From: Lingula anatina
Lineage: Eukaryota; Animalia; Brachiopoda
Direction: 5' to 3'
Length of the DNA stretch: 64,000 bases
Assembly: GCA_051362555.1 (NCBI GenBank)
Contig: CM120640.1
Location: 41,022,788 to 41,086,787, forward strand
Shown: positions 1 to 64,000 of the stretch, one piece after another
Layout of the letters: the number at the start of each line of letters is the position of its first letter
Numbering within the stretch: the stretch's first letter is position 1
Notes under the pieces: model-generated
What the model saw: the letters and a program-made list of their open reading frames with translations, nothing else
Database searches by the model: none
Told to the model about the DNA's origin: nothing
Made by a program: the position numbers and the translations under genes

Positions 1-3000
1 GCTGAGTAGATTTTATCAAAATGAGTTCAAATAACTGTCCCTGTGTCTCTGCGACAGAGGAAATATTGACTACCAGTACAGTGTTATCCAAAATAATGGT
101 CCCCATACATCTTCAAAGCAATCCTTACAATCACAGTGCCCTGAACATTGATAATCAATTAACTTCCATAATCCAAGAATCAACTTGATCACTTTAAGGC
201 CCTACAAGTGAATAGTTAATATTTTGAGCATTTTCACGGGAAAGCTGGTACTTGTTTTTGTCCCATTCATGGCTTGATCACATAAGCCTTGTATTCTTCT
301 TCCTCCAGTGCAATCAAGCTATCACTTCATTACTTGCCAGTAAATTAGATGACAACAAAACCTATCCAACCATCAGCCTGCCAAAGGGAAGATAATTAAT
401 CTCTGATTCAAATGCATGTAATTGATTCTAGTGATCTCCAGGAAAATGGGCAGGAAGAATCTAGTCGCAAAACAATACCAATGTGATTGATCTTTTCCTG
501 AATAAGTTCTCTTTTGATACTTTTAATGAAATATTACTAAATAATGAGGTCTTTTAATGAAAGCAAAAATATCTCAATAAAAAAGTTACAAGAAAAATTA
601 TCTTAACAACAACAGCAATTGATAAAAAGGTTATATGCTTGATGTCTGAATACGTGCAGCCTGTTTACCAAATGTGTTAATGTTGCTGATTAAAAAAAAT
701 GTCTTCATAATGAACTTTTTTAGCATTATGATTTTTACTTCCAAGAAAAAGAATTATGACAATACAGTAATCCAATACTTTTTGGTAAAGGCAGTAATTT
801 ATCATTTCATATCATTTGTAAGAAGCAAAGATGAAGTAAATGTGTTATCATACTTAACAATATTTGCTTGCTGCAAGATTATACTAATGGAATAGTTCAG
901 ACAAAGTGTCAGTTTCTTTGAAAGACCATGTACCTTATTTTAAGTGGTGGAAAGGGTATTAAAAAGGCCATGCAGCAAATAACTTTTCCTTGAAATATTA
1001 TTTCCTTGAAAAAATACTTTCACTTTCAATATCTTAAGTTGTGAAATGAAATCATTTAATGTACCATTTGGCATATAACTTTATTATTAAAGCAAATGAG
1101 CATGCAAAAATTTGAAGCATTTAATTAAAAAAATTGATTTGTTTTCAATTTGAAAACAAAAACAATTATTGTGTTGCATTGCAGCAGTGGAACAGTAGCT
1201 CTATCAGACTCCCACACTGACTCTCCATCAGGCTTGCTACCTCATATTTTGATTACTGTTGATCATGATCAGCTTTGGGAATTCCACAGGTCAGAGAGTC
1301 TTGCACAAATCTGAGCAAAACATGAAGTCTGGGATAAGTGATAACTCCCTCCATCTGCTGTGACACTGCCACCTCCCTCAGGTGTTGTTACCCATCCTCT
1401 GAGCTCATTAGAAATTAAAATGCCTCATCTTTGATCGCATTGGATTGTTCCAACGCAACTTGAGAAGTTCACTGATCTGCCTTGATCACATGTCACACTT
1501 AGTATGACACAGGGCACTTCCCTGTGGTAGTCGCGATTCACAGAGGACACATAATTCCTATCCAAATGACAGTAAACTTGGTTAAAAGCCCCCTTGTGTG
1601 TTTAGCTTCATTGAATTGTTGCCTCTCAATTGTCTAAGCAAAAAGCAGTGTCTGGTTTTCTGCAATGTTAAACACTTGTAGTGCATATTTCTTTGCATGC
1701 GACAAATAGTTCTCATGAAAAAAATAATGGGGGGATCACAGTAGGAGTTTGAATAAATTTTTTTTTAGCAGTTTTGTCCTCACATATTTTTTTTATTGAA
1801 CACAAAAGTTAATGATCAGATTCCTTGAAAGGAAAAGGATTTGTTGGCCAAAACTGAGAGGGGTGTCATTTTATATCTCAAGGGAATAACGTGCACATCT
1901 ATGTTTGAATATTACCTGTTTGGACAACCTGCAGGGCCAAATGATAAGACTATCTACTTTCACGTACCCTTTGCTTTCATGTACCCTATCTCAAAAGCAC
2001 AGAATGAAATATTGGAAACGGAATTGTTCTGTCTCTCAGTTGGGTCCTTGGAGAACAATTAGTCCACAGGCAATGCTGAAAGCTACTAACTTTTATCATT
2101 TGCAGCTATTTTCATAGACATTATTGTGTATGGTATAAATTATTGAATGCGCTATTGCGTGTAGCCATTTGAATGTAAGGATCAGAAGTAGGACATATAA
2201 TGTAAAGGAAATAATGTCATTCAAATTTCATTGCAATGTTATGCACTCATTGTTGGAAAGTGAGAAAGTTTCTCAACATGCAATCTGTCACTTTGTTAGA
2301 AGCTCTGTTGACCCCAACAGACAGAATACGCTGTGATCGCCACTGTTGCCTATTAAGTCTGAAATTAAAAACAACATTGCTCATGAATTTTTAAACAGAT
2401 ATGATATCATTAACAAAGAATTAGGTTGGTTGAGTGGTTTCTATTGTTCTTTGATCAGCTACTCATCTAAATGAATGCAAAACAACACAAGAGCGGATTA
2501 TTACCGAGAGAGCAGTGAATCAGCAAATAAGCTCACCAATCTACCGAAGTTTCCTCCCATGTTTTTATACGGGATCTGCATTATTAACAAGATTAATATA
2601 CAGAGGCATTCATTTATAACTTCTTTGTGGTGGTAAAGGGAATTGCCCTCTTCTAGTTATTGCTACACTTACGACTATTTGCCAGACAGCAATATATATT
2701 GTATAAAATATGAATTAATAATTGCTTAATGTATGATGATATTCAATCCTTCTTACAATGTATCATGTGCCAGTCTGGATAATACATTACTGAAAAATAT
2801 TGGGATCATTTGAGAGCAGGGCTGAAAATGGTAAAAAGTGCTGTAACAATTTAAGGAGAAATTTCTTGAAATAATTCTGTTCTAGATGTGATACTTTGAA
2901 ACTATGTTTCTAAAGAGAAACTTAGATGTTTGATCTTCATCTAACATATCTACAATGAGTTGATGCCTTGTCTTTTTGATATCTAAATCAAAAAGAAAGC

Positions 3001-5618
3001 ATGTGAAGAGGATAGCATATTCCTTCCCCCCATCTTGGCCCTCTTCTTTTGTTTCCCAGTAGTGTTGTTAAGCATGCTCCATGGTCTAACTTTTATTAGT
3101 CAGTCAATATACAGTTTTGTTGAGTTAATCGGGCTTTGTAATGAAGTCAGGAAAAGACAGAGGTCATTTGATGAAATTCCTCTGGGAAGAGGAATGTATT
3201 TAATCTCGCTATCTCACACTGCGATCTATAAAATTTTCTTTAAATCAAATAAAGTAAACAAATTCTGTTCTAAAGAGTAATTCGGAAACCCTATCAATTT
3301 TGATGTATTTGTGTAATCTACTGACGATCCCTCTATGAACAAGCAAAAATAAGTTGATTAAGTGCATCCCCTGGAGTAATCTATCATCATTTACTATAAT
3401 GAAAAAAGTATAATCCGTCAAGCCTTGAAATGTCTTGTCTTGGGGAAAGTTCTGAAAAGTGCTAAAGCTATTGTGGACTGTAGGTCAGATCGAAAAGGAA
3501 TCCTTTTATGTTTTTAATTTCATTTGTTTAGCATTACTTATGCCACAGACACTGGTAATAACTGTGTTAGCCTGTGCCAAAGCTTGGCCACGAACCCAAT
3601 CTCGGTATCCAATCTAACCAATCAGGTCTGACTCAGTAGTGACTTGATCTCTCCCACTTACAGGCAGTTTATGAAGAAGACTCTGTAAAGGAATGTATCA
3701 CTGTACAAATATGGCTCGTGCATCAAGATGTCCACTGGGGATGCAGTTTAGTCTATAAATAATCACCTTGGTGAAATTTTGATGAATTACTAGGAATATC
3801 TTAAAGAAGGGGCAATACCAGACTAAGGAAACATGCTAAGATTAACACTTTGGATAAAACTCATCATTATTTTCAATATTTGGGGTTCCTTAAATGATTA
3901 GTACCTACCAAAATTTCATTTTTTTCTCTTAAAAATTTCACTATGAATTTATTAATATTAAGTGCATCAAAAGTGTAGGCATGTGAGTTAAGGTATCAAA
4001 GTTCTTCTTTGAACATTTTTACCAATTTTAACATAGAAACAACAATGAAATGATTAAATAAGTTATTACTGAGAAAACTGTTTTCCTCCTTAAACTGCTT
4101 ATTCAAATAACTCATCATTTACATATCAATACAAAATTCCACAAAAACTCCTACCTAATCTCCCACACCTCATTTTTATTCACCATCATTACTCAAAGTG
4201 TTGAAGAAATGGGTGGTTGAAAAATTACAAATTGACAAGATGGCCTTTAAATGAAAGTATTTCAATATCATAACCCTTAACTAATCACATCCTCAGTATT
4301 TTGATGAGTCTTTAGTGACCTTTCCTGTACTCCTGAGAGGCAACCTGGCACAAGGTTTAAGTGAACTGGGAGTTCTGACAGACTTTATCAAACTATTAGC
4401 AGCTCACAAGGCAGACTGAGCCAATTGGTCCTTTGGGTCCTTTTACCTGTGCACATGACACAACCAACATGAGATTTCAATTCCTCCCGACTAAGCTCCG
4501 TCAAGGGACTTGGAAGTTGACATTCAAAGATAAAATGTGGTAACAATTTCCTACGGGTGTTTATGTGCGTGTATGCTGTGCAAATGAGGGTGCCATTAAA
4601 GGAGGTCATCACTAAGTTGATCTGGAAAATGGAAGATAAAGTGAAAAGAAAATGAGGACTGCTGGTTGAGTTTCCAAATGATACTGTGCCTGATGTTGCA
4701 TTGAAGATGATTTGCAATGTTGTTTGACCCCTGCTTTATGGTCTGCTAAGATAATTGCAGTTTTCAATAACTTAATGCTTCCAAACTCCCATTGCACTAA
4801 AGCTATCAATAATTAGTGCAGCACCCTTGAAATGCGTTATGCGATCAATGCCTACAGATGCATCATCTAGGCTTGGCGCTCTGACTCTTAATTTGTCGAT
4901 GTGGTCCCCAATGCTTGTGGATCATCGCACGGCTTAATGCATTAACTGCGGTAGGAGCCCTACACTTCTCCCTCTTAATGGCCAGAGTTCACAGCAGAGT
5001 GCCTGCTTTTATTTCATTATAAGATCACTTTAATAAGCTCCTTTTGTTCCTTAGGGATCAAATAATAACAACAAATTAGTCTTTAAGTTAAGCTTTACCA
5101 AATTATCTTTCTTACGATAGATCCAAAAATGGCAGTCTTACACCTCAAATAGCAAATAGACAATTTCTAAGATAGTAATATGAGGAAAGTGCCATGCTTT
5201 CTACAATTACCAAAAAACCTATCCACAGCTGTCTTGTGAAAAAAGTCATTTTAGTTTTTTTTGTTTTGAGCTGTCTGGAGTCAAATTTTTTTCTCTGACT
5301 TTGATTGACAATTCTCCTCTAATACGGAAAATACTAGGAAAGCATTCATAGCTAAACATCAAAAGATCTCTGTGCTCTTAATGAAATAGAATCACTGATG
5401 AAATATTGTGCAATTGTACCCATTTATGTCAAAAATGGCATTTTTGTTATCAATAACTGTCTCCTGGGGAATGAGACACATTCTCCAATGACATCCAATA
5501 GCCACACTACATGACATATTTCATATTGTGAATGCATGACCATGAATCTTAAAATAAAATTGCCATCAGTTACATTTTGGATTGGATTGTGCATTTTTTT
5601 ACATGGATGGAATTATAA

Positions 5619-14900
<9,282 letters not shown>

Positions 14901-17360
14901 AATCACAGGGGTAATTCTACACCCAAGCAGAAAAGCCAAAGACACAATTTCTACTAGTCCGTGGTGATTAGGTCAGAGTGAGCTGGACTTCATAAAATGA
15001 TAACCATGCAAAAAAAAATTATATTCAAAATATAAAATAAACTAAAGGTCACCAGACGGATATCAAATTTAAACATAAACAAGATACAATGTAAAAATAT
15101 TTTTATTTCATTAGCACCAATGCAGTATTTCTAAGAAAAAAATTGGTAGATATGATTTAATTTTTTCCAAAGATTGGACCAGAAACAAGAACTGACACTG
15201 CCATCAACTTCCCATAAAGGGATCTAGGCAGAATGTTTTGATCCATGAAACGAGATAACTGCATTAGACATGCAAACTTTATATAGCACAGACAGATTCA
15301 GTTCAGTTTTGCCAGAGGACAGCAGTTCAGGGACTTGTGGGACCTTTGTGCAATTGATGACTTTAACAGGTCATTACAAGCCATTACCTCAGCATAGATC
15401 TTATAAATCAACAGTTAAAAATACCCACACAGGACCAGTGTACTCATGTGCGCCAAGATACAATGAAGTATTTTGAACACCAGGCTAGCTGCCACAAGAA
15501 GCTAGCATTAAGGCTTGGTAATAAACATCATGTTCCATTTGTTAACAAGCCATTATTTTCTGTCTCAAAATTGTCATTTTATTCCAGTCTACATGTGACC
15601 AAAAATGTTCAAACCAACCATTTATGTATGGAGTTTCTATTCATATTCTATAGTTTTAATTTTCAAGTTTTATTATCTGTCTTAATTTAATATGTCTAAT
15701 ATCTTTGATGAGTACAGAATGGACCACAGAAAATGTAACATGTTTTGAACAGATGGCAGCCATGTAATGAGCTGCCGTGTAACAACAGCATAATACTTAA
15801 GCATTTTTTCCAATCATCCATAATTGAGAATCACAGATAGTGGTGATATTTGGAGACATAATTTTAAGAAAATAAGTACATTCTGCCATATTACTAAGTG
15901 CAAACAGTATTCAGGAACAGGGTAGTGTCTTCTTTAAGAGTATAAAAATGCATAATCTTATTTAAGGAAATGTATGAGATATATTGTAAAAGCTTCAGTA
16001 GAATACTGTTAAATTCTTGAGTATTTTTTTTCCAAGTTTTATGCATTTCACACAAAAACATGCATGTATTTAAAGGTGACATACAAAAAATGTCACTTTT
16101 CCAACTTCTTGCCAAGTTTTTTTTTATGTGATCTCTGGATGTATTTTCTTTTTAGTAAATAAATATCAGTCACTTCATTATGAAAAAAATATACACTATT
16201 TCAAAAAGGTGTAGAACAGGTAAATTAATCCAAGTTGTTCTCTAGCATCTGTACTTAAAATTTAGTAAGAGTAAAGCTTAACCATGGCACATATTACAGG
16301 TTAGATTTAAGGAGTCAAATTATTTTTATATTTGCAAATTTTATTTATATCTGTATATATACTGTATGTATATGTATTTGTTCCATTAACTACCGAATAA
16401 CTTTTTTTTTTCATAAAGCACACATCAATTTTGGTGCTCAATGTTTTTAAACTTTACAGTTTATTATGTATGTGGCATAGATTTTTGTGCAAAAGACAAT
16501 CTCAAAAAATGCACTTTTGAAAAGTATTCCTTATCAAAGTCAGTCTCATCTGGTGTAACTTTAAGTGCAATCATTGTTCTAAATATTCATTTAGTATTAT
16601 CTGTTATGTTACAGGTATGAAAATAGATGTCAATCTATTCTTTCACTAGCCTTAAGCTTGACCATTCCATGCCAAATTAGAACAAAGCACTATTCATCAG
16701 TATAGTTATAGTAAAATTAAATAATTTGTGACCAAGGAAAATTAAGTAAACAAAACTCTATAAATTATTTTGCGTAAATAAAAATAATATATAGAAAACA
16801 GGACATGAGGATGAGAAGACATTTCCCTTCCATTTGCCAATTTTCCATTTCTCTAAAGTGCTTTCATCAGTGATTGACGATTTATAGACAGATTAAAAAG
16901 AGCACTTTTCAATATCAAAAGTAAAAGATGATATTTCTTAATTCAAAGATCTTCAATGAAAATGTACTTCTCTCAGCTTATGCTCAAAAATGTTGCTCAA
17001 GAGTGAAAACTGATACTGTCATTTACATTAAAAAAACAATGTTTGATGAATAAGGTCAAGTATATTTGGAAATTACTTAACTGCACTTATCTTTTTCTTG
17101 TTATTTCATTTTTATTAACATCAGAATATTACTAAGTACTTATGATCTCCAAGTGTACAAAAAGCATATGAAGTATTCTACATGTGCAACTTGCAGTCTT
17201 TTTCTGTAGTTTATCTTAGTATGTTTCAAGTGTTGTTTAGAGTAATATGTAGTGCTTGGTGTTTTCAAGAAGACAGAATAATGTCCATTTTAATATAAAA
17301 ATATACATAAACTTTATTTGTAGTTCTTTTTAATAAATTTCAATCTTCAATGAAATAAAA
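14901..17360 (+). other. Probable long COE 3' UTR
   Basis: AT-rich non-coding stretch after TGA 14900; AATAAA at 17332 and 17354. The end point is inferred. Confidence 0.45.
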
Positions 17361-17904
17361 TGAATGGAAATTTCAAAACTGGATTTACTGTTCTTTCACT
17401 TTACAGGAAAACAGAGCAAAATATATTTAGCTAATGAATAGATAGAGATATTTATTTAAATGTGTAAACATATACAGCTGAAGGCTTTTTACTGAAGGTA
17501 AGAATATTATAACATTACTGAGATGGGAGGAAGCTACAACCTCCTTTATGTCCTATACCGTAATCAGTGACATACAATTTGCGTGCTAAATAACATTTTC
17601 TAAATCTTCAACACAATGACAACAATCTCAAATTAGAACCAGGGTATATACCCAGCAGTGGTATCAATAAAATGTGAACTTGCTGTTTGAAAACAGCTAA
17701 CTAACGTGATCATTAATGCCCAAGTCATATGCTCTTTTTTTCTTACACAAATATATCAGTCTCCCATTTCAAATTTGCACGCATCTAGCACTACACTGTT
17801 TACACAAGTACATGAAAAGATATATAAACAAAGTACTATAAGAAACAGCATCATAAATTATATAAGGCCTTTAGTATTAGTAAAAATGTGACAGCTATTA
17901 CATT

Positions 17905-17928
17905 TGTGTGTGTGTGTGTGTGTGTGTG
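17905..17928. repeat. (TG)n microsatellite
   Basis: Uninterrupted tgtgtg run near the left edge of the transposon-fragment block. Confidence 0.9.
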
Positions 17929-18327
17929 AGTACACACGTGTGTGCATGCATGCATATTGATACTGTTCAGTAGGACAAATTTCCTTCACTGATATCTGCT
18001 ACATGATACAAACACAGCTCCTTGTACAACAAGGTATATTGTGTTAGCTGAACTCAGTGCTCATCCAAGGAGCAGCCAATAACATTCTCCCTGACATTGT
18101 CAATATACCTGGGATTTGAGTAAAAGCATCCAATGCTTCATGAGTTTTAAGGAATAATACCAGGTTTGAAATGTGTTTAAATACAACACATTGTTTAGCC
18201 ACTTGGAGCCATCTTACCTATCAATTTTCAGTATTCAGATTATGAGCTCTTCTATGAAAGGCTGTCGACTTTAAAAGAATTGAAAGTTTTTCTGCTTCAT
18301 GATCTAACACCGGAAGGTTGCTAGCCA

Positions 18328-18530
18328 GTGATGATTGAAACCACTACAACTCAGGCAGATTGTGCAGGATGGTTTCAAGAGAGGTGTCTGCTAATAACAG
18401 CATCAGTGGCACATGAAGCAGTAAAGATATGGAAGGCCATCAATGAGCAGGGAGTCACTGGCGGTATACACATGAGAGTGCCAAAATTACTCTGGAAACA
18501 TATTTGGGGTTTAGATGCTGTCACCACATG
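18328..18530 (+). pseudogene. YqaJ/lambda-exonuclease-like fragment (DNA transposon accessory ORF)
   Basis: IETTTTQADCAGWFQERCLLITASVAHE matches the T..Q..s..Wf.eR..rITAS start of eukaryotic YqaJ domains. Confidence 0.65.
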
Positions 18531-19247
18531 TTCCTATTGTCCTCTCGGGACATTCGGGATAAAGCGAGATTACGAGGCCTTCTAGAGTCATTACGTGGTT
18601 AACCTTCAAAGGAGTCGGCCGTAAAACACAGCTACCTACAGGCAGTTTATTGCTACGATACAAGTGGGTTATTATAGTCTACAAGAATTTCAGAGAATTA
18701 CAGGGTATACTGTAAACACCAGTGCCTGTATTGTTTGAAAAACAATACTTTGACGGTTTCCTGTGATTTTTTTTAGGCACGTGATATCACGAAGAGATAT
18801 TACATTAAGGTGAAATACCCTTTAATCACATGTGCCTCTACTGTTTGTGAAACAATACGCTGACATTTTAAACGTAAGGCACGTAATATCACGTGGTGAT
18901 ATTACTTTAATTTGAAACACCTATAACAAATTACGAAGACTTGTAAGCCAAACTGTATTGAAACAAGTTGAAACAAGAATGGCTGAGTTTGTGCAAGAAA
19001 ACGTCGGTCTCACAGAGAGCATTCTGGAGAAAATGGAACGGGTTTTCGAAACGCAGATTCTCTCGTAGAAGAGAGGATAGAGGCTGGTCCACATGGCGAG
19101 ACGAGTGGTAAACGCACCCAAACCAGCAACAACCCGTATCAGCCAAAAAGTAAAAAGAAAAAAGCTGAAAACTCGTATTCCGCGGAGACGGATTTTTACG
19201 AGATAGCAGACTATCAAAAAACAGAGATTGATGCAAAATTAGATCGT

Positions 19248-19600
19248 ATGGAAAATATGATCAACAACATGGGGAAAGTTGTTCAATCCCTGTCTGATAA
19301 ATTTCACCATAGGGAAAACGTCCTCGTAGAAGGCGATTCACGGGAAAGCGACACAGACAGCGATTCGAGTAGTGACCTGGTATCTGGGGAATGCAGCCGC
19401 GCCCTAGAACTAAAGAAGACCTCGGATACCGTTACTGAGGACGTTACGCAAGCCGATAAGCTGCTGAATCGTCTTGAAGGTGATATTGGCTGCAGAGCCC
19501 ACTGGACAGCCAATCATCCATACCAAACTCATGAAAAATCTGGATAAGATCTTATCAGGCGGTCTTTCTTTTGACATTGCAGAAGAGAAAAGCATACAAT
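19248..19600 (+). pseudogene. DIRS-like retrotransposon gag/ORF1 fragment, frameshifted
   Basis: Acidic Ser-rich stretch then DKLLNRLEGDI/(shift)AAEPTGQPIIHTKLMKNLDKILSGGL, resembling DIRS gag. Confidence 0.5.
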
Positions 19601-19604
19601 TCAA

Positions 19605-19720
19605 GAATGTGCAACATGACTCTTCAATGGAAAAACAGATATGGGAAGTCTATGCCAATATTAGCAATGTAAAGGTCAATAAATCTGGCCTTTGGGTTGA
19701 CCAAGCAGTGCCAGAGCTTG
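19605..19720 (+). pseudogene. Second YqaJ-like fragment
   Basis: HDSSMEKQIWEVYANISNVKVNKSGLWVDQAVPEL resembles the YqaJ hG..mE..A...Y......V..sGL.v....p.L segment. Confidence 0.55.
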
Positions 19721-19799
19721 CCCTCAACTACAGTACAAAGAGTGGGCGTGAAGGCTGTGAGAAAGGGGACTTCTGATTTGCAAGGAATCGTTAAATCTC

Positions 19800-19936
19800 A
19801 TAGAGTGAGGAAAAGTTTTCAGCAGTGCTTTCATTGCAACAGTACCAGACACGATGCCGACATGTACTATTACAAAGATGAACAATGTTACAAATGTAGC
19901 AAAATTGGTCACTGTCAGAGAGCATGTTTGCGTTAA
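19800..19936 (+). pseudogene. Gypsy LTR gag double zinc-knuckle fragment
   Basis: CFHCNSTRHDADMYYYKDEQCYKCSKIGHCQRAC: tandem knuckles, the second a perfect CX2CX4HX4C. Confidence 0.8.
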
Positions 19937-20264
19937 CAAGGTCAGGGAGTTCACCAGTTAGATACAACACTTGCTGAAGTGGGCATGTAGATCAATGGTG
20001 GAAAGATTTGTACTCTAATGCAAAGAAGGACCTCTCCAACAAAAAGCGACCCAAGACAGGAAGAGGAAAAGAGTCAGTGGAAGGTCCTAACACGGATATA
20101 GTTCTAGACATAGTTGGTGAAAATGCTCCTTCATAGACAGGAATAATTGTAGGAGGAAAAAGTTGTGTAATTGTGCCCGAGACATCTCGCTTGTTTTATA
20201 CAGAAATTATTGTAAAAACTATAATTTCTTTTTTAAAGCAATATATTGTTATATGGTAGTCATT

Positions 20265-20625
20265 TCTATCAGCTACATCTCTTTGATAAGATTATTGTTC
20301 CGATTTTATTGTATGGATGCGAAGTATGGGGATTTGGAAATTTAGAAATCATAGAAAAGGTACACTTGAAATTTTGTAGATATTTATTGAATTTAAAAAC
20401 CAGCACGCCCAAGATAATGATATATGGTGACTTAGGTAGAATGCCATCAAGTATCGCTATAAAAGGAAGAATTGTATCATTCTGGACAAATTTGATCACA
20501 GGTAAACAAAGAAAATACTTATATATATTATATAATTTAAAACTCATTTATAACAAATTTATGCAGGGACGTGAATGTAAGTGGATGGACAATCTGAAAT
20601 CCATTCTGGATAACTGTGGTTTGGA
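20265..20625 (+). pseudogene. Non-LTR (LINE) ORF2 fragment, region C-terminal to RT
   Basis: LFDKIIVPILLYGCEVWG..IEKVHLKFCRYLLNLKTSTPKIMIYGDLGRMP..RIVSFW, the typical post-RT segment of LINE ORF2. Confidence 0.88.
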
Positions 20626-21854
20626 TACGTTTGGATAACTGTGGTTTAAGTAATATATTTAGCACACAGATGTCTGTAACAAGAAATTAGGAAAGACTTG
20701 GTTGTAGAAGTATTAATGCAGCATACTTTTAATGTTTTGACATCAGAGCCTAGAAATATAGCTTCAAAAGCAATGAAAATCAAGGTACATTTCAGTTTCA
20801 GATATGACACTACTAATGTGATGCTGGACTCCTCAGAAATCACTACAGCCAATAACACTGAGCCAGTGCCCCCTGAAAGGATCAAATCTGCTACAAAGTC
20901 TTATTTGAAAGTTTAATTTTCCATTGGGGACATAGTAGCAATTGGACTTGAAACCGAGTCATTTGACGCTGCAACAGTCTTAGAGGTGCAAAACGATGAA
21001 GTGAGTGTCAAATATCTTAAGAAAAGAGGTCAAGTCCTGACAGAATGGTTGATTGAGGGAATGGACTATTTAGGCAAATGTCACATCAACTCAGTTGTAT
21101 CTTGTTTTCAAAATAAAAATTACATTTCTAAAGAGTTTGCATTTGAAAAAGGACTTTCAGAGACAGAAAAGAGACCTTGACACACGTATTTCACAAAATA
21201 ACTGCAAGGTTAGTGACTAAGTGTATTTAATAGATAGCACTCCTTTCAGTGAGAATGCAGTTTTACTGTGTTTTATGAAAAACATTTTGTTGTGCCCTGA
21301 CATCATTTCTCCTAGCTTACAATATATATATATATAAAAAATCAAAAAGTCATTATTTTTGTATTCATATCAATAAAACCTTTTTCAAATCTTTTAAAAA
21401 TAACTATTTTCTTTAAATTTTTTGGAAATTTTTGTAGACCTTTTACTGTGATATTGTGTCAAACAGAAAAAAGAGGGCATAGTGAAAACCAACTTCCAAT
21501 TATGACACTGCACACATGATAGATGTATATATTCTTAAATTTCATAACTGGGCAGCCTGGAGCATATGCCAACTATGCTGACCTTCAGGAGGAAGGAGAA
21601 GAATTAGAAGATGTGTGGTTCTGAACCACATGTCCCATGGCCATGTCTGAACAGTCTGAAACCATTGTTGAAGCAACGCCTCTTGTGATTACATGGCAAG
21701 GTGGGGCATACATAAAGTGTGTCTAAAGTCATTCCATGAAAGGGTAGAGGACTTGGGGTCATTATTTATATTTACAACTTTTATTTTAATGTTTTGCAAT
21801 GTCCTACTGGTGTTTTGGCAATTTTCAGGCTGTTGATGGAGGCACTGAGCCAGC

Positions 21855-22035
21855 AGGATATTTTTGAAGGACCAAATAATGCATTGGTTTTCAGACATAA
21901 CACATTGGAAAGTCGCATCAGGGGGCTTTCTTCAAAAGTGGACAACTAGTGGGCTGGAGCCTACTGCATGGTGGGCCTGGTTTCCCCAGACTCCACCCTC
22001 TGCTATTCAAGTGTGTCACCACAAACAACAGGTTA
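21855..22035 (+). pseudogene. HECT E3 ligase (G2E3-like) fragment, N-lobe
   Basis: DIFEGPNNALVFRHN.. then, after a frameshift, WSLLHGGPGFPRLHPLLF. Confidence 0.65.
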
Positions 22036-22504
22036 ACTACGTGTAGCCCCAACAAGCTGGAGACGTATTTCTTTGCTTTCTCCTGAGGAAAAGACAAATT
22101 AATGCAGGTAATATCTGCGTGTAAAATAAAATTTAAACAAATAAAATGGGTCTCTCAGGTTTTCCCATTTTTTTAGTGTTAAATGTATCGACACATATGT
22201 CACAGGTGATATTCAGATTTTTTGGGATAGACATCCCCCGCCCTCCCCAAAGGGAAATCCCACTTGGCATCTGCCCAAAGGGAATTGCTGGTCCTTCAAG
22301 GACACTGTTGATCCTGAACTTGGGCTGTTAAGCAAGATCAGTAAATGGATGATTCTTTCATTTACTGATATTCTACTTCATCACTGTCAAGTTCATTACA
22401 GAACCACATGAGATAGCGCAGGCGTATCGGACTTCAGTGCGCAACCAACTGGACTTCCAGACGGACGCATAACAATTCTTCCTACGCGGTTTTTTCATTT
22501 TTTG

Positions 22505-22810
22505 ATGGAAACCTTCAATATTTCTTCTCAAGAAGAAGACGCCCTACTGGGGTCAGGGGTGGGTATTACCCCCTCTGAATCGAGAAACATTTTCTCAGCG
22601 ATTGATGGCCTTAAGGGCACTATGGAGGCTGTTGCCTCCAATATACAGAAAATGGGCGAGGTTTGGGCGACAATGGCAGCCGAAAAGAAACCCGCCAAAC
22701 GCTTTGCGACGGTCTTTGAAGAAGGAGAGGAAGGAGATGACTCCTCCTGCTCCGATATTGACAGTCCTATGGACCATCAGGACGAAGACGACGTTGCGAG
22801 CCTCAAATGA
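22505..22810 (+). pseudogene. DIRS-like gag N-terminal fragment
   Basis: METFNISSQEEDALL..coiled segment..acidic tract; same style as 19248 but not a copy of it. Confidence 0.4.
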
Positions 22811-23151
22811 TTGGCAGAAAAAATGGATGGCAATTTCCAAAGGTTATCAAAGTCCTAATATTGGGATATTAGGTTAACAGCACAAACATAGGAATCCTTG
22901 AATTAGAATCTTTTCTCCTTTGACATATATTTATTGATTGATTTTTAAAACTTTTTAATTCTACTTATGTCTTTACCTTATGTTGTTTGAAATCATAAAA
23001 ACAACTTTCAAATAACCATAGATTTCCTTTTATGACATAATAGCAATATATGTTTATGTCCTACCACATTCAATTTTCAGCATTTTGTATTTACTTTAAA
23101 GTGCTGCATGTACGTAAATTTAATTTTTCCCTAAATATTTACCAATTACAG

Positions 23152-23297
23152 ATACACTGCAGTGCTGATAGAACGGAATTCGATAGAACTGTACAACAAC
23201 ATTTAGATTGGTTGTGTGACCAAGGCATATTTAAGTTCCCTTATGAAGAAAAAGAAATGATGATATTCCAGCTTTTGCTGAATATCATATATTACAA
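23152..23297 (+). pseudogene. Isolated exon, probable HECT mid-region fragment
   Basis: AG/GTAAGA-bounded open exon IHCSADRTEFDRTVQQHLDWLCDQGIFKFPYEEKEMMIFQLLLNIIYY. Confidence 0.4.
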
Positions 23298-23574
23298 GTA
23301 AGATTATATACGTGAACCAACACTTTAAGCAACCAATTCATTTCCTATTGCATATGTCCTATAATGATATCACTTAACAGGGAGACATGTTTGAACAAGT
23401 TTCTTTTTGGCATAGTGCGTCTTTGTCAAATGTGATACATGACACGTACATTTTTCAGGGGAAATGAAGTAAACACAACCAAAATATTAAAGATATTTAG
23501 CAGCAACTTTTTGGAGGAGCGTAGTATTGACACAGTAACAACGGGTCTGGAGGAACCTCCAACTAGGAATAACA

Positions 23575-23725
23575 GAAATTTTCATTAGCAGATATTCGAT
23601 TTGGGAAGACTCTCTGGAGCAGTGTCTGGCTGCTGATAACTTACGGCAACCACTCTGTGTCCTTCCATTGGGAGGAAACCATTGACAGTGGAGGGCCAAG
23701 GAGAGAATACCTTCCGCTAATGGTA
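23575..23725 (+). pseudogene. HECT fragment, domain start
   Basis: IFISRYSIWEDSL..QPLCV/(shift)EETIDSGGPRREYLPLMV matches the GE..D.GGP.RE motif. Confidence 0.75.
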
Positions 23726-24310
23726 TTCGAAACAAAATGCAGATTGCTGGATAATAGTCGGTTTTACGGGTCCCTATTTAATTGTTAATAACTCGACCAA
23801 TTTTGGCCCGATTTTCATAAATTTGGTATCGTTAGACTCTACAAACCTTTCTATTGACATGGAATACAATTATTATGTCTTTAATATGTTTTTAATGATG
23901 TTTTTAATGAGTTATTACAGGTACTCTACCAAAGGCCACTTCCCGATAGAAGAGATGCCAGCGCCATCTGTCGGCCACATATTGTAGCACGAGGCTCCCA
24001 ATGGGGGTGCATCAAAGTGAAATTGCACAATTTTTAGTACTCGGGGGGAAATAAAAAGAAAAGGAAAAGACAAAATTAAGAAAAAATAGGCAAATTAAAA
24101 GAAACACACGCTTTACAAATATTAAGATATTTTCGTGATAACAAGATTTACTGTGAAAATTCTGCAAATAAAATATGAAATTGGGTAAATTAAGGTTTCC
24201 CATTATTATCACATTGATGAAATGTAATTCATAAAGTTGATGTACAGATCTCTACATCAATGCTGTACAACAGAGTTATATAATTTGAAAAAAAAAAATA
24301 TTTAAAAAAA

Positions 24311-27300
24311 CTAGAGGATCAGAGAGGCGATACCGCCTCCAAATATTGTACCACCAGCTGGAGCAAACGCATTCGTATAGACCCCCACATACACAAAATA
24401 AGGGACACAGCCACCAGTTTTGTGCTTGACAAGCTGTAAAAATGCAATCAACAAGAATTTTTAACTATTGCAAAAAATATATATGGTACAATCAAATTTA
24501 AGTTCTTCGTAAGGTAGGTCAAGGGTCAATTTCAAGGTCACAGTAAATTGCCAGTATATGACTTCCTATTCAAGTTCAAGAGTAACCATGGACCTATCTC
24601 TGTCAAGTTTGAAGTTAAAAGAGAAAGAAATAAGAAGAGTTCAGTTCATGATAAAAAGTAGGTCAAAGGTCAATTTCAAGGTCACACTTAGATTGCCAGT
24701 ATAGGACTTCTTATTCAACTTCAATAGTAACTATGGACCTATCTCAGCCAGTTTTGGAGATAAAAGGGAAGCAAAATTTGCAAAATTCAGTTCATGGTGA
24801 AAAGTAGGTCAAAGGTCAATTTCAAGGTCACATTTAGATTGCCAGTATATGACTTCCTATTCAAGTTCAATAGTAACTATGGACCTATCTCTGCCAGTTT
24901 TGGAGATAAAAGGGAAGCAAAATTTGCAAAGTTCAGTTTATGGTGAAAAGTAGGACAAAGGTCAATTTTAATGTCACATTTATAATGCCAGTATATGACT
25001 TCCTATTCAAGTTCAATAGTAACTACGGACCTATCTCAGCCAGTTTTGGAGATAAAAGGAAAGCAAAATTTGCAAAATTCAGTTCATGGTGTAAAGTAGG
25101 TCAAAGGTCAATTTTAAGGTCACATTTAGATTGCCAGTATATGACTTCCTTTTCAAGTTCAATAGTAACTATGGACCTATCTCAGCCAGTTTTGGAGATA
25201 AAAGGGAAGCAAAATTTGCAAAATTCAGTTCATGGTGTAAAGTAGGTCAAAGGTCAATTTTAAGGTCACATTTAGATTGCCAGTATATGACTTCCTTTTC
25301 AAGTTCAATAGTAACTATGGACCTATCTCTGCCAGTTTTGGAGATAAAAGGACAGAAAAGTTTGCAAAGTTCAGTTCATGGTGAAAAGTAGGTCAAAGGT
25401 CAATTTCAAGGTCACATTTAGATTGCCAGTATATGACTTCCTATTCAAGTTCAATAGTAACTATGGACCTATCTCTGCCAGTTTTGGAGATAAAAGGGAA
25501 GCAAAATTTGCAAAGTTCAGTTTATGGTGAAAAGTAGGTCAAAGGTCAATTTTAAGGTCACATTTGGATTGCCAGTATATGACTTCCTATTCAAGTTCAA
25601 TAGTAACTACAGACCTATCTCAGCCAGTTTTGAAGATAAAAGGAAAGCAAAATTTGCAAAATTCAGTTCATGGTGTAAAGTAGGTCAAAGGTCAATTTTA
25701 AGGTCACATTTAGATTGCCAGTATATGACTTCCTTTTCAAGTTCAATAGTAACTATAGACCTATCTCTGCCAGTTTTGGAGATAAAAGGGAAGAAAAATT
25801 TGCAAAGTTCAGTTCATGGTGAAAAGTAGGTCAAAGGTCAATTTTAAGGTCACATTTAGATTGCCAGTATATGACTTCCTATTCAAGTTCAATAGTAACT
25901 ACAGACCTATCTCAGCCAGTTTTGGAGATAAAAGGAAAGCAAATTTTGCAAAATTCAGTTCATGGTGAAAAGTAGGTCAAAGGTCAATTTTAAGGTCACA
26001 TTTAGATTGCCAGTATATGACTTCCTATTCAAGTTCAATAGTAACTACGGACCTATCTCAGCCAGTTTTGGAGATAAAAGGAAAGCAAAATTTGCAAAAT
26101 TCAGTTCATGGTTTAAAGTAGGTCAAAGGTCAATTTTAAGGTCACATTTAGATTGCCAGTATATGACTTCCTATTCAAGTTCAATAGTAACTACGGACCT
26201 ATCTCTGCCAGTTTTGGAGATAAAAGGGAAGAAAAATTTGCAAAGTAGGTCAAAGGTCAATTTCAAGGTCATAGTAAGATTGCCAGTATATGACTTCCTA
26301 TTCAACTTCAATAGTAACTATGGACCTATCTCTGCCAGTTTTGGAGATATAAGGGACTAGATGTTATAATTTTGGAGTTACCATAATGTGCCTTAAATTT
26401 CGTACAGAAAAAATTAATTAAAATAAAGAAAATGTCATTTTGGTCAAAATTCTTGAAATAGGAGGTGCTCTGAAGTTTCAGAAGTTCAAATTTGATGAAA
26501 TAATGTCATTTTTGAACACAAGTTGTCTGCTTTGCCAAGCCTTATGTTTTATTTTTCCAGAGTTCAAAATTTATTATCCATTACCGTACTGCACATTTTG
26601 CTTTTACCACCAATATGTACTTTTTGATACAGCGTAACTCGAAAACCGTATGGAATACAAAAAAACCGAGACCACCTCCAGTGTTGGGCTTTACATGCTC
26701 TACAAAATGCAAAAAAGAATGGGTCTCTAGCATTAACGGTTCCCGAATTAGAGACAGTTTTCAGTTTCGGTATCTTATGGCCGCTACTCCCGTGAAAATG
26801 CACCGATTGACCCCAAATTCATGGAGATGAAAGATGACCTGAAGGGTAACACTTTCCAATAATATTATTGGTTAAGTCTGTGTGGTGTCTGAATAACAGG
26901 GCAAAAAAAATTTTTTTCGTAAAAAATTTCATTTTTTTGAAAATTTTGGCCCATTTGACCTTGAAGTAGAGGTCAAAGGTCAAATCCAAGGGTATATTTG
27001 AAATCTACACATATGACTTTTGGAAAGCCGTCTATAGAAATTTTTCCCATAACTCCTTCCGTAGGGTAGATAATTAGCATTTAATTTTGCCATTTTTAGA
27101 CAAGGGTGCATTGCAATGAGTGCCACACCCAGACCCCAATACCGACAAAGCCCAAATTTTACGTGGAACGAGTTGAGATTATAGGTGATCTAAATCCATG
27201 AGATGGGTACGGGGGCCCTTACCGTCTAGGAGGAGAAGCGGTAACGGTAGCCGTCCGGCGGAGCCGGCGGAGCCAACGGAGCCGGCGGAGCCGGCGGAAC

Positions 27301-27360
27301 GATCCGGACGGGACCGAAACCATGTGTACCGCCAGCGCTAACGCTGGTGGTACAATTATA
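24311..27360 (-). mobile_element. Non-autonomous Helentron-type element (HINE/DINE-1-like) with central satellite array
   Basis: Subterminal inverted repeats attgtaccaccagc (24345-24358) / gctggtggtacaat (27343-27356); hairpin 27325-27354; GC-rich microsatellite (gccggcgga)n ~27250-27310; 3' palindrome gaggcg-atac-cgcctc 24324-24339; CTAG end at 24311 next to a T-run on the - strand. Confidence 0.85.
24514..26360. repeat. Tandem satellite, 13 units of 146 bp
   Basis: Unit starts at 24514, 24658, 24804, 24950, 25096, 25242, 25388, 25534, 25680, 25826, 25972, 26118, 26245; first unit 144 bp, penultimate has a 19-bp deletion, last is partial. Confidence 0.97.
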
Positions 27361-28619
27361 AATCACACAAGCTTGTTGATATATTAGAATTAAAAAGTTT
27401 TATTTTTTATCATCATATTTACAATTATTAAAAAATATGAACAAAAATTAATCCCAAACTGTTTTTTATCTATGAAAATTTGGAAAATAAGAAATGAATT
27501 GGGGTAACTTTTTCATAAATTTCATTGATTAAAATAATTAGCGTCATATGTTCTAACATGACGCACAGTAAGCAGCGCACAAGTTACGAATCGATCAAAT
27601 AATACGAAAAATTACTCCCCTCAAGAGTCAAGTAATTATTCAATATTTGATGATAAATAATAATTGCTTGATAATTTAAGGGTAAACACTGTCCTCCCAA
27701 AAAGATACCACAATCACTGACTACTACTGACAATGGCCCCTTCCACCGACTTCACAAAAATACCAGGATTCTTCCCGGGGGGTCCGACCCTCATCAAAAC
27801 CCTTTCAATCCTGTTCTACGATGCCGAGAATCTTCTAAGTTACATCTAAATTTTCAGATGATAAATCAAGGCAATGGAAACAATCAACCATCCGAGAGAA
27901 AATGGCAAATATAAGTTGAGGGACAGTTCGGATTATGTACCCCTCGAACCAAAGAAGTTCCTTGGGGCTTTGAGCAATTCCTGGAAATTTAGGTTTCTGT
28001 TGTATACTTGGCAGTCAACTCTTGACGAAAAGATAGACCGAGCACATTTAGTGAGAGACGAGAGGTGTGGATCTAGAGAAATTCCTAAGTAATATGATGT
28101 ATTTCTGCGTGGAAAAATCTGTGTCGTGTGCCGTATGCATTATAGGTCGATATTAAACCATACCTGCCAACATTTGTGAATGCCAGAGAGGGACATTTTA
28201 TCAAGCCCCCCCCCATTTCCCGTTCGAAAAAAAAGACACACAAGTAAAAATATTACAAACATGCGTTAGATTCAGTTTGAAATGTAAAAAAAGAAAAAAA
28301 TGTAATGAGATGTTACTGCGTAATTTAGGGGAAAATCGCATGAATTAATTTTACAAGTTCATAGTTGAAGGATGAGAAAATCGATAAATGACCAAAATTT
28401 GGGTGTTAATGTAAAAATTGTCAGTGAGTAGAGGGCTGAACCAGCATAATTAATTCTTGCGACTATGTCAAGCACCAAAAGTTACTTTTAATTACAATAT
28501 TTCTTACTTAAAACTTTTGAAACATTTTTATATCTGCTTGTCGATGATGAAATCAACTGCTTTGAGAAGGTGTTTAGTGGAGTAGCAGGCCTAATCCGGA
28601 AAAAAATATATCCATAACT

Positions 28620-28800
28620 ATGTCCTTCAACGAGATTGTCCAGGCAACACACAATCACGCCTCTGCTGTGCAGTTTTTGCGCGACCATCTCATCCTTCGT
28701 CGGGCACCAACTACATGTCAAACCTGTGGGGGTCCGATGACCGAAGTGAAAAAAGAAGGTGGCACGGTCTGGCGGTGCCCCACCCACAAGGGCAGGAAAA
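28620..28800 (+). pseudogene. Merlin/IS1595-like transposase N-terminal zinc ribbon fragment
   Basis: AVQFLRDHLILRRAPTTCQTCGGPM..GGTVWRCPTHKG. Confidence 0.7.
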
Positions 28801-29940
28801 CTTAAAAGAAGAGGGAGGGAGCAGCTTGTACACACTGTGGCTGGAAGGGCTGTGGGAATGATGAGGACAAATGAGAGCAGCTGTTTGAATATTTTGTTAA
28901 GAAATGCTCATTGCATTGCAAAGCACCACTTGTCTTTCAAGACTTTCACCATTTTATGTGACATTGATAAAGCTAAAGGTTTAGACGTCAGTACCAGCTA
29001 CCTCAATGATAAAAAAGCAAGGGAGTTTGTCTCCAATATAGGTGTAGAGTACCAAACTACCAGAGACATATTTAAGAGTACAAACTTTGTGTGTATCACA
29101 TGCGATGGAACATCGGATTTTATGGGTGATGAATATGAGTATCTCTACCTTAGAACAGCTACAGATGGCACCATTACACAGAGGTTCATTGGAATAAGTA
29201 AGTTATATCTTACATTTCCTTAAATGAATTTATATCTGTCATTTGATTTAAATTACTTGATTACAACACTTTAGTATTTCTGTTAATATGATTTTAGAAC
29301 AATTTCATTAGGCCAATTTCATTAGGCCCATGTTATTTGGATTTCCAACTTGCGTTAGAGATAGTTGGAAACAAATTTAGTTACTTGGCCTCAATCTAGT
29401 TAATATGCATGATATGCTCATGATCTAATTAAGCTATGTAATTTTTATTTAACTTGATTACAAGGAACACCAGAGTCTATAAGCGGGGAAAACATATTTC
29501 ATCTTATTGACAAAAACTCTGATGGATCTTTCCTCTCATGAAACTCATTGGCCTAAAGTGTGTGGTTTTTAAAGTGTGTGGTTTTTGTTCAGATGGAGCA
29601 TCAAATATACAAGGTAAAACAACATACTGTTATTCTGAAACATATGCTGTTTGGTTGGAAGTATTGCAGGTATATAATTTTTTTTCAATACAACACCTTG
29701 GAATAAGGCTTTTAAAAATCTTTGCATTTGTGAAATATATTATATTCATTTTAACTTTATTTCTCTTCCAGGAGTGAGAAAAGGAGTGGTGGCCCATATA
29801 AGGTTAATGAACAATGAAACTGCCATCATTCATTGTACAGCCCACAGGCTTGAATCGGCTTTCAAAGATTCTGTCAAGAATATCAGGCTTTATGAGAAAG
29901 CTATCACTGTACTTATGGGTGTGCAATTTTTTAACAGAAA
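28800..29940 (+). pseudogene. hAT (ZNF862-like) transposase fragment with introns
   Basis: AHCIAKHHLSF..SYLNDKKAREF..ITCDGTSD..E..Y; GFCSDGASNIQG | intron 29614-29771 | VRKGVVA..IHCTAHRLESAFKD (CxxH motif). Confidence 0.88.
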
Positions 29941-31044
29941 AATGTATATAATTTAAAGGTTCAGGAAAACTACTTTTTTGGGATACTGTTAAATTTGTAT
30001 TTTTTTTATGTACAGAAACAGATGTGTTTGTACATATTGCCGTCACCTGCGTTTGTCTTCACCATCATTGCTGTGCACTTTCAGTGTGAGCACGATAAGT
30101 GGAAGACAGTTTTACCTTTTGGCTTTATATTTACAGAGCTGATGAATATTCTTAAAACGCAGGTCAACTTCGAAAATCAACATGATTGGGCCATTATTTT
30201 AGCAGTTATGCTGTTTTTTCACTTTTCAGCATATATTCAACACTGTAAACACATTTCAAGGAAAACCAATAGGCTTATTGACATGAAACTCACAGGACTG
30301 CTTAATCTTACTAAAATACATGTCGAGTTCAAAAATAAGCTTGATTGGTTCAGTTTTGGTGCAGTTATGCCTTGTTTTGTTTATAAGTGCTTTTACCTCA
30401 GATTGAATTCTTAGGCATGTTTACAGTCTCATTATTGAGCTACTTAGATACATATAACTATTCTTTTGACAAATTTTTCATCTTTACAATATTGTTAGTT
30501 GATTACATAAAAATGGTGTTAAACCTGTATTAATCTATTGTGTAATTTTGACACTTAAAAGTGTCAAAAATGGAAAAAAAGCTAACCATTGCAGTTTGTC
30601 AGATATAATCATTTAAAAATTTTATTAACTTATTCATTTTCCTTTCTTGCAGAACCACATGCACCACTGTCATTCCAGAGGAGATGCAGGCCCTGGCTCA
30701 GCACATGATCAAACCAATTGAAAGAACATTAAGAGAAGTGAAAGACATGTTTCAAAGAGGCTGCACCAGGGTTTTATTTACAGGAACAGTTACAAAGGTA
30801 TGACTAATTATTTAGGTTAGGTATATTCTATTGAACCTTAATGTATCATAAAAGATCTTAAAAGCTATTCATTACTTCACATTTAATATGTCCACTGTAT
30901 TTATTGTCACATTCTTTTACTAACTAAATATCCTTTCACATAACTCCTGCAGTTTTTGTCAAAATTCTAATAAAATTCCATCCATCTCCGAGGAGATTCT
31001 AGGTAAATAGTTCACCACCCGTATGGGGGAAGAGCCTACAAGGA

Positions 31045-31175
31045 GCAGAAAAAAATACACTATCACAGAATTAGAGTGTTTGGCCATGGTTGAAGGTGTG
31101 AAAGCTCACCACCCATATTTACAAGGCAGTGCTTTTACCATCCTGACAGATCACAGTGCTATGCAATGGTTAAAC
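31045..31175 (+). pseudogene. Gypsy RNase H fragment
   Basis: KYTITELECLAMVEGVKAHHPYLQGSAFTILTDHSAMQWL. Confidence 0.9.
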
Positions 31176-32112
31176 AACAGTGTGGTGTTTTCTGTCACTG
31201 CCAAGAGCATCCTGGGATGTCTGCTGCGCATATGGGGACTGCAAAGGGGTGCGCACATATAAAGTAACAGCATACCATGTGACGCCCTAGATCCCAGCAG
31301 ATCTCAAGCTGTTCAGAAGCACGCTCTGCTCTCCAGCCTGACGATAGAGACAAAGACAAGCACAGTGCCCCACTTAAACAGAAGGACCAGGCAATGCTCT
31401 CATTAAGTACCAGAAGCGTATGTTACTGCTATTAGAATAGAGTAAGACACTTTATTGGCGTCGAGGTACACGCAACCTCTTAGCATAAAGCTGTTGCAAG
31501 CCTTTAGGTAATTTCTCCTTTGTTAGACACCATATTGAAAATTTTGGCAGGCGGGGGTCAAGTTTTTGAAACTTCATGGTAAGTTCTTAACTTTCGGCTG
31601 TAAGGTTACCGCGTAGGGAACGGGGAGTATTCCTTTTTGGTTTGTTTACTTTATCATCTAGTAAAACAGCACTTATAGAGAAATTGCCTTTTTGTAAGGG
31701 AGACGTTCTCATACATCTGTTTAAGGCACATGCAACAGCAATATTGAACTAAGCTTCATATTTTTTGCACTATTAACCATTTGTTGTCGCATTTCAATTT
31801 TTTGCCTTTTCTGGTACAATAAGATTTAATAGTTGGTTGTTTTACTTGCACAGGTTTAATTTAAATTTTTTATTCCTGGAATATTGATATTATTTGTTTA
31901 AACGATTGTACTGGGATAAACTTAATCACTTATCTGTAAATTATTAGTTTCATAAAAATTTGATTCTAGACTTATAGATTTAGTGAAAATTTATTTTCCT
32001 CTTTTTGAATTTCCATTGGTGCGTTTTTTTTTCTAAATCTTTCCGGTGTTGAGTGCCAGTTAATAGCTTGCTATTTTTTCTGATTAATTGTGTTAGATCT
32101 TACATCAACACA

Positions 32113-32706
32113 ATGGCAACTTCATCCCAGTTGGTAGATGTCAATTCTGCTACATTGGAAGATTTAGTTGATGTACCTGGAATTGGTCAAAAGTGTGCGG
32201 AAAAAATTTTGTCTGTCAGAGCAAGGGGTATACGCCTTGACCAAAACATTTTACAACAACTTTTTGGCCAAACAATTTTATCCAAAGTTATGCCCAATCT
32301 TCAATTTGAGTCCTCTCATACAAAAAGTCAGGGTGGGGCAAAACCTAAAACAAAAAGGGACACCTCTACTTCAGCAGACACTTCGAAGCATGCTAAATCT
32401 TTGGATCTTGGACGTGATTTGTTTAGGCGCTCTCTCTTTTTTCCAGCGGAGGGAGAACCTATTAGAACACTCAATGATGGTAATGAAATTTTGGAATATC
32501 AACAGAAGATTTCTGATTTAAAAATTAAACAAGCAGAAATCAAACAAAAAAGTAAGGAAGTGCAGAAAGCAGCTTTCATATCTCCAAAAACATACAGGAG
32601 ATTGTCTACATTATCACATTCAGAGAAATCTAATAGGTCACGAGAAAGTCATGGTGTCAAATCTGTTTCACAGAAAAGATCAAACCCAGCACACCAAGGC
32701 TCATGA
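32113..32706 (+). pseudogene. ORF with N-terminal ComEA-like helix-hairpin-helix; probable retroelement gag 5' part
   Basis: MATSSQLVDVNSATLEDLVDVPGIGQKCAEKILSVR (HhH: vN.At.eeL..lPGIG...A..I), then a basic/coiled region; 197 aa. Confidence 0.6.
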
Positions 32707-33189
32707 GATGGTCAACAATGCTGCAGGAGTATGATTACAAGGCGCAATACAAACCTGGATGGAGCCACCCAGCAAACAGTCTCTCACAAAGAGAATAAGC
32801 ACAGCAACAGCAGGATACAGGCCAGGTCACTGTCAATGATACCTCAGAGCAAAAAAATGGAACCACACCAGTAAAGCAGGAAGCCACCGAAACACACAGA
32901 GCAAGGGGCAAAGACACACAATGAACAACAAGAGACAGTCACAGAAACAGCATAAGTACCCAGCCAGTGCACAGTGAAGTTGTCTTCTTAGCCTTTTTTT
33001 TTTTGCATATCAGTAAAATAGCATGATATTAACGATGAATTTTGTATGTTTTATTAAATTAAGTGTGAGTTCTTCTTCATAGAGAGAGAAGCAGCCCAGG
33101 CGCTGCAGCAGGCACAGATGGTTGAGATCTCCTCAGATGGAGATGAAATGTAGTGATTAGATAACAATTCTTTGAGCATAGTGTCAGAG

Positions 33190-33455
33190 TCAAAGATATG
33201 TTGCAAATCTTGTGACTCTCAAAACATCATCTATTTGATAAGATGTAAACAATGCCATCATATGTACGTCGGAGAAACGAGCCAGAAATTAAAAGACAGA
33301 ATTAGACAACACTGCTGCGCTATAAATAACAAAAACCTCTTCATGCCAGTGGGACAACACAACAAAATGCTGAACCACTCAGCTAAAGACATCACTGTCA
33401 CCGTCTTCGAAGGAAACTTAAACGCCACTAGGCAAAGACGGATAGCCGAACAGGT
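33190..33455 (+). pseudogene. Penelope-like GIY-YIG endonuclease fragment
   Basis: CDSQNIIYLIRCKQCHHMYVGETSQKLKDRIRQH..PVGQH..NHS. Confidence 0.9.
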
Positions 33456-33540
33456 AGTGAGTATGATGCAAATGCCTCAGAATAAATTGTTATAAATGCC
33501 AAAGATTATAATTAATAGCGTACTATTTCTTTTTCAACAG

Positions 33541-33775
33541 GTAGAAGAAAGGGCATTAATTAAGGGGATGTGCTGGCTTTCATAACTGGTTTGAGAGAAA
33601 TCCCCTCACTTGGATTTTCCAATGAACCCAGACTAACCTTCTCGTTGACAGGTGACTCAATGTTGCCCACAGCTAGTACCTGCATAATGGAATTGGAGGG
33701 GAGAGGCCCCTCCAGGAACACAATTTTAACTTATGGGATTTGGCATTTTCCAACTCATATTTTGGCTTATGTTAG
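33541..33775 (+). pseudogene. HECT C-lobe fragment with catalytic Cys
   Basis: AG acceptor; DVLAFITGLREIPSLGF..LPTASTC..; after a shift FNLWDLAFSNSYFGLC*. Confidence 0.85.
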
Positions 33776-33829
33776 TTGAAGATTACAGACATAGTTTGAC
33801 AAATGAATAAAAGCTTGACCTGTTGTCTT

Positions 33830-34331
33830 CAAAGGGGCAAGAAGCGAGCCAATGGCTCTACAAGTATAACCGCTATATGGCTGCAAAAGGGGCAAATGAT
33901 GAAGCCAACATACAGTGGTTCCCAATGTCCCTAAAAGGAGCAGCAGAAGACTGGTTCGCCAATCTACCAGTTGAGATAAAGACAAATAAAGAAAGACTCC
34001 AACAGGTCTCAGACACCATTACTGCCCAAAGGGCCAGGCAGGTTGGCAGGCAGCTGCTACTCTATTTGCCAAAAAGCAAGGGGAAACAGAAAACACTTAA
34101 GACTTCATAGCTTCTATGCAGAGACTGGGAGACAAAGCCCCTATCCCACAGGCACAAACAATCCAAACCATAATAGCAGGATTACAGTCTAATATGAGGG
34201 CTATTGTGTTACAGAGAGACCCACGATCCATGTCTGAGCTAGAGGCATCAACAAGAATAGCTGAAGCCACCAGTAAAATCTGCACAAGAGAGCAGCCTGA
34301 TGGCTATGATAGAAACTCTTACATAAAGTGA
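33830..34331 (+). pseudogene. Gypsy gag (capsid) fragment, frameshifted
   Basis: FKGQEASQWLYKY..FPMSLKGAAEDWFANL..; IIAGLQSNMRAIVLQRDPRSMSELEASTRIAE. Confidence 0.75.
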
Positions 34332-34759
34332 ACACGCTGACCACAATACAAGTGGAACCACATAAACGCTGTCAGCCAGCCGAGGGACGGGAGCAGATGG
34401 GAGCATTCAGATAGGGATGAAAATTTCACAACACAAACTGAACATAACGTGGAAGGTCAGATCACCATGATCCTTGCCGCTGCCCCCCAAAAAACTGACT
34501 TAACTCCCTTCAGTGGTGCCAAGCCTGGCAAATCTTTTCGGCCATTTATCTTCAAAAATTTCCTGACCAAGCCATCCCCCTTTCGGTACATGCCCACAGG
34601 GTTATCACCATGTTTCCAAACAAAATAGCAAATTGGAGGGTATATGATGAGCGGTTCTGACTAAAAAGAGTTAGCGAGGGTATCAAGTGGGAGGAAGAGG
34701 ACCCTGTAGTGTATGGACACTCCCTGGGAACCCCAAAATTAGATCATTTTCATCCTTCC

Positions 34760-35175
34760 CGTCATCCTTTAATCAAGGCTTTTATAAGGCCATCTTGCCT
34801 AGATATCAACTTGTGTGGGATGGCAATCTTGTGCTGCAGTATCTTAAACAATTGGTACCTAATGAAAGTTTATCATTAAAGCAGCTATCTTGAATACTGA
34901 TGATGTTAGTAGCATTAGTTACTGGACAGCATGGACAATCTATCCACTAGATGGACTTGGCAGATATGAACACACTGAAAAGTTTGGAAATGAAGTCACT
35001 TATGTTTAGTGCACATATTTCCGCAAATATTAAGGCAAGGAAATTGTTGTAGGTTGTTTATTAGTGTATTTTAACCATACAAGGCAGTGACAAAAGACAT
35101 GATCAGTAGATGAATCAAGAGTGTTATGGTTAAGGCAGGTATAGATGCGATTGTTTTTAAACTTCATAGTATTAC
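34760..35175 (+). pseudogene. DIRS tyrosine recombinase fragment
   Basis: LPRYQLVWDGNLVLQYLKQLVPNESLSLKQLS*ILMMLVALVTGQ..; later PYKAVTKDMISR*IKSVMVKAGIDAIVFKLHS. Confidence 0.88.
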
Positions 35176-35641
35176 CAGAAACCAATTGAGACTGTTGTAT
35201 TAAATTCTCACTTAAAGGCTGTCTCAGTGGGTTAAACCCTTAATATAGCAAGAAAACAAATTTTCCTGGAAACCTCACCAGTTTTCTTATAATGGCCAAG
35301 GTATATCCTATCCAAAACTGTTCAGAAAATGAAGCTACCTAAAACCATTTTTTAAATCCCATTAATTTATTTAACCCTATAGCATTCATAACAGCCGCGT
35401 AAACCCCCCCATCCCCCCCGTTTATTTACAATGGCCATTCACGGCCTTAGTATACAGCTTCAACTGCTGTACCCATAGCAACAACAAATCTCACTTAGAT
35501 ATTGCAACAAACAATATGAATAACCTTTAACCCTCTAGGCAGCCATTTGCATTCTACAGATACGATTTTGTTGAGATTTTTCCAAGTTATTATGATTTTT
35601 TGCGTTCAAAGCTTTTCGTTCAAACTTCCTGTTTTAGCGAA

Positions 35642-36182
35642 ATGGAGAGTAGTGATAGTGAGTCAAGTTTTGACGGTTTTACGCTTGAAAATCTGCAAGA
35701 AGTGACTTTGAGAGCTGGTAGAAAGACATGGGATGACAATGAATCTGACATCAATGTCTCCCGATGTCAGCAGTGATGAAAGTTTGGCTGGTGACACTGA
35801 CTCTGAGGCTGAATACCTGCGCCCGCTGTTAGGAGAGTGGGGTACCATGTTGGAAAACTTAGTTTTGCCAAATTTTACTGAAGTTTCTGGACCAAAACAC
35901 ACGTTGCCAGCTGATGCAAAGGTCTTAGATTATCTTAATTTATTCTTGCCTCGTGTTTTTTTTTTTTTTTGACTGTTGCAGAGGAAACGCAGAGATTCAA
36001 TATGACGACCAATCAGTGCTGATGAGATAAGTGCGTTTTTTGGAATAAACATTATGATGGGCATAAAACATTATCCAAGAATATGGTGCTACTGGAGCAC
36101 TGATCCTAAGTTAGGAGATCCGTATACAAGTTCTATAATGCCCAAAACAAGGTTTTTAAAGCTCAGTCAGTATCTGCACATC
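35642..36182 (+). pseudogene. piggyBac (PGBD4-like) transposase 5' fragment
   Basis: MESSDSESSFDGF..; LPADAKVLDYLNLFLP; EISAFFGINIMMGIKHYPRIWCYWSTDP..IMPKTRFLKLSQYLH. Confidence 0.9.
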
Positions 36183-36597
36183 CTTGGTGTCTCCTAATTT
36201 TTGTATCGTCCGTACCCCCCCCCCACAAGGGGGGCAGCAGCAAGGATCATGGTGAGACATTTTGCAAAAAATAATATATGCTACTCTTTGCATTCAAAAT
36301 GAACAATATTGCTTCCAATATATTGCCAAATATAGCTTATTGCAAAATAATAGATTGTATATGGATTAATATTCTATGGATTAATGTATATGATATATTT
36401 TGAGGGGGTACGAACACTACAATACATGCATAATTAACAGAGGTATATTTATAATACTCTCAGTGGATGAAGTATCAAACATGGATGACAATGAACAAAA
36501 GCCAAATAGGAAAAGAAAAGGGAAACCTGAAATTTTTACTGTCAGCAAAAATAATTTGAAAAAAAAAAAAAAAAAAAAACATAACATTTTTTTACTT

Positions 36598-36809
36598 CAG
36601 ATGTATGCATAAGAATGGTGGGCATCTATGGTACAACCCAGAGATGTGTGGAAGATTCATCACATGTTGTTACATCCTGCATAACTTTTGTCAAGATAAA
36701 AACGACCCACACCAAAGATCCTGATATAGATGCAAGTGTAAATGACGTGTTTGTTGGCCCAGTCCTTACCATTGGTCACAGGACAAGAGAAGAACTAATC
36801 AGGAATTAG
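36598..36809 (+). pseudogene. PIF/Harbinger (HARBI1-like) transposase C-terminal fragment
   Basis: After an AG acceptor: CMHKNGGHLWYNPEMCGRFITCCYILHNFC..GHRTREELIRN. Confidence 0.8.
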
Positions 36810-36997
36810 GGCCTCCACCACCAACACTGCAACTTCATTGAACATATGAACTCAGCCAGGTCAAGAGTACAAATGTACATAAAGTCAATAGAACTGACGT
36901 GAACTTTAAAGGAAAAATACACTGTCTTGGTATTCGAAAAAAACATGATAGAATAGTTGTGGTTAAAAAATTGGGCAAAAAATAAGATAAAGACTAT

Positions 36998-38960
36998 AGA
37001 GCGTTCCCGATACGTAATTAATGAGCCGCCACAATATTGGGGGACACACACACAAATCCAAGATGGCGGTAGTGCCGGTGGTGAAGTATAAGTGACTGCG
37101 GGTAAAAAACACAAAATTCACAAGTTTATCTGTTGGCAGCAAAGAAAATCAATTAATACCGTATTCTGAAGGACTCCAAGAGGCGGAGAAAGTATGGTAT
37201 GAAGAGAAGTTGGCTTATCTGAAAGGGCAAGACCCGTATGAAATAACAGAGTGAAGCTGCGATGTGGAATTACTACCTAGAGTTACTTACATAGACATAG
37301 TCAACTATCTTCTGTTCAAACCAAGCCCATACACACAAGACCAGTTAAAATGTTATAAGGGTTTGGATGCTTACAACCAGTTTGTGTTAGGATGGGTCCG
37401 GGATGTGGCGTCGGTAGAAATCAACGAAAAACGTGGAACAACAGTCAAGGTAAGAAAATTTAAGTTGTGAACAACATAACTGTATATCAAGTGTATTGAC
37501 TGATGGTCATTAGGACTTGTTTTTCTATTTCACGATCTTAATAGATGACAGCTCTATGATTAGGCACCGAAGCTAAGTTTGAATGCAGTGTTTTTATTAA
37601 AACCAGAGGTATTCGGTAAAATTGAAATGAAAATGTCTATCACAGTCTGCCAACTAATTCTCTTATCTAACACATGGGTGACATGCATGTGCATTATCCT
37701 TTTCTTTTCAATTTTTTTAAGAAAAAGGGTCCAATAGCACTGAATTTATTTCTACACACATGAGAATGCTTGCTTAAGCAAGTGTTTGTATAGCAGCTGA
37801 GAATGAGACTTCCTTCTTAGTTTTCAAACTAGATATTATCTTACATAGGAAACAGTTCTTAAGATTCTGGTTATTGGTGTCACTGACAACATATAAAATG
37901 GGTTAAGTAGCATTTGAGCAAAAGTGATGTCTTGTGAAAAACAGGTATCTCTCCAGGTAATGTAATTACAAGTAGTTACCTTTAAGTCAAATAGCAGTCA
38001 CCTTTTATCAGCTTGGTACATTTATACTAGTAGTAGCCTGTGACACCATTTGACAAAAGAGTATATAATTATGTGGTATCACAGTTTTGCACGTGCAGTG
38101 AACCTTGATCCATAAAATCAACCATGTTTATTAATTAATCCATTTTTCTTTTAGGTTTTGCACTCTCAGCACCTTAACGACAGTCCTCTGCGTCCATGGG
38201 TTTTAGCTGACCAGGAAGGTGAAGTAATTACAGGGCACTGCAACTGAATGGCAGGACTTGGTGAGACCTGTACCCATGTTGCAGCTCTCCTATTTTTGTG
38301 GAAGCTGCAGTTAAGATCAGAGATGCCAAAACTGTAACACAAGAGAAGGCATATTGGAAGTTACCAACACCTTTTTCAAGTGTCAAGTACAGTAAGCTTA
38401 AGGACCTTGATTTCACTTCTGCATCCTCCTTTAAAAAAAACTTTGACACTTCTTTATGCACAGACAGGCCAGTAACTCCACCAACCCCAAACCAAAACAG
38501 ATCCCAGCCGTCAACACTACCTCCCACACAAGAAAGATTGGACAGATTTTTCAATGCTCTCAGAAAGGTACCATCAAAGCCGGCTATTCTTGCCCATGTC
38601 CCAGAATATTGTTAAAATTATGTGCCCTTGTTATTAAAAGGAGATTTCCCTATAGTGCCGACAGAGTTGAAGGACAAGGAAACTTTTGGCTATGCATATA
38701 ATAATTTAAAGGGGAATACAAGTCTCTGGGGACCTAAATTCAATAAAATCCCCCCCCCCCCCTCTTCTCTCTAGATCTGCCCATCACGTTTTACCCACTG
38801 TAAGCGCACTGTAATTACCTCCCAAATTTAGGCTTACGCTTACAGTGGGTAAAACATGATGGGCAGATCTAGAGAGAAGAGGGGGGTCGGATTTTATTGA
38901 ATTTTGGTCCTCAGAGATTTGTATTCCGTTTTAATTTATCACTGTGAAGCATACTGACAG
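36998..38960 (+). mobile_element. Truncated ISL2EU-like DNA transposon end with SWIM-containing accessory ORF
   Basis: Possible terminus at|AGAGCGTT (36998), CAAGATGGCGG motif; YEEKL..DPY..LPRVTYIDIVNYL..SPYT..KGLDAYNQFVLGWV | intron 37450-38154 | VLHSQ..PWV..HCN*MAGLGETCTHVAALLF (SWIM)..TQEKAYW. Confidence 0.75.
38710..38930. mobile_element. Palindromic MITE with TTAA target duplication (Kolobok-type ends)
   Basis: ttaa|AGGGGAATAC..GTATTCCGTT|ttaa; ~100-bp near-perfect inverted arms; removing it restores ..YNNLIYHCE.. in the host ORF. Confidence 0.88.
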
Positions 38961-39029
38961 AGTTGGCGATATCATGTCTCGCAGGTGACAAACACGTTAT
39001 CCTGACAATGAAATTGACTTTCTGATGTC

Positions 39030-39320
39030 ATTACCTCAGTCGGCATAACGACATAGGCCAAATGCTCGTAGATGAAGCACAAAACAACTGGTGGGTGATA
39101 CAAGAACCGCAACTTAGGGACCCCAGGGGAACACCCTAATTCTGGATCTTATCTTAATCAAGGACTCAAAAGCAGTAGTGGTTGACCCTACTATTCGGGT
39201 CGAAGACCGTGACAAGCTAGAGAAGAGAAGGAAATATCTAGTATGTGCATGAGATAGAGCGTATCACTGGAACAACTGCCATTGAAGTGTATGGGCTTGC
39301 AATAGGAGCCAGTGGGGGGG
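39030..39320 (+). pseudogene. R2/NeSL-like non-LTR restriction-like endonuclease fragment
   Basis: SRHNDIGQML..WVIQEPQL../(shift)DLILIKDSKAVVVDPTIRVE..KRRKY..GLAIGA.G. Confidence 0.75.
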
Positions 39321-39954
39321 GGGGGGGGGGTGCGCCTCGAGCACCCAAGCCCTCGAGTCTCTAGATATATATGGAGCATGCACTTTGCACAGCATCTTGC
39401 TGTTTAGGCCATGCTCAGGACTTTAGATGTATTCTCACTCTATAGTGGGGATAGGTTTGCAGAGAGAGCCCTGGACTAAACAGACCGGACAGTCCCTACT
39501 CCAGTCATATTACAAGACACGTTTTCCATTCATTCTCTCGGTATTAGTGCAAAGGTCCGAAGACACAGACCCTCAGGTTGCCTGCATCGTTTTCTCCATC
39601 TATTTTTACAAGAGGGTCAGATTTGTGCGGAAAATTTAACAGTAATATCTACAATCTTGCTCTTATTTGTATTATTCACTTTCAATCAATATTCTCAATT
39701 TTTCAGTGTATGGCATGTACACTTTAAGAATGAAAGATGTCCAGATGAATCAGAGCATAAATAGTAAGATTCGTACCTCAAAAAGAGCAGCAAAGAATGT
39801 GCATATCTTGCAAACTTGCCCTAAATATGCAGGAAGGTTCTTGCAAAGTTGCCACAAATTTGCAGAAAAACCATTTATTAATGTTGTGTATTTTTACTTC
39901 TATTTTTTATCGTTTCTGAAGTAGACACCTGGTGAATGTCAGGAAGAGCAGGAG

Positions 39955-40170
39955 CCATCAAGCCAGTTATTGTGAAGCTATGCAACTCGGATGTAAAGTA
40001 GGAAATAATTATGAAAAAACATTAAATAAAGTCAGCTGTATAACACCATGATGATGTTAAAAAGCAAAACTTGATGCTCAAAAATAACTTTGACAAAGAT
40101 GAAGGTGCATAGTACTATAATTGTAATGCTTTTACACAATCAACAAATGGAGCTAATGGAGCTTTTTGTC
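39955..40170 (+). pseudogene. Degenerate LINE ORF1 (L1-type) fragment
   Basis: AIKPVIVKLCNSDVK*EIIMKK resembles the RPIIVKF..K..i motif; several stops. Confidence 0.4.
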
Positions 40171-41037
40171 AAAGGCAGAGATTAAACCTAGCAGAAGTAA
40201 GAACAGTCCCTTAAGGAGGAAGAGCTTTAAAATCAAAGTACGATTGTGTTTTGCTTTGTTTTCCTCAGTGTGACAGCATATTAAGCTACGCTAAGAAGAA
40301 CTGCCAAATACCCTTACATCAAGAGACAAAATGTCACCTAAAACCCAGAATACCAACAGAAAAATGTTCATTCCCCTTTGGTGATATTACAGTAGATGAG
40401 ATGCATTCTATATAAAACCAATTCAAAAATGATGATACAAATATACGGTAATAACTAGATCTTTTCAATGGGTGAAAATCGTGAATTTTACAGATTCTGT
40501 ATTTTTTAAGTCTTCTTTTAAAAAAAAGCAATCCCATTGAGTGGTGGCATCAAAATTGAAAAGAAGACTACCTAATAGTTCTATTCTATTCTATGCATTA
40601 AAAGCACCACAAATGCCATAAAAAATATAATTTTTATGGTTTTAAAATGACGTATCTGAAAGTTTGATATAATTTTTGCCCACTGAAAAGATCGAGTCAT
40701 TACTGTATACAACAGAAATCACAACTCTTACTTAGAGTTCGTGAGAGCATCCCCTCACTTTTGTAAATTTTTATACTTAATAAAGAAACTACTGCATTTA
40801 TAAGAGGGGGCTTGCCATTTAAAGGCGTCAATTTTTCAAAGTAAAAATGACATATCTTACAACTTTTTCCCTGATTCTCATCCATTCTATTGCACTCTTA
40901 TATATCAAGTGTTTAAATGACTTAGTACATTATCCATGCAATGTAATCTGCTAGTCTTGCCACCACAAGTTTCTTGCACTGTTTACCTTCACCCCATCCT
41001 ATCTTGTCTACTCCTGCCTCGCCCTCTGGTGTCACTG

Positions 41038-44000
41038 TCATGTTGCTTCTCCAATGGACTGCTTCATTTGACTATCCAGGTCTGCTAACCTGTCGTGGTT
41101 GTGATCAACAGACCAGTAGGTGGGGAGATATTTAGGTTTCATACAGTCTAGAAAATGTTGCCTCCATTGTCTTTCAAACTGCACCAGAGAGCTGTTCTGG
41201 ATCATATACTGTACTACCTGGAGTCCATGGGGTGTGAAGTCATCATTGGCTAGTCTGTATCAAAAACGCATTTGTATATACAAATAAATAGAAAGACAGA
41301 CTGCTTGGAAATGAAGTTTCTAAATGCATACATGCTGATACCCAATAAACTTGAACCATGCAGGTTCTTAAATTTTTACACTATTTCCTTGATGTCTTCA
41401 TTTTTTATTTCTTTGTATTTTCATCTTTTTATTTCAGTATCTAAGGTGACTGTGTCTGCTCCCAATTAAAAAGTGACAAGGACAACTTTACAAAAACCTA
41501 TTACCTGGTATCAAGTTCAACAGATTCTTTTAGTATTGTTTCATCCAAGTCATCTATACCATAGTAATCTTCTACTATTTTCTCCAATTCTATTCTTCTT
41601 GCAGCAGGAATTTTATCTCCATGTTCTAAAAGGGCTCTAAAAAGATGTACAGGTTTTTAACACAAGAGTTTAATTGCTCTTTCACTTTATGTTCAATCAA
41701 TTTTTCATTTTTAAAGTTATTCAAAAAATACAAATGTACAATATCTGATTCATTGAAATAGCAATGCACCAAACAATACAACTTTGTTATTTTTTACATA
41801 TTACCATAACCTTACCAAAGCCAGACTCACTTTCCAGCAGACCTGACCTTGGCCAAGGTTGGGTCTTGTCTGTACTTCACCCCTTTCTGAGATCCTGACG
41901 GGGCATCACACATCACTTCCAGTCTCTGTTTTAGTGAACTGTCATAAAGATTGCTTTGCTGATGACAATCTGTGCACATCAGTACTATGTCATGAGACAA
42001 GTGGTCCTTCATGATGGATGGGAAGTATCTGAAAGTAAAGAAGACTTGTTTCTATGTGGCATTGCTTACAATACAGTATCGACTTGCATAAAAGCAGCAA
42101 CAACAGTGGCTACAAAACTAAGAGATGAGAAAAACCAGTAGTTTCAAAGAATTTGCTTTTTGGTTCAGACTTCAGATTCCACTGTTAGCCTTTGCTAATT
42201 AATCCATACAAAAACACCTGTCAGTGCTCAAGGAGAGTAATATTTCAATAACAGATGCATATTAATGTGGCACATTATATGTCCTCAAAGTTGATCAATT
42301 TGAATAAATTGAGAAATAATACTTATGGCATGAATTCTTACTTGCGATACTCATGAGGAACAACATTTTTCCTTATATATGATTCTTCTTTGCCACAAAC
42401 AACACAGATATTGCTCTTTTCTTGAAGGTAATAGTTCCTACTGGATTCCGGTCGCCCACTGGGTTCAAAGTTTAACTTCACAGTGAAAGGATCATCGCAG
42501 ATCTTCACTGAAAACACAAAAAAGTATTAAGATGACAGAAGTTGATGAGAAGTCATCTTTGAAAACTCGTACCAAATGAAAAAGCTGGTGATGTTTTGGA
42601 ACGTGCTACTTCTAACCTAAGCATCATTTTTATATTTGTATGCAATTTAGAATACCTCCTAGTTCTTTGTCTATATACCACTGTGCCTTTTTTATGTCAA
42701 TTGTGCTTAGAAGCTGACCATCTGGAGCACGCAACTGACAGTTGTGGTACAGAGGGGTGGTCCTGGCAGAATAAGCATTTTTCACAGGCTTGGGAAGGTG
42801 TTTATTGACAGCAGCTGAACCAGGTTTCTAAAAGGGAATGAACACAATATTTGTGATTCACTGCGAAAATTGTTTGATATTATGTGTTCATGGCATTTGC
42901 CTTGGAAAAAATGTTCAGCAAAACAGAAAAGATAGGTTTAAGTGAATCTTATCTTATTTTATTCTTGAATCTGATCAGACAAAAACTTTTAATATTACAA
43001 ATAATAGTATTATGGAAAGCATTTTATCAGATGCACAGAAACATACTGAAGACTGAAATGATTGCACTTCTATAATACAGCAAAATTATTTAAGACAAAA
43101 CAAACTAGAAACTTAAAGGCAATTTTTGTTAGTTATTTTTTAACATTGTTTTATATGTGTTCCCTATTGTTAAGCTACCTGTGACTCTAAAATATTATTT
43201 CGCCCAGCAGAAAATTTGACATCCACCAGCCCTTGGCACATGGCTTGGATTTTCTTGAATAAATCATCATCTGACCACAAGTTACCCACAATTCCACTCC
43301 TAAACAGGCGTCTGCTCACAATTGCCATGAAAATATCTACTCCAACCAGAGCATCTGTGGCACCATAGTTAACCTAGGGCAATTCAGAATTAAAATATTC
43401 AGTAGCTGCATTTTGATAAAAAATTAATAATAACAGTTAAATGAGCTTTTATATTTTGAAGTTCACTGCAACACATTTTTAGACAAAAAACATTTAGACT
43501 CAGAATATATTGATAAATGAAACATATTCTAACACAAGAATTCGCAATAGCATTCCTTAAACCAGTAGCAAATATCAGTTATGAAACAATCAAAAGTTTG
43601 TAGGAACTGTGAAAAGTTGGATCTCACTTGCTCTGGTGTCAGTTGGTCAGCCTCCCAATTACTGCAGCGCAGAAAAATGCTCTTGTCCATATCAACATCA
43701 AGGTAGTCCTTGGCCATTTTCTTCAGACCAATATTTGGACTGAAATCACCATACACCACTTAGACTGGGTTCCCATCCCTAGATCGATTTAACAGGATCG
43801 GTCCATCTCCACTGGGTTTCTCACTAAATTGCTTTCAGCTTAAGTGGCTTAGATGTCTGGGACTCCTACAAAAGTTGCTTAATGATAGTTAATTACCCCC
43901 TATCAGCTTCAGGAGGCGTGACAGACATCTAAGCCACTAAAGTTAATTGCAATTAAGCGAGAATCCTCTTGGAGTTCGATCCAAAGTTGGTGCGATAGGG

Positions 44001-45885
44001 TCTGGGAATGGTCTCTTAAATAACTAATGCAGTGAGCATTCCTGAATGATGTTGATAATTAAACTTAATTCATATTGCTAAACAAAAAAGAACCATCTAA
44101 TCACTAAATTATCAACTGGGTAACCCTCACTGTCAAGATCACAGGAAATATTAACAAAGACAGCACAGTTACAATATGCATTAAATGCAATTATTGTATT
44201 ATTATTATTATATCAAACAACGATTTAAATGGTAATAAAATAGGGGAAGAAACTTACTTTATTCCTCGAACAAATCTTCTCAAAACATTTCTTAGATCCA
44301 CACTGCCTTTAACAGGAATATCATAATCTTGAGTAATTTTCTTTCCATCATTAAGTGGGTCCACACCAGTTTTCAAGATACTGAAACAATTAACACAAGT
44401 TCAGAATTACAATGAAAAATACATTACCTGGCTGCTGAAAGTGGGCAATTTTCAATAACAGACCTTTTAATAATAGAACAGATACATTTGGAAACATTGC
44501 CTTCAACTGTGACTTGAATCCAGACCACATATCAATTGTTTGGAAAAAATTTGATTCTTAAAAATGCTTGCAATATTTACAACAACAGGCACATTGTATG
44601 CCATTGTATACGCTTATTGTATACCTTTTGTCAGCTAATATTTTCTTCAGTCCTTCGGGAATCTCCTCTAGTTTACACAGTCTAACCAGTACACAAAGCC
44701 CAGTCACAGTAGCCAACTGCAGCAATGCTACAGGCCCATGGTAATCAGTTCTGCTCACCCACTCACAGTCAAATCCCAAAACCTGAATATGAAACATCCT
44801 TAATGTAAAAAAGACATTCAATAAAAATGGATCAGTAAAGCTGGGCAACCAGGACTTAATTTAGTTCAATCCAATGCATCATTGCATCTGGTTGCCTTTT
44901 GCACTGAAATTCATTAGAAAATCATTTCTAGCTTTTCCTCAAAACAAATTTTATTCAACTATTATACAACCAGTGCCTCTTCAGACCAATTCTGTGACAA
45001 AAGGATTGTGAGAGAAAGGGATGCATATAAGGTAAAATGAGGTCACATAAACAGCACCAATTCCCTAAAACAGATCAGCGTGTTCCTAAAATTACAACCA
45101 ATCAAAATAGAAACTTACTTTGGCAACTCTTAAATCTGCATTCAACAGGTCTTCAGCTCGATCCCATTCTGCAGAGTCGGACACGACAAGGGTTTTTGGT
45201 TTCCTTTCAAGAGATTTCCATAGCCAAACGCTTTGTGGAACTTTCTTCTTAACATATTGCCAAAGGGCATATAAGCCTGAAAGATATTAATTGTTTTGTT
45301 GGTATATAATTACCTGCTGCATTAAATATGAGAATCCTGGGCAAAGTGGTTTCATTCTCAGGCCCGTAGCCAGGGGGGGATTCGGGGGGGTCGAAAGAAC
45401 CGCCCCTTTTGCTGGGAAAAGGTCCACTCTGGGTAAAATTTGATCTAGGTACATGAAGTTTTTATGGGAAAGGGTCCACTTTTTCAGAAAAAGAACCCCC
45501 CTTTTGAAATTGCTGGCTACGGGCCAGATTCTGTGTTTTGTTGACTGGGTTGCCTTCCACATTCCACCCTCACCCAGATGACACTGTGTTTACATGTAAT
45601 ATGACCAAAATAAAGTAGACATTTCCTAAATAGCTTTGACAGTACTTTCACCAACTGTAATTAGGCTGGCATGGTGAGACAACTGTCACAAATAAATGGT
45701 AAGCATTAGTTTCACTGGTAGAGAGAGTATTAGTATTGAATAAAAGTTGCATTTACATGTAACAACCTGGAATTACCGTGTATTATGTATATGACCTAGT
45801 CTACAACTTATAAGTACTTTTCAGCGATGCACTTATTACCAGTGAATCCCAACAGCGCTGCAAAGAAAACGTGCTTTCGGCCCAT
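41038..45885 (-). CDS. EXD2: Exonuclease 3'-5' domain-containing protein 2, complete, 558 aa
   Basis: 11 phase-consistent exons: 45885-45840, 45276-45119, 44782-44625, 44380-44258, 43739-43628, 43373-43179, 42827-42656, 42507-42342, 42028-41831, 41636-41505, 41254-41038. N-terminal hydrophobic anchor, VLGFDCEW (ExoI), RCSNWEA..Q..YGATDA (ExoIII), PLYHNC..APDG, CVVCG..VVPHEYRK, HDIVLMCTDCH, WRQHFL..P..LP..WSVDH. Confidence 0.96.
43761..44017. mobile_element. Diverged palindromic MITE in an EXD2 intron
   Basis: Imperfect inverted arms (agtggcttagatgtctg / cagacatctaagccact); ends resemble the copies at 53120 and 55875. Confidence 0.6.
45359..45527. mobile_element. MITE in EXD2 intron 1
   Basis: TIRs CAGGCCCGTAGCCAG / CTGGCTACGGGCCAG, flanked by the direct repeat ATTCT. 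Confidence 0.8.
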
Positions 45886-46266
45886 TGTTTCCAGCTCGAA
45901 TAAAATCTTGAGAAAACACCTTTGAACATCGGGGTGCCGACACTCTGCCCGCGGAAAATGCAGAGAATCTCTGAGCAGCTCTCACATGTGCGCTTATCTA
46001 AAATATGGAACAAAAAAGTCAATATCCGAAAGGCATAATCTATGCAAGTTCATATTATCAAAAACATATGATAATTTCCATGTGCAAGTAAATTTAAATT
46101 TATTTTTATATTTGAAAAATGTTATTATCTCATATATTAGGGTGAATACATTTGTATTTTTGTTCCCTGTAATCTTGCTCTTATGCTGCACCACGTGTGT
46201 TGTTGAGACTCCAGACCTGTGAGAGCAGCGAGTGCATATATCTGTAGTCAAACAATATAGTTGAAA
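45886..46266. promoter_or_regulatory. Putative bidirectional promoter EXD2/MRPS26
   Basis: 381 bp between divergent ATGs; CpG-containing; CACGTG at 46192. Confidence 0.7.
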
Positions 46267-48903
46267 ATGACGTCCTCTCTGCGATGTCTCTGTTCCAAGA
46301 AACATATTTTTGACACATTAAGAACACCATACCATGCAGCCGTTTCCCTCCAGTTTGTTAGATGGAGAATGCACAGAGGAGTCCCCCGACCTTTGCACAA
46401 ACTCGAAAAGAAGATCGGGCCGAAAATCAATGTAGAAGATGAGTATGAAAAAACGTGGAAAAGGGAAATGCATAAAAAATACAGATCACAGATGAATGCA
46501 CTGAGGTATGATGATACTCAAAATTAATGACCAGTCCTAACTCTTTTTCTACTGTACCCACTTAACTGAAACGTTATTCTGAAGTGTCGCTTTTTGGGAA
46601 CTTATGTTTTGTACCCCTACATATGCTCACACTGAACCTGAATTTAAGTTATTGACACAAAAGAGAGAGATTTGAGGGTTTTAGTCATCGAGTACTTAAA
46701 TAGTTGACAGACTTTAGACAAAATGGATTGTCCCTATTAAGTACAGTTTTTGGTAGGAAAGAGTTCCCGAAAATCTCCTTCATTACATGTACAACTGGAA
46801 GTTTATGCCTTGTTTAAATTCCTAGGTCAGAGATCGTTCGTGATACCTTACATTGGTTAGGCATGAATAAGGTGGAACACTTAATGGCCAGTCAGAAAAC
46901 CCAAATGGCGGAATGGGAAGAAAGTCACAAGTTAAATGACTTGTGGAATGCTGAAATTGCAAAACAAAGGTATTTGGGTGAAATTTTATGGCAATTTAAA
47001 AATTTGTATGACACTTGTTCTGTATCACCTGGATCTAGAATAAGACTAGTCTGTTAAAGATTAAAGGTACAATATAAAGGATTTACCTGCCAAAATGAAA
47101 TTTCCTTGAGATAAAAAGTAATTTTCACCTACTAACAAATCTCCTTGACCTGTCTGTTCACTTGGACTCATGTTTTATTCCAGTTTTTATATGATTATTT
47201 AGTTTGAAAATAATTTGCCAGTCATTTAGAACGCCAAGTCTGCCTGTACATTTCAGAAGGGACTATCAATGTTGGGTACTTTTGTTTGATTAAAGGTTCT
47301 ATATATTTTAAGGTTTTAATTAGGAACAATCAGTATCTTTGGTGGATATGTAGACTGTAGGCAATTTTCAAATGTGTACACAGTAACTTATAATAAGTAA
47401 AAGAAATGACTTTTCAAGGGTTGAACCTGTGTTTGAGAGGAAATTTCATCCAAGTGTTTGCTTTGCTAGATGATCTTTGCTTATTGTATGAATTACTGTA
47501 CTAGTATGTAATGGTGGTATCGTGGATTTGGCCAGGAACCTGCCACAAATGAACAATTTTTACAAATTACCAATTAGCTGTTGCTGAAAAAAAAATTCAC
47601 TGTGGTATTATTCTGATTACGTATATTTGTCTAATCCAGGTGGCAGTACATACCACTAGTGGGCTAGACTTGGTCTTAAAGTGCAATTTGAGTTCACAAG
47701 TGATCTTACACGATCTTAATCATTACTGCAGTAGTCTTAAAATGGACTGAATCTGCTTTTAAGATCAAAAATGATCTAACATCTACTTAAGTGGTCAAGC
47801 AGTTTCCTCCCCTCACAATGGGGGATATCTCCCCTCACAAGAGAGGACACCTCTGCTCACAATAGGAGAATGTGCAAGGGGAGACAACTTAATTAGCTGT
47901 CAGACTAGAAATGGTCTTACTCATGTTTTAAGATCATGTAAGACTATTTGTGTTCTTAAATTGCACTTTAAGACCAAATCAAGCCCACTAGTATACCCAG
48001 GAGGTGTCTGGGCCTCTCTAATCTTCTGGTTTCATCCTTTGTAGGAATTAATATGTGCTTGCATTGCTGGCAGATATGTATTTCTAGATCATAGATTCTT
48101 GAAAGTTATGTGAAAAGAACGTGAAAAATAATTTCAGGGAGGAGCGAATGATGAAAGAACGTAGAAAGGTTGAAGCAGCTAATTATCAAAAGATGGTAGT
48201 GGGATTAAGGAAGCGGGAAATCAGAAGAGAAATGGCAGAATCTTTCTTGGGGGAATATAGTGTATGTATGTCAATGTATGAAATATTCTCTAGTAAACAA
48301 AAAATCTTAATTTTAAAACTATATTTTGCACAGTCACAGTGGCAGATATTAGGCTGTATTGTAACAGAGTGTTATGTTAGAATCTCAGTATTGCAGAATT
48401 ATTTCTTCATGTTTAGAGTGAAACAGGATGAATATATTAAGGCTTGATACAGGTACTGGGTTAAACATTTGTCTGGCCTGGCTTGCTTGTTCTTATTATT
48501 ACTCGAGTCTTATGTTGTTGATTATTATTGATATTATTGATATTCCTACTGATAATATTCATTGTAGTCTATGATCACCCCGGATAACCTGGATGAAAAA
48601 ATAAGGGAGGCCTTAGATGCCCAAGTCCAACATAGTAGACCATTGGATAATGAAGGCAAACCAGAGCCCATCATGATGGACATGCTCTACAATCAGGTCC
48701 CTGAAGATGAGACTTGGAAGGCAGACAGTGAGGAGAGAGAAAAAGACCTCAGTGAAGACCCAGATGATAACGATGCTTCATACTTAGACTCTGACTTGGG
48801 GGAAGAAATGGAAGGTATGGATGTGGATGCTATAGAAGCAGAGCATTTTAATCATGGAGATGAAGCAGAAGAAACAAATGATGGTCAGGACAAAAAATCA
48901 TGA
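46267..48903 (+). CDS. MRPS26: Mitochondrial small-subunit ribosomal protein mS26, 280 aa with acidic tail
   Basis: Exons 46267-46505, 46826-46969, 48138-48261, 48568-48903; basic presequence, QFVRWR, YRSQMNALR, NDLWNAEIAKQREERM, MITPDNLDEKIREALD. Confidence 0.85.
47655..47992. mobile_element. MITE in MRPS26 intron 2
   Basis: Long imperfect TIRs actagtgggct..ggtcttaaagtgcaattt / aaattgcactttaagacc..agcccactagt. Confidence 0.8.
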
Positions 48904-50745
48904 TTAGAAACATTTGAAGGCCTTTTTTTGAACAGTCATTGATTTGAATTACTGTACACCCGAGTTCTATATTTTTTTATATCTTATCTTAATACAAACC
49001 CTATACCACATGAATTAGATCATTTGAAAAGCTTTAACATACACAATTCAAGAGCTAACTTTTTATAATAGGTTGCATGGATGATGACATGTAGTATTTC
49101 TAATTTGTCACTTCTAACACCACTGGACCTTTTATATATGATCAGATGGTAAGCACCTTAAACCCCTTTGAGGCTGAATATTTAAATATACCTAAGTTCA
49201 TTTATATTTCAATAATTTTTGAAAAGTGAAACATTGAAGTTGAGATCAGAGCAAAGCTGTTACAACAAAATGTCAGCCGAGTTGCAGGAACAAAATAAAA
49301 ATGATTATATAGTTGTATTTATTGTTTTTATATTTTCAAGTAAAATGATGTCAGAAATGCAACACAAATAGTAATTTCAACATAAAATGTTTATTCAATA
49401 GGCATATAAAAATATACTTTACTTTCTTTTTTTGCACAATATTAAGGAAGACTCAGAAGACAATTCCTTTGAAAAATACATATTCATAATCTAAGTGTAT
49501 GATATTGTAGTTTTTGGTGTCCAGCACCTTTTAATGGGACTCTTACTTGAAGATGGAGGGTAATTTTCTGATAGAGTGTACCCAAACCCACAAGGCTATA
49601 CAAATGTATACATACAACATGCCTTAAATACTGTTAAACTGAAGCTAGCAATTACAGCAGTGGCTTTCAAGAAATCATGATTATAAACATGTATATACGG
49701 CATATACTTTGTGTAAGGATTATTCAAAGTATATAACTCTTACAGTGAGAAGCCGAGTTTGGACTGTATTTGTCAGCTCCAGGTACTGCATAACTCTTTC
49801 ACTTTCTCTGAAAATACTGATATAAAAATTGAAGATATTCTCCATCCACAAATCATTCGTCAGGCATGTCAGCAGTATCTTATGTAGTTCACCACAACTG
49901 AACACCATTTTGTTTCAAGGCTAATTCTAGTATTCTCATTACATGGAGACATGAAATGAAACGGCAACTGTTATTCTAAAACCTCAAAATAACTCCAATA
50001 AAAGGTTAAAATTACAAGTAGAAATGAAGAGATTGTATATGATATTGCACAAAAAACAAATTTAAATTAACTGCTACTATACACACCTGTAAAATATTTT
50101 TTCTGTATAACTTTCAAGATATTGGGTTTAAAACAAACTTAACAGTGTAAAAAGTTTAAATTTTTGAGCAAAATTTTACAAATCTATTTCGGACTAGAAC
50201 CACTGGAGACTTAAAAATCACCAGTTGGCCAATTGTGGGGCAACGAAATTGCACATTGGTGTGCCACTGATATCGCAGTGATATAAATGCACTAAAATAG
50301 CTCAAAACTTAAAAGTAAAAAAGAAATCAAATGAAAGTTTATCAGAAATCAAGAAGCGCATCTAGAATAAGATCTAAAAAAATAAGAGAGAAGCACGCGT
50401 GTAATCTCGACTTGAAGCCTGTGTCGTGTGCGAGGGAGACCTTTGTGATACAGAGTGCGGCACCCATTGATGCGTACAGGCAAGTCCAGTCATTGATTTT
50501 GACCAACTACGTCACGTTAACCCCAACCTGCGCGTATTTAATGGAGGGAGGAATGTCTCCTCCGCGGACCCCGTTTATTCACACTGACTTGGAATGATTT
50601 TGCCTCCTGTAGTTCAACCACTACTGCCATGGGACGCAATGCCTTAGCCATGATCCAACGTGAGATCCGTCACATGTTAAAACCTAGTTATACTCTTAAG
50701 GATACTGTGATGCTTTTGATAGGCTCCATTCCCATTTCTGACCGA

Positions 50746-53700
50746 TTAACTCCCAAGCATGACCCCAATCTTGTGTATTGAATCCGGCTCGGATGAACTG
50801 TGGCGTTTCTTTAGATGTACCACCGTTTGTAAAATCTTGTTGATATCAACAAATCCCGGTCTGCTTGACGGAAGGAACGCCCACGAGTCCCTAATCAGCG
50901 TTTTGATGACCTCTGGACACTTGAGGTGATTCAGTTTGAGAGTATTTCCCGAGCCTACGTTCCAGATAATTGTATGAATCGGTTGCTTGTCATGGGGGAA
51001 ACGCCCATTGAAGAGTTCGTACAACACAGTTCTGGAAAATCAAAAGGCAATATTGGGTGAAATTCACGATTTAAAAATTGTTAGAAAAGTGAACGCCAAT
51101 ACTATTATCCCGATAGAATATTGGGCCCACGCTTTAAATTTTTTCAAGGATTAATCGTAAACTGACGTAAATCATTAAGAACACTATCTATCACCTAAAT
51201 TTATAATTTGATTGTGAATTAAGATACCACGCTAAACCTGCGATATGCGTTCTGCTGATAGGTTTGTGGAAATCTCGGAAATAATCCGCGTGCCTTACGG
51301 AATCGATCCACTGTTGTAGAATAAAACGGTGAACAAGTAACTGAGTTCAACAAGCGATAGACCTAATCATGCAGTTTAACGAAACTTAAGTATAATATGT
51401 ATATTACCCAAAGGCAAACGTGTCAGACTCCTTGGTATTCTGTTCTAGTTTGACTTGTTGGTTTTCGATCCTCATGGTACGCAAAATTTCTGGTGCAAAA
51501 TAAGTGGCGCGCCCTCTCGGCAAACAAGCGCAGTCTGATCTGAAAAATAATGTCGAAAATGACAACAACAACGACGACAATGATTATAAGAATAGAAATT
51601 TATGATATAATGTCTCATGCATAGCAATTTCATTTTAGTGAATGAAAGAAACTTGCACTGAAATGCGCAAAGCACGTTCTAGTGGTATACTAAAGCCACA
51701 AGTGTGTTTCTTGTTCATGATTTATTTACGGAAATACTGGAACGCGATTTTCGTTTTCATATATAAGTGCCTTAACAAACGCCGTTTGAATTTGAGGATA
51801 TGTGGAACAATTCAGTTTTATTATTATTATTTTAAATTTGTAATTAAGGAAACAAAAACGAAAAATGGAACAACAAACGATGTCGTGACTTCGCCCTATC
51901 AAATTAGCAAACATCTGTGTCTCGTCGAAAACGCGATATTGTGATTAAGCGTCAGGAAGTTTACCTCTCCAATCGATTTTCAGAAAAGCTGTGATCTAAG
52001 ACGAAGATCTTGACCTTGCTCTCTAAGAAGATGTTCTCCGAGTTGAGCCTCTCTAGCACAATGCCTCTGGCGTGGAGATATCCCATACCTTGCGCTATTT
52101 GTTTGGCAATAGAAAACTTGGAATGTAGAGGAAGAGGCGCATCCTTACTGTTGTGGATCTTCTCGTACAGAGATTGGCCTTTTCTTACACTGAAAAAAAT
52201 AATTAGGGAGGTTAGCATTCCTGAAAAGCCGACCCACGCAAAGAACACAGAAAGAGGGTATATATAAATTGCTCTGGGCAATAACGAGTTCCAGCTTCTC
52301 TGTTTTCCCAGTGTCCATATCGATGAAGTCTGAAGCTCAGGATAACAGTAACCTAGCTTATATTGCATGACATTTCGTTCCCGTTCGCGATAATAGGTTC
52401 GACACAAGTCAAAATACCGATATAATGCATTAGATGATGAGCAGTCCAATACGATATGTTTAATCTATCTGATGGAGTTATGATGTATCTGACTGGCGTA
52501 TGTCGGTCTGATGGAGAGTGTAGTAGGGTTCTGAGGGCTGCAGGTTAGCTTCTGTCAAATGCAAACCTAAAGTTATTGTGAAATATAGTTATATAAAAAA
52601 ACTGAAACAATATATCAAAAGAGTCTTTCGTTTTGAAATTTGATAAATGTAACGAAGGTCTGTTTGCAAGAACCCCCTTGTATAGTATGATGCTCTTTCC
52701 CCCGCCTTGTTACGTTTCTTGTTACGTTCTTATAAGTTTTTTTTTTCGTATTTTTATTTAACCTCTTACTCAAATAATTTCTCTGTCATTGCTTTAGGAA
52801 GAGAATTTTGTGATTGATTACCATTATATTGATAAAGTGAGCCACGTTTTAAGTGTAAATATCCTATTTACTTTTACCAAAAAAAAGAGAAAAATAAAAT
52901 CTGAGAGTACGTTTGCAGGCACATAATGGAGGTAGTTTTGAATCAAATGCCATCGGACACGGAGAAGATAAATTAATAATTTGAGAGGGGCTGAGTGTCG
53001 GTTGAAATGAGCTTTAAAATGACATGGAAAGCTTGCATGGATACCGTAAATGCGTAAATTGAGACTGGAAATGCATCGAGATCGTAAGCAGCAGTAAACG
53101 ATATCGGTACCATAGAGCAAGGTCCCATTTCCATAGACACCATCGGTCTACATAGATCGATTCCACTCCGTGGTGACTGAATGCAATCAGTTTAATAGAG
53201 TAACACGCCTCCTCCTAATGCTACGTAGCATGCAAAAAATCTGATTATACGAGTACGTTGGTATCAAGAGGAGGCGTGCCATTCATTTAAGCTGATTGCA
53301 CTCAGCGAGTGTCCCCGCTGCGCAGAATTTGATCGATCTACGTAGACTGTTGGGGTATATGGGAATGGGGTCTGTAATGCATGGCCAGGCCAGCTAACCG
53401 GTACAGTCCAGTTGTAGAATTTATCTATTGGGTTAACATTTCCAATATATTAATATACGGAAATGGAAAACATTTGTCTTGTGTAAATTGCACCGTGCGT
53501 TTACATATATCAATACTGTCAAGTTATAACAGGAAGTAAAGGCCCTTGGGCAAAGGGCCATTAGACGTAGAGTGGGCGTATAGTGAAGCACAGCGATGTT
53601 GTAAACTCCCCCGCTATGCTTTAAAATGATTGGAGTTTTCTTTACTATACACCACTAAAACATTTAAAACACATTGTAGACGAGCCCACTCTAATCACCA

Positions 53701-54684
53701 GGAAGTCATATTTTTGTATTCTCACTTATAAGACCACGAAAAAGCTTTTCAGAATCGACAATGGTTACATGTGTACACTCGATAAAGATAAAACAACATT
53801 TCTGGATTAACAGCATGGGTGATGTTCTTCTCTATAAACCACTTAGCTTCCGCAGGCAATAAGGATTAAGAGTAAAAAAAGGCCCAAGTAGTGATCATTG
53901 CCGACGAAAAATTTTGGCCTCTTACCTGGTAACAATTGCGAAATTCGGCGGCTCCGCACACGCACCCATGAAAAGGGCGATGTTTTCGTGGCGAATCATT
54001 CTGAGCATGGAAATTTTGGTCCAAAAGACGTCTTCTACTGATGGGTCATATTTGTGGATAATAACATCACCATGCCACTGACCTCTGAAATAATTTGATA
54101 GCAACTTATAGTTTTACGTCTTTAGCGTGGAACCTATCAAATTGAAAGCAAAATCAAGCACCGATTTTACACAAATCGTTTTCACATTAACTCCCGGAAG
54201 TAGACCGATTGATTGCTATTGAACGTCTGGGTCACTATAAAAAAACCGTCTTCTTCCCCGAGTTATTTTAAAAATGGTTGGTACGGGGCACGGTCTAACG
54301 TTATAAAACATTGTTTTACATTGCTAATACACTTAATGGACCACCTTCTCTACGCCTCCATTGAAGCATCAAACAATTTAAAAGCAAGTGTTATCTCAGT
54401 TCTATATATAGATAAAAAATGGTTTCTGATTACAGCAGATGCATACACTTTGGAATAACGAAATAATGAAGAGGTAGGTTGAGGTCTGACAGTTAACCAT
54501 CAACCATAGCAGAAAGCGTAGGAATCCCAGTAATTTAAGGTTAAAAGTGCAGGTGAATACTTACCTATGCATTTCCAAACAACCTCCTGTTTTAATCCGT
54601 TCACTGAACTGGAGGTCGGAAAACGCTATCATGCAGTCGCTCAAAGAATTGCGATCTGGTGGTTCAGCCTTGCTGTTGGATACG
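50746..54684 (-). CDS. KSR3: KSR/RAF-family pseudokinase domain (KSR3-like)
   Basis: Exons 54684-54565, 54084-53926, 52189-51965, 51539-51408, 51031-50746: RGQWHGDVIIH, IRHENIALFMGAC, QIAQGMGYLHARGIVLERLNSENIFLE, VLDHS, YFAPE, SDTFAFG, IIWNVGSG, RHSSSEP (14-3-3 site). KSR family is secure; KSR3 subfamily is inferred from the degenerate motifs. Confidence 0.85.
53120..53373. mobile_element. Palindromic MITE, family shared with 55875-56157
   Basis: Ends ggtcccatttccatagacaccatcggtcta / tagactgttggggtatatgggaatggggtct. Confidence 0.8.
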
Positions 54685-55874
54685 CTGGGTATGAAAAAGA
54701 AGAGCAATCGTTATCATTTTCTTCGGTCTCTCTCTCTCTCTCTCTCTCCAAATTTATACTTAATAAGATAAGATAAATGATTCTGACACAAAGATCAAGA
54801 TTCATTTCGACTGGCAAGTGTGCTGGTTTGCTTATTCACTCGGTTGTTTCTCATCTCTCACACATTTCCTTGGTTTTGAATTTTTTAATCTACCCTCGTT
54901 AGCCATCACTTATCCCATTAATATTGACAACTTAAGTAAACAGTTAGTTTATAAGGCAGCCGATCTGGTCCCATCTTATATTTATAGCTTGAATTTCTTC
55001 TGGTGACTACACGATCGAGCTACGCATTTAATTTTCTGATGGGAGCTTATACATTTTTGCGTTGTGTGATTGTTGGAGGATTTCATCTAATGCCAAGGTA
55101 AGATATCGGTTCATTTTGTATCAGATTTCAGATTTCTCTTCATATCATTTCACCGCAGTGCCTATATATTACCATCAGCAATACCGAAGTATCAATTGTT
55201 GGCTTTAATATTTTCTCAAGATCATATTTTGATTGGATATGTAAACACCTAATGTAGCCTTTCTCAAGGCTTTAAGAAGATAATGAAGGTAAAGCATAGC
55301 AGCAGGCAAGAATTGACGCGAACTCTTCACTGGATGTGCTTACTTATCATAAATTTGACTTATAGCAGTTCGTTTCTGCTAATTTATTTATATCTTTTAA
55401 TTATTTCCTGAATTCATTCTATACTTCCTTACTACGTCTTGTGATACATGTTACTAAACTGTTATCTTATATCTCAGAGAATTAGTCAGGCGCCCGTGTC
55501 TATTTCACACCAATCAATCAATGAATCAATAAGAATAAAGTCGCACAATGAGGTACCCCTCCCTGAACTTGAACCACTCACTATTCCATGCGGTGTACGC
55601 GCATGTGCGTCATTTTCTTTTTCATTATAGTTCAATATGTTTGACTCAATCTTGTCTATGCTAACCAGTCTTCCTATACTTCTTTGCAAATTCACCGCCT
55701 TTGATTACATATTGATGTAATGCCTGTTGAACTAAACACACATTCACATGAAAACAGTTTCCATCATGAATATTGTAGACCGCCAGCTTGCTTCCACTTT
55801 TTTCGCTCTTTTCAGTAGATGTACAAATTGGTCAGGGAAGTGAAAAAAAAAACGCCTGTGCACCCTGATACGTA

Positions 55875-56157
55875 AGACCCCATTCCCATAGACACCATCG
55901 GTCTAAGTGGATCGACCTAAATCTGGGGTACTCTCCTAATCTGGGGTACTCTCCTAAGGTGCAATCAGCTTTACTGAACAACCAACTTAACAAGCCTCCT
56001 CTTGTTTCCAACGTACTCGTATAATCACCAGCTTTTCTGTATTCTAATTAATTCCAAGCGGAGGTGTGTCATTCAATAAAGCTGATTGCAGTCAGCAAGA
56101 CCCCCTGCGGAGTTGGATCGATCTCATAGACCGATAGTGTCTATGGGAATGGGGCTT
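55875..56157. mobile_element. Palindromic MITE, family shared with 53120-53373
   Basis: Ends agaccccattcccatagacaccatcggtcta / tagaccgatagtgtctatgggaatggggct; short internal tandem duplication at ~55920-55956. Confidence 0.85.
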
Positions 56158-56391
56158 TTGTAAGACAACATGCCGAACCGTTCAGAAGCTCTATGCATAA
56201 CTTACTTCGTACTGTGCTTTGGCACATCTTTATCAGTGATCTTTTTTATGAACAAGATAACACGATATAGCACCTTCGCAAAAAGCCCAGTGCATACCAC
56301 TCGCTCAAGTTTATCGAGTACTTTCAAGATTCATCATTTCAGAGGATTCATCCGTCAATGATTCATACAAGACTTCTCGAGTGCAACTTAC

Positions 56392-56857
56392 CAATCGATA
56401 TCTTCCCCCTCTTCAAGAAATACTGAGTCGTTGTCTCCTTCTTCATTTTCCTCTGAAATTGTATAAAAGAAATGTTCATTGTTACTTCTTCTGTGAGGAC
56501 GGAAACAAAAACAAGAGAACAGTCTTGCAGTCCAAGTTTTGTCTCTCTCGCCTCCATCGCATGCTGTTCCATGGCATTCCTTGTACGGCGCTCGGATTAT
56601 CTGCTTTGAATTCGTATTGCTTTCACAGGTTCTCGTTAGTGTCGGTTTTGTAGGAAACAAGCTTCTCTTTCCTCTTTCCAGTACCGAACCAATGAACACA
56701 CTTATTCGGTCTGCTGCTTGCATGTTGTAGTTCGCGTTGCCGACTGACTGAGGCTCTTGAACATGTTCACTCCGTAACTCAATAAACACTTTTGGCGGTA
56801 CTTGTTGTAAATGTGTAGGTGTTGGAAGAGGATGGCATTTAGTGCGAATGTCAGACG
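56392..56857 (-). CDS. Exon upstream of the KSR kinase domain; 5' boundary uncertain
   Basis: Open frame ending in acidic EENEEGDNDSVFLEEGEDID with a phase-2 GTAAG donor matching the 54684 acceptor; starts at a weak AG (56858) or at ATG 56723. Confidence 0.55.
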
Positions 56858-57246
56858 CTAACTAGCTCGATATGCCAACTCTCCGATTGGATATCATGAT
56901 TTAGCATAATAAGCTCGTCACTGATGATGGCAATGGGAGCTTTGGGAAGGAAACACGGTAATTCTGTTGCTGTTGCCTTGATCGGGGATAATAATGATGA
57001 ACTATTTATGACGCTACGTCTGGAAAACGTAGGTGGCAAAGCAAGGACGTATATTCTGGATGTCACGCATATATCTTATGACTTTAATAGCTATGTTTTG
57101 GTTTTATGGAGGTCAAATAACAAGAGAGGCTTTTTCATGTACTATGGGCAGCAATTTTCCATTTGTACCATTTTTTTTACAATTTTCTACAAAATAATTT
57201 GCGATTTTCAGCAGAACAAAATTAAAATAAATGAATAATTAATTAT

Positions 57247-57250
<4 letters not shown>

Positions 57251-57286
<36 letters not shown>
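57251..57286. repeat. (AAT)n microsatellite
   Basis: Direct read. Confidence 0.9.
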
Positions 57287-57287
<1 letters not shown>

Positions 57288-58258
57288 CGTTTTTTTGTGT
57301 GGTTTTAGAATTCATAGTAAACGCAATAGCACGTTATGAACATTATCAGTCTAATGCGTATCTTCTTAGCTTTTTCTGAATGCAGAGGCTTGTGCAATTT
57401 ATTTATTAATTTATTTTGTTATAGGCATTTCAAACATATTGTTCATATTTTCGCAGAAACTTAAATTGCGTTCAATGCAACTGAGATAGAGCACGTTTCT
57501 TGGATTGTCGATATCTGTGGGCATATTGAAGCGAAAACAGTTTAATTTTGTCCTTGTCATTAATCATTTGGCTGATGAGCTTACGCTAGGTTAGTCGGAA
57601 ATTACCACAACAACTGACGTCCATACAATATAAGACCCAATTATCAAATGTTCAAGGCTATACGGATCATATTTGCGCAATCTCCGCTAATAAGCAGCGT
57701 TGTTTTTATCGCATTTTTCAACAAAGGTTACTGGGATAAGGGAGTGCTTATCGTATGAAAAATGAGCTTGTCGGTCATTTTTGCCACATTTTTATATACA
57801 CGTAAACAATTTACATAGCTAATCCACAATGACTCGTGCGTAAGCATCGAGCAAAGGACCTCATCATCTCATTTAGTCGTCAATGTCAAATGCGTCAGAC
57901 TTGTAATCGGGTAACATCGAAATAATGAGAGCAGTCAAACCATATCTTTGTTTCATTAATTCTTCTCTCTCGCTCTGACAAACCGTGAGTCTCTCTCTCT
58001 CTCTCTCCCTCTCTCTCTCAGTGATAACAGATGTTTGGCCGTGACAGGACACAAGTGACAGATGGCGCAAACCGCGACTGGGAACATCCAGGGTTCACTC
58101 CAATTACTTGTAAACATATGAATAACGCAACATAAAAGCACTGTCTCTAAATAAGTGATTAAAAGTGCGGGTAAGAAAGGTAAGCTTCTTGCTCACAAAA
58201 CGCCGTCGACATATGATAAAAATCTTCATACAAGTCTGCATAACGCGAGAAAGCTTAC

Positions 58259-59555
58259 CGTAACTGCAGAGTCTGTATCCCACCGGGGGCCAGGAAGCCA
58301 CCAGGTTGCTCTCGTCCACCTTCAGCTGAGGACCAAGGCTCGTTTTCTGTGGACAGCTGATCGTACCGGCCAGGCTTGCGTGACAATACGTCTGGCTGGA
58401 TCTGGATTGTCCTTTGTCCTGGCACGCGCCAGCTGCTCCAGGGTGCACGGTAAGTTCTCTGGGGCTCAAGTCAGCAGGTGCAGCGGTTGAGTCCGAGGTG
58501 AAGTGACACGGCGGCGATAATGACTCAGTTTGCTGTGGTTGCGGCGGCAGCAGCGTCGGCGGCTTGAAGATCATCGAGGAACAGGTCGATACGCTAGATC
58601 GGCTGGCGTAGCCGTCTGACAATGTCGTGATGGAAAAACATGAGCTTGAAGACGCTCGTGAGGAGTAGGAACGGGAGCTGGTCTCCTCCAACTCACTGCT
58701 GCTGTCTTCATCTTTAATCTCCTCCTCCTCTTGTCGTTTAGGAAGCACAAATTTTCGAAGTCTTCTGTACAGCCTATACAATGCACTGGTCTTGTCTTTG
58801 GGAGAATTACGGTGTTTCTTACACAAATTATTGAGACTCTGAAGGACGGAAAGGTCCATGTTTGAATTGATTTCATTGGCCTGTAATAATTTAGTCCAGT
58901 GATCATCGCCTAAAAGATAAAAAACAAAACAAATGAATAAATACCTTTATTAATCTTTAATATTAAAGGTTTATCTTCAATGAGTACTAGGTTCGGTATG
59001 ACATGAATAGATGTAATTTATTTATCTGATAATTTTTTAATGGTTCATTAAGTACGTTTTTGGAAGTTTCAAACAGAGCGAGGGGCACCAAGGGATAATA
59101 TAAAATACATGTCATTAATCCATGCCTAGTTGAAAAAATATACGGGATTACTTTGGGCTGTCATAAAATGATGGTATGAAAAGGTCATTTGATATTGCCA
59201 ACGCCAACAGTGAGTACAAATGCACACACACGTTACCTGCGGACTTCGTTTGTATTTATCTATGTTTATGAATAATAATGATGGGCCCTTCCACAGAAAA
59301 GTGAACATTTGAGTCACTTTAGTAACAAATGCAATTTGTGTTATATTTGCAAAACTGATTTAACACTTTTTCATTGCTGTTGAATACTTTCAATTCCATA
59401 TTGGAGGGCACTAAAAAATAAAACAGCGAAAATTTCGGGGTAAGTTAAAGGCGTGCAAATATTTCACAAAATCTGTGCGTCACTCAATTCATCTCAATTT
59501 TTCACTAAATCTTGTGGAATGCCCCTGTTACAATCGCGTATGTAAGAGGTTACGC

Positions 59556-59603
<48 letters not shown>

Positions 59604-61153
59604 TTTTCAAATTTCAAATTTCATTAAAAAATTACCTGTATCACTTCTTCGTCTGCACATTAAATGACCAACAACGGCACATTTTTCGTGGTAGCGGTGC
59701 CTAAATGTTAAAACAGGCAGTCACATAATCTTCAATAAACACTTTGACAAAATCCAGGTGAGACAAAGAACTTTGAATCAAGACTGTTAGTGTATTCAAG
59801 TTATTTTACCAACTTTACCAAAGTAGTGCAATTGTTCAAATAAAGCTGTGAAAACTTCGCCCACTGAGAAGCAAAGCTTGTGTTGTTTCTGCACATAACA
59901 TTAGCCGGATTCACACGTAAGATCGTAATGTCTGTTTCGTAACTTACTTAAATGGGAATATTAAAGGTCAAATAAATGTCCTATGATCTAAAAAAATGAA
60001 TCAAATTTGACAGATCATATAAATTCGTACATTAAAATAAAAATATCACTAAATCGAGCAATTTTATGAGAGAAATGACCCCGTACGTGTGTATTCAAGT
60101 ATATATGTTATCTTAAGACGAACCCCTTCTATATGAAAAATAGACTTAAATAGATCATGAAGAGTCGTCTCATACAGATAAGTAGAGAAACGTATAACGA
60201 GCGATCGCAAAACGAGGCAAAACCAATCAAATTTTCTTTTCCTGCGCCGCACACATTACAGTAAAATTGGTCTCGTCTTCTTTTATATATTTGCCTCATT
60301 TCGCTCGGCAAAACAAATTTTCTTTGTGCCTCCTCTTTAGCAAACCTCTGGAGTCACCAATGTTTTGTACTATTTACATAAGAGGACAATGACCGGGTAT
60401 TATCTATTCTCAGAATATACGTAACTGAGGCCTAATTATGATATATGATTAGAACCGTGTGAACGATCAGCTGACAGCGTGCATTACCGACAGAACAAGT
60501 CACGACGCTCATGGTTCAATACGGCGTGTCTTATCTTTTTAACTTCATGACTGAATATGTGCCCTGAATTGTTGCACTGTCACATCTTATAACTTGTAAA
60601 TGGGTAACAACTAAATTATAGCACATTTGTAGCTCCCAGACTAACTCAGTATAGGGGGTTTCCTTGTTGCTGACTACTATCTTGATCGTTTGATCTCACG
60701 CAGATATGGACAGATAAACATCTTAGCAAGTGACCTAATCCTGATATTAAAATCAAAGGTCACATTGGACTTAAAATAATAATTTGTATCCCTTTTTGTT
60801 CATGAATGGTAGAGTCGAAGAATATGTAGGTTTTAGATAATGATGTGTTAAGAAACTTCGGTACAGTCTTATAACAAGCCCTCTCCATCAGAAGTTAATA
60901 TCTCATAATTTAATGAAACTGAGTTAATAACTTGTGAATAATTTAAATAAGGCTGCTTCACATTGATTGAACACAAAGTGTACTATCTTGTTTAGTCCCC
61001 TAAAGCATTAAATGCACTAAATTGCAAATAAAATCAGGAGACCAACAAATTATAACCACTTACTTGCAATAACGACAGCTATAGCTTCGAAAGTATATTC
61101 TTTTGCGGCATAGGCTGCACTGTCGCGATGATGGTCTACCGTTATTCCATGGG
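58259..61153 (-). CDS. C1 (cysteine-rich) domain exons plus Ser/Pro-rich exon, probably the N-terminal part of the KSR-like gene
   Basis: Phase-consistent exons 61153-61064 (PWNNGRPSSRQCSLCRKRIYFRSYSCRYCK), 59700-59636 (HRYHEKCAVVGHLMC..), 58909-58259 (651 nt, in frame with ORF 58104-58859). Confidence 0.7.
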
Positions 61154-61538
61154 CTGAAAAACGATAAAAATCCGATTATAAACGCGAGAATTGTAAAAAT
61201 TTGCTAGTTAAAAGACAAGCATAAATGGTATAGCATTAATTCAATCCCGTTGTGGTTTTTACTTTATTTCGTAATTTTTCTACCCCTGCAAATCTCGAGA
61301 TAAAACCTGTCGCACTGCGCAAGCCACAGATAACACGAACGACGCATTGTTTATTTGTGTGCGAACAACCTATACGAAGATAAGGGAATGTTAACCCCCT
61401 GTTCTTTGTTATACTGTGGCTTAAAATCAGTCAAACAAAAAACTCCAAAAGTCAAACAACAACAGTCAAAACGAAAAATAAAAACAAATTGAAAGTATAC
61501 AATTTAGCATGTTTGTCTGGCTATTTACTATCTATATT

Positions 61539-61564
61539 GAGAGAGAGAGAGAGAGAGAGAGAGA
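61539..61564. repeat. (GA)n microsatellite
   Basis: Direct read. Confidence 0.9.
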
Positions 61565-64000
61565 ACACATTGAAAAGAATCAATATTTTCTAAAACGAGT
61601 GGTGCCCGGGAATGTACTATTGGTTATTCAATAACACTGCCGTTCCTGGATAGTAAATACGACAGCCTCAAGGCCTCTAATCAGTTTTGATTGAGAAGAA
61701 TCGATAAAAAGATCACACTGTATTTACAACGAGGCTAAATGTTGTAGTCACACGTATTCCCAAAATACAATCTAAAATCTATTCTAGGAATATATTGACT
61801 CTTATTATTGAACTTGCTTTTTTCGTAATACGCCGTGCACAGACCTCTGTCGTAGGTCTATTTTTAGTATTGTCGAGAGTAAATACAGCTGTCCCACAAA
61901 CGCTGTTTTATACTATCATTCAATATCAGTTAAAACAGGATCTTGACAATATATAAATGTTTGGAGCGTTCATGTTCTTAAAAATGTAAAATTTTCGCCG
62001 TCAATATATTTATGCAGGCCCATTTGTCCCACATTTCAAGGTTTTCTATATATATTTCAAATCTAACGCAAATGCAGCCGCCTACGCGAAGCAATGTTGG
62101 GTTGATATACCACTCAACCGCTTAAAATATTCAATATAAAATAATATACAAAGATTTAAAATGAAACTAATATTTAATGTTTGAAATGTGTTATTTCTTA
62201 TTCTAACTTTTACTTGCCTTGGATTCGTCCGCTGGACTGTGTCTGGTTCATGTATGGGATCTTCCTCCAGTTCGTTTTGCACCATGCTATCAGTTCGGTT
62301 TTCATCCATTAACTGAAACCCAGTGCAGTTGCAAGTCACGTACGTCACCCACAATAGATGACAACAAAGGACACGCTCCTGGCACGCGACTCTTTCACGG
62401 GTTACATGCGTTGAAGGAATACTCGTAAACCCTAATTCAAACAGTTACGTGAGGGCAACTGGTCGATTTAATTGAGACTTAAAATCCTCTGACGTAATGC
62501 CACGTCTAATCACTTTTGTCCATTGGTCTTCGATCTTTCAGCTATACCTTGGGTCGCGTCAAGTTTTGTAATGAACTAGGTATTTAAATACCCAACAGCC
62601 CGCATCCCCAATGCCAAGGTAATGCTACCATTTGAAATGCAAAGAAAGATTGCACTGAGGCTTGTTGACCCAGCTGGGGTAGACTGACCAATCAGGATCA
62701 GGCCGGCGTGTGCCTGGCGTGTGCCACTTCTTATTGCCAATGGCCATATGGAATTACCACCCCTCTTTGACAAGCTTGAATAGGATTATATTCACTGGAT
62801 CAGCACCTGCTCCCATATTCTTACAATAGCTGCGCACAATTTGAATGCCACTGCATTTGTGGCGATAGGGGTTCGCACGTTCTTGCATACAATTTAGCAT
62901 TGGTTGTCTGTTGCACATGCGTCGCATTTCCAAAAAGTAAACAGCGTGTTGTGGTGTCCGTTTTATTTATTATCTTATCGAGGTGCGACCATCTGCCAGA
63001 GGACTAAGGTACACATGCCCAGTGAATACAAGCAGTTAATCAAACAATTATGCGTCCTATTAAACGATCGATAATTTCGAGGGTCGCATAAAATTCTAAC
63101 CGCCTACGCGCTTTGTTTGTTGGTGATGTTTCAGTCCTTGCTTTGTTTATCACTCACTGTTTGACGGGCTTAGTTGTAAAGATATTTCATAGCAGTATAT
63201 ATGGCAACAGATCGGTAATGAATTAATGAATGTGAACCGTACCATACGTGTCATTGTGGTCAAAGAAAAATAGATGACTGTCCCTCTTCTGGTCTATTGC
63301 AGCAAATGGCTTTGGTGACAGACCAAGACAAAACACTATTGCCTATTGTAAATACCTATTGTTGATCAAACAGAGCGATAGCCAAGATTTTATATTAATT
63401 GAAAGTAGGAGGAAGTTATATCAAATTACTTTCATGCGTGGACCACAGGCACCTCATGAGTGATGTGTTCATTTCTGCAAAATAATCACCAATTATTTTC
63501 TTTTTCTTAGATATATGACATAAATGTATAATACCACTTATACGTGACCGGACCGTAGTTTTCTTCTGATTTCGATAGTATTGGTAAATAATTCATTTTT
63601 ACAAATTTATAATCAAATTCAACAATAATAAATACATGTGACATTGAAAACTTTACAGAGCCTGTTATATTGTAAATATAAAACTAAAGTTGCAAGTTAA
63701 ATTTGTGTAATTATGCGTTTATACCCTAAGTATCCATCGACATGCCAAAATACCTATATGCACATAATATCAGAAGATAGCTATATGCAGACATTTACAG
63801 TCAATGCTGTAGGTAACCCCGTCTACTTTTCATGCTGGCGTTGAGGTCAAACAAGGCTATCTGGTATGACTCCGGCAAACTGACTTTGGAAAACTCAACC
63901 ACAATGTCACCTTCTCCAGGGCTGTTTTTTTCCGGTCGTATTTTCCAGGCAATTTCAAATTAACTAACAACAGGCTGACAGCTGATTATTCTCAGGTTAG

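What the first reader, a model, noticed from the sequence alone, without database searches (positions are those of the whole stretch)
18240..40170. 22-kb strand-uniform archive of transposon fragments: candidate uni-strand piRNA cluster between COE and EXD2
Seen: about 20 short (mostly 0.1-0.6 kb) coding scraps from unrelated elements (YqaJ x2, DIRS gag x2 and recombinase, Gypsy gag x2 and RNase H, LINE ORF2, Penelope GIY-YIG, R2-like endonuclease, Merlin, hAT, piggyBac, Harbinger, ISL2EU-like, HECT x4, HhH ORF), all readable on +. I found no transposon protein among the - strand ORFs, and the flanking genes contain only MITEs. With random orientation, 18 independent fragments on one strand has probability 2 x 0.5^18, about 1e-5. 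Established: strong antisense bias of fragmented transposons marks uni-strand piRNA clusters such as Drosophila flamenco. Inference: a - strand precursor here would yield antisense piRNAs against both retro- and DNA transposons, an unusually broad memory locus in ordinary gene-rich DNA. Caveat: reading by eye favours the + strand.
Basis: partly seen in the sequence, partly recalled or inferred. Interest (0 to 1): 0.92.

Follow-up and report, generated by a model that had tools for sequence, protein, structure and literature searches.

The report
Antisense-transcribed transposon archive behind EXD2
Just behind the EXD2 gene of a marine invertebrate lies about 22 kb of broken jumping-gene pieces whose identifiable coding parts all face one way and whose scarce RNA comes mostly from the opposite strand, so it likely serves as a template for transposon-silencing small RNAs (piRNAs), although the small RNAs themselves could not be tested.

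Summary
The strand bias is real; many of the labels are unconfirmed. Pfam hit 5 of 144 plus-strand ORFs and 0 of 171 minus-strand ORFs. Two more plus-strand pieces were confirmed by other searches. A strand-blind coding model called 17 plus and 1 minus segment, partly through base skew. YqaJ x2, DIRS, Merlin, Harbinger and two HECT labels found no tool support.

New evidence is stranded RNA-seq. Over 17.1-24.1 kb, 98% of read depth in four runs is minus-strand RNA (about 110 reads), switching to plus at the end of COE. The right half is weaker (72%, 72%, 49%). EXD2 (minus) points into the block, and its 3' UTR covers the last 0.9 kb. Two high-copy non-coding HINE-like repeats sit in opposite orientations.

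Best reading: a uni-strand piRNA source, probably fed by read-through from EXD2 (0.6). No small-RNA, DNA-run or genome data were available, so piRNA production and copy number are untested. The architecture is known from a slug, mosquitoes and mammals, and this scan noted it in eight findings on other genomes. New member of a known kind.

The parts
17200..39300 (-). Zone of low-level minus-strand RNA, from the end of the EXD2 3' UTR to the 3' end of COE; candidate piRNA precursor. Both ends approximate; continuity as one molecule is inferred.
   Evidence: stranded runs X1, X2, X4, X5, X6; strand switch between bins 16708-17141 and 17142-17575; 13 of 16 bins in 17142-24085 have minus-strand reads in at least one run.
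39300..45290 (-). EXD2-like gene (3'-5' exonuclease) with a 3' UTR of about 1.7 kb; likely upstream host gene of the read-through RNA
   Evidence: Pfam DNA_pol_A_exo1; five CT..AC joints with 21-39 reads in X1, depth 13-29 over 39273-41273 falling to 0.5 beyond.
7566..17100 (+). COE gene, 3' part and probable 3' extension; convergent left boundary (start given is the first exon hit by Pfam, not the gene start)
   Evidence: Pfam COE1_DBD, TIG, COE1_HLH; plus-strand RNA depth 8.69 against 0.93 minus over 11500-17141.
18240..18582 (+).
   Evidence: No hit.
18993..19770 (+). Coding-like stretch (reader: DIRS gag followed by YqaJ); family unconfirmed
   Evidence: Highest-scoring segment of the coding model; no family hit.
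19793..19933 (+). Double CCHC knuckle, gag-like (weak)
   Evidence: PDB nucleocapsid hits from E 0.028; top hit a CHY finger at E 0.015.
20237..20635 (+). Protein-like piece; C-terminal part of a LINE ORF2 by recall
   Evidence: Atlas 0.97 to unnamed eukaryotic clusters, recognition 2125; no relevant PDB hit.
22412..22834 (+). Coding-like stretch (reader: DIRS gag); family unconfirmed
   Evidence: Coding model; no family hit.
23573..23785 (+). HECT N-lobe motif piece (weak)
   Evidence: PDB AREL1 HECT, E 0.27.
24309..27356 (-). High-copy non-coding HINE-like element: subterminal inverted repeat with adjacent complement, microsatellite, about 12 copies of a 146-bp unit (24514-26356), 3' palindrome and CTAG
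   Evidence: TRF; loose read ends with varied flanks at 24304-24309 and 27356; end structures; layout as in PMC7492417 (passages).
28578..28802 (+). Zinc-ribbon piece (reader: Merlin N-terminus); family unconfirmed
   Evidence: Pfam zinc ribbons E 0.003-0.007.
28858..29930 (+). hAT-type transposase piece (DUF4371/ZMYM1-FAM200-like), apparently with two GT-AG introns
   Evidence: Atlas 0.96, 207 of 256 features shared, on 28858-29220; intron ends read by eye.
30003..30575 (+). Second high-copy non-coding HINE-like element, opposite in orientation to the first; right end approximate
   Evidence: Depth 200-430 and loose ends at 30003; end structures.
31011..31200 (+). LTR-retrotransposon RNase H piece
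   Evidence: Pfam RT_RNaseH E 8.3e-13.
32114..32706 (+). ORF with N-terminal helix-hairpin-helix motif
   Evidence: Pfam HHH_3 E 1.7e-7; link to a transposon is recalled, not shown.
33157..33495 (+). GIY-YIG endonuclease piece (Penelope-type by recall)
   Evidence: Pfam GIY-YIG E 4e-8.
33534..33776 (+). HECT C-terminal piece
   Evidence: Pfam HECT E 5.4e-7; Lingula protein P0011, tblastn E 4e-22.
33811..34535 (+). Coding-like stretch (reader: Gypsy gag); family unconfirmed
   Evidence: Coding model; no hit in Pfam or PDB.
35527..36195 (+). piggyBac 5' piece: TTAA followed by CCC, acidic N-terminus, start of the DDE domain
   Evidence: Pfam DDE_Tnp_1_7 E 1.1e-13; TTAACCC at 35527, with a second at 35371. 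The TTAA/CCC rule is recalled.
37060..38708 (+). First 300 codons of a YqaJ-domain protein gene (ISL2EU-type second ORF), with stops, a frameshift and an intact 705-bp GT-AG intron (37450-38154)
   Evidence: 10 homologs at 57-74% identity; tblastn E 1e-47 and 6.5e-33 to P0002, both exon alignments meeting at residue 127; P0002 has Pfam YqaJ; PMC4482050 passages.
38701..38939 (.). MITE-like inverted repeat cutting off the YqaJ-protein piece
   Evidence: Inverted arms 85-98% complementary.
38990..39250 (+). R2-like restriction-enzyme-type endonuclease piece (weak)
   Evidence: The only 2 PDB hits at E<=1 are both R2 proteins, E 0.49 and 0.65.

Best explanation
The block is a pile of decayed transposon pieces facing the plus strand and carrying low-level minus-strand RNA, and it likely works as a uni-strand piRNA source whose precursor is probably made by read-through from EXD2. 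Shown: strand-uniform coding pieces; EXD2 points into the block and its 3' UTR overlaps it; minus-strand RNA is seen as far as about 17.2-17.6 kb, where COE's plus-strand RNA ends. Shown for some pieces: they arrived as DNA (intact intron; piggyBac end at TTAA). Inferred: elements inserted one by one and were trimmed by deletion, and antisense copies were kept because they give useful guides. Inferred: polymerase passes the EXD2 3' end in some tissues and makes one RNA of about 22 kb. Untested: this RNA is cut into 25-31 nt, 1U, phased piRNAs that guide PIWI to sense transcripts of retro- and DNA transposons. Within this explanation I put read-through against an own promoter near 39 kb at about 60:40.
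For: Pfam 5:0 and coding model 17:1. Minus-strand RNA depth 36.6 against 0.56 plus over 17142-24085 in four stranded runs (X6 18.2:0, X5 13.3:0, X1 2.3:0.19, X2 2.8:0.37), with the opposite bias over COE. Minus reads also fall on 17142-18009, outside the listed pieces. In the right part X6 has more minus than plus depth in 12 of 16 bins, the reverse in 1. Block signal does not follow EXD2 level (X1: 21-39 junction reads, block mean 0.4; X6: 0-2 junction reads, block mean 1.05), as expected of regulated read-through. The same layout is documented with small RNAs in a slug and in mouse, human and hamster (PMC11615739) and in mosquitoes (10.1101/2022.08.22.504762). PIWI1 and PIWI2 occur in every lophotrochozoan phylum examined (PMC11114477).
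Against: No small RNA was seen or testable. Depth is very low (about 110 reads on the left, my conversion; 12 of 18.2 depth units in X6 come from one bin beside a T-rich stretch). Run X1 shows no bias in the right part (49%), where plus-strand reads occur over the piggyBac, YqaJ-protein and MITE bins at 90% identity. Reads differ from the window at many sites (two haplotypes at 22.4-22.8 kb), so some may come from sister loci. AATAAA is not depleted on the minus strand (22 seen, 18.8 expected). The lack of proportion to EXD2 fits an own promoter equally well. No read or contig links EXD2 to the block. The two HINE-like repeats are not strand-uniform. About half the labels have no tool support.
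Confidence: 0.6

Rival explanations
1. The region is a long read-through or non-coding transcript that yields no special small RNAs; sense-oriented insertions were purged because they disturb the transcript, leaving antisense debris.
For: Low-level minus-strand RNA without any small-RNA evidence. Antisense bias of insertions inside transcription units is established knowledge (recalled, mammalian introns).
Against: It does not explain the density of coding pieces: my by-eye list has 26 pieces covering 9.2 kb, and no transposon domain was hit in the 20 flank ORFs I scanned (a selection, not all). PMC11615739 found no general link between transposon content and read-through; antisense enrichment marked the productive piRNA loci. 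Poly(A) hexamers are not purged from the transcribed strand.
Confidence: 0.22
2. The block is one large capturing element (Helitron/Helentron type or another) that gathered fragments in its own orientation and exists in several dispersed copies.
For: Short same-strand pieces with introns are what rolling-circle capture leaves (PMC7492417 introduction). HINE-like elements are abundant in this genome. Reads show more than one haplotype.
Against: A scan of 16.5-41.5 kb for a GC-rich hairpin before CTRR-T found one site, the HINE's own end at 24314. No long terminal repeat bounds the block. The cargo is transposon-like, and the piggyBac piece keeps its own TTAA-CCC end. The RNA is antisense to the cargo.
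Confidence: 0.08
3. This locus is a silent relic of a former cluster; the minus-strand reads come from related antisense fragments in active clusters elsewhere.
For: Reads were accepted at 90-95% identity and show several differences from the window; gaps in coverage at 19.7-21.5 kb.
Against: Minus reads fall on 13 of 16 bins, including stretches between pieces and 17142-18009, and the strand switch sits at the COE boundary.
Confidence: 0.07
4. Ordinary intergenic transposon debris; the one-strand pattern is chance or a product of reading the plus strand by eye.
For: Only 5 pieces pass a strand-blind family search (p=0.06); many labels are unconfirmed; base skew alone gives a plus lean in the coding model.
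Against: 0 of 171 minus ORFs hit; observed coding segments exceed all 25 skew-preserving resamples; the RNA strand is independent of reading bias and is the predicted one.
Confidence: 0.03

Closest known systems
Uni-strand piRNA clusters of the slug Arion vulgaris (PMC11615739; passages read)
   Same: A top cluster yields piRNAs from the minus strand over densely packed plus-strand transposon fragments; lophotrochozoan host.
   Different: There the small RNAs were sequenced; here only long RNA strand and sequence layout are shown. The passage read gives no upstream gene for the slug locus.
Mammalian piRNA clusters downstream of genes, piC-DoG (PMC11615739; passages read)
   Same: Dense antisense fragments directly behind a gene's last exon; long form made in some cell types only.
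   Different: Mostly LINE-1 and ERV content; read-through shown by RNA-seq; here retro- and DNA-transposon pieces and HECT pieces, with read-through inferred.
Mosquito core piRNA clusters made by read-through (10.1101/2022.08.22.504762; abstract and section 7 read)
   Same: Intergenic, starts at the end of an expressed same-strand gene, antisense content, seen in oligo-dT RNA-seq.
   Different: Enriched for non-retroviral viral elements, none identified here; lack of an own promoter was shown by chromatin data, not available here.
Drosophila flamenco and flam-like clusters (PMC10643416; passages read)
   Same: One-strand arrangement of transposon remains, antisense to the transcript.
   Different: Large, pericentromeric, strand bias driven by Gypsy elements, expressed in follicle cells; this locus is 22 kb, lies between ordinary genes and is not Gypsy-dominated.
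piRNA clusters of Lymnaea stagnalis and Crassostrea gigas (PMC6128900; passages read) and of other molluscs (PMC11067994; passages read)
   Same: Enriched for Gypsy and DNA transposons such as Kolobok and hAT; sizes 2.7-17 kb in the second study.
   Different: The passages read do not report fragment orientation or read-through.
HINE, non-autonomous Helentrons (PMC7492417; passages read)
   Same: The two high-copy inserts have subTIR plus complement, microsatellite, central repeats and 3' palindrome.
   Different: Applies to two passengers only, not to the block.

Membership tests
Uni-strand piRNA cluster | Produces 24-32 nt, 1U-biased, phased, PIWI-bound small RNAs that map uniquely | not testable with these tools
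   All 9 listed runs are RNA-Seq; no small-RNA run was listed.
Uni-strand piRNA cluster | Long precursor transcribed from one strand | tested here: met
   98% minus-strand depth over 17142-24085 in 4 runs; 72%, 72%, 49% in the right part at looser identity. Low depth; a single molecule is not shown.
Uni-strand piRNA cluster | Transposon fragments densely packed and antisense to the precursor | tested here: met
   Pfam 5:0, coding model 17:1; 7 firm pieces all plus. Two non-coding HINE-like repeats are one each way.
Uni-strand piRNA cluster | A locus of the genome, not a dispersed multi-copy element | not testable with these tools
   No genome held; no DNA run listed. End scan negative.
Read-through cluster (piC-DoG / mosquito core cluster) | Starts at the 3' end of an expressed gene on the same strand | tested here: met
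   EXD2 spliced minus-strand reads and 3' UTR to about 39.3 kb.
Read-through cluster (piC-DoG / mosquito core cluster) | Transcript continuous with the upstream gene; no own promoter | tested here: inconclusive
   Short reads only; block signal not proportional to EXD2 between runs; AATAAA not depleted.
flamenco / flam-like | Strand bias driven by Gypsy LTR elements in a large pericentromeric locus | tested here: not met
   Of 7 firm pieces one is an LTR-element RNase H; locus is 22 kb between genes. Chromosomal position not testable.
Helitron-type capturing element (whole block) | 3' hairpin followed by CTRR at the block's end | tested here: not met
   One site in 16.5-41.5 kb, belonging to the HINE; simple scan, decayed ends would be missed.
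HINE (24309-27356) | subTIR with complement and microsatellite at 5' end, central tandem repeats, subTIR and palindrome at 3' end, high copy number | tested here: met
   against the layout in PMC7492417; target site not tested against empty sites.

The most novel reading that the evidence does not exclude
EXD2, a DNA-repair housekeeping gene, has a tissue-switched 22-kb 3' extension that reads past some twenty poly(A) signals and serves as a compact antisense index of many mobile-element classes, plus pieces of a HECT ligase family. If the host is the brachiopod Lingula, as other notes of this scan say, this would be a read-through piRNA cluster in a phylum where I found none described, and would make read-through an old bilaterian way of building such loci.
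Probability: 0.25. Interest if true: 0.65.

Novelty: new member of a known kind. Interest (0 to 1): 0.45.

Why it matters
It shows that a candidate piRNA source can be picked from sequence alone and that its predicted precursor strand holds up in independent RNA-seq. The locus is small, bounded by two identifiable genes and partly unique, so three questions become directly testable in a lophotrochozoan: whether piRNA precursors are made by read-through, how the switch at the host gene's 3' end is controlled, and how fast cluster content turns over at a fixed syntenic position. The architecture itself is not new.

Tried and rejected
No genome is held for this window, so copy number and sister loci were not searched. 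Run search: no RNA holder listed; 9 same-species-label raw RNA runs offered, 6 laid (X1, X2, X4, X5, X6, X7), no small-RNA or DNA run listed. X7 is unstranded (55% in the block) and was used only as a control.

PHROGs: 0 hits in 40 plus and 42 minus ORFs. NCBIfam: nothing relevant in 15 pieces. Pfam on 40 short plus-strand read-through frames: nothing new. Homolog search with 38265-38612: none at E<=0.001, although the piece later aligned to P0002 at E 1e-47, which shows how insensitive these searches are for short pieces. Atlas on 18325-18582: no usable hit. PDB on 21901-22083, 20237-20635 and 33811-34107: nothing relevant. P0002 and P0006 do not match the two claimed YqaJ pieces; P0011 does not match the other HECT pieces.

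Splice-signal and poly(A)-signal strand counts in the block were not significant (best: GTRAGT 9:2, p=0.065). Synteny: 2 metagenome loci with an EXD2 relative (51% identity, at most 4.7-5.4 kb downstream) showed no credible match to COE or the block; too distant and short to inform. No look-alike stretch in other windows of the scan (only 16000-27999 was looked up). A literature search for a HECT-transposon link found nothing relevant in 12 of 36 listed, so the HECT pieces are not counted as transposon proteins. Rejected: plus-strand read-through from COE as the block's transcript (strand data); 24330-24440, which I first read as a LINE piece, is the end of the HINE.

Full report
Setting. The window is AT-rich animal DNA (GC about 0.36). 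Pfam places COE domains on the plus strand between 7.6 and 13.4 kb, a 3'-5' exonuclease on the minus strand at 44.6-44.9 kb, an MRP-S26 domain on plus at 48.6 kb and a protein kinase on minus at 50.7-52.5 kb. COE and the EXD2-like gene are therefore convergent, with the block between their 3' ends. Named protein hits come from Lingula, bivalves and a limpet, which points to a lophotrochozoan. Other AI notes on this genome call it the brachiopod Lingula, one a probable annelid; I did not test this.

Strand of the coding pieces. I listed all stop-to-stop ORFs of 35 aa or more overlapping 17.8-40.6 kb, leaving out those inside the satellite: 144 plus, 171 minus. Pfam hit 5 plus ORFs at E<1e-5: RT_RNaseH, HHH_3, GIY-YIG, HECT and DDE_Tnp_1_7. 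It hit none of the 171 minus ORFs at E<1e-3; the best was 0.0046. On its own 5:0 gives p=0.06. A strand-symmetric model scoring amino-acid composition and stops called 17 plus segments (5,682 bp) and 1 minus (150 bp) with the high-copy repeats removed, p=1.4e-4 (first version). It assigned the flanking genes mostly correctly (EXD2 4 of 4, MRPS26-like 3 of 3, kinase 6 of 9, COE 5 of 8). Resampled sequence keeping local skew gave 7.8 plus and 1.6 minus on average, at most 13 plus in 25 runs. So the observed coding content exceeds the null, but the strand ratio partly reflects the block's A-over-T skew (+0.071 against +0.015 and +0.008 in the flanks).

Identity of the pieces. Beyond the five Pfam hits, 37255-37449 found 10 homologs at 57-74% identity. 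Two are full-length YqaJ-domain proteins, and P0002 aligns to 37096-38708 at E 1e-47 and 6.5e-33, with stops and one frameshift. The alignments of the two exons meet at residue 127 across a 705-bp GT-AG intron, so this piece was copied as DNA. ISL2EU elements carry such a second ORF (PMC4482050, passages); the window piece does not include the YqaJ domain itself. 28858-29220 resembles DUF4371/ZMYM1-FAM200 hAT-derived proteins (0.96). The piggyBac piece begins with TTAA then CCC at 35527, the recalled signature of a real insertion end; TTAACC[C/T] occurs 8 times in the window, so this is suggestive only. Weak support exists for an R2 endonuclease, a CCHC knuckle and a second HECT piece. The labels YqaJ x2, DIRS gag and recombinase, Harbinger, Merlin, the Gypsy gag at 33811 and two HECT pieces look plausible to me by recalled motifs but got no tool support. 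These follow-up searches were made on plus-strand candidates only.

Non-coding passengers. The 146-bp array (11.9 copies, 93% match) lies inside an element whose ends are marked by hundreds of reads with varied flanks at 24304-24309 and 27356. Its ends carry a subterminal repeat with complement, a microsatellite, a palindrome and CTAG, the HINE layout described in oyster (PMC7492417, passages). A second such element starts at 30003 and has the opposite orientation. Uniformity therefore holds for coding pieces, not for these inserts.

RNA. The run search listed no holder but offered nine raw RNA-seq runs under the same species label. In X1, X4 and X6 the spliced EXD2 reads have the first mate on plus and the plus-strand gene at 46 kb the reverse, so these are stranded and 'first mate on plus' means minus-strand RNA; X7 is unstranded. 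X2 and X5 belong to the same two studies and behave alike. Over 11500-24490 at 95% identity, COE-side bins (11500-17141) hold plus-strand depth 8.69 against 0.93 minus. Over 17142-24085 the sums are 36.6 minus against 0.56 plus, or 98%, about 110 reads by my conversion, with 13 of 16 bins covered in some run; the last bin, on the HINE, was left out. One bin, 22350-22783, supplies 11.9 of X6's 18.2; molecules pile up at 22513 beside a T-rich stretch, which fits internal oligo-dT priming on a longer minus-strand RNA (inference). Over 27934-39272 at 90% identity, leaving out the HINE bin, the minus share is 72% in X6, 72% in X4 and 49% in X1. Plus-strand depth there is concentrated on the piggyBac, YqaJ-protein and MITE bins and may come from related elements elsewhere; I could not separate this from a true plus-strand signal. 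In X1 EXD2 has 21-39 reads per joint and a 3' UTR at depth 13-29 reaching about 39.3 kb, then a fall to 0.5; the block averages 0.4. In X6 EXD2 has 0-2 reads per joint and the block averages 1.05. The block's RNA is thus not proportional to EXD2 mRNA. Each run was read to only 6-25% of its size, tissues are not given, and reads differ from the window at many sites, so uniqueness is not proven.

Mechanism. The simplest account is a uni-strand piRNA source. Elements inserted behind EXD2 and decayed; those antisense to the minus-strand RNA were kept. In some tissues polymerase likely runs past the EXD2 3' end to about 17.2-17.6 kb, where five poly(A)-like hexamers lie on the minus strand at 17111-17451 in AT-rich DNA (weak). 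The RNA would be cut into antisense piRNAs. Against passive read-through, AATAAA is not depleted on the minus strand (22 seen, 18.8 expected), so termination would have to be suppressed, or the block has its own promoter near 39 kb. Neither small RNAs nor a transcript linking EXD2 to the block were seen. A whole-block rolling-circle element is disfavoured: the only hairpin-plus-CTRR end in 16.5-41.5 kb belongs to the HINE and no terminal repeat bounds the block, but copy number is untested.

Comparison and novelty. A slug cluster is described in nearly the same terms: piRNAs from the minus strand over densely packed plus-strand transposon fragments; the same paper describes mammalian clusters downstream of genes made by cell-type-specific read-through (PMC11615739, passages). 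Mosquito core clusters start at the end of an upstream gene and lack their own promoter (10.1101/2022.08.22.504762, abstract and section 7). Snail clusters are enriched for Gypsy, Kolobok and hAT (PMC6128900, passages), so breadth across retro- and DNA transposons is not unusual in this part of the tree. flam-like loci differ in being large and Gypsy-driven (PMC10643416, passages). Capitella lacks large clusters (PMC8915122, passages). A search for piRNA with brachiopod or Lingula listed 12 of 16 papers, none on brachiopod clusters by title or abstract start; a search for EXD2 with piRNA cluster or readthrough listed 10 of 43, none containing EXD2. Supplements were not read and could list such loci. 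This scan has noted the same pattern in eight findings on other genomes; these are unchecked notes and not support. Verdict: a real, transcribed, strand-uniform block; probably a new member of a known kind; interest 0.45.

Noticed in passing
window 24309-27356 and 30003-30575: RNA reads on the two HINE-like repeats are strongly one-sided and follow the element's own direction (X1: 1339 against 11 on the first, 17 against 416 on the second; same in X4, X6). For repeats carried passively in random orientation about 50:50 would be expected; an internal promoter or biased oligo-dT priming could explain it.
   Followed up: no
window 39940-40120: A decayed plus-strand piece resembling the C-terminus of an L1/Tx1-type ORF1 (recalled motif, no Pfam hit) lies antisense inside the EXD2 3' UTR seen in X1.
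   Followed up: partly
window 19990-20160: Short plus-strand piece resembling the Myb/SANT accessory protein of Harbinger elements by eye; no tool hit.
   Followed up: partly
window 20680-21180, 27865-28200, 34661-34880, 36600-36810: Further plus-strand protein-like stretches with no family hit in Pfam, PHROGs or NCBIfam.
   Followed up: partly
window 45290-46260: EXD2 and the MRPS26-like gene are head to head about 1 kb apart with a high-copy repeat (about 45340-45530) between them; a shared bidirectional promoter is possible.
   Followed up: no
window 35229-35540: Three piggyBac-like end motifs within 300 bp (GGGTTAA at 35229, TTAACCC at 35371 and 35527); possibly nested or duplicated ends.
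   Followed up: no
window 40475-40690, 43802-43979, 47655-47992, 53124-53373, 55875-56154: MITE-like inverted repeats; the last two are related (about 70% identity). The first lies in the EXD2 3' UTR.
   Followed up: no
window 33534-33776 and protein P0011: The Lingula protein matches the HECT piece and also its tail beyond the domain, which suggests a family of related HECT-bearing sequences and not a single host gene.
   Followed up: partly
window 50600-58950: Minus-strand protein kinase gene (PK_Tyr_Ser-Thr hits), KSR/Raf-like by eye.
   Followed up: no
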